Source: a virus (taxonomy: Duplodnaviria > Caudoviricetes). From it: a stretch of 52,786 bases of DNA. The translations under genes were made by a program, and so were the position numbers. The notes beneath the pieces are model-generated. The model was not told the DNA's origin. It made no database searches and worked only from the letters and a program-made list of their open reading frames with translations. Below, piece after piece: positions 1 through 52,786 of this stretch. The number at the start of each line of letters is the position of its first letter. Position 1 is the first letter of the stretch. The DNA is taken from the IMG/VR virus record IMGVR_UViG_3300033148_006306, positions 1 to 52,786 of that record, one strand, 5' to 3'.

Positions 1-12
1 GGTCACCAACAC
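1..12. repeat. 12-bp terminal direct repeat GGTCACCAACAC, left copy (putative cos end)
   Basis: Identical to 52775-52786; lies upstream of the terminase genes as lambda cos does. Confidence 0.8.
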
Positions 13-48
13 TCCGCAAAGTATGTATCTCGGCAGTTTTTCCTGTGA

Positions 49-260
49 TGTCCATGTCCTCTGGGAGTTTCAAAAAAATTATTCAAAAAAGAAATATATT
101 TCTTTTTATTGAAAAATACGATACAATATAACTGTAATTCATAAAATAGACATATCTTTCCATAATCCCAACGGACATATATGGACAAAAAGGGGATAAA
201 AACATATGATAGACTTAGAAAGCCTCGATAATGAAGAGAACATAGAGCGTGTCCATGTCC
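49..260. repeat. cosB-like repeats (putative small terminase binding sites)
   Basis: TGTCCATGTCC at 49-59 and 250-260; inverted variant GGACATATATGGACA at 173-187. Confidence 0.45.
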
Positions 261-445
261 AGACAGGACTGAGTAAAAAGAACATTGGATTGACATATAT
301 CCATAATAAAAAGAAAGATAAAAGTGGAATGTGGAAAGCTTTATCTCTTGGTTCTTTGTGTATGGAGAAAAATATTTCTATGCCAGAATTAGAAATAGCA
401 CTAGAAGAAGCAAAAAAATACAGAGAATTACATGGCAATAGCTAA
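206..445 (+). CDS. Hypothetical protein
   Basis: 79-aa ORF with AGGGG SD, overlaps terS start. Confidence 0.6.
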   Translation: MIDLESLDNEENIERVHVQTGLSKKNIGLTYIHNKKKDKSGMWKALSLGSLCMEKNISMPELEIALEEAKKYRELHGNS

Positions 446-1181
446 AAACACTTCTTCTTCTGAACTAAAAGAACTTCCGAAATGGAAAAAAATAGAAGAA
501 TCAAATGTAGAAATCACGTTAAAAAGATTTATAAGCGATAGGGAAGTGGTTTCAAAACAAGAACTTGTAGGCATATTAGGCAAAAGTGCAAAAACGATAC
601 AAAGGTACATAAGCGATGGTATGCCAGTGCATCAAGCTTCAACAAGGGCATTTCAAATATTTGATATTGAAGAAATAATTGTATGGAGAGACAAGTCAAT
701 AGACAAGGTTAAGTCACAGAAAACAGCTTCTAGGCAAACAGAAATGGAAATTAGTATAAGTGACAATGGTGAAGATGAAGAACTTGTCGCCCTAACAGAT
801 ATGGAGCGTAAGCTCAAAGCAGACGCAGACAAAGCAGAGCATGATGCAGTTATAGCAGACCTAAAAAAGAAAAAAGAAGAAGGCTCACTTATCTCTACTA
901 AAGAGCTAAAAAACACACTAGCCGACTTGACAACGGTTTTTATGACTCTCTATATGAATGATAAAAAACTTCTACCGGTGCAACTACAAAACAAAACCAC
1001 AAATGAGATGAGAGACTATCTTGATCTTCATTATGCAAAAAGGATTGAGGATTTAAAAAGATATGTGGAGTTGGAGTTTGAGGGAAGTGAGCAGAGTTTA
1101 CATGACGTAATATACAAAATCTTAGAGCAACTTCGAGACGGAGTGCACATAGACGAAATACTTAAAAGGATAGAGAAATGA
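432..1181 (+). CDS. terS: Terminase small subunit, Nu1-like
   Basis: Winged-HTH VSKQELVGILGKSAKTIQRYISDGMP followed by coiled coil; upstream of terL. Confidence 0.85.
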   Translation: MAIAKNTSSSELKELPKWKKIEESNVEITLKRFISDREVVSKQELVGILGKSAKTIQRYISDGMPVHQASTRAFQIFDIEEIIVWRDKSIDKVKSQKTASRQTEMEISISDNGEDEELVALTDMERKLKADADKAEHDAVIADLKKKKEEGSLISTKELKNTLADLTTVFMTLYMNDKKLLPVQLQNKTTNEMRDYLDLHYAKRIEDLKRYVELEFEGSEQSLHDVIYKILEQLRDGVHIDEILKRIEK

Positions 1182-1525
1182 GAGAGATTAAATTTAGATT
1201 ATTTGATAGACGAGAAGATAAAATGAAAAAATTGATATATTCTAAAGATTTTGAAGCTTTTAGTTTATCGTATTGTTTAAAAAATGAAAGTGAATATGTT
1301 GTTATGCAATACACTGGACTAAAAGATAAAAATGGTGTAGAGATTTATGAAGGGGATATTGTTAATATTCCAGAGCATTATGAGTATGATTTTTTAGCAA
1401 AAGAAATAAACGAAGTTATTGAATTTGAAGATGGAGCATTTAATATAGATAGTGCAGATATAGCAAATTGCGGAATCACTGTTATCGGGAACATATATGA
1501 AAACAGAGAACTTTTAGAGAAATAA
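1178..1525 (+). CDS. YopX family protein
   Basis: MREIKFR...MQYTGLKDKNGVEIYEGDIV...VIGNIYEN signature. Confidence 0.92.
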   Translation: MREIKFRLFDRREDKMKKLIYSKDFEAFSLSYCLKNESEYVVMQYTGLKDKNGVEIYEGDIVNIPEHYEYDFLAKEINEVIEFEDGAFNIDSADIANCGITVIGNIYENRELLEK

Positions 1526-3496
1526 ATGTCTCACCTAATAAGCCACTATGACCCATCATTACTAAACATCCTAAAGTGGGAAAAGGACATATCCACAAAA
1601 GAGTGGTGTGAAAACAACGTGTATCTCCATACAGATGCTTCACCTACTCCTGGTATGGTTAGGTTTGATGATACTCCACATATTGAAGAGGTGTTGCGAG
1701 ATTTTGATAAAAACTATGTATGGAAACAGCTTTTAAACTGGTCTACACAAACAGGTAAAACTTTTACTATGCAGTGTGCTTGGGCTAAGAGTATGGACAC
1801 TGACCCAGCAAGAGTACAGTGGTCTATAAAAAACAAGAATGATGTTGGAGATTATCTTGAAGAAAAGATATATCCATTTCTTCGTGGAGTAGATTCTCTT
1901 CAGAAAAAGATTATAATTTTAAGTGAAGAAAAAAAGAAAAAACTCAAAGCAGCATCCATAAACATACCAGGTGGAGGTACAACTTTTACTGGTACAACAG
2001 ATGCAGAACTTAGGTCAAAGTCAGCAAAGTATGTTTTTGCAGATGAAATAGCCCTTTATGATAAGGGTAATTTTATAGAGCTTGAGGGTAGAACAAAAGC
2101 CTTTGAGAGACACTTTCGTAAGATAATGGCAGTTTCATCAAGAAAACATCTTAATGATGAAATGGATGTGAACTATAAGACATGTGAGACAGTAAAAGAA
2201 TGGAAAACATACTGTCAAGAGTGTGAAGAATTCTTTTATGCAGGAAGCAAACATCTAAAGTTTATGACTAAAACAGAGTTTATGCAGAAGTTTGACCAAA
2301 AAGAAGAAACATACAATGTTCAGCAGCATGTAAAAGAAGCACTAAAAGACATCTATATAGAATGTCCAAATGAAGAGTGTGAGCATCACATAAGTAATGT
2401 TGAAAAAGATAAAAATATATATGACAGAAAATATAAGTTTGAAATAGTCACCGGTGACGAAGATGGAAGAACGATAGGTTATAAAGCAAACGCTCTTGCA
2501 GTAAGGATAACATCGCTTGAAATCATAGTCTCACTTCTCATAAACGCTGAATATGAAGATGACCAAGATGTGCTCCATCAGTTATATATAGACTACTTTA
2601 ATGAGTTTTATGAAAAAGAATACCACACAGCAGATCAAAACGATATGCTACTACTTGGAAACGGAGTAAAAGAGTACATAGTACCAAAAGACACAGTAAA
2701 GATATATCTCACCATAGATAACCAGATGGACTACCTCTTCGCACAAATAACAGCAGTTGGATATGGAGTAGTGCCACATGTAATGTACTTTGGAAGAATA
2801 GAGACTTGGAGCGATGCTGAAGCACTGTGGGAAATATGTCAATACCTAGAAGACGAAGACGGTGAAAACTACATGGCATCAAAGATGGGTATAGACAGAC
2901 GTGGATATAATGAGGGTCAAATAAGCAGAACAGACGAGGCAGACGCTTTTGTAAACTATATGACTCAAAAATGGGGAGAAGATAGAGTTTATGGGATGGA
3001 AGGTCACGCTGGTTTAACCGGTGGAAAATCTTTTGCAGTAGTAAATCACAAAGACTACTCAAACCAAAGACACGAACTAAAGATAAAGATCATAAAATTC
3101 TCAAATCTATACATCAAAAACCAACTCTTCAGAAGCATAGAAAGAACCATAATAAAAGCAAAAGCTGAAAAAGAAGAAGATGACGGCTTTAACTACAACG
3201 GAAAACTCTTTTACATAAACCAAGACAACATAGACAGAGACATAAAAGGCACTACAAACCTCTCAATAACAAAAATGCTCACAGCAGAAGTCCTAGACTA
3301 CGCAAAGCACCCAAAAACAGGAAAACTAGCACCAGAAAAAAGCTGGATACCAATAAGAAAAAGAAATGATGCAATAGACACATCAACAATGGCACTAACA
3401 TTCGCAGAGATGGATAAAATAATCCTAATGAAAAAACCATCAGGTGAAAACCTAGAAGCAGCACTAAACCAACTAGGAGACTTAGACTTTTCTTGA
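1526..3496 (+). CDS. terL: Terminase large subunit, lambda gpA family
   Basis: 656 aa; TPHIEEVL, Walker A STQTGKT, Walker B VFADE, Cys zinc motifs, C-terminal RNDAIDT nuclease motif. Confidence 0.9.
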   Translation: MSHLISHYDPSLLNILKWEKDISTKEWCENNVYLHTDASPTPGMVRFDDTPHIEEVLRDFDKNYVWKQLLNWSTQTGKTFTMQCAWAKSMDTDPARVQWSIKNKNDVGDYLEEKIYPFLRGVDSLQKKIIILSEEKKKKLKAASINIPGGGTTFTGTTDAELRSKSAKYVFADEIALYDKGNFIELEGRTKAFERHFRKIMAVSSRKHLNDEMDVNYKTCETVKEWKTYCQECEEFFYAGSKHLKFMTKTEFMQKFDQKEETYNVQQHVKEALKDIYIECPNEECEHHISNVEKDKNIYDRKYKFEIVTGDEDGRTIGYKANALAVRITSLEIIVSLLINAEYEDDQDVLHQLYIDYFNEFYEKEYHTADQNDMLLLGNGVKEYIVPKDTVKIYLTIDNQMDYLFAQITAVGYGVVPHVMYFGRIETWSDAEALWEICQYLEDEDGENYMASKMGIDRRGYNEGQISRTDEADAFVNYMTQKWGEDRVYGMEGHAGLTGGKSFAVVNHKDYSNQRHELKIKIIKFSNLYIKNQLFRSIERTIIKAKAEKEEDDGFNYNGKLFYINQDNIDRDIKGTTNLSITKMLTAEVLDYAKHPKTGKLAPEKSWIPIRKRNDAIDTSTMALTFAEMDKIILMKKPSGENLEAALNQLGDLDFS

Positions 3497-3534
3497 TATA
3501 GGTCAATGACTTTCACAAAAAAAAGCTATACAAT
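3493..3534 (+). promoter_or_regulatory. Promoter with FNR-type box at -41.5
   Basis: TTGATATAGGTCAA (3493-3506), 22 bp spacer, TACAAT (3529-3534). Confidence 0.7.
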
Positions 3535-3552
3535 GCTACAAAAGGATGCAAA

Positions 3553-4092
3553 ATGAACAAACATAAATTTGAAAACCCAAAAGCAGACGTAATACTAAAA
3601 GATGAAGAGGCTGTGATATATCTAAACTACTTAAAAGACAAAGGCTATGATTCAATAGATGAATTGGTAAAAAAATATAAAAATGAAGTTCAAGAAACCA
3701 CAGATAGATTAAAATATTTACGCGTAAGTTATCGTATGGAGCAAGGAATCAACAATGACATCAAAGAGGTGTTATATGGATTAAGCAGCAGACTTTCTTT
3801 ATATAGGGTTTATGGCTACGAACTCCACATGCGAAGAGAGCGTTATGTACAAGTAGCTATCGCATATATTTCCAAGAATCAGGCAGATATAGAAAGAATA
3901 CATAAATTATTTGCCGATGTTATCAAAGATAAAGCAAACGAGTTAGCCTCAGAAGCAATAGAAGAAAGACAAAAGCTATGTGATGAAGATAACAGGCTAA
4001 CAAAGCTAGAATACAAACTAAAACTCTCTAAATGGGAAAAAACATTCTGGAGAAGAGTCTTTAAAAAATTGTTTATGAAAAAGAAAACTTAA
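3553..4092 (+). CDS. Hypothetical coiled-coil protein
   Basis: 179-aa ORF, AAGGA SD. Confidence 0.75.
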   Translation: MNKHKFENPKADVILKDEEAVIYLNYLKDKGYDSIDELVKKYKNEVQETTDRLKYLRVSYRMEQGINNDIKEVLYGLSSRLSLYRVYGYELHMRRERYVQVAIAYISKNQADIERIHKLFADVIKDKANELASEAIEERQKLCDEDNRLTKLEYKLKLSKWEKTFWRRVFKKLFMKKKT

Positions 4093-4130
4093 TATAAGTC
4101 AAGGACAAAGAAACCAAAATAGTATATAAT
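4089..4130 (+). promoter_or_regulatory. Promoter with FNR-type box at -41.5
   Basis: TTAATATAAGTCAA (4089-4102), 22 bp spacer, TATAAT (4125-4130). Confidence 0.7.
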
Positions 4131-4153
4131 TTGGGTAAAGATTAGGAGATATT

Positions 4154-4405
4154 ATGAAAAAGCAAGACATCGCAGATATTACAGATTTTTTAGATACTGA
4201 AATCTGTGATTATGATTTAGAATATGATTATGAGATAGTAGATGATGTGATGCTAGTAACATTTATAGGGCACTTTACAAGCAATAGTGAAATTGAAATG
4301 ACTTTTAGATGTGTTGGTGGAAATCCTGAGTTTTATGGACTATGCGATAGCTACATTCACGCTGATACTAGAAGCTTCTGGATTAACTTTATGGGGAGTT
4401 TATAG
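4154..4405 (+). CDS. Hypothetical acidic protein
   Basis: AGGAG SD, 83 aa. Confidence 0.7.
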   Translation: MKKQDIADITDFLDTEICDYDLEYDYEIVDDVMLVTFIGHFTSNSEIEMTFRCVGGNPEFYGLCDSYIHADTRSFWINFMGSL

Positions 4406-4406
4406 T

Positions 4407-4613
4407 ATGGTATATGTAGCAGTAGATTATGATGGCAGCGAGGTAATTGTTGGGTTGGAAACAAAATATAGTTATATGTTAGAAGATAAAAGAGTTTCGC
4501 TTCGTATGGGAGTGGTTGATGCAAAAGTAATAGCTAAAGGCTCAATAGAAAAACTAATAGGCAAAAAGATAACTTGGGAAGATGAGCCAGTAGAACTAAA
4601 GGAAGAGTTATGA
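4407..4613 (+). CDS. Hypothetical phage protein
   Basis: MVYVAVDYDG...IEKLIGKKITWEDEPVEL; start moved to ATG 4407 with GGAG SD. Confidence 0.7.
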   Translation: MVYVAVDYDGSEVIVGLETKYSYMLEDKRVSLRMGVVDAKVIAKGSIEKLIGKKITWEDEPVELKEEL

Positions 4614-4885
4614 GTGAAGTTGTTACAGAAGAAGATATATTAAGATTTGCTGACAACACAATAAGAATTACACGGGATATGCTAAGATGTGAAGACTTTA
4701 ATGGAGTAAGAGAGCGTTTAAGAACAGTAACGCTAGCAGGCTTTATATATGAAGACAGTTTAATAATGAGAGCTTCTTTATCTGAGCCTTTTATTGAGTT
4801 TTGTCAAGACACATTAGATTTTAGTATGGAAGAGATGTTAGAGCATGATAGCAGACTAATAGCACAAGCCAAATTGATCGCATAA
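4610..4885 (+). CDS. Hypothetical protein
   Basis: ATGA overlap with upstream gene. Confidence 0.7.
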   Translation: MSEVVTEEDILRFADNTIRITRDMLRCEDFNGVRERLRTVTLAGFIYEDSLIMRASLSEPFIEFCQDTLDFSMEEMLEHDSRLIAQAKLIA

Positions 4886-4905
4886 GAAATGAAGAGGAGT
4901 AGATA

Positions 4906-5274
4906 GTGTATAAAGAAAAGATAATAGCTTCATTAGATAAACTAGCAAATGGAGAACTAAAAGCTCTATGGGAGCGAATACAGTTTGATTTTGTACCAGA
5001 TATAGGAGAAAAAGCTATGCTAAGAGATGATATAAAAGATAAAGTTTCAGACATAATTACTTCAAACCTAACAGACCCCAGACTTGTAGTTCAAGAGCAA
5101 CACAACTGGGTAGAGTTAAATATGGATGCAGTAGATGTGACTGAGTTGAGTTGTTTTATTGAAGCAGAGTTTGACATAGACTTCATTAGTCCAGACGCAG
5201 TAAGCAAATGGAACACAGTAGCAGACATAGTAAACTACATAGAAGATCAATTAGAAGGAAAAGACAATGGATAG
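4906..5274 (+). CDS. Acyl-carrier-protein-like protein lacking the phosphopantetheine serine
   Basis: C-terminal ~80 aa align to AcpP; LNMDAVDVTEL corresponds to LGADSLDTVEL, followed by IEAEFDI and TVADIVNYI. Confidence 0.8.
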   Translation: MYKEKIIASLDKLANGELKALWERIQFDFVPDIGEKAMLRDDIKDKVSDIITSNLTDPRLVVQEQHNWVELNMDAVDVTELSCFIEAEFDIDFISPDAVSKWNTVADIVNYIEDQLEGKDNG

Positions 5275-5575
5275 TTTTATCAAAAAATTATTATATCCTA
5301 AGTATGTTATTATGAAAGGTATACAGATAGATAATAGGGCGATTATGTTTTTAGGGATAAATACTAAATTAACAAAAGAAAAACTTTATAACCATAATGT
5401 TTTGGAATTTTCTAATCATAGCAGTCAATATTATACATCAAATATTTACAAGAGAATTTATACATTTAAACAGCTTTTGAAGTGGTATAGATTATTAGGC
5501 AAAAAAGACTCTAAGTGCTTAGAATATAAATCATTTAAATGGCAACATATCAAAGAAAAAGGACTCCTAAAATGA
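5267..5575 (+). CDS. Hypothetical protein
   Basis: Overlapping ORF in operon. Confidence 0.6.
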   Translation: MDSFIKKLLYPKYVIMKGIQIDNRAIMFLGINTKLTKEKLYNHNVLEFSNHSSQYYTSNIYKRIYTFKQLLKWYRLLGKKDSKCLEYKSFKWQHIKEKGLLK

Positions 5576-5748
5576 AAACACACATAGTATCAGAAGTAGT
5601 AGATGGAAGAGTAATTGAAACACCACTATCAGAACAACAAGCAAAAAAACTATATAAAAAACTAAAAAAAGCCGGAGCAGACACAAAGCTATATAAACGA
5701 TGCACAGAGCAAGTAGAGAAACCAGATATGCCAAAAGCGGAAGTGTGA
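5572..5748 (+). CDS. Hypothetical protein
   Basis: ATG 5572 with AAGGA SD. Confidence 0.6.
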   Translation: MKTHIVSEVVDGRVIETPLSEQQAKKLYKKLKKAGADTKLYKRCTEQVEKPDMPKAEV

Positions 5749-5749
5749 G

Positions 5750-6148
5750 ATGAGCAGTGCAGTAGATCATAAAAAAGTAAAAATACAAGAAATAATATGC
5801 GGTTGTCTCAGAAGCAACACTGAAGCGATAGCTATAGACACAATAGCTAGTTTCATAATAGAGCAAGACTCGAAGCTAGAAGATGAGATAAAGTGGAAAA
5901 CCGCTCAGATAGAAAATATGAAACAAAAGATAGAAGAACTTGAATTTAACATGTCAGAACACAAAAGACTTCATAGTGAACTTAATGATATTCTTCATCC
6001 AAATGGGGATAAGCCTGAAAATCCATCTCTTTGTGATTTAGTTGCTTATGTACGGAAAGATTTAAAGAAACCAAAACTATCTGACTATACAATAGATGAA
6101 TTGGTAATGGAAATAGAGGACAGAGGTCAAGAAATTGGATTTATGTAA
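5750..6148 (+). CDS. Hypothetical protein
   Basis: 132-aa ORF in operon. Confidence 0.65.
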   Translation: MSSAVDHKKVKIQEIICGCLRSNTEAIAIDTIASFIIEQDSKLEDEIKWKTAQIENMKQKIEELEFNMSEHKRLHSELNDILHPNGDKPENPSLCDLVAYVRKDLKKPKLSDYTIDELVMEIEDRGQEIGFM

Positions 6149-6166
6149 TAAATGGGGGAAGAGATA

Positions 6167-6670
6167 ATGAGCACTATAACTTTTAAAGACACAAACGAAA
6201 CATTTGAGATAATGGCACAAGACAAACGATACTTAATTTGTCAAAGACCATATACTGTAGCAGAGAGAGCTTTGGAAATAAAAAAGCATGATGAAGGCTT
6301 CGAGGAAGCTCTGAAAGAAGAGTTTGAGACAGTAGCAAAACATTTTAACTATGACTATGATGAGTTTTGTGATGATGATGACCAACGCGACAGAATATGG
6401 GATAATTATAGCGATGAATGTGGAGAACAACCAGAGCCATTGAGCGAAGACACTTTCTGCTACACAATAGTAGACCTACAAGAAAAGAAAAGAGCACCTG
6501 ATAACTACTACTGCAAATTCAACTACGATAAAAAAGAAGAGTGTAAAAAGGCTCTAAAAGAACTAAACACAATCACAAAAGAATCTAAGGGCACTCCTTG
6601 CGAAGAGTATGAAATGCAACTATCAAGAAGAAGATCAATAGAACTCTCAGAGTATGAGATAAAGGAATAG
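6167..6670 (+). CDS. Hypothetical acidic protein
   Basis: ORF in operon; alternative start at 6152. Confidence 0.7.
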   Translation: MSTITFKDTNETFEIMAQDKRYLICQRPYTVAERALEIKKHDEGFEEALKEEFETVAKHFNYDYDEFCDDDDQRDRIWDNYSDECGEQPEPLSEDTFCYTIVDLQEKKRAPDNYYCKFNYDKKEECKKALKELNTITKESKGTPCEEYEMQLSRRRSIELSEYEIKE

Positions 6671-6672
6671 AG

Positions 6673-6897
6673 ATGAGTAAGAAGCTAATAGCAACAAGGG
6701 TATTTTATAGCTATCAAGGATTAAACAATCAAAATAGTATAATTTCACATGGCAGTGGAGCTATAGATGTTCCTGACGAAGAACTATTTGACTTTTTATT
6801 AAAAGGAGCACAAAATAGTAATAGTGAAGTAGCATCAATTCAGATTTTATCAATATGCCCCTTAGAATTAAAAGAAGTAAAAGATGCCGAAGAATAA
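6673..6897 (+). CDS. Hypothetical protein
   Basis: AAGGA SD. Confidence 0.6.
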   Translation: MSKKLIATRVFYSYQGLNNQNSIISHGSGAIDVPDEELFDFLLKGAQNSNSEVASIQILSICPLELKEVKDAEE

Positions 6898-7132
6898 TCT
6901 AAAACACGGTGTACTACTACTAATAACCCACCAAGAAGAACTAAACCAACTAAGTGAGGTGCAAGACGGTGTTGAGGTAGATGCTCTGTTCATAAACGAA
7001 CCATACTTAGTCTTCATGGATGAAGTGCTACACATAGTGCCAAGAAGCCAACTAGAAGACGGTCACTTTATGAGTGAAGTTAAACCAAGGAAGTTTAAGT
7101 CTTGGTATAAATCAATAAGAAGGAAGATGTAA
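6884..7132 (+). CDS. Hypothetical protein
   Basis: Overlapping ORF in operon. Confidence 0.6.
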   Translation: MPKNNLKHGVLLLITHQEELNQLSEVQDGVEVDALFINEPYLVFMDEVLHIVPRSQLEDGHFMSEVKPRKFKSWYKSIRRKM

Positions 7133-7342
7133 ATGCAGACAAGACTAGAAAGCTTCATAGAAGTGCTACATAACCAATGGTCAGGAATAGTTGTGGGATG
7201 GTGTATAGTTTTCTTTCTATTTCCATTGTTTGACCATTTGCAACAACACTGGGTAGCAACAATATCAACAATACTGTTTTTTATGTCCTCTTTTATGAGA
7301 ATGTGGATAATAAGAAGATACTTTAACGGGAGAGTGAAATGA
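7133..7342 (+). CDS. Small two-TM membrane protein (MQTRLESFIE...RRYFN type seen beside phage methyltransferases)
   Basis: Two hydrophobic segments and conserved-looking termini. Confidence 0.7.
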   Translation: MQTRLESFIEVLHNQWSGIVVGWCIVFFLFPLFDHLQQHWVATISTILFFMSSFMRMWIIRRYFNGRVK

Positions 7343-7863
7343 TAGAAAGTAAAAAAGTTTTATATTCAAAAGGCAATAGTGACGAGCAATACACACCTGC
7401 TTATGCAGTAGAGCCTATCTTAGAGTTTATTCCAAAAGATGCTATAGTTTGGTGTCCATTTGATAAAGCGGACAGTGAGTTTGTAAAACAGATACGCAAA
7501 AAAGGAAACACAGTAATAATAAGCCATATAGACGATGATAAATGCTTTTTTGAATACGAACCTGCCGAATGGGATATTTTAATCTCAAATCCACCTTTCA
7601 CAAACAAGCGTAAGTATTTTGAGAGAGCATTGAGTTTTAACAAACCTTTTGCTTTAGTAATGACAAATACTTGGCTAAACGACTCAGCACCAAAACAACT
7701 CTTCAAATACAAAGACTTACAACTACTGATGTTTGATAAAAGAATGAAATTTGTAAATCCTGATGGCAGAGCAAATAATAAAATAACTTTCAGCAGCAGC
7801 TACTACTGTTGGAACTTTTTACCAAAACAAATAATAATGAAAGAATTAGTGATAAAAACTTGA
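7339..7863 (+). CDS. Phage N6-adenine DNA methyltransferase
   Basis: DEQYTP, IVWCPFD and catalytic ISNPPF motifs. Confidence 0.85.
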   Translation: MIESKKVLYSKGNSDEQYTPAYAVEPILEFIPKDAIVWCPFDKADSEFVKQIRKKGNTVIISHIDDDKCFFEYEPAEWDILISNPPFTNKRKYFERALSFNKPFALVMTNTWLNDSAPKQLFKYKDLQLLMFDKRMKFVNPDGRANNKITFSSSYYCWNFLPKQIIMKELVIKT

Positions 7864-7901
7864 TATGAATCAAGGCAATAAAACCAAACCTATGTAATAA
7901 T
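7860..7901 (+). promoter_or_regulatory. Promoter with FNR-type box at -41.5
   Basis: TTGATATGAATCAA (7860-7873), 22 bp spacer, TGt-AATAAT (-10 at 7896-7901). Confidence 0.65.
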
Positions 7902-7918
7902 ACACAAAAGGATAAAAA

Positions 7919-8131
7919 GTGAAACTCTGGGAAATATATTTTCATAGCGTAATGTGTTTTGAGAAAGGTCTTTATGTCTTACAGTCAGAAAATGAACCAA
8001 CAGAAGAAGAATGTCTAAAAGCACTATATGAAAACACATACACCGGAACAATCTACTTCGAGTCAGTAGAAGAGATAACCGAAAAAGAACTAAGATATAA
8101 AAAATACACACTAATGCAGAAGGATAATTAA
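7919..8131 (+). CDS. Hypothetical protein
   Basis: GTG start with AAGGA SD. Confidence 0.6.
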   Translation: MKLWEIYFHSVMCFEKGLYVLQSENEPTEEECLKALYENTYTGTIYFESVEEITEKELRYKKYTLMQKDN

Positions 8132-8317
8132 ATGGGTACTGTAAAAACTAAACAAAAATATGAATGTGACTCTTGTGGAAAAGTTGGCGTATGGTCTAAA
8201 GGATGGCTACATAGAACAATATATCATAGAAGATGGGATGAATTAATAACTGTTTGCAGCGAGAAATGTGCAGATAAATATGATGGTAAGAAGAACAAAG
8301 AAAATGCAAAAGTGTAA
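8132..8317 (+). CDS. Small zinc-finger-like protein
   Basis: CDSC...CSEKC. Confidence 0.65.
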   Translation: MGTVKTKQKYECDSCGKVGVWSKGWLHRTIYHRRWDELITVCSEKCADKYDGKKNKENAKV

Positions 8318-8489
8318 CGGTAGATTTTGTGAGTATAAAGATGTATGTCTTCATGCTATTGAAGCACAAAAGCTCATACACATAAAAGATAAATGGATAA
8401 AAGTAGAACTATGCAGAACAGGATTACTGAGTGTAGATGGTAAAAAGTACCTAAGACTACCATTCACAGACCTGCTACTAAAGGACTAA
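8304..8489 (+). CDS. Small Cys-containing protein
   Basis: MQKCNGRFCEYKDVC; start moved to ATG 8304. Confidence 0.55.
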   Translation: MQKCNGRFCEYKDVCLHAIEAQKLIHIKDKWIKVELCRTGLLSVDGKKYLRLPFTDLLLKD

Positions 8490-8490
8490 A

Positions 8491-8664
8491 ATGCTAAAGC
8501 ATGAAAAACGCAACATAAAAGAAAAATACAACACTATAAAAGCAAGAGCAATCGCAGGAGAATATGATACGCAAATAATCATAACTCTAATAATAGCAGC
8601 AGTTCTAGGAAGTATTAGTGCCGTATATGTATGGGAATGGTTTAAAAGATGGTTACAACAATAA
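8491..8664 (+). CDS. Small membrane protein (57 aa, not in ORF track)
   Basis: AAGGA SD; single TM segment IIITLIIAAVLGSISAVYVW. Confidence 0.6.
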   Translation: MLKHEKRNIKEKYNTIKARAIAGEYDTQIIITLIIAAVLGSISAVYVWEWFKRWLQQ

Positions 8665-8843
8665 GCTGTTCATACATCTCTGATGGTAAGGTAATAGCTC
8701 AAAATGAAGATGCTACCTATGTCTATAAGCACAATCTTTCAGAAGAGGGAACTCTAAAGCTTCTAAAGTTACTAGGTAAAACACCGGAGATAAACGAAGA
8801 ACACTGGATAGTAGAGTGGGAAAAGAGTGCTTGTGGTTTTTAG
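8649..8843 (+). CDS. Hypothetical protein
   Basis: Overlapping ORF in operon. Confidence 0.55.
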   Translation: MVTTISCSYISDGKVIAQNEDATYVYKHNLSEEGTLKLLKLLGKTPEINEEHWIVEWEKSACGF

Positions 8844-8876
8844 AGCAGAAGTGATATAATACAAAAAAGGAAAAAC

Positions 8877-9221
8877 ATGATAATCTACAGTAAAAACGAA
8901 AACTACAAAATATGGGCAAACACAAAAGATTTTACATTTCATATCCAGATGGAAGGTCAAGAGATAGAAGAAGAAGGCTATCAAACATCAGGACTAGCAA
9001 TAGAACAAGCGGAACAAAACATACCAAAAGAAGTAGCGATAACTCTAACAAAATGCTCAACACCTAAAACAATGAAGTGTCCTCTGTGTGAAGACTGCAT
9101 AAGAAACCAACCCTCAACACACCAACTAGAAGACTATGAACAGTTCAACCCAAAGAAAGCACCAATGCGACCTTGGATTTGTGATGGCTATGAACATAAA
9201 GACCAAAAGAGTCTACTATGA
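8877..9221 (+). CDS. Hypothetical protein with C-terminal Cys-rich domain
   Basis: TGATATAAT promoter at 8852-8860, AAGGA SD. Confidence 0.7.
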   Translation: MIIYSKNENYKIWANTKDFTFHIQMEGQEIEEEGYQTSGLAIEQAEQNIPKEVAITLTKCSTPKTMKCPLCEDCIRNQPSTHQLEDYEQFNPKKAPMRPWICDGYEHKDQKSLL

Positions 9222-9451
9222 AAACAGACTACGCATACTGCTTAGACGAACATACCTGTATCCACAGAAGAGGGTGCAGAAGATGGATAGGAAACTACCC
9301 CAATGAAGAAGTAAAAGAACTTACAAACAGTAACAGAGATGAATACATAAACGACAAAGACTGTGTACCAAATTACAGTGATGTAAACTGCGAGAACGAC
9401 TTTGATATGCTAGATAGATATAGACTAAGTGATGGGAGTGAGATGAAATGA
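9218..9451 (+). CDS. Small Cys-rich protein
   Basis: DYAYC...C...GCRR. Confidence 0.65.
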   Translation: MKTDYAYCLDEHTCIHRRGCRRWIGNYPNEEVKELTNSNRDEYINDKDCVPNYSDVNCENDFDMLDRYRLSDGSEMK

Positions 9452-9897
9452 TAGCATTGTTTCTTGATGTTGACGGAGTGTTGAATCAATATAGAAGAAG
9501 TGAGTGTATTCGTAGACACAAGATAGATTATGATTTTTGTTTTACACCTTTCAAAAAGAAAGTTATGAGATTATCCAAGCTTGTAAAAAAATACAACTTA
9601 GATGTTTATGTGTTTAGTGCATGGACAGAAGAAAACTTACAGCCACATTTGCCTTTTAAGCTATGTGGAGACACTGGAAAGTGGATTGAAAATGTTAACG
9701 AGGCATCAAATAAATATAAACATTCAATACTTGTAGACGATGAAATATCTCCAAAGATGGGCAAAGAGAATGGATATGGAGGAGAACAAGTCAATTTAAA
9801 AGAAGATATTGTAACCTATCAGCCTCACTATAACTTTGGTTTAGTTTTGAAAGATTTTAAAAAACTTGATAAAATACTAAAAAGGCTAAACGAATGA
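9448..9897 (+). CDS. HAD-superfamily protein (HAD_SAK_2-like)
   Basis: LFLDVDGVLN motif I and ILVDD motif. Confidence 0.8.
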   Translation: MIALFLDVDGVLNQYRRSECIRRHKIDYDFCFTPFKKKVMRLSKLVKKYNLDVYVFSAWTEENLQPHLPFKLCGDTGKWIENVNEASNKYKHSILVDDEISPKMGKENGYGGEQVNLKEDIVTYQPHYNFGLVLKDFKKLDKILKRLNE

Positions 9898-10091
9898 TAC
9901 AAAACTACACAGTAATGCCAGAACTAATCTTTTCTGCTTTTTGTGCTATACTTTCACTAATCGCAATAACAAGGATTTTACTTGAAAGTAGCACTAATAA
10001 GCATAGTTTCAACACTGTTTACCTTATGGATAAGCTGGATAAGCTACGAAGTTTTTACAATGTCAACAAGTATCGCTCTTATAGACTATAA
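9894..10091 (+). CDS. Hypothetical membrane protein
   Basis: One hydrophobic segment; ATGA overlap. Confidence 0.4.
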   Translation: MIQNYTVMPELIFSAFCAILSLIAITRILLESSTNKHSFNTVYLMDKLDKLRSFYNVNKYRSYRL

Positions 10092-10133
10092 AATAAACTC
10101 ACTAAATCCTGTACTTCAAGACCTCAGTGAAAG

Positions 10134-10487
10134 ATGAAATCTAAACACGGGAACACAAAAACTTTTAGAATAATAAAGGGAGAGAAAGTTCCCTTTGATA
10201 GTTTCAAAGAAGCAAATCGTTTTGACCAACTATATCTACTAGCAAAAGCTAAAAAGATTTCACAGCTTACTATCCAACCAAAATACCTATTAATGGAAGC
10301 CCAAACACACAACGGTTTCACATACAAAAGCGTTTCATACATAGCAGACTTCAGATATATAAAAAACGGAAAAACAATCGTAGAAGATGTAAAATCAGAT
10401 CACACAAAGAAACTAGCCACATATAGAGTTAAGATAAAATGGTTTCTATCTCTCTATGGAAAAGATCTAACTTTTATAGAAACTTGA
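10134..10487 (+). CDS. DUF1064 family PD-(D/E)XK nuclease-like protein
   Basis: FDSFKEANRF, LTIQPKY, YIADFRY, VEDVKS. Confidence 0.88.
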   Translation: MKSKHGNTKTFRIIKGEKVPFDSFKEANRFDQLYLLAKAKKISQLTIQPKYLLMEAQTHNGFTYKSVSYIADFRYIKNGKTIVEDVKSDHTKKLATYRVKIKWFLSLYGKDLTFIET

Positions 10488-10524
10488 TATAGGTCAAGAA
10501 GATACTTTTGGAATATGTTATACT
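10484..10524 (+). promoter_or_regulatory. Promoter with FNR-type box driving the sORF / ncRNA / tRNA-like region
   Basis: TTGATATAGGTCAA (10484-10497), 21 bp spacer, TGt-TATACT (-10 at 10519-10524). Confidence 0.7.
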
Positions 10525-10573
10525 TATACTTTCAATTCGATAAAAAGATATAAATTCAAAAGAAGGAGAGACT

Positions 10574-10627
10574 GTGAAATTCAAACCAATCGGTTATTTT
10601 CCAACTATAAATAAAAAAAGAAAATAA
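10574..10627 (+). CDS. Putative 17-aa leader peptide MKFKPIGYFPTINKKRK
   Basis: GTG start with strong AGAAGGAG SD. Confidence 0.4.
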   Translation: MKFKPIGYFPTINKKRK

Positions 10628-10631
10628 TCTG

Positions 10632-11006
10632 GTCATCGTGCTGCAAAAAATGAAGTCCAACTTAGATGTTGGTCAAAGAAAACAAGTTGTAGGTAGCCTT
10701 AAAATGAAGATATTAGGCTTTGTAAGTAAACCAAACATTCTCCTGCAAAACACTAAGACTTTTTATGAAGCATCTATTCTAAGTAGTTGTTTCTCCGAGA
10801 GTTTCTCGGTTTGTGTCAAATCCTTAAATCCAGAAGTCTTTTCTTCTGGATTGTTTATGACATAAGAACTTTTGATGGAGCAGACAGACATACCAAGATG
10901 TTGAGAGACGGCAACCACTTAGATTAACTTCAATGGCTAGACTTGAAGAAACTACTAACGAGGATACAAATCAAGCAATGCTCTCAGTCTGTTTCACAAA
11001 GAGTTT
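10632..11006 (+). ncRNA. Putative structured non-coding RNA, two multibranch domains
   Basis: At least ten nested helices visible by eye (see findings). Confidence 0.55.
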
Positions 11007-11014
11007 AAGCATAC

Positions 11015-11139
11015 GCACCATTAGCTCAGTTGGTTAGAGCAGATTGTAGGTCTGAAAAACCTCAAATACACAAGATGATACTAATTTCATCGTATTAGAA
11101 AACAGTCACAGGTCACTGGTTCGAGTCCAGTATGGTGAG
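11015..11139 (+). tRNA. Non-canonical tRNA-like RNA with a branched insert in the anticodon arm (contains a CU-GAA-AA Phe-type loop)
   Basis: Acceptor CACCAT/ATGGTG, D-arm GCTC-AGTTGGTTA-GAGC, T-arm ACTGG-TTCGAGT-CCAGT; 1-72 mismatch; no encoded CCA. Confidence 0.75.
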
Positions 11140-11164
11140 ACAGGCAAACTAAGAGGTTAACCTA

Positions 11165-11183
11165 GGAGCTATCTAATAGCTCC
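11165..11183 (+). terminator. Hairpin after the tRNA-like element
   Basis: GGAGCTA-tctaa-TAGCTCC; no U-tract. Confidence 0.35.
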
Positions 11184-11211
11184 GTCATATCACAAACAAA
11201 ACAAATTTCCT

Positions 11212-11248
11212 TTGACTTATGTTAATATCCTACATTTTATGATATAAT
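11212..11248 (+). promoter_or_regulatory. Head operon promoter with box over the -35
   Basis: TTGACTTATGTTAA (11212-11225), 17 bp spacer, TGa-TATAAT (-10 at 11243-11248). Confidence 0.65.
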
Positions 11249-11281
11249 ACTCATAATGCAAATTTCAAGTAGGAAAGTTTA

Positions 11282-11497
11282 ATGGCACAAGCAACCATAG
11301 ATTCAGAAATCGCTGACCTAACAACCAGAATCTCACTACTTGATGACGAAATAAAAGAACAGCAACATCTTTCAGAACTAGAAGAGGGCGGTGGCAACGC
11401 TAGATTCCGTACACAGTTCGCAGACATCGGAAAACTGTATGACAGACGAGATACTTTAAATACAAGGCTACAAGCATTACTAAGGAGTCAGATTTGA
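11282..11497 (+). CDS. Head-tail joining protein, gpW-like
   Basis: 71-aa helix-hairpin-helix pattern directly upstream of portal. Confidence 0.65.
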   Translation: MAQATIDSEIADLTTRISLLDDEIKEQQHLSELEEGGGNARFRTQFADIGKLYDRRDTLNTRLQALLRSQI

Positions 11498-13056
11498 ACT
11501 TAGGTTATGGAAACTTCTTCAGCACTTATGCTCCTGGTGCTTCAACAACAACAGCAGGAAAACCTCTTTTTGATGGAAACATAGATTTAAAAGCTTCAAC
11601 TTTTCCTAAAAAAATAAGACAACAAACTCACTGGCTAAATGTAAACACCACAGATGTTCCAACCATAGTAAGAACAAATACCAACAAAACTATAGGTATT
11701 TCAGTAAGTACACAAGTAGAAACAAAGTCAAAAACTTTCAACAATCAAGCAGAATCCCTAATAGAAAAACATGGCAAAAAAGGAGTGGGTGAATTAACAG
11801 GAAGACACCACTTCAACAAAGCCCTAAGAATAATGTCAGACTTTGATTTACTAGACGGTGGCTTCATTATAAGACACCACTATAGCCCAATATGGGAAAT
11901 ACCGTATAAGTATGAACTTGTTGGTGTAGATATGATAGACATCACAAAAACAACTCATTCTTTTGAGGCAACAAGAACAGAAACCACTATAAACGGTTTA
12001 GTGAGAAATAAGTGGGGGCAGATAACTCATGTATGGCTCTACACAACAGAAAACAAAACAACTTCAACTAAAGTTCCATATGATAATCTAACATACTATT
12101 CAGACACTTGGATAAGTATAGACCAGCAAACAGCAGCAAGTAAGCTGGTGTCAATGCTAAAAACTCTTGACCAATCGTTACAATATGGAACAGCGACTCT
12201 AAACTCGGCAATAGAAGCAGCAAAAGCAGGAGCATATTTAAAATCACAAGCGTACAATGAAGTAATGCAAGTTGTATCTGATACAATACAAGCTAATACT
12301 ACTGGTAAAGATGCTAAATCAATAGCAACAGCAATAGATTTAGTGAAGCCTATAATGAGACAACTATCAAACTTGGGCGTAAAACCACATGGTGTGACTC
12401 CTATTGCTAGTGGCGATGATGTAATTTTTGACACCTCGAAAACAGACAGCGAGTATAAATCACTAAATGACAATACTGAGATGAAGATGGCTTCATCACT
12501 TGGTTATTCAGACATAGGAATATACAAAAAAGCTTCCGATGCAAACTACTCATCAATAAAAGCCACGATAGAGATGGATCAGATAACAGCAGATGTAAGA
12601 TTTGATGATTTAAAAAATGTAGTGTTACAAGAAATACACACAAGACTGATACGAGTCGGGATACAAAAAGGATTAATAAAAGAAAGAGTAAAATATTGGA
12701 GCAATCCCTATGACTATAACAAGTTTAGATATCTAAGACAAAACAAAATAGACATCGAACCTGCAAAAAATGCAATGGCTAATAAAACAAATATAGCACT
12801 AGAAATAGACACTCCTGCAAATATAATAGAAACAAAATACGGAGTGAAATACGAAGATTGGCTTGAGAAAGCACATCAACAAAAACTACTTGCATTGGGT
12901 TATGAGGCAAAAATAGAAAAAGCTCGCAAAGAAGCATTTGAAAAGGAAGGGATAGAGCTACCTGAAGATGCTAACAAAGAAAAGCTGTCAAATATAGAAA
13001 AACAAAATAAGCAACTAATAACACTCCAAAAAAGTGTAAGCCTCCATGAGCTATAA
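11494..13056 (+). CDS. Portal protein, lambda family
   Basis: 520 aa; INGLVRNKWGQITHVW, DANYSSIKA, IEPAKNAMA. Confidence 0.85.
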   Translation: MNLGYGNFFSTYAPGASTTTAGKPLFDGNIDLKASTFPKKIRQQTHWLNVNTTDVPTIVRTNTNKTIGISVSTQVETKSKTFNNQAESLIEKHGKKGVGELTGRHHFNKALRIMSDFDLLDGGFIIRHHYSPIWEIPYKYELVGVDMIDITKTTHSFEATRTETTINGLVRNKWGQITHVWLYTTENKTTSTKVPYDNLTYYSDTWISIDQQTAASKLVSMLKTLDQSLQYGTATLNSAIEAAKAGAYLKSQAYNEVMQVVSDTIQANTTGKDAKSIATAIDLVKPIMRQLSNLGVKPHGVTPIASGDDVIFDTSKTDSEYKSLNDNTEMKMASSLGYSDIGIYKKASDANYSSIKATIEMDQITADVRFDDLKNVVLQEIHTRLIRVGIQKGLIKERVKYWSNPYDYNKFRYLRQNKIDIEPAKNAMANKTNIALEIDTPANIIETKYGVKYEDWLEKAHQQKLLALGYEAKIEKARKEAFEKEGIELPEDANKEKLSNIEKQNKQLITLQKSVSLHEL

Positions 13057-13879
13057 TGAAAAAGCGATAAAGATTCTTGGAGACAGTTTAGCCCAACACA
13101 AAAAAGTCATCCAAGATATTCAAAAAAACATTTCAGAAAACAAAACTCTTCAATCAAAAGAGGCTCAACAACTTCAAAACGACATCAATCAACAACTTAA
13201 AGAAGTAGATAGTGCAATGCGAAGCTACATAAAAGCTATCCGTATTCCTGAAGACGGCAAGGATGCAAAAGTAGACTATGAAGCACTCCATAAGTTTATA
13301 ATGAGTGAAGTAGTAAAGATAGAGCCAGAGAAAGTAGACTATAACAAAATCAACTCTAAGATAGAGTTAGAAGTATCAAATATACCTAAGCCTAAAAACG
13401 GCAAAAACGGTAAAGATGCAGAAAAAGCAAAAGATGGCGAAGACGGTAAAACCCCAAAAATTGACTACATAAAAGTAAACCAAGAAATTATGGCTCAGTT
13501 TCCAAAAGCAGCTATATTAGAAGAGATAAAAAACCAAACCCCAAAACAAGAAAAAGTAGTTGGAATAAAAGAGATAAAACTTGAAAAAGATAAACTCATC
13601 ATTATAACTACAGACGGTAAGAAAAAGAGTTTTACAATATCTACTAAAAGCTATCAGATGTTCGGTGGTGGAGGTGTTGCATTTAAACCAAGCCTACTCC
13701 CGTTTGTTGACCCATACAGAACAGACACTATGATGATAATGAGAGATGGTAAAGAGTACCAAGCAACACTAGAAAGTTTACATACTTTCTTTAGTCAAGG
13801 CTTCCCAAAAGCAGTCGTATATAACGGTGTTCAAGTAACAAACAACAATGAAGATATAATAATCACAAGGAGCAACTAA
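13046..13879 (+). CDS. Hypothetical protein with coiled coil and short collagen-like GKD/GKN repeats
   Basis: GKNGKDAEKAKDGEDGKTP, GGGG linker. Confidence 0.7.
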   Translation: MSYNEKAIKILGDSLAQHKKVIQDIQKNISENKTLQSKEAQQLQNDINQQLKEVDSAMRSYIKAIRIPEDGKDAKVDYEALHKFIMSEVVKIEPEKVDYNKINSKIELEVSNIPKPKNGKNGKDAEKAKDGEDGKTPKIDYIKVNQEIMAQFPKAAILEEIKNQTPKQEKVVGIKEIKLEKDKLIIITTDGKKKSFTISTKSYQMFGGGGVAFKPSLLPFVDPYRTDTMMIMRDGKEYQATLESLHTFFSQGFPKAVVYNGVQVTNNNEDIIITRSN

Positions 13880-15420
13880 TGGCAGAGCCAACACCAACAG
13901 AAGTAGAACATAAAGACATAGAAACAGATGGAATACATATTCCTCATTCATTTAAAGTAGCAGACCAAACAGCACTTGATGCGTTAGAAGTTACAGTTGA
14001 TGATTTAGATAAGCTAATATTAAAACAAGATGATGGGACATATTATCGCATCAAAGGATACAGTCCTTTAGTTTATCAGCAAAATACTTTAGAAGACTAT
14101 GTAAGCTTTGTAGGAGAACAGACTGTGCTTACTGGTATAGTAGAAATCGAAGACATATTATCAATCAATGCCAATACTACAAAAATAGATATTATCCCAT
14201 TCACATACTGGATAAAAGGCAAAAAATATTCATACTCAGGTGCTACTGCTATATCACCAACTATCGCAAGTGGAGATAGTTCGACATTCGTTGGTGTAGA
14301 TGCAAGTTCAATAATTTATAGTGATGTTAAATTTACACCCGAAGATACAGCAACTATATTACCTCTAGCAAGAATACAAACCGTGCAAGGTCAAGTAGGA
14401 CCAGGAAGCAATTTACAATCTCCAATACATCTTACTTTCCCTATAGGTCAAGAGGGGCACAAAGAAAGAGAGTGGATAGAAAATACAATAGGGGTCTTAT
14501 ACTCTGACGGTGGATTGTATACAGAAAATGAAACTACTCCTTTGCAAGTAGATCAATCATTAGGAAGTTTTCATAATGCACAAAGAAAACATATAGACAT
14601 TGCTCAAAGTAATAACATTGAAGCATCAAGTGTCTATCATACAGGAGGAGTGCCAGCTCCTCATATGAGAACAACTTTAGTGATTCCTAAGCATTGGGAT
14701 AATAAAACAGATATAGTGGCATTGACAGCAAATAAATTCGTGTCACACACACTATTAAGAAGTCCTAAACAAGAAGATTTATTTTTCTTAATCTACGGTA
14801 CTAAAGAATATGATTCACAAGCAGATGCAGAAAATGCTAATCCAGATTATAGTGTTTTTACAAGTCAAAAAGAATCAGGACTTTATAAAGTTGCTCGTTT
14901 TATAGTAAGAGGAGACAGCACAAACATTGAAGCTATACAAGACGAAAGACCAAATATAATATTAGAAGATGAGTCTACAGGACTAGGACTAAAAGAAAAC
15001 TCATATAGCTGTATGTATATGGATACACCCGAAGAAACAACTATAACAACAGCAGGTGTTTTTGTAAAAGTAGCAGGAACAACCGGAGAAGTAGCAAGTT
15101 CAGCAGACTTTACAGTAGAAACAAATAGATTTACTTACACAGGAGAAATTACTAGAAGATTTAAACTAGATATAGTTTCAAGCCTAACAAGCATCAATAA
15201 TAATCAAGTAGTAAGAGCTAGATTCGCAGTTAATGGTGTAACAATGGCAGCAAGTGAACAAGAGAAGACAGGAGTTGGTACTAATGTTGGTACAATACCT
15301 TTAAGCTGTATGCCGGAACTAGCACAAGGTGATTATGTAGAATATTGGATAGCTAATATAAGCGGAACAGGCAATTTGCAAGTAAACTATATGAATATGA
15401 ATTTAACATCAGTTGATTAG
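13879..15420 (+). CDS. Putative virion fibre/decoration protein with C1q/TNF-like C-terminal domain
   Basis: 513 aa, beta-rich; C-terminal FTYTG...LAQGDYVEYWIAN pattern. Confidence 0.55.
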   Translation: MAEPTPTEVEHKDIETDGIHIPHSFKVADQTALDALEVTVDDLDKLILKQDDGTYYRIKGYSPLVYQQNTLEDYVSFVGEQTVLTGIVEIEDILSINANTTKIDIIPFTYWIKGKKYSYSGATAISPTIASGDSSTFVGVDASSIIYSDVKFTPEDTATILPLARIQTVQGQVGPGSNLQSPIHLTFPIGQEGHKEREWIENTIGVLYSDGGLYTENETTPLQVDQSLGSFHNAQRKHIDIAQSNNIEASSVYHTGGVPAPHMRTTLVIPKHWDNKTDIVALTANKFVSHTLLRSPKQEDLFFLIYGTKEYDSQADAENANPDYSVFTSQKESGLYKVARFIVRGDSTNIEAIQDERPNIILEDESTGLGLKENSYSCMYMDTPEETTITTAGVFVKVAGTTGEVASSADFTVETNRFTYTGEITRRFKLDIVSSLTSINNNQVVRARFAVNGVTMAASEQEKTGVGTNVGTIPLSCMPELAQGDYVEYWIANISGTGNLQVNYMNMNLTSVD

Positions 15421-15450
15421 GGCTAATACCATAAAAATAAACAAAAAATC

Positions 15451-15487
15451 TTGACCTATATCAATAATTACAGAATTAAGGTATAAT
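15451..15487 (+). promoter_or_regulatory. Capsid operon promoter with box over the -35
   Basis: TTGACCTATATCAA (15451-15464), 17 bp spacer, TATAAT (15482-15487). Confidence 0.7.
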
Positions 15488-15519
15488 ATGAGCAATAGAA
15501 TCCTAAAGGAAGAGATAAC

Positions 15520-16635
15520 ATGAATAACTTAGTAATAAATTCAGACATTTCACAATGGGGGTTTAGTTCAAGATGGCTGTCAGGTAAACTATCTGAAATG
15601 ACAGGAGACCTTGAAGTAGATATATCATCATATGGTGGAGATGTCTTTGAAGGTATTGACATGTACAATCAACTAAGAAGATACTCAAAAGACAAAGGAC
15701 ATGTGACAACTATCGCAGGTTCAAAAGTAATGAGTATCGCTTCACTCTTACTATTAGCAGGAGACACCAGAAAAGCCCACAGTAATTCAACAATAATGAT
15801 TCATAAAGCTTGGACTTGGTTGGCAGGAAATTCAGATGAATTAATTGCAGAGTCTAAAGTTCTAGGTGGAATAGATATTATCTTAGCAAAACAATATGGA
15901 AAATATATGGATAACTCCCATGAAGAGATAATGGAAGTTATGTCAAATGAGGGATGGTATATTGGACAAGAGCAAATAGAAGAAACAAATTTTATAGATG
16001 CTTTTATAGTTGAGTCTGATGAGGTGGAAGTATCCGCAAAATCAAACTATAAAAAAGCAATGGCTAGATTTAGTGCAAAAGCCCAAGAAGATGATGTTAA
16101 GCCAAACTTTGATGAGGTAAAAGCATCAATAATTGAATGTAATGACGGAAAATGTCCCACTGCCTCGCAAGGCGGTAAAATAGCGAATAAAATTCAAGGA
16201 GCAGACATGGATATTGTGTTTGACAAAGAAAATCTTGACAAAACGGAAGCACTCTTTAATGCGTTAGTGAAAAATAAAACTAAAGCAGAAAAAGATACAG
16301 CGGAAATACAGTTAAGTTTAAATACAGCGACAACTGCTTTGGAAGCTAAAACTGAAGAAATGACGAAGTTAGTAGCTAGTCATAAAACAGAGCTTTCTGA
16401 GGCAGAAGGAAAATTAGATAGTTTTAAAACAGAGACTATCGCAAGAGTGCAGGAAGGAATCTCATACAAAGCAACAGCAGATGTAATTGTTAATGCGATT
16501 AAAGCTGATGATTCTGAAAAAGCAACAAGTTTAATCATGGCTCATGTTGAGTCCGATGGTGCAACAAGACAAACCACAAGTGAACCGGTAAAAGGTACAT
16601 GGGATGGACATTCTTTTAAGAGAGGTAAAAAATAA
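15520..16635 (+). CDS. ClpP-like head maturation protease with scaffold tail
   Basis: ISSYGGDVFEG, SIASLLLLAG, IMIHKAW. Confidence 0.9.
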   Translation: MNNLVINSDISQWGFSSRWLSGKLSEMTGDLEVDISSYGGDVFEGIDMYNQLRRYSKDKGHVTTIAGSKVMSIASLLLLAGDTRKAHSNSTIMIHKAWTWLAGNSDELIAESKVLGGIDIILAKQYGKYMDNSHEEIMEVMSNEGWYIGQEQIEETNFIDAFIVESDEVEVSAKSNYKKAMARFSAKAQEDDVKPNFDEVKASIIECNDGKCPTASQGGKIANKIQGADMDIVFDKENLDKTEALFNALVKNKTKAEKDTAEIQLSLNTATTALEAKTEEMTKLVASHKTELSEAEGKLDSFKTETIARVQEGISYKATADVIVNAIKADDSEKATSLIMAHVESDGATRQTTSEPVKGTWDGHSFKRGKK

Positions 16636-17270
16636 TGGCAACATTAACAGAAGGCACACACGCAGGTGAGTACATTGTATCAGAAGCGAATGGTGAAAGA
16701 TCAAGAGAAGCAGGGTTTTTAGCTTCTGGTAACAATCTGGGAGCATGTGCTGTACTTGGTCAAGTAACAACAGCATCGGCAGCAACAGCAGATGGTGAAA
16801 ATACAGGTGATGGAACATCAAGTGCTCCAACTGTGGGTACATCAGCAATTAATGGTACATATGTATTAACATGTACGGCAGAAGCAGCAAACGCAGGAAC
16901 ATTTAGTGTTGTTGACCCTCTTGGTAATGCGTTAGATGATTTAACTGTTGCAGTTGCATACGTTTCAGCACATATCAATCTTACTATCTCAGATGGATCA
17001 GAAGATTTTGATACTGGTGATATTTTTACAGTAGATGTAATTTTTGCAGAATACGGTGAGTTTAATGCAGGTGCATCAGACGGTACAGAAACCGCAGCGG
17101 CAATTCTTTTTGATGCAGTAGACGCATCATCAGCAGAGCAAAAATGTGTAGTAACAAAACGTGATAGTGAAGTTCGTGCAAGTGATCTAGTTTGGAAAAC
17201 AGGCACAGCAGAAGCTCAAAAAACAGCAGCAATAGCATCGTTAAAAGCTATTGGCATCATATTAAGATAG
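16635..17270 (+). CDS. Head decoration protein (lambda gpD-like) with internal insertion
   Basis: GEYIVSEANGERSRE...DGTETAAAILFD...LKAIGIILR. Confidence 0.85.
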   Translation: MATLTEGTHAGEYIVSEANGERSREAGFLASGNNLGACAVLGQVTTASAATADGENTGDGTSSAPTVGTSAINGTYVLTCTAEAANAGTFSVVDPLGNALDDLTVAVAYVSAHINLTISDGSEDFDTGDIFTVDVIFAEYGEFNAGASDGTETAAAILFDAVDASSAEQKCVVTKRDSEVRASDLVWKTGTAEAQKTAAIASLKAIGIILR

Positions 17271-17280
17271 GGAGTAACAG

Positions 17281-18306
17281 ATGATAACATTAGATATATT
17301 TAAGCAAGATGCTTTTTCAGCAGTAGAACTGACTAATTTTGTTAGTAAGCAACCATTTATTCCATCTCTTTTGAGAGATATGAACTTGTTTGCAGACAAA
17401 CCGGTGAGAACAACAACAATATGGGTAGAATTAAAAGATGGAAAAATCGCTTTAATCCCTACTTCAGAACGTGGTGCTCCAATCTTTCAAAGTGAAAAAC
17501 AGAAAAGAAGAGCTGTATCACTGCAAACAGTAAGACTTGCAAAAGGTGATAGAATCACATCTTCTGAACTTCAAGACATTCGTGCTGAAGGTGAAGCAGA
17601 AGAACTTAAAGAAGTTCAAGTAGAAGTTACTGACAGACTAGACATCTTAAGTGGCGACATGGATTTAACGCATGAAAACTTATTTCTTGGAGCAGTTCAA
17701 GGTATTCTAGTTGATGCAGATGGTTCAACTGTTATATATAATTTCTTTACTGAATTTAATGTATCACAAGCTAGTGAAGTTGATTTTGACCTAGACAATG
17801 CTACTCCTGCTTCTGGTGCATTGCTAACGCTATGTATGGGAATTCAAAGAAGTATGCAACGTGCAGGTCAAGGTGCATATTTACCTACTACTGAGGTTGT
17901 TGCACTTGTTGGTGATGCTTTCTGGGATGGTCTTATTGCTCATACAGAAGTTAAAGGTGCATATGACAACTGGGTTGCTGCACAAGCTTTCTCTAATGAC
18001 AAGAAAGCTTTTGGAGAGTTTTACTGGGGTGGAATCAACTGGATTAATTACCGTGGTACGGATGATAATTCGACTGTAGCTATTGGCACAGACAAAGCTA
18101 AGTTTTTCCCTCGTGGAGCAAGAGGTGTGTTTGAAAACGCATTAGCACCATCAGAATCTTTTGAGTTTGTTAACAAAAAAGGTTTACCTAGATATGCAAT
18201 GGTTGTTCCAGACTTGCTGAGAAATGAGTATGTTGACGTAGAAATAAAATCTTATCCACTACCATACTGTACTCGCCCAGAGATGTTACTAAGAGGTAAG
18301 AGGTAA
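17281..18306 (+). CDS. Major capsid protein, lambda gpE family
   Basis: 341 aa; DAFSAVELT, LIPTSERGAP, SYPLPYCTRPEML. Confidence 0.92.
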   Translation: MITLDIFKQDAFSAVELTNFVSKQPFIPSLLRDMNLFADKPVRTTTIWVELKDGKIALIPTSERGAPIFQSEKQKRRAVSLQTVRLAKGDRITSSELQDIRAEGEAEELKEVQVEVTDRLDILSGDMDLTHENLFLGAVQGILVDADGSTVIYNFFTEFNVSQASEVDFDLDNATPASGALLTLCMGIQRSMQRAGQGAYLPTTEVVALVGDAFWDGLIAHTEVKGAYDNWVAAQAFSNDKKAFGEFYWGGINWINYRGTDDNSTVAIGTDKAKFFPRGARGVFENALAPSESFEFVNKKGLPRYAMVVPDLLRNEYVDVEIKSYPLPYCTRPEMLLRGKR

Positions 18307-18326
18307 AAGAACTTAACGGTTCTTTT
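18306..18326 (+). terminator. Intrinsic terminator-like hairpin after the capsid gene
   Basis: AAAGAAC-ttaacg-GTTCTTTT. Confidence 0.45.
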
Positions 18327-18346
18327 GCTAAAAACAAGGAGAAACA

Positions 18347-18664
18347 ATGAAAGTTTATGTAAAAATAGGTTGTATTGACAGCAACAGAGATGCTCACGAG
18401 ACAGGTACGGTTGCAGACATTGACAAAAAGACAGATCAAAAACTATGGGATTTAAAACTTGTAGAAAACTATGATGAAAAAAAACATGGTAAAGTTCCGG
18501 AAACTTCAGATGCAGCACTCAAAACCGCCAACGAAGCTCTAGGTGTAGCAAATGATAAAATTGCAGCACTTGAAACAGCCAACGAAGCTCTCAATGGCTT
18601 TGTGGAAGAAGCAATCAATCTGCCAAAAGGTCAAAAGCCTAAAGACTATGTAAAGGCTGAGTGA
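18347..18664 (+). CDS. Hypothetical head-module protein
   Basis: AAGGAG SD; follows the capsid gene. Confidence 0.75.
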   Translation: MKVYVKIGCIDSNRDAHETGTVADIDKKTDQKLWDLKLVENYDEKKHGKVPETSDAALKTANEALGVANDKIAALETANEALNGFVEEAINLPKGQKPKDYVKAE

Positions 18665-18810
18665 TGGCTTATTTAATGATTTTCACAAAAGCTGATGAAG
18701 TTAATGGCGAAGAGTTTAAAAAGGGAGACACTTTAAGAGTCTCCGCTTCGATTCGTAAAACTCTTTTAGGCAAAAAAACTGCAAAAGACTCTAAGAAAAA
18801 AGAGGATTAA
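18664..18810 (+). CDS. Small protein (48 aa, not in ORF track)
   Basis: MAYLMIFTKADEVNGEEFKKGDTLRV...; fills the gap exactly with TGATG coupling. Confidence 0.65.
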   Translation: MAYLMIFTKADEVNGEEFKKGDTLRVSASIRKTLLGKKTAKDSKKKED

Positions 18811-19152
18811 ATGTCAGCAAGAGACTTGATAGATAAGACACGAGCATCATTTGTAGACTCATCAAGTGCTCCTACAAGAGCGATTGTCTATACAAGAAGC
18901 AGTGATGATTTAGAAATCTCTTTAAACGCATTTGTCAGCGGAATAGAGTTTAACCAAGATGATAAAGATAGTAAAACAGCTAACAGAATCTCTTGTAGAA
19001 CTCTAATCTTAGAAGAAGAACCGACTAAAACCGACAAAATAACAGTAGATGGAACAGTCTATAATGTTAGAATGTGGGATAAAACCGGTAACGCATACAC
19101 AGTCGAAGCCGACACCAAGCGAAATAAAGTCACATCGAGAAAATTCAAATGA
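18811..19152 (+). CDS. Head closure protein (gpFII-like)
   Basis: Size, position and PTKTDKITVDGTVYNV pattern. Confidence 0.65.
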   Translation: MSARDLIDKTRASFVDSSSAPTRAIVYTRSSDDLEISLNAFVSGIEFNQDDKDSKTANRISCRTLILEEEPTKTDKITVDGTVYNVRMWDKTGNAYTVEADTKRNKVTSRKFK

Positions 19153-19802
19153 TAGTAGAAATCAACGATACGACAACCCCAATGCTATCAGCAATAGGTA
19201 AAGTCAGTCGTGAAGTTGGTTTTGAACATATGAGTAAAATCGGTAATGCAGTTAGAAAAAACGCTGGTAACAGAATGAGGTCAACAAGAAACCGACATCA
19301 TTGGTTTCAAAAACCAGATAAAAATGGAATACTAAAGCCATACTACAGCACAGAAACCAAAGAGCTTGGTCAAAGGACTAAGCGTGATGGAAAAACTGTC
19401 AACAATCCAGATAGTATGAGCAATATGATTTCATCTTTTTTAATGGAAAGATCAGGTGTCTTGATAGTTGGAGGTAGAAATAAAGCTTTTACCCCAATCA
19501 AAAGACGAGATGGAGAAATAGTAGGAGTTGAAAAAAGGCAAGGAACAATCACTGCCCACACTCAATCTATAATCCACAAACTTGATACCGGTGAAAGAAA
19601 CTCTGCTCATCATTGGCTTAATGGTCAAGGCAAGTATTTTGAACATTGGAAGTTTAGAGGCAGACACTTTATGATAAAAGGCTTCGGAGACTCGATACCT
19701 TACATGAAACAGCAACTTACAAGTGGGTATGAAAAAACCGTAGGTCGAGCAGTAAATAAAGTAAAAGTTAAAATTAAACCAAGCAAAAGGGTAGTGGCAT
19801 GA
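19149..19802 (+). CDS. Putative neck / tail completion protein
   Basis: Basic 217-aa protein in neck position. Confidence 0.55.
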   Translation: MIVEINDTTTPMLSAIGKVSREVGFEHMSKIGNAVRKNAGNRMRSTRNRHHWFQKPDKNGILKPYYSTETKELGQRTKRDGKTVNNPDSMSNMISSFLMERSGVLIVGGRNKAFTPIKRRDGEIVGVEKRQGTITAHTQSIIHKLDTGERNSAHHWLNGQGKYFEHWKFRGRHFMIKGFGDSIPYMKQQLTSGYEKTVGRAVNKVKVKIKPSKRVVA

Positions 19803-20278
19803 GTGTAACAATGAGAGGAATTTCAAGGTTTTTTGCTGAAACACTAAACGAAAATGCTGAGTTTATCGCACTAAGTCAAAGTCTGATTTCAGACGAGTTT
19901 AACTATTTTGTGAATGTAGACTTGGCAACAGTAGAAGTGCCTTTGCCTTATTTTGGAATAGTTACTTTCAATGACAAAGATGACAGAGAAGTAGAGAAAA
20001 AGTTTCAGACTCAATTCTTAATAGGAATATCAAGAGAAAAGCCTGATTTTGTAGATGGTGAAATAACAGAAGAGCCAACTCTTGATAACTTAGAACAGTT
20101 GTCAAGAAAAGCCTATGAAGTTATAACAAATGAAATGAGAATTTTTGGCATACAGGGCAGTAAAAATGTCAGAGTTTCTTATGTGAATATGTATGTACCT
20201 GCTACTGATGGTGAAGATGACCTTCAGATGCAGATAGATATAGAAATAGAACAAGATATGTATTTATCTTGCAATTAA
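19799..20278 (+). CDS. Putative tail terminator
   Basis: Acidic 159-aa protein just upstream of tail tube. Confidence 0.55.
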   Translation: MSVTMRGISRFFAETLNENAEFIALSQSLISDEFNYFVNVDLATVEVPLPYFGIVTFNDKDDREVEKKFQTQFLIGISREKPDFVDGEITEEPTLDNLEQLSRKAYEVITNEMRIFGIQGSKNVRVSYVNMYVPATDGEDDLQMQIDIEIEQDMYLSCN

Positions 20279-20295
20279 AAAAGTAAAGGAATAAC

Positions 20296-21489
20296 ATGTC
20301 AGGTTTTTTAACTACAAGAGTCTTACTCACAAGAGAAGATGCAGCAGGAGACATTCAATCAAACCCTGTATGTATAGAGTATCTTTCTGAGTCATTTGAC
20401 TTAAAAGAGGAACAGGCTTCAGAAGAAGTAAATCTTCTAGGTTCAGGCGGTGATGCTTCACCAATGGCGTTTGGAACATCAAGTTTCACTGGTTCATTAG
20501 GACATGTCATCAGCATTGACAACTCTCCAATCGTACTTACTCACGTTCTTGGTGCAGCACTTACATCAGCAAACGCTACAGCAGAAGTTTGGACAGCAGA
20601 TACAGCATATGATGTAGGTGACTTAGCAAATGGCGTGGCAAACGCAAAACATACATTTGTTTGTGTGTCTGTAACGGGTACGGCAAAAAGCCATGCTACA
20701 ACAGAGCCAACGCTTGAAGCTGATCCTAATGATGATAGAAATGTAAAAGTAGTAGATAATGAGGTTACATGGGTAGTTATGCCTAAGCTAATCACTGATA
20801 CTTATGAACTTACTCAAATTATGCCAACTTTCACAATAGAGTATGAACTTGAAGATCCAAGTGCTAATAAATTCTATAAAAGATTCAGTGGCGTAAGAAT
20901 GAACTCACTTCCGATTGCAATGACAGGTGGAACAATCTCATTAAAAGCTTCTATAGACTTCTTAGGTGTTTCGGCACTAGATAGTGAAGATGATGACTGG
21001 GTAGAACCACTTGCAGACATCACAGGTGCAAAAATCGTACCAAACTTCAAAGACTACTACTCTTATGAAGATTGTTTAGTAAAAGTAGATACAGTAGACC
21101 TATGTGAAACAGAATCTGTAAACATAGATTTAAACAGAAATGTAACAGTAGATGATGCAGTAAATGGCTGTAAAATTTCAAATGTTGGTATTCCAAATGC
21201 TAATGGCTCTATGAGTCGTGTTTTTGAAACAGCAGATTTTAACAACGCTAAAACTCACACTGATTTTGCATTGCAATTCGCATTTACAAAACTAAACGGA
21301 TGTGCTTTAACACTAGACTATCCTCTAGTAAAACCAAAACTAGCTGATCCAATCCAATCAATAGACAAACAAGTAATGATGTCTGTAGATATTTCAGCAT
21401 ATGGTGTATCAGGAACAAAATCTGTTCAAGCATCAGTAACATACCCTGGTCTTTACGACTCAACAGGTACATTAGTCGGAGCTTATTAA
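20296..21489 (+). CDS. Major tail tube protein
   Basis: Position and beta-rich profile; internal WTADTAYDVGD...VVDNEVTW insert. Confidence 0.8.
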   Translation: MSGFLTTRVLLTREDAAGDIQSNPVCIEYLSESFDLKEEQASEEVNLLGSGGDASPMAFGTSSFTGSLGHVISIDNSPIVLTHVLGAALTSANATAEVWTADTAYDVGDLANGVANAKHTFVCVSVTGTAKSHATTEPTLEADPNDDRNVKVVDNEVTWVVMPKLITDTYELTQIMPTFTIEYELEDPSANKFYKRFSGVRMNSLPIAMTGGTISLKASIDFLGVSALDSEDDDWVEPLADITGAKIVPNFKDYYSYEDCLVKVDTVDLCETESVNIDLNRNVTVDDAVNGCKISNVGIPNANGSMSRVFETADFNNAKTHTDFALQFAFTKLNGCALTLDYPLVKPKLADPIQSIDKQVMMSVDISAYGVSGTKSVQASVTYPGLYDSTGTLVGAY

Positions 21490-21607
21490 GCTTTGGGGTT
21501 AAGACATTTCCTTGTTTTTTGTCTTAGCCCTACCATAACAAACAAGGACAACCTTTTATAAAATCAAAAAATAAGATATAATAGTGTATTCAAAACAAGG
21601 ATACATC

Positions 21608-22210
21608 ATGATAAACAGTAAGATAAATCAAGAAGCGTTAATCGCTTTGTCACAAGCATACGCACTAGACAACACAGCCATAACAGACCGCATAGAGTCG
21701 ATACTTCTCCCAGACAACCAAGAACTCCCAGAGGAACTTCAAAAATGTTTAGAAAGTTGGGGAAATAATCCAGTAGATGAACCAAGTTATGATGAAAAAA
21801 TCATAGACAAAGCAACACTGGAAGAAATGAAACTCATAGCAATCAAAGATATAAATATAGATGACTTTACTGCAATGGATATAGCAGTGCTCTCAGATAG
21901 AGTTTATAAAAAAGTCACAAACCAAATAGACGATGACGGAAAATACAAAACCACTCCAACCATCAACAATGTAAAGCTTCCACGCACTACTCAACTAAGA
22001 GCACTAAAAAAACTTGCAACAGATGGAGCAAGTGAAGATAAAATAGATAAAGAGATATTTAAAATCGCTGGTGTTAAAGAAAAAGACCTGTCAAAATGGG
22101 AAGCAGACATAATAAAAGAGATGTTCTTTGCATATGTTCAAGCGGTGGATAGTGATACTATGGGAAGCCATACTGACCGTACACCATTTGCAAGATATAT
22201 AAAAAACTAA
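21608..22210 (+). CDS. Tail assembly chaperone (gpG-like)
   Basis: Between tube and tape measure; ends in slippery A AAA AAC; ATG 21608 with AAGGA SD. Confidence 0.75.
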   Translation: MINSKINQEALIALSQAYALDNTAITDRIESILLPDNQELPEELQKCLESWGNNPVDEPSYDEKIIDKATLEEMKLIAIKDINIDDFTAMDIAVLSDRVYKKVTNQIDDDGKYKTTPTINNVKLPRTTQLRALKKLATDGASEDKIDKEIFKIAGVKEKDLSKWEADIIKEMFFAYVQAVDSDTMGSHTDRTPFARYIKN

Positions 22211-22590
22211 TCGAGTGGCTTTTTGACGAACAAAGAGTCCTAAAGTATAAAACTCTAAGAAAAAATAAGACCAAGGAGATATTTGAGAAAACGCTTCAAG
22301 CAGCACAGCTTGAAGAACTAATGTATCCAGGTTCAAAAAAAGAAACACTATGGATTGTGTATCTCCCACCAGCACCTAGTCATGTAGTAAAGTTTTTCAA
22401 CTTCTTACAAACACACATAACACTAGATGTAACAAACGTGTCTATGGAAGGAAAAGTATCTGTTAGCTTTAGAGAAACCAGATACGGCTTGGCAAATCTT
22501 ATGGAAAAAGAAGGTTACGACTACAACATATACCAATGTTTTGTAGATGCCTTTGAAGAAAAGCTACTTTTACAGCACTATGGGAAATAA
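22201..22590 (+). CDS. Frameshift extension of tail chaperone (gpT-like)
   Basis: The -1 frame from AAAAAAC (22201-22207) reads KKLIEWLF... open into ORF 22321-22590. Confidence 0.8.
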   Translation, partial: KKLIEWLFDEQRVLKYKTLRKNKTKEIFEKTLQAAQLEELMYPGSKKETLWIVYLPPAPSHVVKFFNFLQTHITLDVTNVSMEGKVSVSFRETRYGLANLMEKEGYDYNIYQCFVDAFEEKLLLQHYGK

Positions 22591-22614
22591 TCCATAGGTG
22601 ATATAGCCTACTCT

Positions 22615-23277
22615 CTATATAGTAAAGTTTTTTGTATGCTCTAATTTATGGCAGATGATATAACTATCATAAGCAGTTGCTCCATCTATAGGTAAATCAA
22701 AATATCCAAGATGTATTCTTCTGTAATTAACAGTAATAGATGCAACCCATTTTTGAGCGGATTTATTATACCAAACACCTCTATATCCACTTGTGTTATT
22801 TTTTCTTATTCTCCTAGTATTTCTTGCTTGAACAATTCTAGTAGTCCACTTGCAGTTGTGGGGAGTATAATCTTTATCATTATTTTTTCTTTCGAGAGTT
22901 AAACTGTCTTTATAGCCATTGGCAAGTGCCCAAGTTTGAAAAATGGCAAAATCTATTCTCCATTCATCGCAGATATGAATATTTCTTTTGCCATAGTCAA
23001 CAAAACTCTTATTGTTAGGATTGTAGCATCTAGCTTTCATGGTGTTCCATACATCATATAGTTTTGATTTTCTGCCACCATGTCTAGTCATGGCACAACT
23101 CTTGCAAGATTTTATTTTTCCTCTTTTAATACTATTAGCCATGGTTTTAAATTCAGCGTTGCACACTTGACATAATACCAACCAATATCTTGATTTAGTT
23201 TTACTAGAAGCATTTGCATAAGAGTAACCTAAATCCTTTAAAAAAATAGGTGTAGTTTTTTTGATTGTTTTATCCAT
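22615..23277 (-). CDS. HNH/AP2-domain homing endonuclease
   Basis: WNTMKARC, LERKNNDKDYTPHNCKW, NTSGYRGV...IHLGYF AP2 domain. Confidence 0.9.
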   Translation of the reverse strand: MDKTIKKTTPIFLKDLGYSYANASSKTKSRYWLVLCQVCNAEFKTMANSIKRGKIKSCKSCAMTRHGGRKSKLYDVWNTMKARCYNPNNKSFVDYGKRNIHICDEWRIDFAIFQTWALANGYKDSLTLERKNNDKDYTPHNCKWTTRIVQARNTRRIRKNNTSGYRGVWYNKSAQKWVASITVNYRRIHLGYFDLPIDGATAYDSYIICHKLEHTKNFTI

Positions 23278-23349
23278 TTGAAGTTCCTAACTTAAATTTC
23301 TAACTTTAATGGACGAGAGGGTAATTAATCCTCTCTAAGTTAGAAGTAC

Positions 23350-23414
23350 ATTATAGCATAAGACATACAAAAAGTCTTGACTTATATCAATATTCATAAG
23401 AATTTAGATATAAT
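23350..23414. promoter_or_regulatory. Divergent promoters (HNH and tape measure) sharing one FNR-type box
   Basis: Box TTGACTTATATCAA 23377-23390; minus TATAAT 23350-23355 (21 bp away), plus TATAAT 23409-23414 (18 bp away). Confidence 0.65.
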
Positions 23415-23443
23415 TAATGAAACAAACTCTCTAAGGTTTTGAT

Positions 23444-26320
23444 ATGGCAAACATTATAAATACTTTTACCCTCAAGCTTCAAGACCAAGACTTCAAAAGC
23501 AACCTAGAGAATCTTCAAAAAACTCAACAGCAGTACCAACAGCAAATAGCAAAAGGTCTGGTAGACAGTGCAAACAAAACCCAAAACCTAAGAAAAATAG
23601 AAGAGAAAGCACTAAAAGCTAAATCAAAACTGCTAACAGAAGGTCTATCAAAATCAGATAAACGAATAAAAGCAATAGACAAAACGATAGCTTCTACTAA
23701 GCTACTAGTTCAAGCAGAGAAGAAAAGCACAACCGGTCTAAAAGAAGCTGAGATAGCACTAGATAAAGTTTATGGTCAGCAAATAAAATCAACTAAAGCA
23801 ACAGAACAACAAACTCTTGCAAGTAAAAAACTTTTAACAGTAAATCAACATCTTGCAAAAGCACAATTTCAGCAAAAAAAAGCAACACCAACTTCAAGGG
23901 GAGTTTGGGACACAAAAGATATGAGGTCTTATTATACTGAACTTGAAAAATCAACTAAAGCAACAGATAAAAACTCAAAAGCAAAAAAGATAAACGCTGA
24001 ATCAACCTCTAGTCTGGCAAATCAAACAATCCGTTATCTAAGATGGGCTGGTACAATCGTAGGGGTACTATACGCAGTAAACAGAGTTTGGAGAGTAACA
24101 CTAGGTACTGGTATAGAAGTAAACAAGATGATGGAAGACAACACTTCCGGTATCGGTGCTTTACTCTCAGCAAACACACAAATGGTACTCTCAAACGGTG
24201 AAATGGTAGATAGCTATGAAAAGTTCAAGTTAGGTCAACAAGTAGCAACAAAAACAATGGATGAACTAAGAAAAGCATCTATAAGAACATATGCAACTTT
24301 TCCACAACTAACTGAAATCTTCCAACAGGCAATAGGTCAAACTCTTTCGATGGGGAAGGCGTTTGGTAGTACAGTAAAAGAAATTAATTCAAATACTATT
24401 GAATTATCTCAAAGAATGTCGAACATAGCAGGTGCTATCGGTATGCCGATGGACAGAGTGCGTGAGGAAATTAGAAGTTTACTTAGTGCCAATGCTTCGA
24501 CTGATTCATTAATAGCAACAATGCTCTTTGGTTCACCTACCGAAGCGAATAAAGCAATTCGTATGGCTAAAGACAGAGGAGAAGGTGGACTTACACGATT
24601 GCTAAACTCTGTACTCGCACCTTTTGACGCACTGGAAAATGTAGATAGCTATACTCGTTCACTATTACAACTAGAAGATGCTTGGTCACAACTATGGCAA
24701 ACTGCTTCTCAACCACTTTTTGAGACATTAAAAGATACTTTCAAAGATTTGGCAGTAGATATAAATGATGCTAAAAATGCTCTGCAAGAATGGAGAATAG
24801 AAATTAACAGCATAGCAGATGTATCAAAAAAGTCTGGTTTAGCGGTAATTCAAGACCAAATAAGACAAACAGCTAAAACCATAGCAGAATTAGAGCAAGA
24901 CAAAGGCTCTATGTTTGGTCTTTTCGATAAAGCTAAAGAGATTGACATAAAAAGACTAAAAACTGCGTTAGTTGAACTCAAAAAAGTTTATAAAGAACTT
25001 AGCGAAGAGAGCGTAAAAGCACCATCTTTAGCAACAGAACTAACCGTAGATAAAAAGTTTTTAGATGAAACAGCATCTTTGATGCAAAAAAACAAGACTA
25101 AAACTCTTCAAATAGAAGAACAAATCACAAAAGCTCAAAAACAACAGGAAATACTCCAAAAAAGAATTGCAATAAGAGATGGAGCACACACAAAAAATGC
25201 AGAACTAAGAAGATTAGCCGATGTAAAAAATGTAGCAGATAAAAAACTAATAGTAGCCCTAGAAGGAAGAATACAACAGCATGTAAAAGAAATAGCAGAG
25301 ATACGAGAAAAAGCTAATGATAAAGAATCTAAAGCACTCGATAGAAGATTTAACGAAATACGAAAAAATCAAAATGCTCAACACAAAGTATTTACAGATC
25401 GTGATAAGTCCATAGACGACCAATATAAAAAAGTAGAAGATTACCAAAATCAAGGTTTTGACAACTGGAAAAGAATTCAAAAAGAAAAAGAACAAGAAGC
25501 CCAAAAAGCATTTCAAGCACAACAAAACTTCAGAAGACTCCAAGCGGAACTCATAAGAGATGAGAAAGCAAGAGCAATAGAGTTAGCTAAAATAAATCTT
25601 GATTCAAGAAGAGCAGAACTTCTAGTACTCAAAGAAAAAGAGGGATGGACAGACGAATACTATACAAATGTTTTAGCAGCAGAAGAAGAACTCTCAAGAC
25701 GAATAATGCAAGGCTACACAGAATACGGTCAACTGATGGCAACCGTAGGCAACTCAATGGAGTCAAGCTTCTCAGATTTCTTCGACTTCACAAGTGACGG
25801 TTTTATGGATATGGAAGATATGGCACTAGATGTCCTTGATTCAATATACAAAGCACTTCTGAAAAACTACATAATTGGAGAAGCTACAACAGCAACAACC
25901 GGAGGCTCAGGAATAGTAGGAGCGATAACTAGTTTTGACTATTCAAGCCTATTCGCAAAAGGTGATGCTTTTAGCAATAGCCCATCACTCTCAGCACATT
26001 CAAATACGGTAGTATCTCAGCCAACACCATTCTTTTTTGCTACCGGAGGCGTACCAAATCTAGGAATAATGGGTGAAGCTGGAAGAGAAGCAATAATGCC
26101 ACTAACAAGAACATCAGATGGCGACCTTGGAGTAAAAGCAGTATCACAAGCACCTAAAAAAATAACAGTAAATATAGTTAATGAAAGCGGTCAAGAAGTC
26201 CAAGCCACACAAGCAGAATCAAGTTTTGATATGGAAGGTACAGTAATAAGCATCGTAATAGATGCAGTTCAAACGAATAGAATGGGTGCAAGAGATGTAC
26301 TAATGGGAGGTAATAGCTAA
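23444..26320 (+). CDS. Tail tape measure protein
   Basis: 958 aa helical; lambda-like C-terminus FATGG...GIMGEAGREAIMPL. Confidence 0.9.
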   Translation: MANIINTFTLKLQDQDFKSNLENLQKTQQQYQQQIAKGLVDSANKTQNLRKIEEKALKAKSKLLTEGLSKSDKRIKAIDKTIASTKLLVQAEKKSTTGLKEAEIALDKVYGQQIKSTKATEQQTLASKKLLTVNQHLAKAQFQQKKATPTSRGVWDTKDMRSYYTELEKSTKATDKNSKAKKINAESTSSLANQTIRYLRWAGTIVGVLYAVNRVWRVTLGTGIEVNKMMEDNTSGIGALLSANTQMVLSNGEMVDSYEKFKLGQQVATKTMDELRKASIRTYATFPQLTEIFQQAIGQTLSMGKAFGSTVKEINSNTIELSQRMSNIAGAIGMPMDRVREEIRSLLSANASTDSLIATMLFGSPTEANKAIRMAKDRGEGGLTRLLNSVLAPFDALENVDSYTRSLLQLEDAWSQLWQTASQPLFETLKDTFKDLAVDINDAKNALQEWRIEINSIADVSKKSGLAVIQDQIRQTAKTIAELEQDKGSMFGLFDKAKEIDIKRLKTALVELKKVYKELSEESVKAPSLATELTVDKKFLDETASLMQKNKTKTLQIEEQITKAQKQQEILQKRIAIRDGAHTKNAELRRLADVKNVADKKLIVALEGRIQQHVKEIAEIREKANDKESKALDRRFNEIRKNQNAQHKVFTDRDKSIDDQYKKVEDYQNQGFDNWKRIQKEKEQEAQKAFQAQQNFRRLQAELIRDEKARAIELAKINLDSRRAELLVLKEKEGWTDEYYTNVLAAEEELSRRIMQGYTEYGQLMATVGNSMESSFSDFFDFTSDGFMDMEDMALDVLDSIYKALLKNYIIGEATTATTGGSGIVGAITSFDYSSLFAKGDAFSNSPSLSAHSNTVVSQPTPFFFATGGVPNLGIMGEAGREAIMPLTRTSDGDLGVKAVSQAPKKITVNIVNESGQEVQATQAESSFDMEGTVISIVIDAVQTNRMGARDVLMGGNS

Positions 26321-26658
26321 TGGCAACATATCCAACAGAACCAAAAGTAAGAGCATCAGGATCAAATAGAGAAATAGAAATACCAACTACAAAAAGTGAA
26401 TCAGATGGAGCATATACTAAAGAAAGAAGAACAACAACAAGAGAAAAAAGAAGATGGAAACTCAACTATAACAATATAACCAAAGATGAGTTTGAGATAT
26501 TAGAGAATTTTTTTATAGCAAACAAGGGACTGACTTTTCAATTCACATACCCTGGAACAGCAACAGAATATGATGTAGGCTTTGCTCAAGATAAGATAGC
26601 AGAAGCAGAAAAAGATGGTGTTTTAGTCTCAACATCAGTGGAATTGGAAGAACGATAA
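26320..26658 (+). CDS. Distal tail protein (gpM-like)
   Basis: 112 aa after tape measure; RRWKLNY...FQFTYP. Confidence 0.75.
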   Translation: MATYPTEPKVRASGSNREIEIPTTKSESDGAYTKERRTTTREKRRWKLNYNNITKDEFEILENFFIANKGLTFQFTYPGTATEYDVGFAQDKIAEAEKDGVLVSTSVELEER

Positions 26659-27290
26659 TGTCATTAAGTTCTCAAACCATACAAGACAAAAACGCCCTTT
26701 CAACAGATGCAGTTTTTCTCGTACTACTAGAAATAAACATACCATCAGTAGAAACAATCAGACTAATAAACAACACAGAAGACATAACATGGGACTCCGC
26801 ACTATGGCAACAATTTCCTTTTACTCTATCAGACATAAGCCAAACTTCAAAAAGTGAAGTCTCTCAATGGACACTAAAAGTGGCAAACGCTACTAGAGTA
26901 ATGGAAAGATATATGCAAGATTATGACTTTTACTTAAAAAATAATGGAGTAGATGGCAACGAAATAGAGTGTATAATCAGAGTAATAAATACAAACGACA
27001 TAGATAACACAACACCGATAGCAGAGTTCCCATCATTACTCCAACACTCAACCACTGATGCAGCGTGGGCTACTTTCAAACTAACATCAAGAAACCTATA
27101 TAGTCAACAATTTCCACAAAGAATAATCTACAAAAACTTTTGCTCTTGGGATTTTAAAAGTACACAGTGCCAATACTCAGGAGATGGAGAGTTTTGTGAT
27201 AAGACTTTAACAAACTGTAGAGCCTATTCAAACTCACCTCGCTTTGGCGGCTTCCCAGGTGTTTCAGGAAGAGGACTTGTCGTTGTTTAG
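26658..27290 (+). CDS. Minor tail protein (gpL-like)
   Basis: C-terminal Cys cluster CSW..C..CDKTLTNC...RFGGFPG. Confidence 0.85.
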   Translation: MSLSSQTIQDKNALSTDAVFLVLLEINIPSVETIRLINNTEDITWDSALWQQFPFTLSDISQTSKSEVSQWTLKVANATRVMERYMQDYDFYLKNNGVDGNEIECIIRVINTNDIDNTTPIAEFPSLLQHSTTDAAWATFKLTSRNLYSQQFPQRIIYKNFCSWDFKSTQCQYSGDGEFCDKTLTNCRAYSNSPRFGGFPGVSGRGLVVV

Positions 27291-27669
27291 TAATTATATA
27301 GGAATCCCATTTAAAGACAGAGCAGATACAGAAGAGAGTGCAGACTGCTTTGGTCTAGTCAGACTCATTTACAAGCAGATACTCAAAATAGAAGTCTTTA
27401 AGCCAAATTCTAGTGCATTTAACAGTAGAAGCGTACTAAGAGAGTTTTTAGAAGAGACATCAAGAAACTGGGATGAGGTTCAGAATTTGGAGAAATACGA
27501 TGTAATAGCAATGGCTCACGACCCAAAACATCCTGATATAATACAACACTTTGGAATATACATCGGAAATAGTAAAATGATACACACACTTAAAGGTGTA
27601 GGAAGCCACATATCGAATATTCACGAATACAAATACTTCATAAAAGGGTTTTATAGATGGCAGGAGTAG
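27277..27669 (+). CDS. NlpC/P60 tail assembly protein (gpK-like)
   Basis: YIGIPF, DCFGLV, HFGIYIG..MIH; start uncertain (TTG 27277 or 27283). Confidence 0.88.
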   Translation: MSLFSNYIGIPFKDRADTEESADCFGLVRLIYKQILKIEVFKPNSSAFNSRSVLREFLEETSRNWDEVQNLEKYDVIAMAHDPKHPDIIQHFGIYIGNSKMIHTLKGVGSHISNIHEYKYFIKGFYRWQE

Positions 27670-30600
27670 TCACATTTAATAATATACTAAACCCACTTCA
27701 AAGAAAAACCCAAGAGATAGAAGCTTCTACATCAAAAGAACTTCTAGCAACAATGGACATAAACAGAAACGAATATGAAGTAATAGTAGCTAGAAACCAA
27801 GACATAATAACGGAAGACTTTGACATCATAGAAGGTGACATAATCTCAGTCTCGATTATCCCTCTTGGTGGAGGCGGTGGAAAAGACATCATAAAAACCG
27901 TAGCGATGATAGCACTAGTTGTAGCTGCACCAGGACTAGGCACAGCACTTGGTGGTATGATGGCTGGAGGATTTGCCGGTTTCACAGGTGTTTACGCGGC
28001 AATAGGCACAGCACTTGTATATACAGCAGGCTCAATGCTAATAAACTCAATACTTCCAGCACAAACACCAAGTCTCGGAATGGACACTCTCGATAATATA
28101 AAATCAAGTCCTACATACTCTTGGAATGTACTAGGAAATTCTATAGAGCAAGGCAATCCTGTTCCTGTACTATATGGAAGACACAGAGTAACACCACCAC
28201 TTATAAGTAGATATGTAGAAACAAAAGATAATCTTCAATACTTAAACCTTTTATATGCTGTAGCAGATGGCGAAACCACAATAGAAACAAGCACTATAAA
28301 AATAAACGATGAAACAATAGCAAATTTTAAAGATGTGGAAATCTACACAAGACCAGGAACAAACGACCAATCAATAATCGGAATTTTTGATGATGTAATT
28401 TCAGACAACCAAGTAAATAAAACCATTTCAACCGACTGGACATACTCAACAACAGTAGGAAATAGTGTAAGTGGAATTGCAGTAGGAATAGTAGCACCAA
28501 GAGGAATATGGTACGCAAGTGATGACGGAAAAATAAAAAACTACTCGGTGGAAGTGGAAATAGAATATTACTATGACTCTCAATGGCTACCAATGACTTC
28601 TTCAGCAGCAACCGCAGTTTCAGAAGATATAAAATACTATTGGGTAAAAGTATCAAGTATAAAATATAACGCTTTCAGTTCATATGAAACTGCGTATAAT
28701 AGTTACTTCTATGGAATAGAAACAGGAATAGTAACAACAGCCTCATCTCTTCCGTCTAATTGTGAAAAAGTATCTGACGGCATTTACGCAGAACACTATG
28801 TATATGAAACAATAGTATCTCACGCAACAATAACAAGTAATAAACAATCAACTTTAAGATATACATATAAAGTAACAGGTCTTCCACAAGGAAACTATCA
28901 AACAAGAGTAAGATTTAAAACAGCACCAGCAGAAGGAAGCAGATATGGAAGCAGTTTAGTCTACGAATACTTGCAAGAAGTAGTAACAGACGACTTCACA
29001 TATCCAAATACTGCTCTTTTGGGACTAAGAATTTTAGCAACAGATCAACTTGGTGGGAGTATGCCAAGAGTTACAGTAGTAGCAGAAGATGTAATAAGCA
29101 ACCCATCAGAAGCAAACAGAGATATAATAGAAAAATATGACTACACGCTTTCAGCAGATGAAGAAGCAAAGTTTGACGAATGGGAAGAACACTGTACAGA
29201 TAAGAACTATACATGTAACATCTACTTCGACAGCATCTACACAGTAAGAAAAGCACTTGATATGGTTGGACTGCTAGGAAGAGGTAACGCTATACAACTT
29301 GGAAGCAAATGGACTACCATAATCGACAGAGCAGACGAGACACCAGTACAAGGTTTTCTCTTTACAATGGGAAATATAGAAAAAAATAGCTTTACAGAAC
29401 AATTCCTACCACTACAAGACAGAGCAAACCAAATAGACATAACTTACTATGACGAAACAGTAGACTATGAGCCACAAATACTTCAAGTCTCAAACACTAA
29501 AGCAGCTAACTCAAACACAATAAAAAAATCAAGCATAAACTATGTAGGCTGTACTAATAGAGAAATGGCTCTAGCATACGCTAAATTTTTACTAAACTGC
29601 GGAAGACTACTAACCATAACTCAATCATTCACAATCCCAACAGAAGCAATAAACTGTAGAATAGGAGATATAGTAAAAGTAGCACACGATATACCAGGAA
29701 TAGGACTAGGAAGTGGAAGAATAATCTCCGCAACAGTTTTTGGAATGGTACTTGATAGAGAAATATTACTAGAAGCAGAAAAAAGATACTATGTGCAACT
29801 AAGATATGACGATACTGATGAAATAATCCAAGCTGAGATAATAAACTCTGAAACAGAAACAGATACTTTCTTCTTTACAGACACTTTAGATAAATCACCA
29901 GAAAAGTATAACGTATATAGCTTTGGAGAAACAAATAAAATATCTAAAAAAATGAGAGTTGTAAACATCTCAACCTCTCCAAACCAAAAAGCAAAAATCA
30001 CAGCAATAGAATATGTAGAAGATGTTTACAATGATGTAGAGCAAATAATACCACACACCGAAACAGACCTACATCTAAAAGGACTAAGCCTAAACGAAGC
30101 CATAACCTACGAGGGAACAAGCGTAATCTCAAGCGTAGAAGCAACTTGGAGAGGCGTATCATTACATTACAGCGTTTATGTAAATGATGTCTTTTATCAA
30201 AAAGTTTTCACAGATAAGATAAACATACCAAATCTTTTAGCACCGGAAACATACACAATTAAAGTAGTAGATTCCTTCGGTGATGAGGTCACAAGTCAAA
30301 TCTCACTTCTAGGAAGATTCGCACCACCTGAACCACCAACAGACTTCACAGCAATCCAAAATGATAACATAGTAAGGTTTAGTTGGACAAAATCAATCTC
30401 ACTAGATACAGAAAAATATGAAATAAGAAGCGGTGTAACTTGGGAAACAGGCTTTTATGTGGGAACAGTAGGAAATGTAGATACCTTTGAGTGGTTCCCT
30501 GATATGAATGAGACTTATAGGTTTTGGATAAAAGCACTTGACTACTCAAATGTTTACAGTGAAACAGCACAAGAAGTACAACTTACAGTAGTAAATATAG

Positions 30601-31358
30601 AAGATACCCTCAATGTAGTAATAAATGAAGACTTTGGAAGTGATACAGTAGAGCCTTGTGGAACAACGGTAGGTCTGGTTTTTGTAGTGGGAGTAGGATA
30701 TATACCTATAAAAACCGCAACATTTGGAGATATACCGTCTTTAACTTTTGCAGACATTAGTGATGAGACTTTCGGCGGAGAAGTAAGTTTTGAAACATGT
30801 GTCTTAGACACAACCAAAATAGGACTAACAAAAATAAGACTATATAGTGCTTATACAGCAACATCAACAGGCACAACTTTCGGTGACTTCCCAAGCAGAA
30901 CTTTCGGTGACTTCCCTTTTGATACATTTAATAGTATTACAATCCCTACAACATTCAAAATGTACTACTCCATAAGTGACGATGATACAACTTACTCAGA
31001 CTTTATAGAATACACAGGAATAATAGATGAGTCATTTAGATATATAAAGTTTAAATATGAATTTTTAGATGATTTAATAGGAGTGGATATAATAATAAAT
31101 GAATTTAAAGCCATTTTGGATGTTCCTGACATAGAATATGATATAATTGACAAAACAATCGTAAATAGTGAAGCCATTGTCTTTGCAGATTTAGGCTTAG
31201 AATTTTATGAAGCTCCAAGAATTTTAGTAACAAATAAAGGAAGCACAGTGATACATGACATCACGAGTCTTACTAAAACTGGGTTTACGATAAGCCTCTA
31301 CGACACAACACCTACTCTCACTACTGGAGTAGTAGACATCAACATAAAAGGGTACTAA
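27657..31358 (+). CDS. Tail tip / host specificity protein (gpI-gpJ-like fusion)
   Basis: 1233 aa; GGGGG, PVPVLYG, YPNTALLGL, GDIVKV, FN3-like repeats. Confidence 0.88.
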   Translation: MAGVVTFNNILNPLQRKTQEIEASTSKELLATMDINRNEYEVIVARNQDIITEDFDIIEGDIISVSIIPLGGGGGKDIIKTVAMIALVVAAPGLGTALGGMMAGGFAGFTGVYAAIGTALVYTAGSMLINSILPAQTPSLGMDTLDNIKSSPTYSWNVLGNSIEQGNPVPVLYGRHRVTPPLISRYVETKDNLQYLNLLYAVADGETTIETSTIKINDETIANFKDVEIYTRPGTNDQSIIGIFDDVISDNQVNKTISTDWTYSTTVGNSVSGIAVGIVAPRGIWYASDDGKIKNYSVEVEIEYYYDSQWLPMTSSAATAVSEDIKYYWVKVSSIKYNAFSSYETAYNSYFYGIETGIVTTASSLPSNCEKVSDGIYAEHYVYETIVSHATITSNKQSTLRYTYKVTGLPQGNYQTRVRFKTAPAEGSRYGSSLVYEYLQEVVTDDFTYPNTALLGLRILATDQLGGSMPRVTVVAEDVISNPSEANRDIIEKYDYTLSADEEAKFDEWEEHCTDKNYTCNIYFDSIYTVRKALDMVGLLGRGNAIQLGSKWTTIIDRADETPVQGFLFTMGNIEKNSFTEQFLPLQDRANQIDITYYDETVDYEPQILQVSNTKAANSNTIKKSSINYVGCTNREMALAYAKFLLNCGRLLTITQSFTIPTEAINCRIGDIVKVAHDIPGIGLGSGRIISATVFGMVLDREILLEAEKRYYVQLRYDDTDEIIQAEIINSETETDTFFFTDTLDKSPEKYNVYSFGETNKISKKMRVVNISTSPNQKAKITAIEYVEDVYNDVEQIIPHTETDLHLKGLSLNEAITYEGTSVISSVEATWRGVSLHYSVYVNDVFYQKVFTDKINIPNLLAPETYTIKVVDSFGDEVTSQISLLGRFAPPEPPTDFTAIQNDNIVRFSWTKSISLDTEKYEIRSGVTWETGFYVGTVGNVDTFEWFPDMNETYRFWIKALDYSNVYSETAQEVQLTVVNIEDTLNVVINEDFGSDTVEPCGTTVGLVFVVGVGYIPIKTATFGDIPSLTFADISDETFGGEVSFETCVLDTTKIGLTKIRLYSAYTATSTGTTFGDFPSRTFGDFPFDTFNSITIPTTFKMYYSISDDDTTYSDFIEYTGIIDESFRYIKFKYEFLDDLIGVDIIINEFKAILDVPDIEYDIIDKTIVNSEAIVFADLGLEFYEAPRILVTNKGSTVIHDITSLTKTGFTISLYDTTPTLTTGVVDINIKGY

Positions 31359-33911
31359 ATGAGCCAAGGAATTATAATATATGACCAAAATACAGACTTT
31401 GGAACACTAGATGTAGACTTAAATACAAATTTCGCCACATTAAGAAGTCAATTTAGTGGAACGAGTTTTCCATCAAGTCCAACAACAGGGCAACCATGTT
31501 GGAGAACAGATAGAGGGCTAGATACTGTAGCAGGAAAGACAGGTAAACTTTACTTTTTCTCCGGTGATACAGACATAGGAGAAAGCGGTTGGATTTCTAA
31601 TGAAACAACAAGTACATACATCGTCGAAATAGAAAATGCAAGAGGTTCAAAAGATACACTAGACCAAAGATTAGATATATCCTTAAATGAAGATGGAACA
31701 CTAAAGTCATCAATAACTGCATATCAAAGTGAATGGGTACTTCCTTCATTAACTTTCACATACCTCTCAACCACAACCTTCAAAACAGATGGAAACACAG
31801 AAGACATCTACTTAGAAACAAGAAGACTGAAAGTAAATCTCACAGCTTCAAACTTTAAGACAGAGGTAGTAAGTGCTGTATATAGTGGCGGTGCAGATGA
31901 GACAACCGTAACAATCGCAAATGCTTCACTGGACAACACCCTAGTAAGTGTGGAACATGCAATAATTAGTCCTTATGTAGATGGTGGAAGCTTCCAACAA
32001 AATGCAGAACAAACACCAGTAGATGCAACAGGTTTTTCAGGAAACCTTAGTGGAACAGATACAGATGCACAAACAGCGTTAGAAACGATAGATGCTCTAG
32101 ACTTAACACCTGCAACAGACACCCCAATACTTACAGGAAATGCCACAGGAACACAAACAACAGACTTAATAGTTACTGTCACAAATTGGAACTCTGACCA
32201 AGTATTAACAATATCAGTAGAAGCAGGAAGTTATGTTGATAATGATGATGGAACAATAACTTGGACTCTCCCCACATATACAGGAGTTGATGATATTCAC
32301 AACATGAGTGTCCAAGCTACTGAACCATCTCATTTAATATCAGTAGCAGAAACTCACGAAGTAACAGTATTAGAAGGCTCTAGTGAAACAGACCAGACAA
32401 TCTTGTTTGAAAATACAACTATGACAGCAACAGAGTTCCCTGTTACTACAAATATTGATATTTCTGGGAGTACGCTATTAGCAAATGCTGATACAGCTAG
32501 TGCGACTTCATATAAAGTAGAGCAAGACGGTGGGGATAATGATTTTGTTAATGCAACACCAACGGTAGATAATATTGCTATTAACTACACAATAAGTGCA
32601 GGAGCAACTACGTCATCGGTAACTATTACAGGAGCAACTGATTTTGTAACAGGCGATATATTACTTATGAATAAAACAGAAACAGCAGTATTGTCTGAAG
32701 TAGATACTACCTCAATCACAACTGATAATGGTGGGGATAGCTACACGTTTGATATATCAGGACTATCTTTTACTAATGCTCCAAAAATAGTAAGTAAAGA
32801 TACAGCAACCATAACCACTTCAATAGTTGCAACCGGAGCAGGAGATGATTTTGAGGCAAGAACTATAGTTAGTCATACAGCAGATACTATTGGTGGTTCT
32901 TTAGCTAACACTGAGTTTGAAACAACACTAAGTACAACAACACCAACTATAACAACAGCAGTGCTTACATGGAGTAAGGATAGAAATAATGTTGAAAATC
33001 ATAGGTTATCGAATAGTGTAATAGGTCACACACTACATCAAAGAAGTGATACACAAGATACGGAATCAACTTGTGGAACAACACCATCAATAACCACAGA
33101 CGATATAACTTGGCACTTTGGAGATGATGCAGAAGCAACGCATACTGCCTCTAATACAGATGGTAGTATTACAAGTGAAACTAAAGCTGTAAGTTATTTT
33201 AGTGCTGTAAGTTATTTGAGTGATGGAACAACAAATGCAACAGTTGGTCATGGTATGGGTATAGTCCCAGAGTTATATACAGTAAAAAATAGAGAACAAT
33301 CTTTTTCTTGGTACACATATAGTGCAACGCTTGGAGCCAATAAGTTTTTAACGATTGATTCAACTTCCGCAGAAAACATTAATACAGCTACATGGAATAA
33401 TACAGCACCTACATCATCTGTGTTTAGTGTAGGCTCAAATGGTTCAAATGCAACAGCTATTGACGAGTATACTGCTTACTGTTTCGCATCAGTAGTAGGG
33501 GTTTGTATGGTAGGTGCAGTAACTATAGCAAGTGGTGTAATGAGTGGAGACACTGACTTAGGTTTTCCTTTAGGGTTTGGAGCGTTTAAGATAACAAACA
33601 CTACCGGAGACTGGGAAATAATAGGTAGTGAAACTACTGACTTTTTAGAGGCAAATACATCAAATACAGAAGCTACTAATGGAGCAGATAGAGTTACAGT
33701 TGCAGGGAACATAATTTCTAATAACGGTCTACCTGATGGTGATTATACCTTTGTGGCAATAGCTAAAGAAATTGATAATGCACCAACACTTATTACAGAT
33801 GTATTTGATACAGACACAAGAGTAGGAAGAGACTTTAAAATAGATGCAGATTTAGCAGATGATTTAGATGAAGTAACTAGAATATCAATCCCAATAGAAA
33901 AAGTAGTATAA
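31359..33911 (+). CDS. Tail fibre protein
   Basis: 850 aa Thr-rich; C-terminal VGHGMGIVPE...KNR...YTAYCFASV receptor-binding-type domain. Confidence 0.8.
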   Translation: MSQGIIIYDQNTDFGTLDVDLNTNFATLRSQFSGTSFPSSPTTGQPCWRTDRGLDTVAGKTGKLYFFSGDTDIGESGWISNETTSTYIVEIENARGSKDTLDQRLDISLNEDGTLKSSITAYQSEWVLPSLTFTYLSTTTFKTDGNTEDIYLETRRLKVNLTASNFKTEVVSAVYSGGADETTVTIANASLDNTLVSVEHAIISPYVDGGSFQQNAEQTPVDATGFSGNLSGTDTDAQTALETIDALDLTPATDTPILTGNATGTQTTDLIVTVTNWNSDQVLTISVEAGSYVDNDDGTITWTLPTYTGVDDIHNMSVQATEPSHLISVAETHEVTVLEGSSETDQTILFENTTMTATEFPVTTNIDISGSTLLANADTASATSYKVEQDGGDNDFVNATPTVDNIAINYTISAGATTSSVTITGATDFVTGDILLMNKTETAVLSEVDTTSITTDNGGDSYTFDISGLSFTNAPKIVSKDTATITTSIVATGAGDDFEARTIVSHTADTIGGSLANTEFETTLSTTTPTITTAVLTWSKDRNNVENHRLSNSVIGHTLHQRSDTQDTESTCGTTPSITTDDITWHFGDDAEATHTASNTDGSITSETKAVSYFSAVSYLSDGTTNATVGHGMGIVPELYTVKNREQSFSWYTYSATLGANKFLTIDSTSAENINTATWNNTAPTSSVFSVGSNGSNATAIDEYTAYCFASVVGVCMVGAVTIASGVMSGDTDLGFPLGFGAFKITNTTGDWEIIGSETTDFLEANTSNTEATNGADRVTVAGNIISNNGLPDGDYTFVAIAKEIDNAPTLITDVFDTDTRVGRDFKIDADLADDLDEVTRISIPIEKVV

Positions 33912-33921
33912 GGAGCATACG

Positions 33922-34260
33922 ATGGGTTTTAAAATAAAAAAAGTTAAAAAAGGTGCAATGTATAAAAATAGAAGAGTGTATGAAGAAGATGAACTAATAG
34001 ATGGAGATTGCGACAAAAAGAATTTATTAGTAAAAGCTATTGTAACTATCTCAACAGGAAAAAAGTTTTATGTAGACCCAGTAAGTAGAGCAGATATTGC
34101 AGATGCAATAAATATAGCAATAGATACAAACCAAACTTCAACAATATGGAAGTTGGCAGAGGCTATTGATGGAACAAAACTTGTGACGGTTTCACTTGAC
34201 GAACTTAAAGAAGCTAGGCTTTTAGGATTACAATATAAAGGCTCACTAGTAGGTGTATAA
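33922..34260 (+). CDS. Putative tail fibre assembly protein (DUF4376-like)
   Basis: Follows fibre; WKLA...VTVSLDELKEA. Confidence 0.55.
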   Translation: MGFKIKKVKKGAMYKNRRVYEEDELIDGDCDKKNLLVKAIVTISTGKKFYVDPVSRADIADAINIAIDTNQTSTIWKLAEAIDGTKLVTVSLDELKEARLLGLQYKGSLVGV

Positions 34261-34490
34261 TGAAGGACTGGTGCAGTTATTTTCCTGAATACATCTTTGG
34301 TCAATATATAGGAGATGCCTGTAGAGGACATGACGGAGATTGTTCAACATCAAGATTTTATAAAAATCTAGTAGAAGATTTAAAAGAACTCACATTTAAC
34401 CATGAACTAGCATTTATAATCGCTGTAGGTGGTGGAGCAGGATGTTGGTGGTTTCACACAAAACTAATGAAAAGAAGGTGGCAAGACTAA
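34260..34490 (+). CDS. Small phage protein (DWCSYFPE...C..HD)
   Basis: TAATG coupling. Confidence 0.6.
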   Translation: MKDWCSYFPEYIFGQYIGDACRGHDGDCSTSRFYKNLVEDLKELTFNHELAFIIAVGGGAGCWWFHTKLMKRRWQD

Positions 34491-35080
34491 TGAAAATAAG
34501 TAAATTAAAAGCAATAGTAATATTCATCCCAAGCTTCTTAGTGTGGCTTGTCAAAAAGTTCTGGACTTTAATCTTTTACCCATTACCATATCTAGCATAT
34601 GACTGGGTAATGGACTGTGTAACAAGAAAAGCATACACGAGACCAGAGAAGATATTTGCGAATCCAATAAAATGGTTTTTCTGGCTACACTACGATGACG
34701 ACCAACCACCTGAAGGAAGCAGAGAATTTGTGAAAGAAAATTACCCAAACGGTTTACAATCAAAATGGGATAGATTTGTCTGCTCATATAAGTGGACAGC
34801 AATCAGAAACGCTATGTATAATGTCAACTACAACTACTTAAGCAACACTTCACCGATAATACTTCACGAAAAAATCTTTGGCTATTATGCTTGGGATAGA
34901 AAGTTGAGATGCTCAAATGGAGATAATGGTTTCCAATTAGTTTTTTATAAGACAGCAAAAAACCAAAACAGATTTCTCTTCAGTATGGCAAAAAGACCAT
35001 TTGGGATGCCATTAACAATTTATATCGGATGGAACACAAACTTTAATGGCAGATTTACATTCGCAGGAAAATTTAAATAA
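34490..35080 (+). CDS. Putative membrane protein
   Basis: N-terminal hydrophobic segment; start moved to ATG 34490. Confidence 0.65.
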   Translation: MKISKLKAIVIFIPSFLVWLVKKFWTLIFYPLPYLAYDWVMDCVTRKAYTRPEKIFANPIKWFFWLHYDDDQPPEGSREFVKENYPNGLQSKWDRFVCSYKWTAIRNAMYNVNYNYLSNTSPIILHEKIFGYYAWDRKLRCSNGDNGFQLVFYKTAKNQNRFLFSMAKRPFGMPLTIYIGWNTNFNGRFTFAGKFK

Positions 35081-35130
35081 AAAATCTCAAATAGTGTGAT
35101 ATAATCATATATTAGAAAAAAAGGTTCAGA

Positions 35131-35532
35131 ATGAGTCAAGAAGTAGATAATGCCATAGCTATAAAAGAACTCACAACCATCGCAACACAAACAACAAAAG
35201 ATGTTGATAAAATAGTACTACACCTCGACAAATTAATCCCAGTTCACACTCAACTAGAATATCTCGTATCAGAAGTAGCGGAACTTAAGCAAGAAAACAA
35301 ACTCGGAATCAGCCCAAGCACTCTCAAGAGCATACTCGCCTGGGGTACATTAGTAATCATAGCTTTTGGAAGCTGGACAGAAATAAACCACAATACACTT
35401 AAAAATAATTTTGATAAACACGAAGCCACTCAAAAAGAAAGAGACAAAAACATAGACATAGACCTCAAAAAACAAGACTCACTACTAAGCAGAAACTTTG
35501 AACGAACAAAAGCATTAGAAAGATATAAATAG
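35131..35532 (+). CDS. Single-TM protein of the lysis cassette
   Basis: TGATATAAT promoter at ~35097-35105; coiled coil plus TM. Confidence 0.65.
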   Translation: MSQEVDNAIAIKELTTIATQTTKDVDKIVLHLDKLIPVHTQLEYLVSEVAELKQENKLGISPSTLKSILAWGTLVIIAFGSWTEINHNTLKNNFDKHEATQKERDKNIDIDLKKQDSLLSRNFERTKALERYK

Positions 35533-35541
35533 GAGAAGAAA

Positions 35542-36108
35542 ATGAAATTACTTGAAATATTAGGAAAAGTAGGAAGCTCTATAATTAAAGAAGTTGTACC
35601 GGGTGGTGGACTCATAATCGAAGCAGTAAATGCTTTCTTGCCAGATGATAAAAAGCTAGATTCTAAAGCAACAGGCTCAGATATAGGGAATGCAGTCGCA
35701 TCACTGCCACCAGAAGCACAAGCACAATTAATGGATAAACAGTTTGATATAGAAATCACTCAAATAAAAGAGTCTTACAACACCGTAAGAGCTATGTTAG
35801 AGAGTGATGCAAAAAATCCTCAAAGTACACGACCTAAGATTGCACTAGGCTCTTTTCAACTAGTAAGAATCGTTCTGTTGACAGTTGTAGCACTATGGGC
35901 TTACGGTGTTGCAAGTGCAGATAAAGAGCTAGTTAAGTCAGTGATGGATGGATGGGCTTTCATTGCTATCCTTATAGGTACACCAACGACAGTATTGCTT
36001 TCATATTTTGGGGTGCTTAAAGCAGAGCACAAACAAAGACTAAACGCTGCATCTGGAAATCAAGAAGTAGGGATAATTGGCTCTATCGCTAAACTGATTA
36101 GGAAATAA
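35542..36108 (+). CDS. Putative holin (GTA 3TM-holin-like)
   Basis: TRPKIA, two TM segments, SYFG; upstream of endolysin. Confidence 0.6.
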   Translation: MKLLEILGKVGSSIIKEVVPGGGLIIEAVNAFLPDDKKLDSKATGSDIGNAVASLPPEAQAQLMDKQFDIEITQIKESYNTVRAMLESDAKNPQSTRPKIALGSFQLVRIVLLTVVALWAYGVASADKELVKSVMDGWAFIAILIGTPTTVLLSYFGVLKAEHKQRLNAASGNQEVGIIGSIAKLIRK

Positions 36109-36118
36109 GAAAGGATAT

Positions 36119-36529
36119 ATGATGAAAAGCAAATCATTTAAAATTCATGAGTTTGTACCAAAACACATCTATGAGAAATTTGGCGAAAAAGCTTGGAGAT
36201 TTATAGATGCAGGACTTATCCATACTTTTGACACCATCAAAAAAAGATTCCCAAAAGGAAGCATAACAATCAACAACTACTTCTGGGGCGGTAAAAGAGA
36301 ATGGAGTGGTTTAAGAACACCAGTAAGCCCATATTATAGCGAAACCTCTATACATACTTTCGGTGGAGCAGGTGATGCAGTTTTTAGTGCATACGATACA
36401 GAAGAGATAAGACAAGATATAATAAATAATCCAGAACTATATCCATATGTAAAAGGAATAGAAATGGGGATAAGCTGGTTACATGTAGATACCAGAAATG
36501 AGGATGAATTGCAACTCTTTTATCCTTAA
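36119..36529 (+). CDS. Endolysin, peptidase M15 family
   Basis: SGLR, SIHTFGGAGD, WLHVD zinc ligands. Confidence 0.85.
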   Translation: MMKSKSFKIHEFVPKHIYEKFGEKAWRFIDAGLIHTFDTIKKRFPKGSITINNYFWGGKREWSGLRTPVSPYYSETSIHTFGGAGDAVFSAYDTEEIRQDIINNPELYPYVKGIEMGISWLHVDTRNEDELQLFYP

Positions 36530-36535
36530 ATAGAT

Positions 36536-37042
36536 TCATCTATCTTTTATATACTGTAAAATAACTCTCTCGTCATGAGATCCAACTTCTCTCACAATTT
36601 TAATTAGCCATCTGCTAATACGCCAAAACTCCCACATAGTAGAACTGATGGTATTTGACAAAACAGAAAACCATTTGTTTCTAAATAACCTATTACAAAA
36701 AAAGTCACTATAAACCGTAGAACTAACTTTACCACCAAGTGCAGCAATAAGCCTCGCAACAGCACTAGCGTTCCCATCAAAAAACTCAGACAACTCAAAA
36801 AAGTTCTCCTGAGCCTCTTCACGAACTCTACGAGCAAAAGCATCTCTGCGAATAAAATAGTTTTCATCAATCACAGCAGGAAAAACCTCTCTACTAAGAA
36901 CACCATCAGCAAACTCACGCTGATAGACATTCATAGTAGAAACACCATGTCTAAGACAAAACTCTTTAACGGTGATGAAATTGGCTGTCTTCACTACTAT
37001 CCCCAAATATATTGAGCCGAACATAAAATAATAATAAACCAA
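36536..37042 (-). CDS. Hypothetical DNA-binding protein
   Basis: FITVKEFCLRHGVSTMNVY HTH-like segment; true start probably downstream of 37042. Confidence 0.6.
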   Translation of the reverse strand: MVYYYFMFGSIYLGIVVKTANFITVKEFCLRHGVSTMNVYQREFADGVLSREVFPAVIDENYFIRRDAFARRVREEAQENFFELSEFFDGNASAVARLIAALGGKVSSTVYSDFFCNRLFRNKWFSVLSNTISSTMWEFWRISRWLIKIVREVGSHDERVILQYIKDR

Positions 37043-37154
37043 AAAACAAACACTGTTTCTCCGGAAAGCTTCCCAAAACTATTTCCATCCTTGACCATAA
37101 GCAATGTTCCTAATATTCCCCAAATACTTAATAGGAATAATCCCCACGCAATAA

Positions 37155-37451
37155 TCATCTTTCATCCATTATAATTTTTTCTAAAGCAGAGATAGCTTCT
37201 GAATATTTCTCATTATGAATTTTCCCAACAACAGAAATTAGAGGATTTATCTCCTCTTCAAGAGTAGTCACAAAAAGATTATGCTCAATTTTATGAACTA
37301 CATCAACTTTACCTTCAGCCATATTTGTTCCTATAGCACTATCTCTAACAGTCAAAGGCATAACTGTATGAATCTTTAGAGTAGGATTTCCTCTCTGAAA
37401 CTCTACAAACTCTTCATCATTTTTAAAAACATGTGTTTTAATAATCATCAT
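37155..37451 (-). CDS. Hypothetical protein
   Basis: GGGAG SD. Confidence 0.65.
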   Translation of the reverse strand: MMIIKTHVFKNDEEFVEFQRGNPTLKIHTVMPLTVRDSAIGTNMAEGKVDVVHKIEHNLFVTTLEEEINPLISVVGKIHNEKYSEAISALEKIIMDER

Positions 37452-37453
37452 AG

Positions 37454-37705
37454 CTATTTTCTCCCTAGTTTTTTAATATCACGAAATCTTTTCTTAGAAA
37501 TAATGCCCTTCGGCTTCTCTTTCACTTTACGAGCAAACTTAGCAAGTTTTGAATTATCATCTAAATCAACTTTTGTTTTATTTTCAATATGTTCAAAAGC
37601 TTCTTTATTTGCTTTGCCCTGTGGAACACGCTTCCAAAAATCATCATCTTTCTCAGCAGAAGTTAATTCATGTAACTCTTTTATTTCACCAGTATCTATG
37701 TTCAT
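37454..37705 (-). CDS. Hypothetical basic protein
   Basis: AAGGA SD, own promoter. Confidence 0.7.
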   Translation of the reverse strand: MNIDTGEIKELHELTSAEKDDDFWKRVPQGKANKEAFEHIENKTKVDLDDNSKLAKFARKVKEKPKGIISKKRFRDIKKLGRK

Positions 37706-37734
37706 CTTATTTCCTTTAAATTTTAAACATCACA

Positions 37735-37776
37735 ATTATAATACAACTAAAACCAAATAGCCTTGACATGTATCAA
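37735..37776 (-). promoter_or_regulatory. Promoter with FNR-type box at -41.5
   Basis: Box 37763-37776, 22 bp spacer, TATAAT 37735-37740. Confidence 0.7.
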
Positions 37777-37778
37777 GA

Positions 37779-38282
37779 TTAGAAGGGAATTTCCTCCTCT
37801 GAAATATCAATCTCAGGAACACTATCAGAACTAGGCATAGGCTTATTGTTATAATCCATACTCTGAGACTGTTGTTGATGTTTTTCATCATAACGCTTAT
37901 GACCATCATAGTTAGGACCACGAGTAGTTTCATCTCTAACAGGAGCATAACCACTATCAGACTTACTATCTAGCATCTGCATAGTCTCTACAACAACAGA
38001 GTGCTTAGAGCGTTTCTGTCCGTTTTGATCTACCCACTGGTCAAAGTTCAAACGACCTTCTACTAAAATCTTTGAGCCTTTACGAAGATACTGGTTTGCT
38101 ATCTCTGCACTACGAGCAAAAAAAGTAATGTCCACAAAACAAACTTCCTCTTTTTTCTCACCATTAGAAGTAAACTTTCTTGATGTAGCTATAGCAGTGT
38201 TTGCTATACCCATCCCACTCTGCGAATAACGCAACTCAATATCACGGGTTAAATTCCCAACTAAAATAATTTTGTTATACAT
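37779..38282 (-). CDS. ssb: Single-stranded DNA-binding protein
   Basis: NKIILVGNLTRDIELRY...KGSKILVEGRL; acidic EEIPF tail. Confidence 0.97.
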   Translation of the reverse strand: MYNKIILVGNLTRDIELRYSQSGMGIANTAIATSRKFTSNGEKKEEVCFVDITFFARSAEIANQYLRKGSKILVEGRLNFDQWVDQNGQKRSKHSVVVETMQMLDSKSDSGYAPVRDETTRGPNYDGHKRYDEKHQQQSQSMDYNNKPMPSSDSVPEIDISEEEIPF

Positions 38283-38415
38283 ATTTTTTCCCTTTTATAA
38301 TTTTCTTTATATTCATTCCAATTAACAACTAAACAAAACACAGCACCTACTCCGAATAGTGCCATATAACTGTAAATCATATCTTCTTTACTCCACTTCA
38401 TCGTTTATTCCTTTG

Positions 38416-38727
38416 TTATAAACATATCTTTTGTTGTCCGGTAGAACTTTCATTCTTTCTTGGATAGTCTTCAGAATGTATCCATAGCTTATGTGCTTTT
38501 TCTATTAATTCTTCGACAGTAAAGCTAACTACAAACTCCCATACGCCTTTACACTTAGGACACTCACAATCAACTTCAACACGAAATTCATTATCTGTAC
38601 CATCCCATTCATCTTCATTGTATGCAGAATATATCTCATCTCTTTGATATTCTGACAAATTCACTTGACAGTAAGGGCAACAATTATCCTTAATACGCTT
38701 GTGTGCTATCTCTCTCCAAAGCATCAC
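38416..38727 (-). CDS. Zinc-ribbon protein
   Basis: CPYC and CPKC. Confidence 0.65.
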   Translation of the reverse strand: MMLWREIAHKRIKDNCCPYCQVNLSEYQRDEIYSAYNEDEWDGTDNEFRVEVDCECPKCKGVWEFVVSFTVEELIEKAHKLWIHSEDYPRKNESSTGQQKICL

Positions 38728-39471
38728 TTACTCCTTACCATCAAAATAGAGACTGTTTACTTCTTCTTCAGTTGCTAGTCTATAAACTTTATATTCATCT
38801 ATAAATCTCATATATTCAACTTGTTCTTCACATATCCACCATATCTTTTCGTCTTTTACTCTACCAACTACCATTAATGCTGGAAAATTACTCTCATCTT
38901 CAAACCATTTTGGTTTTATGAAGTCTTTAGATTTTATTGGCTTAGTGATTGTTACTGTTTCGTTTGCTGTAACATTAATTGGATTTCCATCAAATACAGA
39001 AGTTTTCGTTACAATATCACCAATTTCAGGATTTGAAGTTGTTACGGTAACTCTCAATTCCTCTCCTACTATTGGAAGTCCATCTAAGTCTTCCATATTG
39101 TTTATTTCAACTTGTGCATTATTTGCACTTGTTGGTTCACAATCTTTTAAAATTGGCGGTTCAGTCCATTCCATTTTATCGCTCCATCCCTTTGGTTCTT
39201 CCCAAGATAAAACTCCGTTGTTTATGTAGAATTGTTTATGTGGAAATGAATTTAAAAACTCTTTAACCACATAAGTAATTCTATTATTATCAATACATAT
39301 ATATTTTTGTAATTCGTTTGTGTGACTTTCTCTTTCATATCCACCCTCAATCAACAAATCATAAGCCTCTTGGGAAGCTTTAATATAACCACCGTTGAAG
39401 TTTTGTTTAGTTTCTACCGGCTCACTATCTTTTCCCATCTCGCGCATTAACTCTCTGTCTTCATCGCTCAT
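38728..39471 (-). CDS. Hypothetical protein
   Basis: 247 aa, AAGGGAG SD. Confidence 0.75.
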   Translation of the reverse strand: MSDEDRELMREMGKDSEPVETKQNFNGGYIKASQEAYDLLIEGGYERESHTNELQKYICIDNNRITYVVKEFLNSFPHKQFYINNGVLSWEEPKGWSDKMEWTEPPILKDCEPTSANNAQVEINNMEDLDGLPIVGEELRVTVTTSNPEIGDIVTKTSVFDGNPINVTANETVTITKPIKSKDFIKPKWFEDESNFPALMVVGRVKDEKIWWICEEQVEYMRFIDEYKVYRLATEEEVNSLYFDGKE

Positions 39472-39555
39472 TTCATCTCCCTTATTTTCATTTGTCTATA
39501 TTGCTCTTTCAACATCAAAATATCTAACTGCCACTTAACGAACCATATTTTAGTG

Positions 39556-39744
39556 TCAAAAGTGTCCATTAGATCTCTTTTTTTCTATCACTTCTAAAGC
39601 TTCATTAATAAATGCACAAGCTATCTCAATCTGTGCCATTATTATACCTCTCACATATTCAGCATTATGGTCTTTTTCTCTCTGTAAGCAATCAGCCCTA
39701 CTTTGAAGAACTAAAGGAGCTATTCTATTAAAAACTTTACTCAT
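39556..39744 (-). CDS. Hypothetical protein
   Basis: ATG 39744 with AGGTGG SD. Confidence 0.6.
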   Translation of the reverse strand: MSKVFNRIAPLVLQSRADCLQREKDHNAEYVRGIIMAQIEIACAFINEALEVIEKKRSNGHF

Positions 39745-39762
39745 TTTTTCCACCTTTTTAAA

Positions 39763-39804
39763 ATAGTAACACAATAAATACTAAAAGTAATTGACTTATA
39801 TCAA
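39763..39804 (-). promoter_or_regulatory. Promoter with FNR-type box at -41.5
   Basis: Box 39791-39804, 22 bp spacer, TGt-TACTAT (-10 at 39763-39768). Confidence 0.65.
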
Positions 39805-39807
39805 GAT

Positions 39808-40110
39808 TTATTTCTTACACCCACAGCTTTTAATCCTACCGGTTTTGACATAAGAAAGCAAAACTCTCCATGTCTCACCACATCTAGGACAAATACACAT
39901 AGAAGTAACTCTGTTGTCAACTGTTTTGTTTTGACCAAAATACCTAACACCATTTGCAATAACTTCTCCAAGCTTGTATAGATGCTGAAGTGCAGGTTGT
40001 GGCTTCTCAACTTTCTTTTTAAGTACACCAATAGCCTCAAGACACTCAGTAACACTACTATCTGTATCATTATCATCGTCTTCTATAAAATGTTCACTTA
40101 CTCCATCCAT
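39808..40110 (-). CDS. Small protein with zinc-ribbon C-terminus
   Basis: CICPRCG...IKSCGC. Confidence 0.65.
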   Translation of the reverse strand: MDGVSEHFIEDDDNDTDSSVTECLEAIGVLKKKVEKPQPALQHLYKLGEVIANGVRYFGQNKTVDNRVTSMCICPRCGETWRVLLSYVKTGRIKSCGCKK

Positions 40111-40133
40111 AAAAACTCCTTAAATATAATCAA

Positions 40134-40175
40134 AGTATACAACAATCTCAAACCAATTACCTTGACACAAATCAA
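40134..40175 (-). promoter_or_regulatory. Promoter with FNR-type box at -41.5
   Basis: Box 40162-40175, 22 bp spacer, TATACT 40134-40139. Confidence 0.65.
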
Positions 40176-40362
40176 GAAAGTAAAGAACGGCTGCTATTAC
40201 TCCAGTCCCCAAAAGAAAAAGAAACAAAGTAATAAGAAGCACAATAGGAGGAGACAAACACCTAACCTCCACCTCAAACAAAACAACCCTATAGCCAAAC
40301 AAGAGAAAAATAAACTCAATCCTCTCAAACAGCCACACCTGAAACAGAACCAGATAGTAAAA

Positions 40363-40947
40363 CTACCCTTTAAATTTCCAAATAAACTTACCAGCGGTCT
40401 TTAGTTGACCTCGACAACAGCCACTAATGTTTTCTTTATAGACACCAGAACACTTACCAGCCTCATAAATAGAATGAAAAGTTGCTATAAGTCTGCCATC
40501 TAAAGAATACTGAGAGACAGGTCTGCAAAGCTCATCTCTGTTTTTATGTGGAGAGTTGTGACCCTTAACCATATTTTCTCTCCATACCATAACTTGAATA
40601 TTATTAAAAGAATATCCTTCATCATCCTTAAGCCTATCAACAGAAGGGGCTAATTCTCTTTCAAAGTTACTATCAATCCAAGCAGAGTGAATGATAATAA
40701 ATTTTGGTTTAGATAAACACCATACTCTAAGTTTATTAAGAGAATAAGCAGGCATCAGATGTCCTCTATACCTACTATTTCTTCTTTGAGCACTATAAAT
40801 TTTCCTAACAACACCCATAAGAGTCCGAGAATCATCAGTAACACATTGCTTACACCAATGTTGCAAACCATCCTTCTTGCTCCCATTAAGAGAGAACAGC
40901 TTTATAGAAACATAACCCTTACAATAAGAACAGTATTTAGTTTTCAT
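40363..40947 (-). CDS. Homing-endonuclease-like protein (HNH-like core plus NUMOD1)
   Basis: N-terminal CxxC..CxxC, PSVDRL..GYSFNNIQ, VSQYSLDGRLIATFHSIYEA...TAGKFIW. Confidence 0.85.
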   Translation of the reverse strand: MKTKYCSYCKGYVSIKLFSLNGSKKDGLQHWCKQCVTDDSRTLMGVVRKIYSAQRRNSRYRGHLMPAYSLNKLRVWCLSKPKFIIIHSAWIDSNFERELAPSVDRLKDDEGYSFNNIQVMVWRENMVKGHNSPHKNRDELCRPVSQYSLDGRLIATFHSIYEAGKCSGVYKENISGCCRGQLKTAGKFIWKFKG

Positions 40948-41071
40948 TAGTAGCACACTTCTTAATTAATAGTCCTATGGCATCAGAAAGAGTCTTGCAA
41001 TCATTTTCTAACTTAATCCTCTGCAACTCTTTATAAACATCTCTCTCTATCTTCATTGTAACTTTGTCCAA
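40937..41071 (-). CDS. Ribbon-helix-helix protein (44 aa, not in ORF track)
   Basis: TTG start, AAGGA SD; MDKVTMKIERDVYKELQRIK...TLSDAIGLLI. Confidence 0.65.
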   Translation of the reverse strand: MDKVTMKIERDVYKELQRIKLENDCKTLSDAIGLLIKKCATNEN

Positions 41072-41112
41072 AATAAATCCTTTTTAATTAATATGTAGTA
41101 ATTGTACTACTT

Positions 41113-41934
41113 TTAGTATAAAGTGAAGCTGAATGGAGGATCAAGAGACGGGGCAAATCTTATAATATCAAAATGAAAACAGAAAGATATATAAAAAACT
41201 TCAACAAAACCCTTTATTCTTATTATAGAAATAAAACTAGAAATAGAAGTCTTAAAAACTCTTTTTTTCTTAAAGAAGATAGAGAAAAACCAATCAAGAA
41301 ACTCATCTGCAACACCTCTCAGCACACCAAAGGCACGATAGAAATAACGATAAGCCTTTTGAGTATACTTACCTTTACTTTTAGAATAGAATCTAATAGT
41401 AGTCCTAAGCTTCTCACGCATACGCTTCTTGGTTTGTTCTATATTCCATACCTCATTATCGCTGAGACCAGAAGAGTAGTCTTTGATAACATAGTTGTAG
41501 AAAGGAAGTGTTCGTTGAGGTTCTGATAAAGAGCATCTTTTTTTAACGAGAGAAAATTTACTAATCACCTTATCATAAATAGCTCTCACAGCGTTTTTAT
41601 CGTCAGACCATATCTGAGTATGTAAATGAGGATTTGTGTAGCTGTGACCTAGCTCTATGTTAGAAAAGAAGTATATTTCAGCTTTAGAATTAGCAATAAG
41701 ATATGTAACATAAGTTTTAATCTCATTAATAAGCCTAAGTTTTTGATAAGTACCACCCTTACCGGAAGTAAAAGTGTACATGTAGCAGCCAAGATCACTG
41801 TGACGAGTAGCCAAAGCGTAATACTCATGACGAATAGCACGATTCTTTTTACGATACTGAAGTATCTTCTGCTCTTTAGTGATGGGAATATTGCGTTTTT
41901 TAGCAGAAAATGGTATAATACACCCTTCGTTAGA
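41113..41934 (-). CDS. HUH-superfamily rolling-circle replication initiator (start unresolved)
   Basis: Motif I YTFT, motif II PHLH, motif III YVIK; frame open to 41934 with no ATG upstream of the annotated TTG. Confidence 0.75.
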   Translation of the reverse strand, partial: SNEGCIIPFSAKKRNIPITKEQKILQYRKKNRAIRHEYYALATRHSDLGCYMYTFTSGKGGTYQKLRLINEIKTYVTYLIANSKAEIYFFSNIELGHSYTNPHLHTQIWSDDKNAVRAIYDKVISKFSLVKKRCSLSEPQRTLPFYNYVIKDYSSGLSDNEVWNIEQTKKRMREKLRTTIRFYSKSKGKYTQKAYRYFYRAFGVLRGVADEFLDWFFSIFFKKKRVFKTSISSFISIIRIKGFVEVFYISFCFHFDIIRFAPSLDPPFSFTLY

Positions 41935-42089
41935 CTAACCATGCAGGTAGATTTAACACACTGAGAAAGAGCCATATGAGTTCATACCTCATGCTCTTCT
42001 CGACCTCGTTTAAGAAAACTCCACAAAACCAATCAAAAAATTAGTCTCACACTTGGGAATTTCGACACCAAGCCTCGTAAAATAGGGGT

Positions 42090-42314
42090 TTAAGTTTTCA
42101 TTAGTTTTTCCATAGCAAAATGTAAATCTAAATCAAGTTCCTTTTTACAAAATTTAATGTATTTCACATCTAAATAAAGTTCAATCACATCGCTATTTTG
42201 TTTACTAAATCCACCAATAAAAGATAATAACACTAAGTCTATAACTTCATCTTTTGTTTCTTTTCGCTCAATTAGTTCTTCTGTAGCTTTTATACTTGCG
42301 GTTTTAAAACTCAT
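42090..42314 (-). CDS. Hypothetical protein
   Basis: AGAAGGA SD. Confidence 0.65.
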   Translation of the reverse strand: MSFKTASIKATEELIERKETKDEVIDLVLLSFIGGFSKQNSDVIELYLDVKYIKFCKKELDLDLHFAMEKLMKT

Positions 42315-42326
42315 AACAAATCCTTC

Positions 42327-42617
42327 TTAAAATTTAATAACACTATCATCAGTATAGATAGCAAACACTTCAACAGCCTCACTTCCAAAATGAGGATGTG
42401 TAATAGTCTGCACCTCATAACCACGATACGGAACTGTATGTATCTTAGCAAGATCATCTTTAGCAGGATAACCACGCTTAAAAAGCACATACTTATACCT
42501 ACGACCAACCAGCCTCTTAGTCCAGTAATCATTTTTTAAACGATACTCAAAAGACTTAGTTCCGGCAACAATCTCATCAAAATACTCACCACATAGGTTT
42601 AAATGTAAATCAGGCAT
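42327..42617 (-). CDS. ASCH domain protein
   Basis: YFDEIVAGTKSFEYR...YWTKRL. Confidence 0.85.
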   Translation of the reverse strand: MPDLHLNLCGEYFDEIVAGTKSFEYRLKNDYWTKRLVGRRYKYVLFKRGYPAKDDLAKIHTVPYRGYEVQTITHPHFGSEAVEVFAIYTDDSVIKF

Positions 42618-42879
42618 AATTTCCCTTTAGCCATCCGATATAACATATAACACTATATTGAAGCTCACAGCCATGAAGTCTTTTGTCTTCATAGATACCC
42701 AAACTGCTCCCAAAAGCTTTCATAATGATTCTCCTATTGAGAATTTTATCTCTTAACAAAAAACCAATTCGTTTATCAGTATTCCCAATACGAATACCAT
42801 CTTTAACAAACTCTATTTTAATCTGATACCAATGTCTCTTGCCCGATACATTTGCCAAAAAGTTTTTAAGCCACTTCAT
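42610..42879 (-). CDS. Hypothetical protein
   Basis: AAGGAG SD. Confidence 0.65.
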   Translation of the reverse strand: MKWLKNFLANVSGKRHWYQIKIEFVKDGIRIGNTDKRIGFLLRDKILNRRIIMKAFGSSLGIYEDKRLHGCELQYSVICYIGWLKGNYA

Positions 42880-43040
42880 AACTTCTCCTTCATAGGTAAA
42901 AGATGCTCACAAACCCATCCTAGCCTCTTAACTTTCTTAGGAGAGTAAGTAGCAACATCTTTACCTTTCTTTTTAGTAGCCCTTTTACAAGAACTACAAA
43001 CATCAACAGTCATATACTTAGGTGTGTTGCACTTTATCAA
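42876..43040 (-). CDS. Small Cys-rich protein (54 aa, not in ORF track)
   Basis: MIKCNTPKYMTVDVCSSCKR...GWVCEH; similar to C-terminus of 8877-9221. Confidence 0.6.
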   Translation of the reverse strand: MIKCNTPKYMTVDVCSSCKRATKKKGKDVATYSPKKVKRLGWVCEHLLPMKEKL

Positions 43041-43051
43041 ACTTCTTCTTT

Positions 43052-43255
43052 TTAAATTTTAAGATCAATAACAACACTGTTAAATAATTGTTCTGCACCA
43101 TTACCACCTACTGTGTTTACAACAAGGTCATTAATGGTAAGCCCATCAATAATTAACCCGGTTTCTTTGTTTAGCTCAACTAGAATATTAAGAATTTTCT
43201 CCTCGGCCTCAGCCCTACACACGTTTATTTGTTTTATAGTTATACTTTCTTTCAT
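43052..43255 (-). CDS. Hypothetical protein
   Basis: AAGGA SD. Confidence 0.6.
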   Translation of the reverse strand: MKESITIKQINVCRAEAEEKILNILVELNKETGLIIDGLTINDLVVNTVGGNGAEQLFNSVVIDLKI

Positions 43256-43377
43256 AACACTTCCTTTTAAATAATTTTACGATACAATACATAGTCCAAC
43301 AAAGGACAATTTCATATTAGAGCCTCAAAAGCTCACCCTCCTAAAACCCTTGGACCTAATCTCGCTAAGGGTTTTCT

Positions 43378-44190
43378 CTAAAATAAAGTAGCTTTAACAT
43401 TTTCAACATTTGTAATGTAATACTCTTGATTCACTTTCTCTTTTTTACTTATTTTTTGATATAAGTCTTCAAAGAAATGTACACGCAAGTCTTTAGTTTT
43501 TAAAAAGTTATACACTTTATTTTCTTTGCCATTTAAAACACCACTAATCCCAAACGATATGTCGTTTTCAATAAGATAGTCTAACATCACAATAAGCTTT
43601 TTCTCATTTTTATCACTCCAAAAAGCATTATATCCAGCTTGAGTATTTGAATAAGGCGGATCAAGATACACAAAACTATCTTCTTGTATCCCGATATCGC
43701 AAAAGGGCAAAGAAGTGAACTTAACATTTGAATAATCCATAGTCTTATACATGTTAATCTTCTTTTGAGTGTTTGAATTAAAACATCTTTTACCCCAAGT
43801 TTGATTAAATTTAAAATCATTATTAAATCTCATCATATTTGAGTTGCAAGACCAGATAAGAGCCAAGAGCCTATCTCCACCACCACAAAGATTGTATTCC
43901 TCTCTTAGCCTCAAATACCTCTCTTGACTTTCTTTAGTAGGCATAGAAAAATGACGAGCATACTCTACAAGAGTGCCTGCATCAGCTCTTAGTCTTTCAT
44001 GTATGTCTCTAAGATCAACAAGAATATCATTTGCATAAACAGTATCATAAAGATGAGCAACATTCATATAAACACTACCACCACCGGTAAACATATCGTA
44101 AAACACACTTTTATCTTTAGGAAACAAAGGAATAAGCCTATCTAAAAGCTTATACTTAGAACCCATGTAGTTTATAGGACTTTCAATCAT
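43378..44190 (-). CDS. dam: DNA adenine methyltransferase, D12/Dam class
   Basis: SPINYMGSK, DMFTGGGSV, VYLDPPY. Confidence 0.9.
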   Translation of the reverse strand: MIESPINYMGSKYKLLDRLIPLFPKDKSVFYDMFTGGGSVYMNVAHLYDTVYANDILVDLRDIHERLRADAGTLVEYARHFSMPTKESQERYLRLREEYNLCGGGDRLLALIWSCNSNMMRFNNDFKFNQTWGKRCFNSNTQKKINMYKTMDYSNVKFTSLPFCDIGIQEDSFVYLDPPYSNTQAGYNAFWSDKNEKKLIVMLDYLIENDISFGISGVLNGKENKVYNFLKTKDLRVHFFEDLYQKISKKEKVNQEYYITNVENVKATLF

Positions 44191-44533
44191 CTTTTTCTCC
44201 TTGAATTAAAACAGAATAATAATCCCTAGCTGGATACCCAGACTTAAGAACTGTCATAGTGTCAATATACTTATGAGAATTACAATAATCCAAAAACTTT
44301 TGCTTACTACCAAATTCCAAAACACTAACATTTTTAAATATCTCAATCTCAGCACCAAGAGCAATAAGCCCATCGTACTCATCTTTTTCAAGATCATAAT
44401 AAAAACCGTAATTAGAATCACCAGTAAAAACATGTCTGTTCTGACACAAATCACTAGCCTCCATAATATCCTCATCTCTCTCAACCTGATCCAACTCCAA
44501 TAAATGAAGCACCTTATAATTCATAACTTCCAT
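44183..44533 (-). CDS. Hypothetical protein
   Basis: AAGGAG SD. Confidence 0.65.
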   Translation of the reverse strand: MEVMNYKVLHLLELDQVERDEDIMEASDLCQNRHVFTGDSNYGFYYDLEKDEYDGLIALGAEIEIFKNVSVLEFGSKQKFLDYCNSHKYIDTMTVLKSGYPARDYYSVLIQGEKDD

Positions 44534-44819
44534 AACATCTCCTTAAAATAAACTCAACCCACTCTTAACAGGTCTATACATCTGACCACCACTAAACAAT
44601 GTACCTATCTTTAACATACTACAACCTAACCAAATACTCAATCAACATAACAAGAAGTGGAATAATCACAGCTTGAAAACCTATCTTAAAATTATCTCTT
44701 TTGTTAGCATTAACAACTTCGACAACGAAAATACCCCACATCCAAAACACCACCGTAAATATCAAGCTATAATATAACTCTACCATCCAATCTCCTTTTT
44801 AATTACATATAGTAAAGAA

Positions 44820-45032
44820 CTATTTTTCAAGTTCTTCTAATTTTCTCTCAAAACTATCTACTAATTCTTGAGAACAAAATGTTATCGGGAGCATATCTTG
44901 TGATATCCCATCCGATACTGTCACCCACCCATCGGAACGCAAAGTGATTGTTTGGCTCTCATCTTCCAGCACACATATATCATAGGCATAACCGATTTTA
45001 TTAAAGAACCATTGTTTTATTTTTTTAAACAT
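44820..45032 (-). CDS. Hypothetical protein
   Basis: Start moved to ATG 45032. Confidence 0.55.
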   Translation of the reverse strand: MFKKIKQWFFNKIGYAYDICVLEDESQTITLRSDGWVTVSDGISQDMLPITFCSQELVDSFERKLEELEK

Positions 45033-45036
45033 AACC

Positions 45037-45816
45037 CTACACCATATCAGCAGCAGGAAACTCTTGCACCTTTTCAAATTTATAACTTCCACTAGGTTTA
45101 TGAGCACCCCACTGCTTAAAGAAAAATGGAACATCATTAGCTTTACAGTCATTATAAATCTTCTGCACCCACTCAGGCTTCATCTCACGGACTTTAGACT
45201 TAGCACCACTCTCGCCACCAACTATAACCCAGTCAAGCATCTCTATTAGTTTTGTTTTAGCACCATCGTTTAAGTATGGGAATGGGTGGTGTCCTCTTTT
45301 ATCTTGAAGATAGTAACAGTTAGTATCTATTTCTCCTATCATTGGCTCAACACTTACAAAGTGAACTGCTGCTGGAATTTTTACAAGTGTTCTCACTCTG
45401 TCTAACTCTTTTTCATTCTCAACTGTTACTCCTAGCCATAGGTTTTTAGGAACTTCAAAAACTTCGTTATATCTATCAAAAAACTTCTTCATTCTCAAAG
45501 GTCTTTTGGTTAGCATTTGAAAAGTGTGCAAAGGATTGCCTGTAACAGTAACCATTATTTTTGCAAACATCTCATAAGTTACTTCATCTTGAAATAAATC
45601 AGTCATACTACCTACAAAAATCATCTTACCTTTTTTCTTTTTGTATGGTCCAATCAGCCTATCTTCATGAAAAACAATATCACTAAAAGAAGTATCGTTA
45701 AATCTCTCGTGTACTATCTTCGCATAACAATTTTTACAACCATCACTCACAGCAGTACAACCAGTAATCGGATTCCAAGTGTAATCAGTCCACGCTATAT
45801 TAGTTTTGTTCATCAT
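45037..45816 (-). CDS. DUF5131 / phage Gp37-Gp68 family (radical-SAM-like)
   Basis: WNPITGC...GCKNCYA, WVIVGGESG, PFFFKQWG. Confidence 0.93.
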   Translation of the reverse strand: MMNKTNIAWTDYTWNPITGCTAVSDGCKNCYAKIVHERFNDTSFSDIVFHEDRLIGPYKKKKGKMIFVGSMTDLFQDEVTYEMFAKIMVTVTGNPLHTFQMLTKRPLRMKKFFDRYNEVFEVPKNLWLGVTVENEKELDRVRTLVKIPAAVHFVSVEPMIGEIDTNCYYLQDKRGHHPFPYLNDGAKTKLIEMLDWVIVGGESGAKSKVREMKPEWVQKIYNDCKANDVPFFFKQWGAHKPSGSYKFEKVQEFPAADMV

Positions 45817-45823
45817 ACTCTCC

Positions 45824-46504
45824 TTAATCTAAATCATATTCAGCTTTAAGCATCTTAGTAAGCCAAACAGTACCTTTAGGAGTAAGTAAGGTTGTGTAAC
45901 GAACTTCTCCATTATGCTTACCGTTTGGTTTACGAACAAAATACCCACGCTCAACATACTGTTGGTATGGCTCTGTATTCATCATAATAAACCCACGACC
46001 TTTTAGCCACGCAAACAAGTTGTTACGTCCTAAGCCCTCAATAGCAAGGTTTTTACTAAAATCTCCAATAGTAACCATTCCAGCTTTAATGTTAAGATCA
46101 GCAACAGCAACAATAACTTTGTCTTTCTCAATAATAGTCTCTGCAAGTCTAAGTTTATCTTTTTCGGAAGCAGTCAAAGCCTCAAGAGCTTCTATATAGG
46201 TTTGTGGAAGTTGTGGAGCAGAGTTTTGTTTCTCAATCTCATCAACTTTATCAATAACCTTCATAAGAAGAGAATTGTTAAGTTTTGCACCAACAGCAAT
46301 AGCTTGTTTCTTGTTTAGGCTATAAGTAGTAATCTTAAGGTTGTTTAAGTTAACAATGTCCATTTTGGACACTTCCCCAAAGCTCGGCTCTTTTGCAAGT
46401 TCCTCAACTTTTTTCATAGCTTTATCATGTCTAACTTCAATTAAATCAGTCAAATCTTTAAGTGTAATAACACCAACATTATCATTTTGTGCAACAATAT
46501 TCAT
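45824..46504 (-). CDS. Antirepressor (Rha-like N-terminus plus ANT/KilAC C-terminus)
   Basis: LPQTYIEAL, IGDFSK...GRNNLFAWLK...PYQQY...TPKG. Confidence 0.88.
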   Translation of the reverse strand: MNIVAQNDNVGVITLKDLTDLIEVRHDKAMKKVEELAKEPSFGEVSKMDIVNLNNLKITTYSLNKKQAIAVGAKLNNSLLMKVIDKVDEIEKQNSAPQLPQTYIEALEALTASEKDKLRLAETIIEKDKVIVAVADLNIKAGMVTIGDFSKNLAIEGLGRNNLFAWLKGRGFIMMNTEPYQQYVERGYFVRKPNGKHNGEVRYTTLLTPKGTVWLTKMLKAEYDLD

Positions 46505-46562
46505 TTTAAATGGTATCTTTATAAATTTAAGTAAAAATATTAGAGGAAATATAAGAAGATGT

Positions 46563-46660
46563 GCCTACCAAAACTCATCTAATCTATTTCAAGATTTACT
46601 TAACCGAACTTACAAGTAAGTCCAGCGAGTTCTGGTAGGCTCGGTTAAGTAATCAGCAAC
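46563..46660 (-). ncRNA. C4-like antisense / leader RNA switch upstream of the antirepressor
   Basis: 12-bp closing stem 46596-46607 with 46641-46652; 46627-46640 is complementary to 46563-46576. Confidence 0.6.
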
Positions 46661-46690
46661 AGTATATCAAAATAAAAGAACAAATGTCAA
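46661..46690 (-). promoter_or_regulatory. Sigma70 promoter of the antirepressor operon
   Basis: TTGACA (46685-46690), 18 bp spacer, TGa-TATACT (-10 at 46661-46666). Confidence 0.75.
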
Positions 46691-46807
46691 ATCAACCCCA
46701 AAAGTCAAAAAATAACTTTTGAAGCAATATGAAAAACAAAGTCATGCAGCACAAAGAACACAACCAACAAAACAAACGCAAAACCAATAGCTTTTAAGTA
46801 ACCCATA

Positions 46808-47506
46808 CTAATCCTTTTTCAACTTAAACCCACTAGCCATAAGATCAAGAACAGCCCTAGCATTTTGCTCTCCATAGTCCTCAATAACAGAAAGACAAGT
46901 GGTAATACTGTAAGGAGTGGCACGACTCAACTCACCGGCAAAAGACTTAATAGCAGCAGATATGTTTTTAAGAGGAGGAACAACAATAAGTTTATCTAAA
47001 TCTTTATCATAATACATCCCCTTCGGAACAAGCTCTGGTATAGCCCAATAGATGCTAACTTCTTTTTTTGGAAATTCATCCCAAATATCACAAGTCTTAG
47101 CATATAGAGTTTCTCCTTCAATGCCAGTGATAAAATAAGTATGCAAAGCATAGTCATAAGCTTCCTTGTGAAAAAAGCTATGTAGCATATGACTCTGTAT
47201 TTCATCAGGATATATAAACTTAACATTAGGCATAAACCTACTAGGAAAATTAGTGGGAGCACCTACTACCTCTTTATGCTCCTCACATAACAGACTATGT
47301 TCACTCTCTTTAGTAAATGGAACTCTAAAATTTTCGTGCTTAACCCTACTACTACTTTTCTCAAATCTTTTAACAGTCTCAAGAAGTTCTCTAATCTCAT
47401 CATCTCTATTAGAAATAGTTTTCGTAAGAATCTCAACTAAATCAAGAAGATGCTCATTTTCTTTTTCTAAAAACACAATTCTCTTTTTCAACTCTCTAAA
47501 TTTCAT
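46808..47506 (-). CDS. Hypothetical protein
   Basis: ATG 47506 with AAGGAG SD. Confidence 0.7.
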   Translation of the reverse strand: MKFRELKKRIVFLEKENEHLLDLVEILTKTISNRDDEIRELLETVKRFEKSSSRVKHENFRVPFTKESEHSLLCEEHKEVVGAPTNFPSRFMPNVKFIYPDEIQSHMLHSFFHKEAYDYALHTYFITGIEGETLYAKTCDIWDEFPKKEVSIYWAIPELVPKGMYYDKDLDKLIVVPPLKNISAAIKSFAGELSRATPYSITTCLSVIEDYGEQNARAVLDLMASGFKLKKD

Positions 47507-47939
47507 CACTATCTCCTTCCAAAAGTAAGTGGTTACTCCACGCAATCTCTCTACACTCTTCTCTACTCTTTTTAACAGCACTATACCCTACTACATGTAT
47601 AAGACCATGACAATCTACACAAATGTTAATAAGATACCTATCATCTTTAACACCTAAACCCTGTACTACATGATGTGGAGCATCTAACTCATAACTAATA
47701 TCACATACTTGACAAGCACCAAGACCACGAACAGCCTCTTGTCTCTCACGATATTTAGCTTCCGGAAACCGAACAGCCTTGTCAGGATTCAGCCCAACTT
47801 TTTTAACCCCAGAATCCAAAAAACTATTTTTTGTCTTTCCTTTTCGATTACGACCTTTAGCTTTAAATGGTTTTTTAACACAAAATGTACTTTTAGGCTT
47901 GTCGCCTTTTATTCTACCGGTTTTGATTTTGTAGGGCAC
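47496..47939 (-). CDS. HNH endonuclease-like protein
   Basis: CQVC...PHHV...ICVDCHGLIH. Confidence 0.75.
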   Translation of the reverse strand: MPYKIKTGRIKGDKPKSTFCVKKPFKAKGRNRKGKTKNSFLDSGVKKVGLNPDKAVRFPEAKYRERQEAVRGLGACQVCDISYELDAPHHVVQGLGVKDDRYLINICVDCHGLIHVVGYSAVKKSREECREIAWSNHLLLEGDSDEI

Positions 47940-48222
47940 GTTTTTCCACCTCTCTAAGTTTTTTAGAAATAATCATAAGGTTACTTCTAATTTTCATAGC
48001 ATTTTCTCTACCAACCCACTCTCTGCCACACTCTGCAATAGCACTCTCAATATAACGAATAGACAAAGCACAGTTAATCTTCATACCAATAAAATCTGCT
48101 CTCTCGTTACTAAACTCAAGCAGTTCATGATACTTCTGAAAGTTTCTAAAATTATCCTTACAAAAAGCACCCTCACCACCATACAAACTCAATGCTAATA
48201 GCATCACTAATAAAATCTTCAT
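47914..48222 (-). CDS. Putative exported protein
   Basis: Signal-peptide-like MKILLVMLLALSLYG. Confidence 0.65.
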   Translation of the reverse strand: MKILLVMLLALSLYGGEGAFCKDNFRNFQKYHELLEFSNERADFIGMKINCALSIRYIESAIAECGREWVGRENAMKIRSNLMIISKKLREVEKRALQNQNR

Positions 48223-48366
48223 GACTTACTCCTTTCAAAAGTAAAAATAGTATAAATAAGCTTCGCCATACAACCTAAAAATATCGCACAAGCAACACCA
48301 ACACAAATAATCCAACCGATACTCATAAAAACTCCTAAAATTTTCGTGCTACTATCTACTACCAAA

Positions 48367-48408
48367 ATTATAACCTAAACCACAACCCTTTCCCTTGACT
48401 TATATCAA
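48367..48408 (-). promoter_or_regulatory. Promoter with FNR-type box at -41.5
   Basis: Box 48395-48408, 22 bp spacer, TATAAT 48367-48372. Confidence 0.7.
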
Positions 48409-48428
48409 GTTCAGAAAAATTGGTGGCA

Positions 48429-48707
48429 CTAACTACTACTCTCAATCTCTTCAGCAAGTAGAGCAACAGCCTCTTCTTTTAAACTAGCATACATCAATGC
48501 AGCACTATCTCTTTTTTTATAACCTCTAATAGTGTTAATACTAACACCTCTTAACCTCGCAATATCAAGATCACTAATAACAACACTACAATAGTTAAGA
48601 AGAGCAAGTCTACCACCCTTCTCAAGTGCAACAATAGTTTTCCAACTCTTCGTATGATAAGCAATAGCAACACCAGAATATAGCTCTGTAAATTCTTTTC
48701 TAGTCAT
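48429..48707 (-). CDS. Putative HTH DNA-binding protein
   Basis: DLDIARLRGVSINTIRGYKK. Confidence 0.6.
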   Translation of the reverse strand: MTRKEFTELYSGVAIAYHTKSWKTIVALEKGGRLALLNYCSVVISDLDIARLRGVSINTIRGYKKRDSAALMYASLKEEAVALLAEEIESSS

Positions 48708-49209
48708 TTTTAAGCTCCTCAGTGTTTTTTAAATTTATACGCCCAAAATAAGCCTCATACTCTTTACTCTCTTTTATCTCAGATATATACTCATCAATAG
48801 GCTTTAAAGTATCCCTGACATCATAAATGTATTGACCTAAAATATATTCTTTTTCCCCTTCTTTTTCACAAGCTGAAAACCAAGTCACAAGAAAATCATA
48901 TATATCATCTTCCTCTTTTATCTTTAAACCATCTCTAACCTGCTGAAATCTAGTCTTAAAATCCTCATCAATTAAAAAACCATAAGGTTGTAGTTCATCT
49001 TCGCTCATAAACTCATAATACTCAGCTATATTATCTTTAGTGATAGCTGAATTCTCAAATGTATCTATCGCATAAGTAACACGATTACAAACGCTAACTT
49101 CTCCAATATGAGTTTCTAACCATTTAAGAGCAATTTTTTTCCCATCAATAAAACTGCCAACTTCTCCTAAATCTTCTTTTTTATCTGTAATAATTCCGTA
49201 TGTTTTCAT
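48700..49209 (-). CDS. Hypothetical acidic protein
   Basis: ATG 49209 with AGAAGGA SD. Confidence 0.7.
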   Translation of the reverse strand: MKTYGIITDKKEDLGEVGSFIDGKKIALKWLETHIGEVSVCNRVTYAIDTFENSAITKDNIAEYYEFMSEDELQPYGFLIDEDFKTRFQQVRDGLKIKEEDDIYDFLVTWFSACEKEGEKEYILGQYIYDVRDTLKPIDEYISEIKESKEYEAYFGRINLKNTEELKND

Positions 49210-49317
49210 AACAAATCCTTCTCTAAAGTGCATAATTTTAACTCTCTCAAGCTTAACACTTACAAGAGCCTACAAAGTAAGCTCAAATAAATCTTAAAAA
49301 ATTGGTGGCACTATCTA

Positions 49318-49530
49318 CTAATCATATTCCCATAAAGTAACTAAGTTCGCTTGAATAGCATAAGAGCATCCAACAACCCATAACAACATACCATCTTCAT
49401 CAATAGCCTCTACTTCATGCACCCATCCATTTTCTTCCATATCCTCGTATAAATCGGCATCATCTCTTTCATCACCTACATACTCAATTTTATCGCCAAT
49501 AACTATTTTTTTCCCATTTCCATCTAACAT
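49318..49530 (-). CDS. Hypothetical protein (YopX-C-like LDGNGKKIVIGD)
   Basis: AGAAGGA SD. Confidence 0.65.
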   Translation of the reverse strand: MLDGNGKKIVIGDKIEYVGDERDDADLYEDMEENGWVHEVEAIDEDGMLLWVVGCSYAIQANLVTLWEYD

Positions 49531-49716
49531 AACAAATCCTTCTTAAAAAATTGGTGGAGTACCTTACTACACCCTTTTAGCTAACCTAATAGCCTCTACT
49601 ATACTAAACGTAACCTTACCAGTATCAGCAAACAACCGCAACTTAAGAAAGTTATACTCTTTAAGCTGCTTTTTGTTTAGCTTACTTTTCTCTTTGATCC
49701 ATCCCATGAGAATTCC

Positions 49717-49902
49717 TTAATTTTGAAGATAAAAATCTTTTGCTTCATCGTTATAAAAAGTTATATAGTTTTTCGCTTTTTTACCAGCAGCAGAATCCCC
49801 TAAAGTGCCACTATAAGAAAAGTCTTTATTAAAAACAAATCCAGCTTTTTTAAGTTTATCACTAACCTCTTTGTGATTACCTCTAAAATTCATAACTTCC
49901 AT
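49717..49902 (-). CDS. Hypothetical protein
   Basis: GAGGTG SD before ATG 49902. Confidence 0.55.
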   Translation of the reverse strand: MEVMNFRGNHKEVSDKLKKAGFVFNKDFSYSGTLGDSAAGKKAKNYITFYNDEAKDFYLQN

Positions 49903-50096
49903 CTCACACCTCTTTAACACAAAATTTAGCTCAAATAATAAGCTATACAGTACAGCCCAATAGCTGCATTAATAACCTAAAAACAATTTAACTCAAAAAG
50001 TCAAAAAATAACTTTTTGGTAAAAAACTCAAAAAACAACTTTTTAAGAAAAAATTGGTGGATAGCCCTACTCTCTAAAAAGAGGTGGCTACTACTA

Positions 50097-50318
50097 CTAT
50101 GCTACATTCCATCCTATACCATAAGATACAAACTTCTTATTAGTAAGAACTAAACCAAGATCACAAACAATCTCTTTGGCTTTTTTAATAGTTTTTACTG
50201 AATAATAATTATCTTTTTTACCACCTAAAATTTGAGTAAATAAAGCTTTATTCCTATATAAAACTCTCACAAATTCGCCTAAACTGTTTTTATATACTTG
50301 ATTTACATTTTTTTTCAT
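50097..50318 (-). CDS. Hypothetical early protein
   Basis: ATGA overlap, AAGGA SD. Confidence 0.6.
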   Translation of the reverse strand: MKKNVNQVYKNSLGEFVRVLYRNKALFTQILGGKKDNYYSVKTIKKAKEIVCDLGLVLTNKKFVSYGIGWNVA

Positions 50319-50509
50319 TTTGATCCATCCTTAACACTCTGATACTCTTTTTTTAAAGATAAAATAAAATCATCTAATAAAACCATATTATTATTAATAT
50401 CACTCTTTAAAGCAACTTTACACATAAATTCTAAAGCTGTATAATAAGAAATAACACCATGTTTATAATTTCCTAAAATAACTCTTAATCTTTTTTCAAG
50501 TTTTAACAT
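50315..50509 (-). CDS. Hypothetical early protein
   Basis: AGGAG SD. Confidence 0.6.
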   Translation of the reverse strand: MLKLEKRLRVILGNYKHGVISYYTALEFMCKVALKSDINNNMVLLDDFILSLKKEYQSVKDGSK

Positions 50510-51093
50510 TTTACACTCCTAAAAAATTGGTGGCACTATCTACTATCAAAAAAATGGTGGGACACTCTACTCTCTAAAATTTCTTTTTTTAACAACAGCA
50601 TTGTACCCACTACTTTTAGCAAATCTTCGTCTTTCTATTGCTTCCTCTTTTGTATTAAAAAACTCATTTTCTTTTAATCCATCCCAATATATAAACCTTA
50701 CTAAATACTTCTTTAACATGATAATTCCTAAAATATAGTTTCATCCAATTTAATTGTAAATGCAATATCAAAAAACAGATACAAAAAAACACCACTTAAC
50801 AAACCAGTAACACACTTTAATATAATAATCTCCATTATAAAGTCTTGTTTATATCTCTAGTTATTAAGTTTTTAGCACTTCTTATGCTTTTACACTCTCT
50901 AATGTTATAATTAGCAAATTGCACTTCTATAACTTCTTTACCAGTTACATTTTTAATATGAATAAAACCGTTTTTATATCCTATTGTTTCAAACATGATA
51001 CACTCCATAAAATAAAATCTATATACACTCTAAACAAGTGCATAACAAATCTTACATAATAGAATAGTAATAATTTACTACTCTATAAATAGA

Positions 51094-51417
51094 TTATATC
51101 TCTATAAATCTAGGATTATATCTATCTATCATAATAGATATTGACTTTTTATATTCACAGTTAGTATCTTCTTTACACCATAAAAACAATTCTTTAATGT
51201 CACTATTCCCACCTATTTGTGAGGTATAACACTCTTTAAAATACTTCTTAATAGTGCTTTTTTTCAGCATCTCAGAACTTGAAATAAGAGAGTATTTGTT
51301 TAATGCTACATTTTGCCACTTGTTAACAATATCACCCCTAAAAATCAGATATATATAATCAGCATCTTCTTTAAGTTGTAATCCCTTAACAATATTAACA
51401 ACAGTTTCTTTTTTCAT
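51094..51417 (-). CDS. Hypothetical early protein
   Basis: AAGGG SD. Confidence 0.65.
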   Translation of the reverse strand: MKKETVVNIVKGLQLKEDADYIYLIFRGDIVNKWQNVALNKYSLISSSEMLKKSTIKKYFKECYTSQIGGNSDIKELFLWCKEDTNCEYKKSISIMIDRYNPRFIEI

Positions 51418-51504
51418 AATACACCCTTTTAATATAATCTAATAACTAATATATAGCTATACAGTACCAACTATAAAAAGTTAGTACAATATAGATATAA
51501 AACA

Positions 51505-51963
51505 CTATTCAATGTCATTATTGCTTAGTTCTTCTATGATACTGTATAATTCATCATCTGCAAACTTTAATCTATTATAAGTGTCTTTACATCCCTTATA
51601 CGCATTAAGACCATTTTTAAAGTTTTTAAGTTCTTTATCGGTTAGATATTCTTCAGCATATGAACTGTTTTTAAGTAAAAAATTATAATCACTTTTTAAA
51701 TAACCAAATTCAGAAAAAAAACTAGCTTTGTCATCTTTATAATCTAAATAAGATAAAGCATCTGAAATAACACATCTAAAAGCTAAAAGTAAATCTAAAT
51801 CACTCAAATCATATTTTTTAGCTTCAAAGTCAGCAATAGAGCCATAATATTTAAAAGTAGTGTGATTTACTCTTATATGATAGTGATATCTCTTTGCACC
51901 CCAATGAGTAACACCACCCAATTTAGAGTAACTTAATTTATATTTTAAAATTAATTCTTGCAT
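51505..51963 (-). CDS. Hypothetical early protein
   Basis: 152 aa, TAATG coupling. Confidence 0.7.
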   Translation of the reverse strand: MQELILKYKLSYSKLGGVTHWGAKRYHYHIRVNHTTFKYYGSIADFEAKKYDLSDLDLLLAFRCVISDALSYLDYKDDKASFFSEFGYLKSDYNFLLKNSSYAEEYLTDKELKNFKNGLNAYKGCKDTYNRLKFADDELYSIIEELSNNDIE

Positions 51964-52277
51964 TATAAATCCTTTTTTCTGTTTACATCATATACAATAG
52001 AATCAAATTTACACTTGATAATATCTTCACATACTGTATATAAACAAGCATATTTATTACTTTTAATTTTAGTGTTTAGTTGTTTGCTAAATACTTCTTT
52101 AATTAAATAGTTTAAAGCCGTGCTTTGAAATTGTGAATCATAACCATAGTTAAACGGTACTTTATAAACAAAATTACCATTAATATATATCTCTACACTA
52201 TGATAAGTATTTCCATATGTACTTTGAAACCATCTACGACCAATAACTTTAATTTCTTTTATATCTCTAGTAACCAT
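51963..52277 (-). CDS. Hypothetical early protein (GRRWFQSTYGNTYHS)
   Basis: GAGGT SD. Confidence 0.7.
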   Translation of the reverse strand: MVTRDIKEIKVIGRRWFQSTYGNTYHSVEIYINGNFVYKVPFNYGYDSQFQSTALNYLIKEVFSKQLNTKIKSNKYACLYTVCEDIIKCKFDSIVYDVNRKKDL

Positions 52278-52337
52278 AATAACACCTCTTAAAATCTAAA
52301 ATATAAGTGAATAAACACTTAATAAAACCATATATAA

Positions 52338-52379
52338 ATAATAGCTTTATTAAATGTATATAGCCTTGATATAAATCAA
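52338..52379 (-). promoter_or_regulatory. Promoter with perfect FNR consensus box at -41.5
   Basis: TTGAT-ATAA-ATCAA (52366-52379), 22 bp spacer, TATTAT (52338-52343). Confidence 0.55.
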
Positions 52380-52381
52380 GA

Positions 52382-52555
52382 CTAATGATTAACTTCTCTA
52401 AATGCTTCCATCATTAGAGAGCTGCTACTGTTAAAAGTAACAATATTGTTTTTAACTGCTTCGCCTGGTATGTCGTTAACTGGATCAGCATTTATAAAGT
52501 AAACATTATGTTTACACTCTGAATCTTTAATTGCCTGAATAATAATCTCTAACAT
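52382..52555 (-). CDS. First early ORF (57 aa, not in ORF track)
   Basis: MLEIIIQAIKDSECK...; AAGGA SD. Confidence 0.6.
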   Translation of the reverse strand: MLEIIIQAIKDSECKHNVYFINADPVNDIPGEAVKNNIVTFNSSSSLMMEAFREVNH

Positions 52556-52588
52556 CTTGAATCCTTTTAACTCTCTTTATATACCACT

Positions 52589-52617
52589 ATTATATAGTAT
52601 AAGAGATACAAAGTCAA
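52589..52617 (-). promoter_or_regulatory. Near-consensus sigma70 early promoter
   Basis: TTGACT (52612-52617), 17 bp spacer, TATAAT (52589-52594). Confidence 0.75.
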
Positions 52618-52774
52618 GCAAAAACGGTATATAATGCAGTAAATTGCTAAACTAAGGCAGTGTGTCAGATAATAGAATATGTATGACAAAATGCAATATA
52701 TCAAGCATAAAGCACTAAAACGAACTAGATTATAATAATCATAAGGTACTGTAATAGAAGCTTCAAAACGCTAA

Positions 52775-52786
52775 GGTCACCAACAC
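52775..52786. repeat. 12-bp terminal direct repeat, right copy
   Basis: Identical to 1-12. Confidence 0.8.

Follow-up and report, generated by a model that had tools for sequence, protein, structure and literature searches.

FNR-type boxes at class II spacing from predicted promoters in a probable Campylobacterota phage

The phage genome and its boxes

The window, by which we mean the whole 52,786-nucleotide stretch of viral DNA analysed (IMGVR_UViG_3300033148_006306), is probably a complete phage genome of 52.8 kb. The phage is siphovirus-like. Its probable host, resolved to phylum or clade by sequence comparison, belongs to the Campylobacterota, since both the phage relatives and the SSB point there: TerL has relatives in a Campylobacterota MAG contig (44 % identity), a Nitratifractor MAG (25 %) and Nitratiruptor phages (23 %), and the SSB reaches 79 % identity with the SSBs of Campylobacterota genomes. 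The original prediction had described FNR-type palindromes upstream of -10 hexamers in a phage with no CRP/FNR gene of its own. That absence was borne out by a six-frame search of the window, in which HTH_Crp_2, cNMP_binding, Sigma70_r2 and Sigma70_r4 gave no matches at E ≤ 10. No sigma or Crp family was found among 61 of the ~100 ORFs compared with Pfam or PHROGs, many of these being orphans, and no integrase or CI-like gene was seen in the window.

Exact matches to TTGAYNNNNRTCAA number ten in the window against a mean of 0.36 and a maximum of 3 in 100 dinucleotide-preserving shuffles, none of which reached ten; this comparison had been proposed beforehand as a check. Two further boxes carry one mismatch (4089 and 11212). 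All nine exact boxes listed originally are present (3493, 7860, 10484, 23377, 37763, 39791, 40162, 48395 and 52366), as is the single mismatch claimed at 4089 (TTAAT), so that every listed site is real, although the list omitted the exact box at 15451, the one-mismatch box at 11212 and a second promoter geometry described below. Box density in the window is ~190 per Mb, ~40 to 75 times that of the 2.6-5.2 matches found per ~2 Mb Campylobacterota genome. All boxes are intergenic or reach no further into the upstream ORF than its stop codon, and comparison of ORF ends with box coordinates places such a stop within the box, as had been claimed for several, at five sites (3493, 4089, 7860, 10484 and 39791). 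In its extended form the window box reads CTTGAT-ATAR-GTCAAGG in a consistent orientation and contains the 14-bp dyad TTGAT-N4-ATCAA (TTGA-N6-TCAA) of class II Crp/Fnr promoters.

Promoters with and without the box

Ten boxes precede a -10-like hexamer in one fixed orientation, with 22 nt between box and hexamer at eight sites and 21 nt at two. We refer to these predicted promoters as class A; nine are listed here and the tenth shares its box with a second promoter.

3493..3534, plus strand: class A, box TTGATATAGGTCAA, 22 nt, TACAAT; the TerL stop (TGA) lies in the box and the predicted target is ORF 3553-4092 (plus strand)
4089..4130, plus strand: class A, box TTAATATAAGTCAA with one mismatch, 22 nt, TATAAT; upstream stop in the box
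7860..7901, plus strand: class A, box TTGATATGAATCAA, 22 nt, AATAAT; stop of methyltransferase ORF 7339-7863 in the box
10484..10524, plus strand: class A, box TTGATATAGGTCAA, 21 nt, TATACT; stop of resolvase-like ORF 10134-10487 in the box
37735..37776, minus strand: class A, box TTGATACATGTCAA, 22 nt, TATAAT; just past the SSB gene
39763..39804, minus strand: class A, box TTGATATAAGTCAA, 22 nt, TACTAT; upstream stop in the box
40134..40175, minus strand: class A, box TTGATTTGTGTCAA, 22 nt, TATACT
48367..48408, minus strand: class A, box TTGATATAAGTCAA, 22 nt, TATAAT; 21 nt past the stop of helix-turn-helix (HTH) ORF 48429-48707
52338..52379, minus strand: class A, box TTGATTTATATCAA, 22 nt, TATTAT

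The spacings agree with those predicted, namely 22 bp at 3493, 4089 and 7860 (plus) and at 37763, 39791, 40162, 48395 and 52366 (minus), and 21 bp at 10484 (plus) and 23377 (minus). Over the 24 oriented flanks of the 12 sites a spacing of 22 scored eight, where ~0.8 is expected per spacing at a -10-like hexamer background of 0.035 per position. Alignment of the ten class A sites gives the consensus aatCTTGATATAaGTCAAGG, followed after ~19 nt by TAtAAT, and lacks any TTGACA-like hexamer at 16-18 nt from the -10, in keeping with the lack of a functional -35 that characterises class II Crp/Fnr promoters. The 21-22 nt spacing, present in all ten, predicts a site centre near -41.5. The same architecture is used by at least seven other viral contigs and recurs in G002, L008, L162, G156, G157, G158, G159, G161 and G163, and in G002 and L008 a box promoter lies directly after TerL, in synteny with that at 3493. 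TAnnnT hexamers are frequent in AT-rich DNA, which could make chance or base composition seem a sufficient explanation; the shuffles and the conservation at syntenic spots in relatives, together with the tenfold excess at a spacing of 22, have already refuted it and leave its probability close to nil.

In the second geometry (class B), found on the plus strand at 11212, 15451 and 23377, the box is reversed, reading TTGAC...ATCAA (...GTTAA at 11212), and stands 17-18 nt from TATAAT. These promoters precede structural operons, and their -10 elements are stronger and less varied than those of class A.

11212..11248, plus strand: class B, reversed degenerate box TTGACTTATGTTAA, 17 nt, TATAAT (TGnTATAAT); followed by 11282-11497 and then a 520-aa structural-region gene
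15451..15487, plus strand: class B, reversed box TTGACCTATATCAA, 17 nt, TATAAT; precedes head-region ORF 15520-16635
23350..23414, both strands: shared box at 23377-23390 with a -10 on either side; leftward class A promoter (minus strand), 21 nt, TATAAT, predicted target AP2-domain ORF 22615-23277; rightward class B promoter (plus strand), 18 nt, TATAAT, predicted target the 958-aa gene 23444-26320
52589..52617, minus strand: canonical promoter, TTGACT-17-TATAAT, no box; predicted target the 57-aa ORF 52382-52555 (minus strand), which ends 2 nt before box 52366

Two canonical -35/-10 promoters were identified (52589-52617 and 46661-46690), a regular expression for canonical promoters matching only at the first, and extended -10 promoters lacking a box lie near 8860, 21565 and 35105. 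The regulon had been called genome-wide; about a dozen box promoters stand, but the term is overstated given the box-free promoters. We presume that 52589-52617 is an activator-independent immediate-early promoter, and the box promoters of the minus-strand arm, whose early timing is likewise presumed, start with 52366.

The same element in Campylobacterota genomes

The original prediction had proposed scanning the host for the box and for CRP/FNR genes, and in the probable host phylum both are found, adjoining one another and with the same spacing. Across 151 Campylobacterota genomes the pattern of box, N21-22 and TANNNT matched 698 times against 86 for a reversed-pattern control, which is itself imperfect. 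An HTH_Crp_2 gene is present in 116 of these genomes, which average 5.2 matches, while the 35 without one average 2.6; controls scale alike (0.66 vs 0.26), so part of the genomic excess is compositional. In five genomes, 7 of the 17 box-to-TATAAT spacings within 10-40 nt are 21-22 nt (~1.1 expected), one of the seven sitting on a phage-like contig. Downstream of six host boxes lie genes for rubrerythrin-domain, NifS-like, hemerythrin, YgbA_NO and TAT molybdopterin oxidoreductase proteins, a family having been assigned to five of the seven proteins. The five genomes with the closest SSBs contain 9-14 box matches each (55 in total vs 3 in the control) and 3-6 HTH_Crp_2 genes each, with a Crp gene ~1 kb upstream of a box in four of the five. 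In G136 the box CTTGACATAGGTCAAGG, 22 nt from TATACA, has all but 1 nt in common with the phage box found at 3493 and 10484 and falls between the stop of a cNMP plus HTH_Crp_2 gene and the genes for nrfH, nrfA and cytochrome c assembly. TPETLSR is the recognition helix of both host Crp proteins encoded beside boxes, and we take its E--SR pattern to be the FNR contact set for TTGAT.

These host boxes, 21-22 nt from the -10, beside Crp/Fnr genes and before nrfHA, NapA-like, hemerythrin and YgbA genes, resemble the Nss/NssR promoters of Wolinella succinogenes (NssA/B/C) and Nitrosophilus labii (nap, nor, nos), which have the same TTGA-N6-TCAA box. In N. labii TTGA-N6-TCAA was the Crp/Fnr consensus searched for, and exact boxes start 49, 48 and 48 nt before the predicted TSSs of napA, norE and nosB (PMC11539149). 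The phage geometry of 14+22+6 plus ~6-7 nt predicts the same TSS distance. Nss regulators respond to nitrate, NO and N2O (PMC6682613). The phage sites differ from Nss/NssR promoters in being phage-borne, dense and placed before phage genes of no assigned function rather than respiration genes.

Candidate readers of the box

Class II FNR promoters of E. coli have TTGAT-N4-ATCAA at -41.5 and no -35. The phage boxes share this consensus, dyad, predicted position and missing -35, and differ in host phylum and in that the likely sensors, judged by sequence, are of the Nss type rather than O2-labile [4Fe-4S] FNR. The reading of these sites as FNR-type promoters accords with the computed box, class II spacing, lack of a -35 and usage in the host phylum. 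As to the signal, originally given as O2, NO or redox, nitrate, NO or N2O (Nss type) is likelier than O2 as such; the host-phylum boxes precede genes of nitrite/nitrate respiration and nitrosative stress. With TSS positions, binding protein, acting signal and host identity as we infer them, a host Crp/Fnr-family dimer would bind CTTGAT-N4-GTCAAG centred ~41.5 bp upstream of the TSS, the candidates being the Campylobacterota Nss/NssR proteins responsive to nitrate, NO or N2O; it would replace the missing -35 and bring host RNA polymerase to the -10, the ten class A promoters serving the minus-strand arm and the block of small genes that separates TerL from the structural genes. Activation of the box promoters from ~-41.5 by a host Nss-type dimer is the reading we hold to be slightly better than evenly supported, and phage gene expression is probably tied to host respiratory state.

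Some considerations count against a host regulator. A lytic phage takes a risk in making its early genes depend on a conditional host activator, and the box centre and flanks are phage-specific (ATAR in the window, GTAA in G156 and G161, CYAG in G163), something of which a Crp/Fnr protein that reads chiefly TTGA/TCAA has no need. Such centres would suit a reader specific to each phage, and a small phage HTH protein may bind the boxes as a dimer, activating class A from -41.5 and perhaps repressing class B, its likeness to the host FNR box then being convergence or deliberate mimicry. The earlier mention of a phage HTH alternative has gained a concrete candidate family:

48429..48707, minus strand: candidate box reader, 92-aa ORF with helix-turn-helix DIARLRGVSINTIRGY; relatives at L162 1843-2082 (79 aa) and G159 885-1055 (56 aa)

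The ORF has a clear HTH, and its low-confidence model (pLDDT 59) has three correctly ordered helices followed by a long C-terminal helix. Its neighbours in the protein atlas belong to HTH families, of which several come from Campylobacterota, with scores all <0.9 that serve as leads only. The window and L162 proteins are related (BLASTP E 2e-4, 38 % identity over 37 aa; hhalign probability 89.7 %) and the family HMM also matches the G159 ORF. The genes adjoin boxes, that of the window ending 21 nt before 48395, that of L162 having a box within its 3′ end and that of G159 starting ~130 nt from box 743; in L162 and G159 they follow a canonical TTGACA-17-TAT(A/C)AT promoter, which fits an immediate-early activator. 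Three box-using contigs extend to the start of the early region (G000, L162 and G159), and each encodes a family member; the HMM (E 0.05) found none in the box-free relatives G001, G003 and G004. However, the recognition helices INTIRGY, PKTISTH and KPTMANW differ in a three-protein alignment at nearly all exposed positions while the half-sites TTGAT/TTGAC are identical, so the helix is not conserved where its operator is. The first box promoter, 52366, is also ~4 kb upstream of the window gene, which hence cannot start it. The ORF matches no Pfam family at threshold and has two homologues among 5.8 billion proteins and none in IMG/VR, and no family member was found in five further box-using fragments, G163 among them, which are incomplete (28-58 % by CheckV). 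No protein is detectably common to G163 and the window, and a shared host factor fits this better than a shared phage factor; the host phylum, moreover, already has a protein family of the right specificity and geometry. A phage-encoded reader is the main alternative, which we think rather unlikely but credible.

It is also conceivable that a different host factor reads the box, or that the main role of the box is that of an operator in repression or timing and not class II activation. At 11212, 15451 and 23377 (plus) the class B box covers the -35 region of a strong TATAAT promoter, and class A promoters might fire unaided if a -35 is dispensable, Campylobacterota promoters having been reported functional without one. 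Against this, the strict 21-22 nt spacing and fixed orientation of all ten class A sites are what activation from one helix face requires, the -10 elements of class A are the weaker and more variable set, and equally spaced host boxes precede genes known to be Nss-induced; we regard this option as very unlikely.

Borrowing of a host CRP-family regulator by phage has a precedent. T4-like cyanophages carry 1-16 NtcA sites per genome (average 8.9) before diverse genes, an arrangement proposed to let the phage exploit the host stress response (PMC3037559). The window phage resembles them in having many putative intergenic sites for a host CRP-family regulator and no copy of its own, although NtcA recognises GTA-N8-TAC and reports nitrogen status in cyanobacteria, and the window phage differs in that boxes make up a large share of its recognisable promoters and occur in two geometries. 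The signature CTTGAY-N4-RTCAAG, 20-21 nt and TATAAT found several multi-promoter contigs and could help to link uncultured phages with their hosts. Much of the turnover of nitrate, nitrite and N2O in aquifers, at vents and at oxic-anoxic interfaces is the work of Campylobacterota, including Sulfurimonas and related organisms. If phages read the N-oxide sensors of these hosts, infection and lysis would track denitrification activity, and fluxes of nitrogen and N2O would be tied to viral mortality.

With two geometries side by side, one can frame a testable model in which the phage borrows a host regulator as a timing switch. At the three late operons the reversed box is 5 bp nearer a perfect TATAAT; its centre would then fall near -36.5, where we infer that the same protein more likely occludes than activates. 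One host N-oxide sensor of the Crp/Fnr family might then act as a two-way early/late switch for this phage lineage: bound at -41.5 it would turn early and middle promoters on, and bound to reversed boxes at ~-36.5, or on the far side of shared ones, it would keep the strong late promoters off until replicating phage DNA titrates the scarce host dimers or the nitrate/NO/N2O signal of the host ends. Lysis timing would in that case depend on host respiratory state, although we consider the switch quite improbable. A comparable arrangement is that of lambda CI at OR2, which activates PRM from about -42 and represses PR, the lambda reader being phage-encoded and governing lysogeny. The box at 23377 and several boxes of G156, G158 and G161 are likewise single dyads that overlie the -35 region of one promoter while standing at class II distance from its divergent partner, and class B-like flanks, 16-19 nt from a -10, are found in other phages on the far side of class A boxes.

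Predicted box promoters of the phage genome

The FNR-type palindrome TTGAY-N4-RTCAA occurs 10 times in the window against 0.36 copies expected, an enrichment reached by none of 100 shuffled sequences and in agreement with the original prediction of a box regulon. Every box proposed from the sequence was located, the one at 4089 with one mismatch, and the proposed distances to the -10 hexamer proved exact, eight of the sites being spaced by 22 nt and the other two by 21 nt. With a background of 0.035 per position for -10-like hexamers, ~0.8 would be expected per spacing over 24 flanks, while a spacing of 22 has 8. Aligned in gene direction, these ten sites (class A, the box lying 21-22 nt before the hexamer) read aatCTTGATATAaGTCAAGG, ~19 nt, TAtAAT with no -35 hexamer. 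All ten boxes fall between ORFs, and those at 3493, 4089, 7860, 10484 and 39791 contain the stop of the gene before them, as had been noticed.

Two boxes were additional to those proposed, an exact copy at 15451 and a one-mismatch copy at 11212. These two and the rightward side of 23377 make up class B, in which a reversed box (TTGAC...ATCAA at 15451 and 23377, ...GTTAA at 11212) precedes a perfect TATAAT by 17-18 nt; all three class B sites lie 5′ of structural operons. From their geometry, the predicted box promoters would work like class II Crp/Fnr promoters, and the class B arrangement suggests repression of late promoters, the same box-binding protein also keeping these off. A lone ORF within the late operon (22615-23277, minus strand) has its own class A promoter and a C-terminal AP2 domain (E 1e-7), and looks like a homing-endonuclease-type insertion.

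Promoters that carry no box were also identified, comprising extended -10 elements near 8860, 21565 and 35105 and canonical -35/-10 promoters at 52589-52617 and at the following position:

46661-46690, minus strand: canonical TTGACA-18-TATACT promoter, within region 46505-46807, 5′ of the Ant/KilAC gene

Because these coexist with the many box promoters, the description of the regulon as genome-wide holds only in part: the box serves as a regulatory module for some of the window's promoters and is no universal promoter element. A long leader with a hairpin separates promoter 46661-46690 from the Ant/KilAC gene, and ~30 nt of region 46505-46807 (minus strand) are repeated at 49995-50048.

The box in other phages and in Campylobacterota

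No close GenBank phage was found, a megablast of 20 kb of the window against GenBank phages giving no match, and a single large terminase (TerL) query returned no relative from IMG/VR; viral relatives there were recovered with an alignment of TerL homologues as query. The nearest of these is contig G002 (TerL 56%), on which class A is represented three times and class B twice; as in the window, one of these sites follows TerL immediately. L008 (TerL 42%) also has a box directly after TerL and L162 (TerL 44%) has one class A box, while boxes are absent from contigs G001, G003 and G004. A viral scan with the composite box-promoter pattern returned 63 stretches, and counts over entire contigs put 3-5 class A sites on each of G156, G157, G158, G159 (complete), G161 and G163. 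Several boxes are two-sided, with a -10 at 22 nt one way and at 16-19 nt the other way, as at 23377. Scattered genes are common to the window and some of the box-using contigs, G163 sharing none. On this distribution the predicted box architecture is regarded as a lineage trait of several phages. The 15-mer box alone was discarded as a probe, since among the matches listed almost all were single chance occurrences. G163 carries a variant box, TTGATCYAGATCAA, for example at 5154, 6495, 14999, 41092 and 43318, placed 21 nt from TATAAT at four of these five sites and 22 nt at 43318. A G001 palindrome, TTACATGTAA, was rejected as a promoter motif (six copies, coding-looking context) and may have to do with methylation or restriction.

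The closest TerL relatives, P0003, P0005 and P0006 (56-57% identity), are encoded on long contigs of 35-44 kb. One TerL homologue is a protein from a Campylobacterota MAG, and the genome scan placed relatives on a Campylobacterota MAG contig (44% identity) and in a Nitratifractor MAG (25%); TerL of Nitratiruptor phages stands at 23%. Of 401 Campylobacterota genomes, 399 had a match to the phage SSB (37779-38282, minus strand); identity over the full length was 72-79% in the best of them (about 20 of the 401) against ~50-60% in most, which suggests that the phage SSB was captured from, or exchanged with, the host clade. From the TerL and SSB matches we infer that the host is probably a member of the Campylobacterota close to the clade whose SSB is most similar.

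Both the box and Crp/Fnr genes, sought in this probable host phylum, are present in its genomes. Across 151 Campylobacterota genomes the pattern box + 21-22 nt + TANNNT gave 698 matches against 86 for a reversed control, an imperfect one in that the 35 genomes without an HTH_Crp_2 match have fewer box matches (2.6 vs 5.2) and also fewer control matches. The comparison of box counts with and without a Crp/Fnr gene (Mann-Whitney p 1e-4) is accordingly weak, because the control scales in parallel. The spacing between box and TATAAT is a cleaner test than the reversed-pattern count: among 17 distances of 10-40 nt in five genomes, seven were 21 or 22 where ~1.1 were expected, one of the seven on a phage-like contig. 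The genes following six host boxes include those for rubrerythrin-domain, NifS-like, hemerythrin, YgbA_NO and TAT-signal molybdopterin oxidoreductase proteins, and two more ORFs without a family. Kept in the same geometry, the 16-bp form CTTGAY-N4-RTCAAG was matched 48 times, in 35 of the 151 genomes, and 0 times in the control; many copies resemble conserved coding sequence. Among the 150 of 261 HTH_Crp_2 matches listed, a Crp/Fnr gene is no farther than 2.5 kb from at least five of the 48.

In the Campylobacterota genome G136, the box CTTGACATAGGTCAAGG is separated from TATACA by 22 nt; a gene with cNMP-binding and HTH_Crp_2 domains immediately precedes it, and nrfH, nrfA and genes for cytochrome c assembly follow. 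Downstream of this locus there is a second Crp/Fnr gene, and another in this genome has a box on either side; both box-adjacent regulators contain a TPETLSR helix. In each of the five genomes whose SSB is most similar there are 9-14 box matches (in total 55 vs 3 in the control) and 3-6 Crp/Fnr genes, and in four of the five a Crp/Fnr gene lies ~1 kb upstream of a box. Contig C100 of genome G005 was rejected as a related element; it has three boxes but is unrelated to the phage and is without class II geometry.

Candidate readers of the box

Six-frame searches of the window for HTH_Crp_2, cNMP_binding, Sigma70_r2 and Sigma70_r4 gave no match at E ≤ 10, with positive controls in 11-14 of 14 reference genomes, bearing out the view that the phage has no recognisable CRP/FNR gene. 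Pfam and PHROG scans of 61 of the ~100 window ORFs found no sigma factor or classical regulator. A search for T7-type RNA polymerase was uninformative, with no match in the window and its control likewise matching 0 reference genomes.

An Nss-type regulator of the host, one of the Crp/Fnr-family N-oxide regulators of Campylobacterota, is the simplest candidate for reading the box, an assignment that we consider somewhat favoured. A study of Nitrosophilus labii (PMC11539149) used TTGA-N6-TCAA as the Crp/Fnr consensus in its search and located exact boxes for napA, norE and nosB, starting 49, 48 and 48 nt, respectively, from the predicted transcription starts on the upstream side; the class A geometry of the phage (14 + 22 + 6 + ~6-7 nt = 48-49 nt) matches these. 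In Wolinella succinogenes, NssA, NssB and NssC induce nitrate, nitrite and N2O reductases on nitrate, NO and N2O, according to a review (PMC6682613).

A serious alternative, though a less likely one, is that the boxes would be read by a small phage protein. The 92-aa product of ORF 48429-48707 has an evident helix-turn-helix (HTH) and has relatives in L162 (a 79-aa ORF) and, via HMM, in G159 (a 56-aa ORF). Genes of this family adjoin boxes in all three phages, were not found in box-free relatives and, in L162 and G159, are preceded, at the head of the early region, by a canonical TTGACA-17 promoter. However, the recognition helices of the three proteins are almost completely different while the half-sites are identical, in the window the first box promoter is 4 kb upstream of the gene, and five further box-using contigs, all incomplete, show no family member. 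The 92-aa protein belongs to no Pfam family, has only two homologues in a large protein collection and had no meaningful match in a PDB sequence search; scanning viral sequences with the HTH alignment as query gave zero relatives. Its AlphaFold model is all-helical at low confidence (pLDDT 59) and its protein-atlas neighbours are HTH-type and weak. Homology of the first early ORF of the window (57 aa) with a 66-aa ORF of L162 was considered and set aside (E 0.25).

Recognition by a host Nss-type regulator would resemble the cyanophage NtcA sites, a known case of phages borrowing a host CRP-family regulator (PMC3037559). Given this precedent the phage boxes would be a variant on a known principle, and what would be new is the occurrence of borrowed-regulator-type box promoters in this phage group and host phylum. 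Our literature search found no paper describing such promoters in either, and a Sulfurimonas phage survey (PMC11531552) has zero occurrences of 'promoter' or 'Crp'.

Genome ends and layout

The window, 52,786 bp and one entire IMG/VR virus record, has a G+C content of 34% and strong ribosome-binding sites. GGTCACCAACAC is present at both termini, positions 1-12 being identical to 52775-52786, and the left end carries two terminase genes:

432-1181, plus strand: Nu1-like terminase gene
1526-3496, plus strand: gpA-like terminase gene

The 12-nt terminal identity and the adjoining terminase genes indicate that the termini are probably cohesive ends and the genome complete, despite a CheckV estimate of 62%. 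The rightward arm (432 to 36529) carries the terminase, then small unknown genes, then structural genes; the leftward arm (52555 to 36536) includes Ant/KilAC, DUF5131, methyltransferase, endonuclease VII/HNH and SSB genes.

Several smaller features were recorded. A 79-aa ORF 5′ of the small terminase (TerS) gene (206-445, plus strand) has 77% identity with G001, against 43% for TerS and 46% for TerL. A weak Pfam match of ORF 3553-4092 to a T4 late-transcription coactivator (E 0.02, 15 bits) was taken as chance. An Rfam tRNA match (34.6 bits) at 11015-11139 (plus strand) spans 125 nt including a ~50-nt insert, with no ARAGORN call. A ~27-nt repeat (...TAGTAGnTAGTGCCACCAATTTTT) without a hairpin occurs in 6-8 copies on the minus strand of 48338-50579, each placed between two successive small early genes, after the stop codon of the first and before the ribosome-binding site of the second. 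A 44-aa ribbon-helix-helix/VapB-like ORF (40937-41071, minus strand, E 0.0011) overlaps the 5′ end of the endonuclease VII gene, and ORF 4906-5274 (plus strand) is acyl-carrier-protein-like (PP-binding, E 0.0014).

What the first reader, a model, noticed from the sequence alone, without database searches (positions are those of the whole stretch)
4906..5274. Phage acyl carrier protein mimic with Ser-to-Ala at the prosthetic-group site
Seen: IKDKVSDIITSNL...WVELNMDAVDVTELSCFIEAEFDIDFISPDAVSKWNTVADIVNYIE aligns with AcpP over its full length, but DSL reads DAV (GCA codon). There is also a ~40-aa N-terminal extension. Known: ACP needs that Ser for 4'-phosphopantetheine, and E. coli AcpP also partners SpoT and MukB. 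Inference: a permanently apo ACP decoy that could jam AcpS or fatty-acid/lipid A enzymes, or titrate ACP-dependent stress or defence proteins.
Basis: partly seen in the sequence, partly recalled or inferred. Interest (0 to 1): 0.75.

Follow-up and report, generated by a model that had tools for sequence, protein, structure and literature searches.

The report
Phage carrier-protein look-alike without its serine
A tailed phage carries a small acidic protein with the fold of the bacterial fatty-acid carrier protein but with alanine where the cofactor-holding serine should be; the loss is inherited across a whole unnamed phage family, so the protein most likely works by binding another protein, still unidentified.

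Summary
ORF 4906..5274 (+, 122 aa, GTG start behind GAGGAG) has a 37-residue N-terminal helical hairpin followed by a complete acyl carrier protein (ACP) four-helix domain. Ala75 (GCA, 5128-5130) sits where ACPs have the phosphopantetheine serine. AlphaFold2 gives pLDDT 87, and every one of the top 50 solved-structure matches is a carrier protein (Z 9.6-12.9).

The alanine is not a one-off mutation or a sequencing error. The protein belongs to a rare, unnamed family of 76 metagenomic phage sequences. Only 9 have Ser at the site and only 4 keep a canonical D-S-x-D/E motif, and those 4 lie at the base of the family tree. The window's five-member clade is all D-A-x-D.

The "AcpP decoy" reading is weakly supported. 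Across the family, the helix-II acidic residues that ACP partners read are relaxed (E41 28%, E47 34%, against 88% and 100% in true ACPs). A different set is nearly invariant: R40-D41-D42-I43, E64, W102 and D107.

The domain occurs with a helical hairpin, with a beta-rich N-domain, or alone. Distant Ser-less relatives are fused to MazG pyrophosphatases in two cultured phages.

Best reading: an ACP-derived protein-binding module that does not act as a carrier. Its partner is unknown.

The parts
4894..4899 (+). Shine-Dalgarno-like GAGGAG, six bases before the GTG start
   Evidence: Read from the sequence. Relatives begin at the same place (MYRQKIIASLD, MSYKEKIIASLD).
4906..5274 (+). Whole gene for the Ser-less ACP-fold protein: 122 aa, pI 4.2, net charge -15
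   Evidence: ORF list; charge; AF2 pLDDT 87.
4906..5016 (+). N-terminal extension, residues 1-37: two predicted helices (2-11 and 15-29) plus a linker. It is family-specific and is replaced by other modules in relatives.
   Evidence: AF2; conserved K5, I6, E17, L21, I25. No solved-structure match covers it. In P0125 a beta-rich domain replaces it.
5005..5019 (+). Internal GGAG (5005-5008) and ATG (5017-5019, Met38). Short-form relatives start at this point, so it is a possible second start.
   Evidence: Sequence. Short forms begin MLRDDI in L003 and L087. An SD-like element precedes the internal ATG in 3 of 3 long-form loci.
5017..5256 (+). ACP-like four-helix domain, residues 38-117 (helices 40-54, 75-89, 96-100, 105-121)
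   Evidence: AF2. Foldseek against PDB: 1vku E 1e-4 TMt 0.83, 4dxe_I TMt 0.89. VIA-align: 6lvt Z 12.9, rmsd 1.5, 79 aligned.
5023..5034 (+). Family signature R40-D41-D42-I43 at the start of helix I
   Evidence: Present in 75, 69, 70 and 75 of 76 family sequences. The commonest residue at each of these four columns reaches 25%, 21%, 29% and 60% among 48 true ACPs.
5125..5136 (+). D74-A75-V76-D77 in place of ACP D-S-L-D. Ala75 = GCA at 5128-5130 is the lost phosphopantetheine site.
5128..5172 (+). Helix II (residues 75-89), the ACP 'recognition helix'. The window keeps D77, E80, E86, E88 and F89, but has S82 and C83 for V43 and M44.
   Evidence: AF2; column table.
5209..5211 (+). Trp102 codon. 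Family-invariant Trp where E. coli AcpP has Ile62.
   Evidence: W in 74 of 76; alignment to EcAcpP.
5267..5575 (+). Downstream ORF of 102 aa, pI 9.9. Its ATG overlaps the end of the ACP-like gene by 8 nt. It has no relatives in the four related loci and no family match. Listed as context; whether it is a partner is unknown.

Best explanation
The gene encodes an ACP-derived 'pseudo-carrier': a small, very acidic protein that keeps the ACP four-helix fold but cannot receive 4'-phosphopantetheine at the canonical site (Ala75). It therefore cannot carry acyl groups.

It belongs to a rare family confined, as far as seen, to a lineage of lambda-like siphoviruses. Rooted on true ACPs, the family looks derived from a genuine serine-bearing carrier, and the serine was given up early, mostly for alanine.

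Selection in the family now holds two things. One is the fold core. The other is a family-specific set of residues: R40-D41-D42-I43 at the start of helix I, E64 in loop 1, W102 and D107 before and in helix IV, and E113, L116 and E117 at its end. The helix-II acidic residues through which all canonical ACP partners dock are not held.

I infer that the domain works as a protein-binding module using a new surface. Three observations suggest the partner differs between phages:
- The N-terminal part varies (helical hairpin here; a beta-rich domain or nothing in relatives).
- Some relatives carry conserved C-terminal tail motifs.
- Distant Ser-less relatives are fused to MazG-type pyrophosphatases.

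Shown: fold, homology, loss of Ser, inheritance of the loss, the shift in conservation, and modularity. Inferred: that it binds a partner at all, and which one. The partner is unknown. Nucleotide-pool enzymes (MazG, ThyX) are the only candidates with any comparative support.
For: Fold and homology:
- AF2 with a 47-row alignment gives pLDDT 87.
- The top Foldseek hits against PDB are ACPs.
- All 50 listed VIA-align hits are carrier proteins, Z 9.6-12.9, covering residues ~34-121.
- Sequence matches: TIGR00517 E 2e-10; PDB ACPs.

Loss of Ser is inherited:
- 76 family sequences (75 distinct domains) have A 34, P 11, S 9, R 5, T 4 and others 13 at the site. A canonical D-S-x-D/E motif occurs in 4 of 76, and 47 of 76 have no Ser within two residues.
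- In a tree rooted on 14 true ACPs, the family is one clade (SH-aLRT 94).
- The 4 canonical members lie in its basal polytomy.
- The window lies in a starred 5-member clade that is all D-A-[VN]-D, inside a starred 29-member clade with A 18, P 7 and one each of V, S, T, I.

Shift of constraint, 47 family sequences against 48 true ACPs from the same search:
- D35: 66% against 98%.
- S36: 15% against 94%.
- D38: 62% against 94%.
- E41: 28% against 88%.
- E47: 34% against 100%.
- Gained in the family: R40 98%, D42 91%, I43 100%, E64 96%, W102 96%. The same holds in all 76.

Modularity:
- P0125 shares a 70%-identical ACP-like domain with the window protein but has a 7-strand N-domain.
- Short forms start at Met38 as separate genes.

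Fusion and adjacency:
- Rhizobium phage P106B gp67 has a Ser-less ACP-like N-domain. The support is hhalign against the family at probability 62%, E 7.6e-5; tblastn at 34.7% over 75 aa; and a BFVD structural hit, W6E8I3. Its C-domain is MazG-like.
- Agrobacterium phage 7-7-1 gp087 appears to have a similar architecture. Its ACP-like stretch was judged by eye and by a weak Pfam match (PP-binding_2, E 0.061), not by an alignment to the family.
- In relative L084 the next gene is MazG-like (22.2 bits, cut-off 22). In L087 the preceding gene is ThyX (E 4.6e-29).

No phosphopantetheinyl transferase (PF01648) was found in the window record or in two related virus records.
Against: - No partner has been identified.
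- The immediate neighbours of the gene differ in all five loci with context.
- The window itself has no detectable MazG, and its neighbours match no family.
- The MazG link rests on two fusions in distant relatives, one of which (7-7-1) was not aligned to the family, and on one adjacency. These accessory regions often hold nucleotide-metabolism genes anyway.
- I could not map the conserved residues onto the model, because coordinates are not exposed. That they form one surface patch is therefore assumed, not shown.
- Some of them (I43, F89, V105) are surely core residues.
- The 48 'true ACPs' used for comparison are the ones most like the query, not a neutral sample.
- The window protein itself keeps five helix-II acidic residues, which also fits the decoy reading.
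- All three virus records searched are fragments (CheckV 43-74%).
Confidence: 0.6

Rival explanations
1. The protein is a permanently apo AcpP mimic that docks, through helix II, onto host enzymes that bind ACP (AcpS, PlsB, FAS or lipid A enzymes). It blocks them as a host-takeover or growth-arrest device.
For: - The window protein keeps the equivalents of D35, D38, E41, E47, E49 and F50 (D74, D77, E80, E86, E88, F89) and is as acidic as AcpP, with pI 4.2.
- Ala is the minimal change that prevents modification.
- Ala dominates the family at 34 of 76, with D kept before it in 44 of 76 and after it in 52 of 76. The local geometry therefore still appears to matter.
- D35, E41 and E47/E48 are the AcpS contact residues (bioRxiv 10.1101/2025.01.28.635281, abstract).
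Against: - E41 and E47 equivalents are kept in only 24 and 22 of 76 family members. They vary even in the window's own larger clade; for example P0009 has A and I, and P0013 has N at D35.
- V43 and M44 are S82 and C83 here and mostly acidic in the family. V43E and M44I each abolish most ACP partner interactions in E. coli (PMC3340395, passages).
- The residues that are nearly invariant in the family lie outside helix II.
- The gene sits in a co-directional array between terminase and portal, with no promoter or terminator signal above chance. That is not where early takeover genes usually lie; this is an inference.
- The host is unknown, so likeness to the host's own AcpP could not be tested.
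Confidence: 0.15
2. An accessory or regulatory subunit of a phage nucleotide-pool enzyme (a MazG-type NTP pyrophosphatase, or ThyX). This is a specific version of the binding-module reading and overlaps with the best explanation.
For: - A Ser-less ACP-like domain is fused to MazG-like domains in Rhizobium phage P106B and probably in Agrobacterium phage 7-7-1.
- A MazG-like gene lies directly downstream in L084, and ThyX directly upstream in L087.
- The 7-7-1 fusion lies two genes upstream of a nucleoside 2-deoxyribosyltransferase gene.
Against: - No MazG was found in the window record or in G002.
- The P106B MazG domain has no tblastn match in the window or its four relatives.
- Only 2 of 5 family loci show such a neighbour.
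- Among 386 phage records matching P106B gp67, only P106B (two records) and 7-7-1 (two records) cover the N-terminal part.
- The fused domains are distant relatives (hhalign probability 62%), not family members.
Confidence: 0.12
3. It is still a carrier, modified at a non-canonical residue or by an unusual transferase.
For: - Four basal family members keep D-S-[LS]-D and could be modified.
- 14 further members have a Ser one residue before the aligned site, which a one-column alignment shift would place at the site.
- Four members have Thr at the site.
Against: - The window protein has no Ser or Thr within two residues of the site (M-D-A-V-D).
- 47 of 76 members have no Ser within two residues.
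- No PF01648 transferase was found in the three virus records searched.
- S36T ACP is unmodified and non-functional in E. coli (PMC3340395, passages).
Confidence: 0.03
4. A decaying, functionless remnant of a phage ACP gene.
For: - The catalytically essential residue has been lost.
- The family is rare; most clusters have 1-2 member sequences.
Against: - The frame is intact, with an SD, in every locus seen.
- 76 sequences at 25-70% identity keep the hydrophobic pattern and nine nearly invariant residues.
- The AF2 model is confident.
- The domain has been recombined with different N-terminal modules while staying 70% identical.
Confidence: 0.03

Closest known systems
Bacterial type II fatty-acid-synthesis acyl carrier protein (AcpP; TIGR00517, Pfam PF00550), e.g. 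Thermotoga maritima ACP (1vku, 6lvt) and E. coli AcpP
   Same: - Same four-helix fold: Z 12.9, rmsd 1.5 over 79 of 81 residues to 6lvt.
- About 30% identity and the same length of domain.
- Same acidity.
- Helix II starts at the same place with D-x-x-D, and the E-F at its end is kept.
   Different: - Ala replaces the phosphopantetheine Ser.
- Scores fall below the Pfam and NCBIfam cut-offs.
- There is a 37-residue N-terminal hairpin.
- Family constraint has moved off helix II (E41, E47) onto R40-D41-D42, E64 and W102.
- No fab genes or transferase lie nearby.
Phage-encoded acyl carrier proteins annotated as auxiliary metabolic genes (PHROG 5934; BFVD models from phiCbK, PhiW-14, Olleya phage Harreka_1 and uncultured phages)
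   Same: They are phage-borne and share the fold (BFVD TMt up to 0.86). PHROG 5934 matches at E 3.3e-6 over residues 39-119.
   Different: - I could not see whether those proteins keep the Ser.
- The Ser-bearing sequences nearest to this family in the protein search all carry D-S-L-D and fall outside the family clade.
- Prophage acpP genes described in Rhodobacteraceae sit within fabG-acpP-fabF (PMC8224337, passages). This gene does not.
Rhizobium phage vB_RglS_P106B gp67 and Agrobacterium phage 7-7-1 gp087 ('MazG-like pyrophosphatase')
   Same: In P106B gp67 the N-terminal ~75 residues form an ACP-like domain without the Ser (Gly at the site by my reading). It keeps the 'W-E-T-V-A-D-V' stretch before helix IV. 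Support: 35% identity and hhalign E 7.6e-5 to the family, and a BFVD structural hit. In 7-7-1 gp087 a similar stretch is internal (about residues 145-215), after an extra N-terminal domain; it has Ile at the site by my eye alignment, with only a weak Pfam match (PP-binding_2, E 0.061).
   Different: - The domain is fused to a ~150-residue MazG-like domain.
- It has no MLRDDI signature.
- It lies in replication-gene neighbourhoods of unrelated phages.
- These are distant relatives, not members of the family.
Engineered apo-locked E. coli ACP (S36T and apo-ACP overproduction)
   Same: These cannot be phosphopantetheinylated (PMC3340395, passages). Apo-ACP inhibits glycerol-3-phosphate acyltransferase and growth (PMC3896788, passages). 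This is the functional analogy behind the decoy idea.
   Different: Those are otherwise wild-type AcpP. The phage protein differs at V43 and M44, and its family does not conserve the partner-contact residues.
Other serine-less ACP look-alikes noted by this scan in giant phages (e1-5370611, e1-6021389, e1-5986748)
   Same: They are phage proteins with an ACP fold and no cofactor Ser, read as docking modules with unknown partners. These are AI notes and I did not check them.
   Different: There is no sequence likeness to this protein in the scan's index. They come from jumbo phages, with Asp or Glu at the site in two of them. This one is from a ~53-kb siphovirus, with Ala.

Membership tests
Acyl carrier protein / PP-binding (Pfam PF00550; NCBIfam TIGR00517) | Four-helix carrier-protein fold | tested here: met
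   AF2 pLDDT 87. Foldseek TMt 0.79-0.89 to solved ACPs. VIA-align Z 12.9 to 6lvt, and all 50 listed hits are carrier proteins.
Acyl carrier protein / PP-binding (Pfam PF00550; NCBIfam TIGR00517) | Profile score at or above the curated cut-off | tested here: not met
   PF00550: 19.3 bits against 20.8. TIGR00517: 40.4 against 70.45. 19 of 47 family members match PF00550 at E<=0.01.
Acyl carrier protein / PP-binding (Pfam PF00550; NCBIfam TIGR00517) | Serine of the D-S-L motif at the N-terminus of helix II (the phosphopantetheine attachment site) | tested here: not met
   Ala75, GCA at 5128-5130. Ser at the site in 9 of 76 relatives; canonical motif in 4 of 76.
Acyl carrier protein / PP-binding (Pfam PF00550; NCBIfam TIGR00517) | Conserved acidic helix-II recognition surface (D35, D38, E41, E47/E48) | tested here: inconclusive
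   The window protein keeps D74, D77, E80 and E86, but has A87 for E48 and S82/C83 for V43/M44. The family keeps E41 in 24 of 76 and E47 in 22 of 76.
Acyl carrier protein / PP-binding (Pfam PF00550; NCBIfam TIGR00517) | Actual phosphopantetheinylation and acyl carriage | not testable with these tools
   This needs mass spectrometry of the expressed protein.
Acyl carrier protein / PP-binding (Pfam PF00550; NCBIfam TIGR00517) | Genomic association with a phosphopantetheinyl transferase or with fab, PKS or NRPS genes | tested here: not met
   No PF01648 match in the window record or in two related virus records, all of them fragments. The neighbours match no lipid-metabolism family.
PHROG 5934 'acyl carrier protein' (phage) | Profile match over the whole domain | tested here: met
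   E 3.3e-6, residues 39-119 against profile 11-91 of 93. PHROGs has no curated cut-off, and the name says nothing about the Ser.
New family proposed here (MLRDDI-type Ser-less phage ACP-like proteins) | R-D-D-I at the start of helix I, E64, W102 and D107, with clade membership apart from true ACPs | tested here: met
   The window has all of these residues. They are present in 69-75 of 76 members. The family forms a clade at SH-aLRT 95 (46 of 47 rows) and 94 (76 rows).
MazG-fused ACP-like domain (P106B gp67 type) | Covalent fusion to, or adjacency with, a MazG domain | tested here: not met
   No MazG match in the window record. The window's neighbours have no family match.

The most novel reading that the evidence does not exclude
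The ACP fold has been re-used by phages as a portable, cofactor-free docking module.

In this siphovirus lineage it has acquired a new binding surface (R-D-D at helix I, E64, W102). It has been shuffled between at least three N-terminal contexts, and some members carry conserved C-terminal peptide motifs (LECALHDME, ISGFEVEA). In other phages a related Ser-less domain is welded to MazG.

If these all act on one class of target, for instance by tethering nucleotide-pool enzymes or other cargo to a host or phage hub protein, this would be a new kind of phage adaptor built from a metabolic carrier. It would also mean that 'acyl carrier protein' annotations in phage genomes are often wrong about function.
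Probability: 0.15. Interest if true: 0.7.

Novelty: new variant of a known kind. Interest (0 to 1): 0.5.

Why it matters
Phage ACP genes are routinely filed as auxiliary metabolic genes for lipid synthesis. This case shows a whole phage family for which that label cannot be right, because the cofactor site is gone and the partner-recognition helix is no longer under constraint.

It offers a clean natural example of a carrier protein turned into something else. The evolutionary path is traceable: basal members still carry D-S-L-D.

It also gives concrete handles for finding the new function: the invariant residues, the tail motifs, the swapped N-domains and the MazG fusions in cultured Rhizobium and Agrobacterium phages.

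If the decoy reading turned out to be right after all, it would be a new route of host takeover through lipid metabolism.

Tried and rejected
- **Close relatives in GenBank phages.** Megablast of 4000-6500 and tblastn of the protein against 50,697 phage records found nothing.
- **Prophage copies, to find the host.** The one scan of genome contigs returned 80 loci (of 159 confirmed). I translated 21 of the 80 and all 21 were housekeeping AcpP genes with D-S-[LI]-D. No host could be inferred.
- **Host by TerL.** The nearest TerL is Thiohalocapsa phage at 38.5%, then Nitratiruptor phages at 23%. That is too distant to name a host.
- **Metagenome scan.** It gave 65 loci. I translated 12 of them. 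Two (L086, L087) are family members and the other ten are ordinary ACPs.
- **Larger fusion proteins.** A search among 350-2000-residue proteins found none, which the tool itself calls weak evidence.
- **Fold of the N-terminal hairpin and of the beta-rich N-domain of P0125.** The fold searches list only carrier-protein matches to the C-terminal domain, so these parts remain untested.
- **Homodimer prediction of the window protein.** No verdict (score 0.10, mark 0.42). This is not evidence either way.
- **Conserved neighbour as partner.** tblastn of eight window neighbours and five proteins of related loci (including a thymidylate synthase and a MazG-type pyrophosphatase from those loci) across the five loci found no shared immediate neighbour. 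Two small proteins, homologues of 4407-4613 and 6884-7132, recur in the lineage but not adjacent to the gene.
- **Tail motifs or the RDDI signature elsewhere in the same phages.** None found.
- **Promoter and terminator scan of 1-12000.** Promoter-like sites are fewer than in shuffles, and there is no + strand terminator between 3500 and 7790.
- **Literature.** Six searches found no paper on serine-less phage ACP-like proteins or on ACP-MazG fusions: phage-encoded ACP; ACP + phage + conserved serine; apo-ACP toxicity; ACP + anti-phage defence; MazG + ACP + phage; ACP-like + lacks + serine + phage. The library lacks most subscription journals, and supplements were closed.
- **DNA-mimic idea (Ocr/ArdA-like).** Considered because of the acidity and the nearby methyltransferases. 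No structural match supports it, but absence from those lists does not exclude it.
Full report
**What is in the window**

The window is a 52,786-base virus record, linear, with estimated completeness 62% and about 34% G+C. Its genes are those of a lambda-like siphovirus:
- small and large terminase;
- portal;
- ClpP-type head protease, decoration protein and major head protein;
- tape measure protein and J-type central fibre;
- endolysin;
- on the other strand, SSB, an endonuclease VII-like protein, a methyltransferase and an anti-repressor.

About 8 kb of small co-directional genes lie between the large terminase (1526-3496) and the portal (11494-13056), among them a DNA methyltransferase (7339-7863). 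The finding lies in this stretch.

**The observation**

ORF 4906..5274 (+) encodes 122 residues. It starts at GTG, six bases after GAGGAG. Residues ~38-117 match acyl carrier proteins:
- phmmer against PDB sequences: 93 chains at E<=10, best 2lol_A at E 6.7e-7;
- NCBIfam TIGR00517: E 2e-10;
- Pfam PP-binding: E 1.4e-3;
- PHROG 5934: E 3.3e-6.

The curated cut-offs of Pfam and NCBIfam are not reached. In each printed alignment the ACP D-S-L/I-D aligns with D74-A75-V76-D77. Codon 75 is GCA at 5128-5130.

AlphaFold2 with a 47-row family alignment gives mean pLDDT 87. It predicts two N-terminal helices (2-11, 15-29), a less confident linker, and four helices (40-54, 75-89, 96-100, 105-121), with helix II starting exactly at Ala75. 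Foldseek against PDB returns ACPs (1vku E 1e-4; TMt up to 0.89 for 4dxe_I). An all-against-representatives structural search lists only carrier proteins among its 50 rows (Z 9.6-12.9), spanning residues ~34-121.

**Is the alanine a one-off?**

No. A full scan of 1.84 billion representatives gave 102 hits at E<=1e-3. I set aside 10 proteins longer than 200 residues, which are multi-domain synthase-like proteins with several matched stretches. I also set aside one 120-residue hit (P0056) that has a gap at the site.

The remaining 95 fall into two groups:
- 48 ordinary ACPs, mostly 74-108 residues, 45 of them with Ser at the site;
- 47 sequences that share an M-L-R-D-D-I start of helix I and mostly an N-terminal extension.

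I made this split by motif and by eye. A maximum-likelihood tree of the ACP-like domain, with the site's column left out, then put 46 of the 47 in one starred clade (SH-aLRT 95). One long-branch row (P0067) was unresolved beside it.

A profile search added 29 more sequences, giving 76 (75 distinct domains). At the site they have A 34, P 11, S 9, R 5, T 4, Q 3, N 2, V 2, I 2, and L, K, G, M once each. Only 4 have D-S-x-D/E. Because these alignments are short and divergent, I also looked one column to each side. A further 14 have Ser one residue earlier, in a non-canonical context, and 4 have Ser one residue later. 47 of 76, the window protein among them, have no Ser within two residues.

I rooted the tree on 14 of the 48 true ACPs, chosen by me as those nearest in the first tree plus a few others. 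The results:
- The family is one clade (SH-aLRT 94).
- The four canonical members lie in its basal polytomy.
- The window sits in a starred five-member clade (P0125, window, P0002, P0007, P0111), all D-A-[VN]-D.
- That clade is inside a starred 29-member clade with A 18, P 7 and one each of V, S, T, I.

The tree has few columns (76) for 90 rows, and most forks are unresolved. Only the starred groupings should be leaned on. Rooted this way, the family appears to descend from a real carrier. The serine was given up early, and the window's alanine is inherited.

**What is conserved instead**

I anchored the alignment on E. coli AcpP (taken from the K-12 record) and compared the 47 family members with the 48 true ACPs, in mature E. 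coli numbering.

Positions relaxed in the family:

| E. coli position | Family | True ACPs |
|---|---|---|
| D35 | 66% | 98% |
| S36 | 15% | 94% |
| D38 | 62% | 94% |
| E41 | 28% | 88% |
| M44 | replaced mostly by E or D | 71% |
| E47 | 34% | 100% |

Positions the family holds (window numbering; the ACP figure is the commonest residue at that column):

| Window residue | Family | True ACPs |
|---|---|---|
| R40 | 98% | 25% |
| D41 | 89% | 21% |
| D42 | 91% | 29% |
| I43 | 100% | 60% |
| E64 | 96% | 27% |
| W102 | 96% | 42% |
| E113 | 85% | 44% |

In all 76 the counts are R40 75, D41 69, D42 70, I43 75, E64 72, F89 74, W102 74 and D107 73. By contrast the E41-equivalent is kept in 24 and the E47-equivalent in 22.

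D35, E41 and E47/E48 are the residues through which AcpS reads E. coli ACP (bioRxiv 10.1101/2025.01.28.635281, abstract). V43E and M44I each abolish most tested interactions: FabA, PlsX, MukB and, by two-hybrid, SpoT for both, and FabZ for M44I only (PMC3340395, passages). The part of ACP that every known partner uses is therefore no longer under family-wide constraint, and another set of positions is.

Two caveats apply. The comparison set is biased towards ACPs that resemble the query. I also could not place the conserved residues on the model, so I cannot say that they form one exposed patch.

**Modularity**

The ACP-like domain occurs in three contexts:
- Behind the helical hairpin, in most members.
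- Alone, as a separate gene that starts at the Met equivalent to Met38 (L003 925-1200; L087 4776-5033).
- Behind a ~70-residue domain predicted as seven beta strands (eight members; AF2 of P0125 gives pLDDT 82.5).

P0125's ACP-like domain is 70% identical to the window's. The exchange of N-terminal parts is therefore recent relative to the divergence of the domain.

Some members end in conserved tails, absent from the window protein, which ends QLEGKDNG:
- L-E-C-A-L-H-D-M-E;
- [FY]-I-S-G-F-E-[VP]-E-A at the very C-terminus;
- an acidic run ending in Trp.

**Context**

Five loci give context: the window, L002/L084, L003, L086 and L087. All belong to related phages with the same type of large terminase, and the gene always lies in the accessory stretch next to the terminase genes.

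The immediate neighbours differ in every locus:
- Window: unknown 91-aa and 102-aa proteins.
- L084: a 67-aa protein upstream and a MazG-like protein downstream (22.2 bits, cut-off 22).
- L086: YopX upstream and an unknown 166-aa protein downstream.
- L087: ThyX upstream (E 4.6e-29).
- L003: an unknown 103-aa protein upstream.

No phosphopantetheinyl transferase was found in the three virus records that could be searched. The stretch 1-12000 has no promoter or terminator signal above chance, and no + strand terminator between 3500 and 7790. The gene is therefore probably co-transcribed with its neighbours; this is an inference.

**A fusion in cultured phages**

One BFVD structural hit was a 246-residue 'putative nucleoside triphosphate pyrophosphohydrolase' of Rhizobium phage vB_RglS_P106B (32% identity over 77 columns). 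I read that gene (P106B_67).
- Its first ~75 residues align with the family profile (hhalign probability 62%, E 7.6e-5, 35% identity) and with the window by tblastn (34.7% over 75 residues).
- It has Gly at the serine site and the same W-E-T-V-A-D-V stretch before helix IV.
- The rest is a MazG-like domain shared with 386 phage records (Pfam MazG E 0.022).

Agrobacterium phage 7-7-1 gp087 (371 aa) appears to carry a similar Ser-less ACP-like stretch before the same MazG-like domain. Pfam PP-binding_2 matches it weakly, E 0.061 at residues 167-214. I aligned this stretch to the family by eye only.

These are distant relatives, not members of the family. They show that a cofactor-free ACP fold is used as an appendage of a nucleotide pyrophosphatase in phages. 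One family member (L084) has a MazG-like gene directly downstream. I treat this as the only comparative lead to a partner, and a weak one.

**Reading**

The protein cannot be a carrier in the ordinary sense. I see three options.

*(a) A protein-binding module with a new surface.* The conservation shift, the modularity and the fusions favour this. I give it 0.6 overall, which includes about 0.12 for the specific MazG/nucleotide-enzyme version.

Apo-ACP inhibits glycerol-3-phosphate acyltransferase and growth in E. coli (PMC3896788, passages), and the window protein happens to keep five helix-II acidic residues. But that retention is not shared even by its wider clade. [quoted passage not shown] I give it 0.15.

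*(c) A non-canonical carrier, or a dead gene.* I give each 0.03. The remainder is for functions I have not thought of.

**Comparison and novelty**

The protein works like nothing yet characterised. It is homologous to AcpP but fails three of the family's defining tests: score cut-offs, the serine, and gene context. Existing libraries would label it 'acyl carrier protein' (PHROG 5934).

Six literature searches found no description of serine-less phage ACP-like proteins or of ACP-MazG fusions. The library omits most subscription journals, and supplements were closed. Prophage acpP genes described in print sit in fabG-acpP-fabF operons (PMC8224337, passages), which is a different situation.

This scan's own notes record other serine-less ACP look-alikes in giant phages (unchecked AI notes, with no sequence likeness to this one). 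The phenomenon may therefore be recurrent in phages, which lowers the surprise of one more case but raises the interest of the class. I rate it a new variant of a known kind, with interest 0.5.

Noticed in passing
window 5005-5019 (also L084 ~2210-2226, L086 ~2630-2644): An SD-like purine run lies 5-10 bases before the internal ATG (Met38) in all 3 long-form genes examined. Short-form relatives start at exactly this Met. The long genes might also produce the ACP-like domain alone by internal initiation. Alternatively, the Glu/Lys/Gly-rich linker may simply encode purine runs.
   Followed up: partly
relatives P0002-P0004, P0009, P0011, P0014-P0017, P0031, P0043, P0084, P0115-P0123, P0129 (not in the window protein): Some family members carry conserved C-terminal tails: L-E-C-A-L-H-D-M-E, and/or [FY]-I-S-G-F-E-[VP]-E-A at the extreme C-terminus, or an acidic run ending in Trp. 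They look like short docking motifs. No other ORF of the same phages carries them.
   Followed up: partly
P0125, P0127, P0128, P0041, P0016, P0027, P0029, P0043 (alignment A4): In eight relatives, a ~70-residue domain predicted as seven beta strands replaces the helical hairpin. Its fold was not identified, because carrier-protein hits fill the search lists.
   Followed up: partly
L151 43584-44324 (Rhizobium phage P106B gp67); L153 943-2058 (Agrobacterium phage 7-7-1 gp087): Proteins annotated as MazG-like pyrophosphatases in two cultured alphaproteobacterial phages carry an unannotated serine-less ACP-like domain ahead of the MazG domain. The 7-7-1 case rests on an eye alignment and a weak Pfam match.
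   Followed up: yes
window 5267-5575: A 102-aa, very basic ORF (pI 9.9) starts 8 nt before the stop of the acidic ACP-like gene (ATGGATAG overlap). It has no family match and no relatives in the four related loci.
   Followed up: partly
window 4407-4613 and 6884-7132: Two small proteins recur in this phage lineage near the terminase genes: a 68-aa protein ending ...KGSIEKLIGKKITWEDEPVELKEEL, and an 82-aa protein with ...HGVLLLI...EPYLVFMDEVL.... The first recurs in L002/L084 and L087 and, as a fused gene call, in P0024. The second recurs in L002/L084, L086 and L087. Neither matches a known family.
   Followed up: partly
window 22615-23277 (-): An HNH endonuclease gene (PHROG 374, E 1.4e-52) lies on the opposite strand inside the otherwise co-directional tail-gene block, just before the tape measure gene. 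It looks like a homing-endonuclease-type insertion.
   Followed up: no
window 7339-7863 (+), 43378-44190 (-), 40363-40956 (-): There are two DNA methyltransferase genes, and an endonuclease VII-like protein whose N-terminus weakly matches a Lar-like restriction-alleviation family. This suggests an anti-restriction load.
   Followed up: no
window 13879-15420 (+): A 513-aa protein lies downstream of the portal gene (a 277-aa ORF lies between them) and just upstream of the head protease gene. Its C-terminus (residues ~387-503) matches tail-fibre PHROGs, which is an odd place for such a domain.
   Followed up: no

What the first reader, a model, noticed from the sequence alone, without database searches (positions are those of the whole stretch)
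11015..11139. tRNA scaffold whose anticodon arm is replaced by a branched two-hairpin domain
Seen: the D-arm, T-arm and six acceptor pairs are textbook. After position 26, a 6-bp stem (GATTGT 11042-11047 with ACAGTC 11102-11107) closes a 54-nt insert. The insert holds hairpin 1 AGGT-CTGAAAA-ACCT, a canonical 7-nt Phe(GAA) anticodon loop, and hairpin 2 AATAC..GATGA-TACTAATT-TCATC-GTATT. There is a G1-A72 mismatch and no encoded CCA. The insert is too short for a group I intron and is itself well paired, so it does not look like decay. Inference: a tRNA mimic that probably cannot decode. It could be a decoy for anticodon nucleases (PrrC/RloC type), synthetases or stringent-response sensors, or an RNase P/Z processing handle that releases the upstream ncRNA.
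Basis: partly seen in the sequence, partly recalled or inferred. Interest (0 to 1): 0.8.

Follow-up and report, generated by a model that had tools for sequence, protein, structure and literature searches.

The report
Phage tRNA gene with replaced anticodon arm
A marine phage carries one tRNA-derived gene whose upper half is intact but whose anticodon arm is replaced by a branched 66-68-base domain, so it cannot decode as written; whether it is a working tRNA-like RNA, an insert-bearing tRNA or a dead gene is still open.

Summary
Rfam's tRNA model matches 11015-11139 at 34.6 bits (cut-off 29), with 68 nt standing in for the 17 anticodon-arm positions. Plain ARAGORN finds nothing.

The body is closest to ordinary phage tRNA-Arg(tct) and tRNA-Met genes. 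No single excision restores a canonical anticodon arm. The "perfect Phe arm" needs two excisions, and 98 of 500 shuffles do as well. The insert's folding energy is not exceptional (z about -1.5). A 6-bp closing stem arises in 0.7% of shuffles and an anticodon-like hairpin in 3.9%.

No homologue carrying the insert was found in any collection I could reach. The nearest relative's contig lacks the element (weak evidence).

The gene sits in a roughly 800-nt non-coding cassette with a structured leader (z -2.8) and a duplicated promoter-like 12-mer.

My best reading, at 0.4, is a non-decoding tRNA-like RNA whose top half acts as a processing and stability scaffold. Rivals are a recently disabled tRNA gene (0.33) and a Lak-type "enigmatic intron" tRNA (0.15). 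The decoy idea is untested.

The parts
10854..10865 (+). Promoter-like 12-mer TTTATGACATAA (TG-n-CATAAG, extended -10 type), just after a terminator-like hairpin at 10827-10852
   Evidence: One of only two exact copies in the window; the other is at 11236-11247. Promoter function is inferred.
10866..11006 (+). Structured leader: a long-range helix enclosing inner helices, ending 8 nt before the tRNA-like 5' end
   Evidence: The fold of 10855-11014 gives -34.5 kcal/mol, z -2.82, with 0 of 200 shuffles as stable. No convincing ORF.
11015..11041 (+). Acceptor 5' strand (11015-11021), T8 A9, D arm (11024-11040), A26
   Evidence: Rfam alignment with posterior probabilities near 1. The 20-nt D arm is identical to that of many tRNAs.
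11042..11047 (+). 5' strand of the 6-bp closing stem (GATTGT)
   Evidence: Pairs with 11102-11107 in the minimum-energy fold. Pair probability about 0.5. Arises by chance in 0.675% of shuffles.
11048..11062 (+). Hairpin 1: 4-bp stem with the 7-nt loop CTGAAAA, an anticodon-loop-like GAA
   Evidence: Pair probability 0.3-0.5. A hairpin of this kind occurs in 3.9% of shuffles.
11065..11096 (+). Hairpin 2: 5 bp, a 4-nt bulge, 5 bp, and an 8-nt loop
   Evidence: Pair probability 0.74-1.0, the only robust helix of the insert.
11102..11107 (+). 3' strand of the closing stem (ACAGTC)
11108..11114 (+). Connector ACAGGTC. The Rfam model takes AGGTC as the variable loop, so AC is 2 nt more than a class I tRNA has.
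   Evidence: alignment.
11115..11139 (+). T arm (11115-11131), acceptor 3' strand (11132-11138), discriminator G (11139); no CCA follows
   Evidence: The T arm is identical to that of the tRNA-Arg(tct) of phage PQ867847.1.
11165..11183 (+). 8-bp hairpin downstream with no T run. It could be the end of the transcription unit or a processing site.
   Evidence: The fold of 11140-11260 gives z -2.33, with 3 of 200 shuffles as stable. Function is inferred.
11236..11247 (+). Second exact copy of the 12-mer (TTTATGATATAA, giving TG-n-TATAAT), 35 nt before the ATG at 11282 that opens the head-gene block
   Evidence: Promoter function is inferred.

Best explanation
The locus is a tRNA-derived gene that, as written, makes a non-decoding tRNA-like RNA. 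Its top half (acceptor stem, D arm, T arm and all elbow bases) is intact and most resembles phage tRNA-Arg(UCU) and tRNA-Met genes. In place of the 17-nt anticodon arm there are 66-68 nt that can form a 6-bp stem bearing two hairpins.

The gene is the only tRNA-like gene on the contig. It lies in a roughly 800-nt non-coding cassette between the accessory genes and the head genes. The cassette has a promoter-like motif, a 140-nt structured leader and a closing hairpin.

Inferred mechanism, not shown: the cassette is transcribed as one unit. RNase P cuts at 11015 and frees the leader. The 3' end is trimmed at 11139 and CCA is added, as for any tRNA whose top half is intact. The result is a stable RNA of about 128 nt. 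In it the tRNA top half serves as a processing and stability scaffold, and the branched domain is the part that acts, or once acted.

It cannot pair with a codon on the ribosome. The only anticodon-like loop sits on a side branch about 6 bp beyond where the anticodon stem should start.
For: - The tRNA body is real and undamaged.
- The body has close ordinary relatives: 94% identity over both halves to the tRNA-Arg(tct) of phage PQ867847.1, with the same T arm and discriminator, and a compensatory change at pair 7-66.
- There is no canonical anticodon arm, and no single deletion restores one.
- A closing stem exactly at the ends of the replaced segment, plus an anticodon-like hairpin inside it, is rare in shuffles: 0.675%, 3.9%, and 0.01% jointly.
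- The surroundings look like an RNA cassette. The leader has z -2.82, there is a downstream hairpin, and the two exact copies of a promoter-like 12-mer lie only here.
- Elsewhere on the contig the genes abut or overlap, so 800 nt of non-coding DNA stands out.
- Insert-bearing tRNA genes recur in phages and can be conserved. ARAGORN in intron mode flagged 59 of 392 predictions in loci L001-L038, though those loci were chosen for holding at least one. One insert family shows compensatory changes in 13 of 30 pairs.
- The Lak megaphage papers report identical inserts across cohorts (passages read).
Against: - I saw no homologue with the insert. None turned up in IMG/VR. In INPHARED, 0 of 1749 matching records cover 80% or more of the element. 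None appeared in 401 Campylobacterota genomes or in 7 portal-related loci. So there is no covariation and no sign of purifying selection.
- The nearest relative I could see is a 645-nt contig of run X1, about 87% identical over 11198-11509. It does not run on into the element. That evidence is weak: the far side of the joint is only 20 nt.
- The insert's folding energy is ordinary.
- G1.A72, the lost A20 and the absence of CCA fit decay as well as they fit function.
- No expression data exist (one search lists no RNA holder).
- The promoter and processing steps are inferred from textbook enzyme specificity, not shown.
Confidence: 0.4

Rival explanations
1. It is a recently disabled tRNA gene, that is, a pseudogene. 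An accessory phage tRNA, probably Arg(UCU)-like, had its anticodon arm wrecked by an insertion, replacement or inversion. The RNA, if made, does nothing.
For: - The closest relatives of the body are ordinary tRNAs without the insert.
- The element is absent from the nearest relative's contig, and tRNA carriage in this phage group is sporadic: 1 of 4 related IMG/VR records has a tRNA, an ordinary tRNA-Met.
- G1.A72 stands where the relative has G1.T72. T20 stands where the Arg relatives have A. No CCA is encoded.
- The insert's fold is not exceptional.
- Three mutually incompatible 'ancestries' can each be read into the insert, which is what noise looks like: Phe by two deletions, a His-like 13-mer, and the reverse complement of an Arg(UCU) loop at 11095-11101 (273 of 200000 shuffles).
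Against: - The top half shows no decay at any structural position.
- A random replacement rarely closes on itself with 6 bp (0.675%).
- If the stem is the ancestral anticodon stem, the 2 extra connector bases and the missing U33 still need further events.
- Compact phage genomes seldom keep 800 nt of dead DNA carrying promoter-like and structured parts.
Confidence: 0.33
2. It is an insert-bearing tRNA of the kind reported as 'enigmatic introns' in Lak megaphages. The extra sequence is removed by an unknown route and a decoding tRNA results.
For: - This class exists. The Lak phage papers report phage tRNAs with conserved introns, among them a tRNA-Phe(GAA) (passages read).
- I found many in IMG/VR tRNA arrays.
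- ARAGORN in intron mode does call this element, as tRNA-Ser(aga) with a 47-nt intron, or with -ss as tRNA-Phe(gaa) with a 49-nt intron flanked by TAG on both sides.
Against: - Both ARAGORN products are non-canonical. One has a 6-bp stem. The other has A at position 33 and a 7-nt connector.
- A single deletion restores a canonical arm in 16 of 24 other insert-bearing sequences, against 48 of 4800 shuffles, but not here. Three of those 16 are really two adjacent tRNAs.
- Rfam drops the whole arm rather than aligning it around an insertion.
- I see no bulge-helix-bulge at either junction (my inspection).
- No splicing endonuclease or RNA ligase family appears among the 67 of 93 ORFs scanned against Pfam. 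The contig is only 62% complete.
- The insert shows no resemblance, by eye, to the 28/29 insert family.
Confidence: 0.15
3. It is a decoy, the first reader's reading and a special case of the best explanation. The scaffold displays an anticodon stem-loop look-alike to soak up a host anticodon nuclease or another tRNA-binding factor.
For: - Hairpin 1 has a 7-nt loop with T at the second place and a purine at the sixth.
- An overlapping alternative hairpin, CAGA-TTGTAGG-TCTG at 11040-11054, would display a GTA loop. ARAGORN picked it in one in-silico product.
- A weak match to the HAD domain of RNA-repair proteins lies 1.1 kb upstream at 9448-9897: PF18143, 24.9 bits, below its 27.5 cut-off, with the motif DVDGV present.
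- That phage tRNAs counter tRNA-cutting defences is known.
Against: - Nothing ties this RNA to any nuclease.
- Hairpin 1 is only 4 bp, has a pair probability of 0.3-0.5, and such a hairpin arises in 3.9% of shuffles.
- No defence or anti-defence gene was recognised nearby. PADLOC was not run.
- No paper in the searches describes such a decoy.
Confidence: 0.08
4. It is an assembly artefact. The conserved D-arm and T-arm words, shared by thousands of genomes, caused a false join in the metagenome assembly.
For: In run X1 five contigs of unrelated tRNAs (Val, Ile) lie on exactly these words (joints 11040-11110).
Against: - The two acceptor strands flanking the insert are complementary in 6 of 7 positions, which a join of two different tRNAs would not give.
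- The flanks on both sides belong to one phage with collinear genes.
- The relative's contig diverges at 11198, not inside the tRNA.
Confidence: 0.03

Closest known systems
Phage tRNA genes with 'enigmatic introns' (Lak megaphages; Devoto et al. 2019, PMC6784885 and preprint 10.1101/356790; passages read, supplements closed)
   Same: A phage tRNA body with tens of extra bases between the D and T arms. Bacterial tRNA finders fail on them. The removal mechanism is unknown. A Phe(GAA) case is reported there.
   Different: Those sit in large tRNA arrays of 540-kb phages, and identical copies recur across cohorts. This one is a single gene in a lambda-like phage, with no conserved copy seen. Here a single excision does not rebuild a canonical arm. 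I could not compare sequences because Supplementary Table 6 is closed.
The 28/29 insert family seen here in IMG/VR tRNA arrays (L001, L002, L007, L014, L030, L032, L034, L038; alignment A3)
   Same: The extra domain starts two bases into the 5' strand of the anticodon stem. That is the same point as the 5-nt piece 11044-11048 in my two-deletion reading.
   Different: That family is one contiguous insert of 48-57 nt. It shows compensatory changes (13 of 30 pairs), and a single excision restores Asn(GTT), His(GTG) and other arms. The present insert shares no sequence with it by eye and needs two excisions, which is no better than chance.
YrlA / bacterial Y RNAs (Chen et al. 2014, PMC4201824; passages read)
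   Same: Non-decoding RNAs that mimic the tRNA D arm, T arm and acceptor stem. They are handled by tRNA enzymes such as RNase P, the CCA-adding enzyme, DusA and TruB, and are also found in phages.
   Different: In YrlA the RNA ends lie on the 'anticodon' side and form the Ro60-binding stem, and the acceptor is a closed stem-loop. YrlA is encoded next to a Ro60 gene. Here the ends are in the acceptor stem, no Ro60/TROVE family was hit, and no Rfam family besides tRNA matches.
tmRNA tRNA-like domain
   Same: An acceptor stem and T arm are kept, and the anticodon arm is replaced by other RNA.
   Different: tmRNA is several times longer, with pseudoknots and a tag reading frame, and needs G3.U70 for alanine (recalled). 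Here pair 3-70 is A-T, and ARAGORN's tmRNA search finds nothing.
Engineered 'tRNA scaffold' for expressing RNAs, and tRNA-like processing handles such as mascRNA or the herpesvirus tRNA-miRNA units (all recalled, not read here)
   Same: The architecture is the same: a tRNA top half gives RNase P/Z processing and stability to a cargo placed where the anticodon arm was, or releases a neighbouring RNA.
   Different: Those are man-made or eukaryotic. No natural phage example was found in the searches.

Membership tests
Canonical tRNA (Rfam RF00005) | 7-bp acceptor stem, D arm and T arm with the conserved elbow bases | tested here: met
   34.6 bits against a cut-off of 29. Six of 7 acceptor pairs plus G.A. 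All elbow bases are present.
Canonical tRNA (Rfam RF00005) | 5-bp anticodon stem with a 7-nt loop (U33, purine 37) directly after position 26 and before a 4-5-nt variable loop | tested here: not met
   The model's 17 arm positions are replaced by 68 nt. Plain ARAGORN finds no tRNA.
Insert-bearing phage tRNA (Lak-type 'intron') | tRNA body with extra sequence in the anticodon region | tested here: met
Insert-bearing phage tRNA (Lak-type 'intron') | Removing one contiguous piece gives a canonical anticodon arm | tested here: not met
   There are 0 strict solutions. All relaxed ones have A33 and a 7-nt connector. Comparators: 16 of 24 sequences have a solution, against 48 of 4800 shuffles.
Insert-bearing phage tRNA (Lak-type 'intron') | The insert is conserved among related phages | tested here: inconclusive
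   No copy was found anywhere. The nearest relative's contig lacks it (20-nt side only). The closest relative by portal (P0002, 88%) could not be fetched.
Group I intron in a bacterial tRNA anticodon loop | Self-splicing fold of about 200 nt or more that matches the Rfam intron model | tested here: not met
   The insert is 47-68 nt. No intron or ribozyme family matched at gathering score or at E up to 10.
Archaeal/eukaryal protein-spliced tRNA intron | Bulge-helix-bulge at the two junctions, and a splicing endonuclease available | tested here: not met
   I could draw no 3-nt bulge / 4-bp helix / 3-nt bulge at either junction (inspection). The phage's kin are bacterial. No endonuclease or ligase family appears among the 67 of 93 ORFs scanned.
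tmRNA | tRNA-like domain with G3.U70, pseudoknots and a tag reading frame | tested here: not met
   ARAGORN tmRNA search finds nothing. No Rfam tmRNA hit. Pair 3-70 is A-T.
YrlA / Y RNA | tRNA-like domain with RNA ends on the anticodon side, next to a Ro60 (TROVE) gene | tested here: not met
   The ends lie in the acceptor stem. No TROVE hit. No Rfam hit.
Anticodon-nuclease decoy (no defined family) | Binds, or is cut by, a host anticodon nuclease and protects host tRNA | not testable with these tools
   Needs bench work. Only the loop's shape is seen.

The most novel reading that the evidence does not exclude
A small lambda-like marine phage encodes a natural 'tRNA scaffold' RNA. It would be made from its own cassette together with a structured leader. 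An intact tRNA top half recruits RNase P, 3' trimming and CCA addition. The top half then presents one of two mutually exclusive anticodon-stem-loop look-alikes, a GAA loop at 11048-11062 or a GTA loop at 11040-11054, as bait for a host tRNA-cutting defence or a tRNA-modifying enzyme. This would be a non-decoding counter-defence RNA, a class not yet described.
Probability: 0.1. Interest if true: 0.8.

Novelty: new variant of a known kind. Interest (0 to 1): 0.42.

Why it matters
Phage tRNAs are now known to matter in the contest with host defences that cut tRNAs. Insert-bearing phage tRNAs were reported in 2019, and none of my literature searches turned up a removal mechanism for them.

If this element is a working RNA, it would show that a phage can use the tRNA top half purely as a processing and stability module for another small RNA domain. 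That principle is so far known from engineered RNAs, bacterial Y RNAs and eukaryotic systems.

If it is a dead gene, it still serves as a warning. A single sequence can be read as Phe, Ser, Tyr, His-like or inverted Arg depending on how one cuts it.

The by-product may be the more useful result. It is a covariation-supported insert family placed two bases into the anticodon stem of Asn, His and other tRNAs in large phages, and it makes the 'enigmatic intron' question directly testable.

Tried and rejected
**Homologue hunts that found nothing useful**
- An exact 31-mer of the element in IMG/VR gave 0 hits.
- A 24-mer of the 3' half hit only two ordinary tRNA-Asn genes.
- An architecture pattern with the GAA loop gave one unrelated hit, L053.
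- A closing-stem pattern gave 0 hits.
- The hairpin-1 arm with 1-61 nt before the T loop gave 0 hits.
- blastn of 501 nt against INPHARED gave no match.
- The portal protein alone in IMG/VR gave no relatives. A portal alignment gave 4 IMG/VR loci, 2 short JGI loci and 1 Campylobacterota MAG locus, all at 51-59% identity. None has the element by blastn or Rfam.
- 401 Campylobacterota genomes matched only generic tRNA halves.

**Sequencing runs.** One DNA holder was listed, with a 0.05 share of words, and no RNA holder was listed. This says nothing about expression.

**Readings rejected**
- Ribozyme or known RNA family in the insert: nothing matched, even at E up to 10.
- Mobile repeat: the insert has no other copy in the window.
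- Class II-like fold, with the Phe arm carrying a 5-nt bulge and hairpin 2 as a long variable arm: 6 kcal/mol worse than the minimum-energy fold, with about 0 probability for its defining pairs.
- 'Perfect tRNA-Phe by two deletions' (11044-11048 and 11064-11109): ARAGORN accepts the product, but 98 of 500 shuffles also yield some strict solution. I do not count it as evidence.
- attP remnant: both tRNA halves are present and no integrase family was hit.

**Not possible or not done**
- The look-up of encoding contigs is marked closed and I did not call it, so the contig of portal P0002 (88% identity) was out of reach.
- tRNAscan-SE and R-scape are not on hand.
- Supplementary Table 6 of the Lak paper, which holds the intron sequences, is closed.
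- PADLOC was not run.
Full report
**What the window is.** The window is one IMG/VR virus record of 52,786 bp, judged 62% complete, with 34% G+C. It has a lambda-like head block:
- a Nu1-like small terminase at 432-1181 and a gpA-type large terminase at 1526-3496;
- a portal at 11494-13056 (phrog_21; PF05136 is precomputed for its relatives);
- a ClpP-type protease at 15520-16635, an E-type major capsid protein at 17281-18306 and a tail tube protein at 20296-21489.

About 8 kb of small accessory genes lie between the terminase and the portal. Kin are bacterial. The best named relative is Thiohalocapsa phage LS06-2018-MD03, whose portal is 35.7% identical. One GTDB hit is a Campylobacterota MAG at 54%. 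A marine metagenome run holds a relative.

**The observation.** Rfam's tRNA model matches 11015-11139 on the + strand at 34.6 bits against a cut-off of 29. The acceptor, D and T parts align at posterior probabilities near 1, and 68 nt stand in place of the 17 anticodon-arm positions. It is the only tRNA match in the record. Plain ARAGORN finds nothing.

**How solid the insert's structure is.** It is less solid than it looks.
- Energy z-scores are -1.63 for the whole element, and -1.51 for the 66-nt insert and -1.71 for the inner 54 nt.
- In the ensemble the 6-bp stem has probability about 0.5, hairpin 1 has 0.3-0.5, and only hairpin 2 is firm at 0.74-1.0.
- On the other hand, a 6-bp stem that closes the replaced segment exactly at its ends arises in only 0.675% of 20000 shuffles. 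A hairpin with an anticodon-like 7-nt loop arises in 3.9%, and both together in 0.01%. These tests were devised after seeing the sequence.

**Where the body comes from.** Against 50,697 phage records, 1749 match the two conserved halves and none covers 80% or more of the element, so none has the insert. The best are ordinary tRNAs:
- tRNA-Arg(tct) of the marine phage PQ867847.1. It is 94% identical over both halves, with the same T arm and discriminator G. It has G1.T72 where this element has G1.A72, and pair 7-66 is changed on both sides.
- tRNA-Arg(tct) of Salmonella phage As2 and its kin.
- tRNA-Met(cat) of Enterococcus phages.

So the G1.A72 'mismatch' sits where a close relative already has a wobble pair. 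The A at position 20 that the Arg relatives share is T here.

**Can it be an intron-bearing tRNA?** ARAGORN in intron mode calls it tRNA-Ser(aga), with a 47-nt intron and a 6-bp anticodon stem. With another option it calls it tRNA-Phe(gaa), with a 49-nt intron flanked by TAG on both sides and A at position 33.

An exhaustive scan of single deletions finds no product with a 5-bp stem, U33, a purine at 37 and a 4-5-nt variable loop. I applied the same scan to 24 other insert-bearing sequences from IMG/VR. It finds a solution in 16, against 48 of 4800 shuffles. Three of those 16 are really two adjacent tRNAs.

Removing two pieces, 11044-11048 and 11064-11109, gives a textbook tRNA-Phe arm that ARAGORN accepts. 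But 98 of 500 shuffles of the insert also give some strict two-deletion solution. I therefore treat it as coincidence.

I could draw no bulge-helix-bulge at either junction. No intron or ribozyme family matches. None of the 67 of 93 ORFs scanned against Pfam hits a splicing endonuclease or RNA ligase.

**Other echoes in the insert.** Positions 11042-11054 match the anticodon arm of Campylobacterota tRNA-His at 11 of 13 places. Positions 11095-11101 are the exact reverse complement of an Arg(UCU)-type anticodon loop. Only 273 of 200,000 shuffles give that at either end in either orientation. This is post hoc, though Arg(tct) was the type independently suggested by the body. It could mean that the DNA between the two stem arms was once inverted. 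I cannot test this, and it does not give a canonical tRNA either.

**Relatives at the locus.** Seven portal-related loci at 51-59% identity have no tRNA-like element there. One of them has an ordinary tRNA-Met about 1.6 kb upstream of the small gene that precedes its portal.

In run X1 a 645-nt contig follows the window from 11509 down to 11198, at about 87% identity, and then leaves it. Only a 20-nt piece lies at 10989-11008, and by my arithmetic about 96 other letters lie between. So the nearest visible relative lacks the element or has replaced it. The short side makes this weak evidence. The other 'joints' at 11040-11110 in that run are unrelated Val and Ile tRNAs lying on the conserved words.

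**The surroundings.** From 10488 to 11281 there is no convincing gene. The 75-codon GTG frame at 10638-10865 runs through two terminator-like hairpins and has no family hit.
- The 160 nt just before the element fold into a long-range helix with z -2.82, and 0 of 200 shuffles are as stable.
- An 8-bp hairpin follows at 11165-11183.
- The 12-mer TTTATGAYATAA occurs exactly twice in the window, at 10854 and 11236, both on the + strand. Including one-mismatch copies, the count is 5, not above chance (10 of 100 shuffles reach it). The second copy gives a TG-n-TATAAT box 35 nt before the ATG at 11282, the small gene that precedes the portal.
- I read this as a self-contained RNA cassette of promoter-like box, leader, tRNA-like RNA and hairpin, placed just ahead of the late promoter. 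The relative's contig diverges at 11198, near the cassette's right edge.

**What is known.** Devoto et al. (passages read) report tRNAs with 'enigmatic', highly conserved introns in Lak megaphages, including a Phe(GAA) case. They state that such introns had not been reported in phages before. My searches found no later account of a mechanism.

[quoted passage not shown] But their ends lie on the other side of the fold and they accompany a Ro60 gene, which is absent here.

No paper in the searches describes a phage tRNA scaffold with a replaced anticodon arm or a tRNA-shaped nuclease decoy. T4's stable RNAs C and D, the engineered tRNA scaffold, and mascRNA-type handles I know only from recall.

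**Verdict.** The element is certainly tRNA-derived, and as encoded it cannot decode. Beyond that the evidence is thin, because it rests on a single sequence.

| Reading | Weight |
|---|---|
| Working non-decoding tRNA-like RNA, with the top half as processing and stability scaffold and the leader released by RNase P | 0.40 |
| Recently disabled accessory tRNA | 0.33 |
| Lak-type insert that is somehow removed | 0.15 |
| Assembly artefact | 0.03 |

The specific decoy reading is a sub-case of the first, at about 0.08-0.10. I class the element as a new variant of a known but unexplained kind, with moderate interest.

Noticed in passing
L001:10379-10507(-), L001:10136-10266(-), L002:303-433(-), L030:11840-11970(+), L032:2305-2433(-), L034:879-1009(+), L007:1381-1511(-), L014:7321-7451(+), L038:10648-10776(+); also L006, L009, L010, L022, L033, L037: A homologous, structured insert of 39-57 nt sits two or three bases into the 5' strand of the anticodon stem (after position 28, in L009 after 29) in tRNA genes of large phages and roughly 98-kb phages. 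A single excision restores arms with GTT (Asn), GTG (His), TTG and TGG loops. In the 9-sequence alignment A3, 13 of 30 predicted pairs keep pairing through changes on both sides. These may be the 'enigmatic introns' of Lak-like phages.
   Followed up: partly
L001:10136-10266(-) and L030:11840-11970(+): Members of the same insert family whose restored anticodon loop would have 8 bases rather than 7, so the strict single-deletion test fails. This could be an odd decoder or a decayed copy.
   Followed up: no
L004, L008, L015, L017, L019, L023, L025, L029, L031: One 110-111-nt insert-bearing tRNA-like gene recurs almost unchanged on nine contigs of 31-77 kb from one sample set. ARAGORN's calls for it disagree between the two variants: SeC(tca) for the 110-nt form and Leu(caa) for the 111-nt form. 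It was too short for my deletion scan.
   Followed up: no
window 10855-11014: A 160-nt non-coding stretch folds into a long-range helix (z -2.82, 0 of 200 shuffles as stable). No Rfam match at E up to 10 lies inside it. It could be a small RNA or a leader of the tRNA-like gene.
   Followed up: partly
window 10854-10865 and 11236-11247: These are the only two exact copies of TTTATGAYATAA in the window. Both are on the + strand and they bracket the RNA cassette. The second forms an extended -10 box before the small gene that precedes the portal.
   Followed up: partly
window 9448-9897 (+): A 149-aa protein with an N-terminal DVDGV motif gives a sub-threshold match to the HAD domain of 'Swiss Army Knife' RNA-repair proteins (PF18143, 24.9 bits against 27.5) and matches phrog_1818. 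It lies 1.1 kb upstream of the tRNA-like gene.
   Followed up: no
window 3553-10487: About 7 kb of small accessory genes are wedged between the large terminase and the portal, which is unusual for a lambda-like head block. They include an acyl-carrier-protein-like gene (4906-5274), a D12-class DNA methyltransferase (7339-7863) and a DUF1064 / resolvase-like gene (10134-10487).
   Followed up: no
window 11042-11054 and 11095-11101: The first stretch matches the anticodon arm of Campylobacterota tRNA-His(gtg) at 11 of 13 places. The second is the reverse complement of an Arg(UCU)-type anticodon loop (273 of 200000 shuffles). It may be a trace of an inversion between the stem arms.
   Followed up: partly
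L039:4069-4144 (+): A related phage (portal 59% identical) carries an ordinary tRNA-Met(cat) upstream of its head genes. The region ahead of the portal therefore seems to be a place where this phage group picks up tRNA genes.
   Followed up: partly
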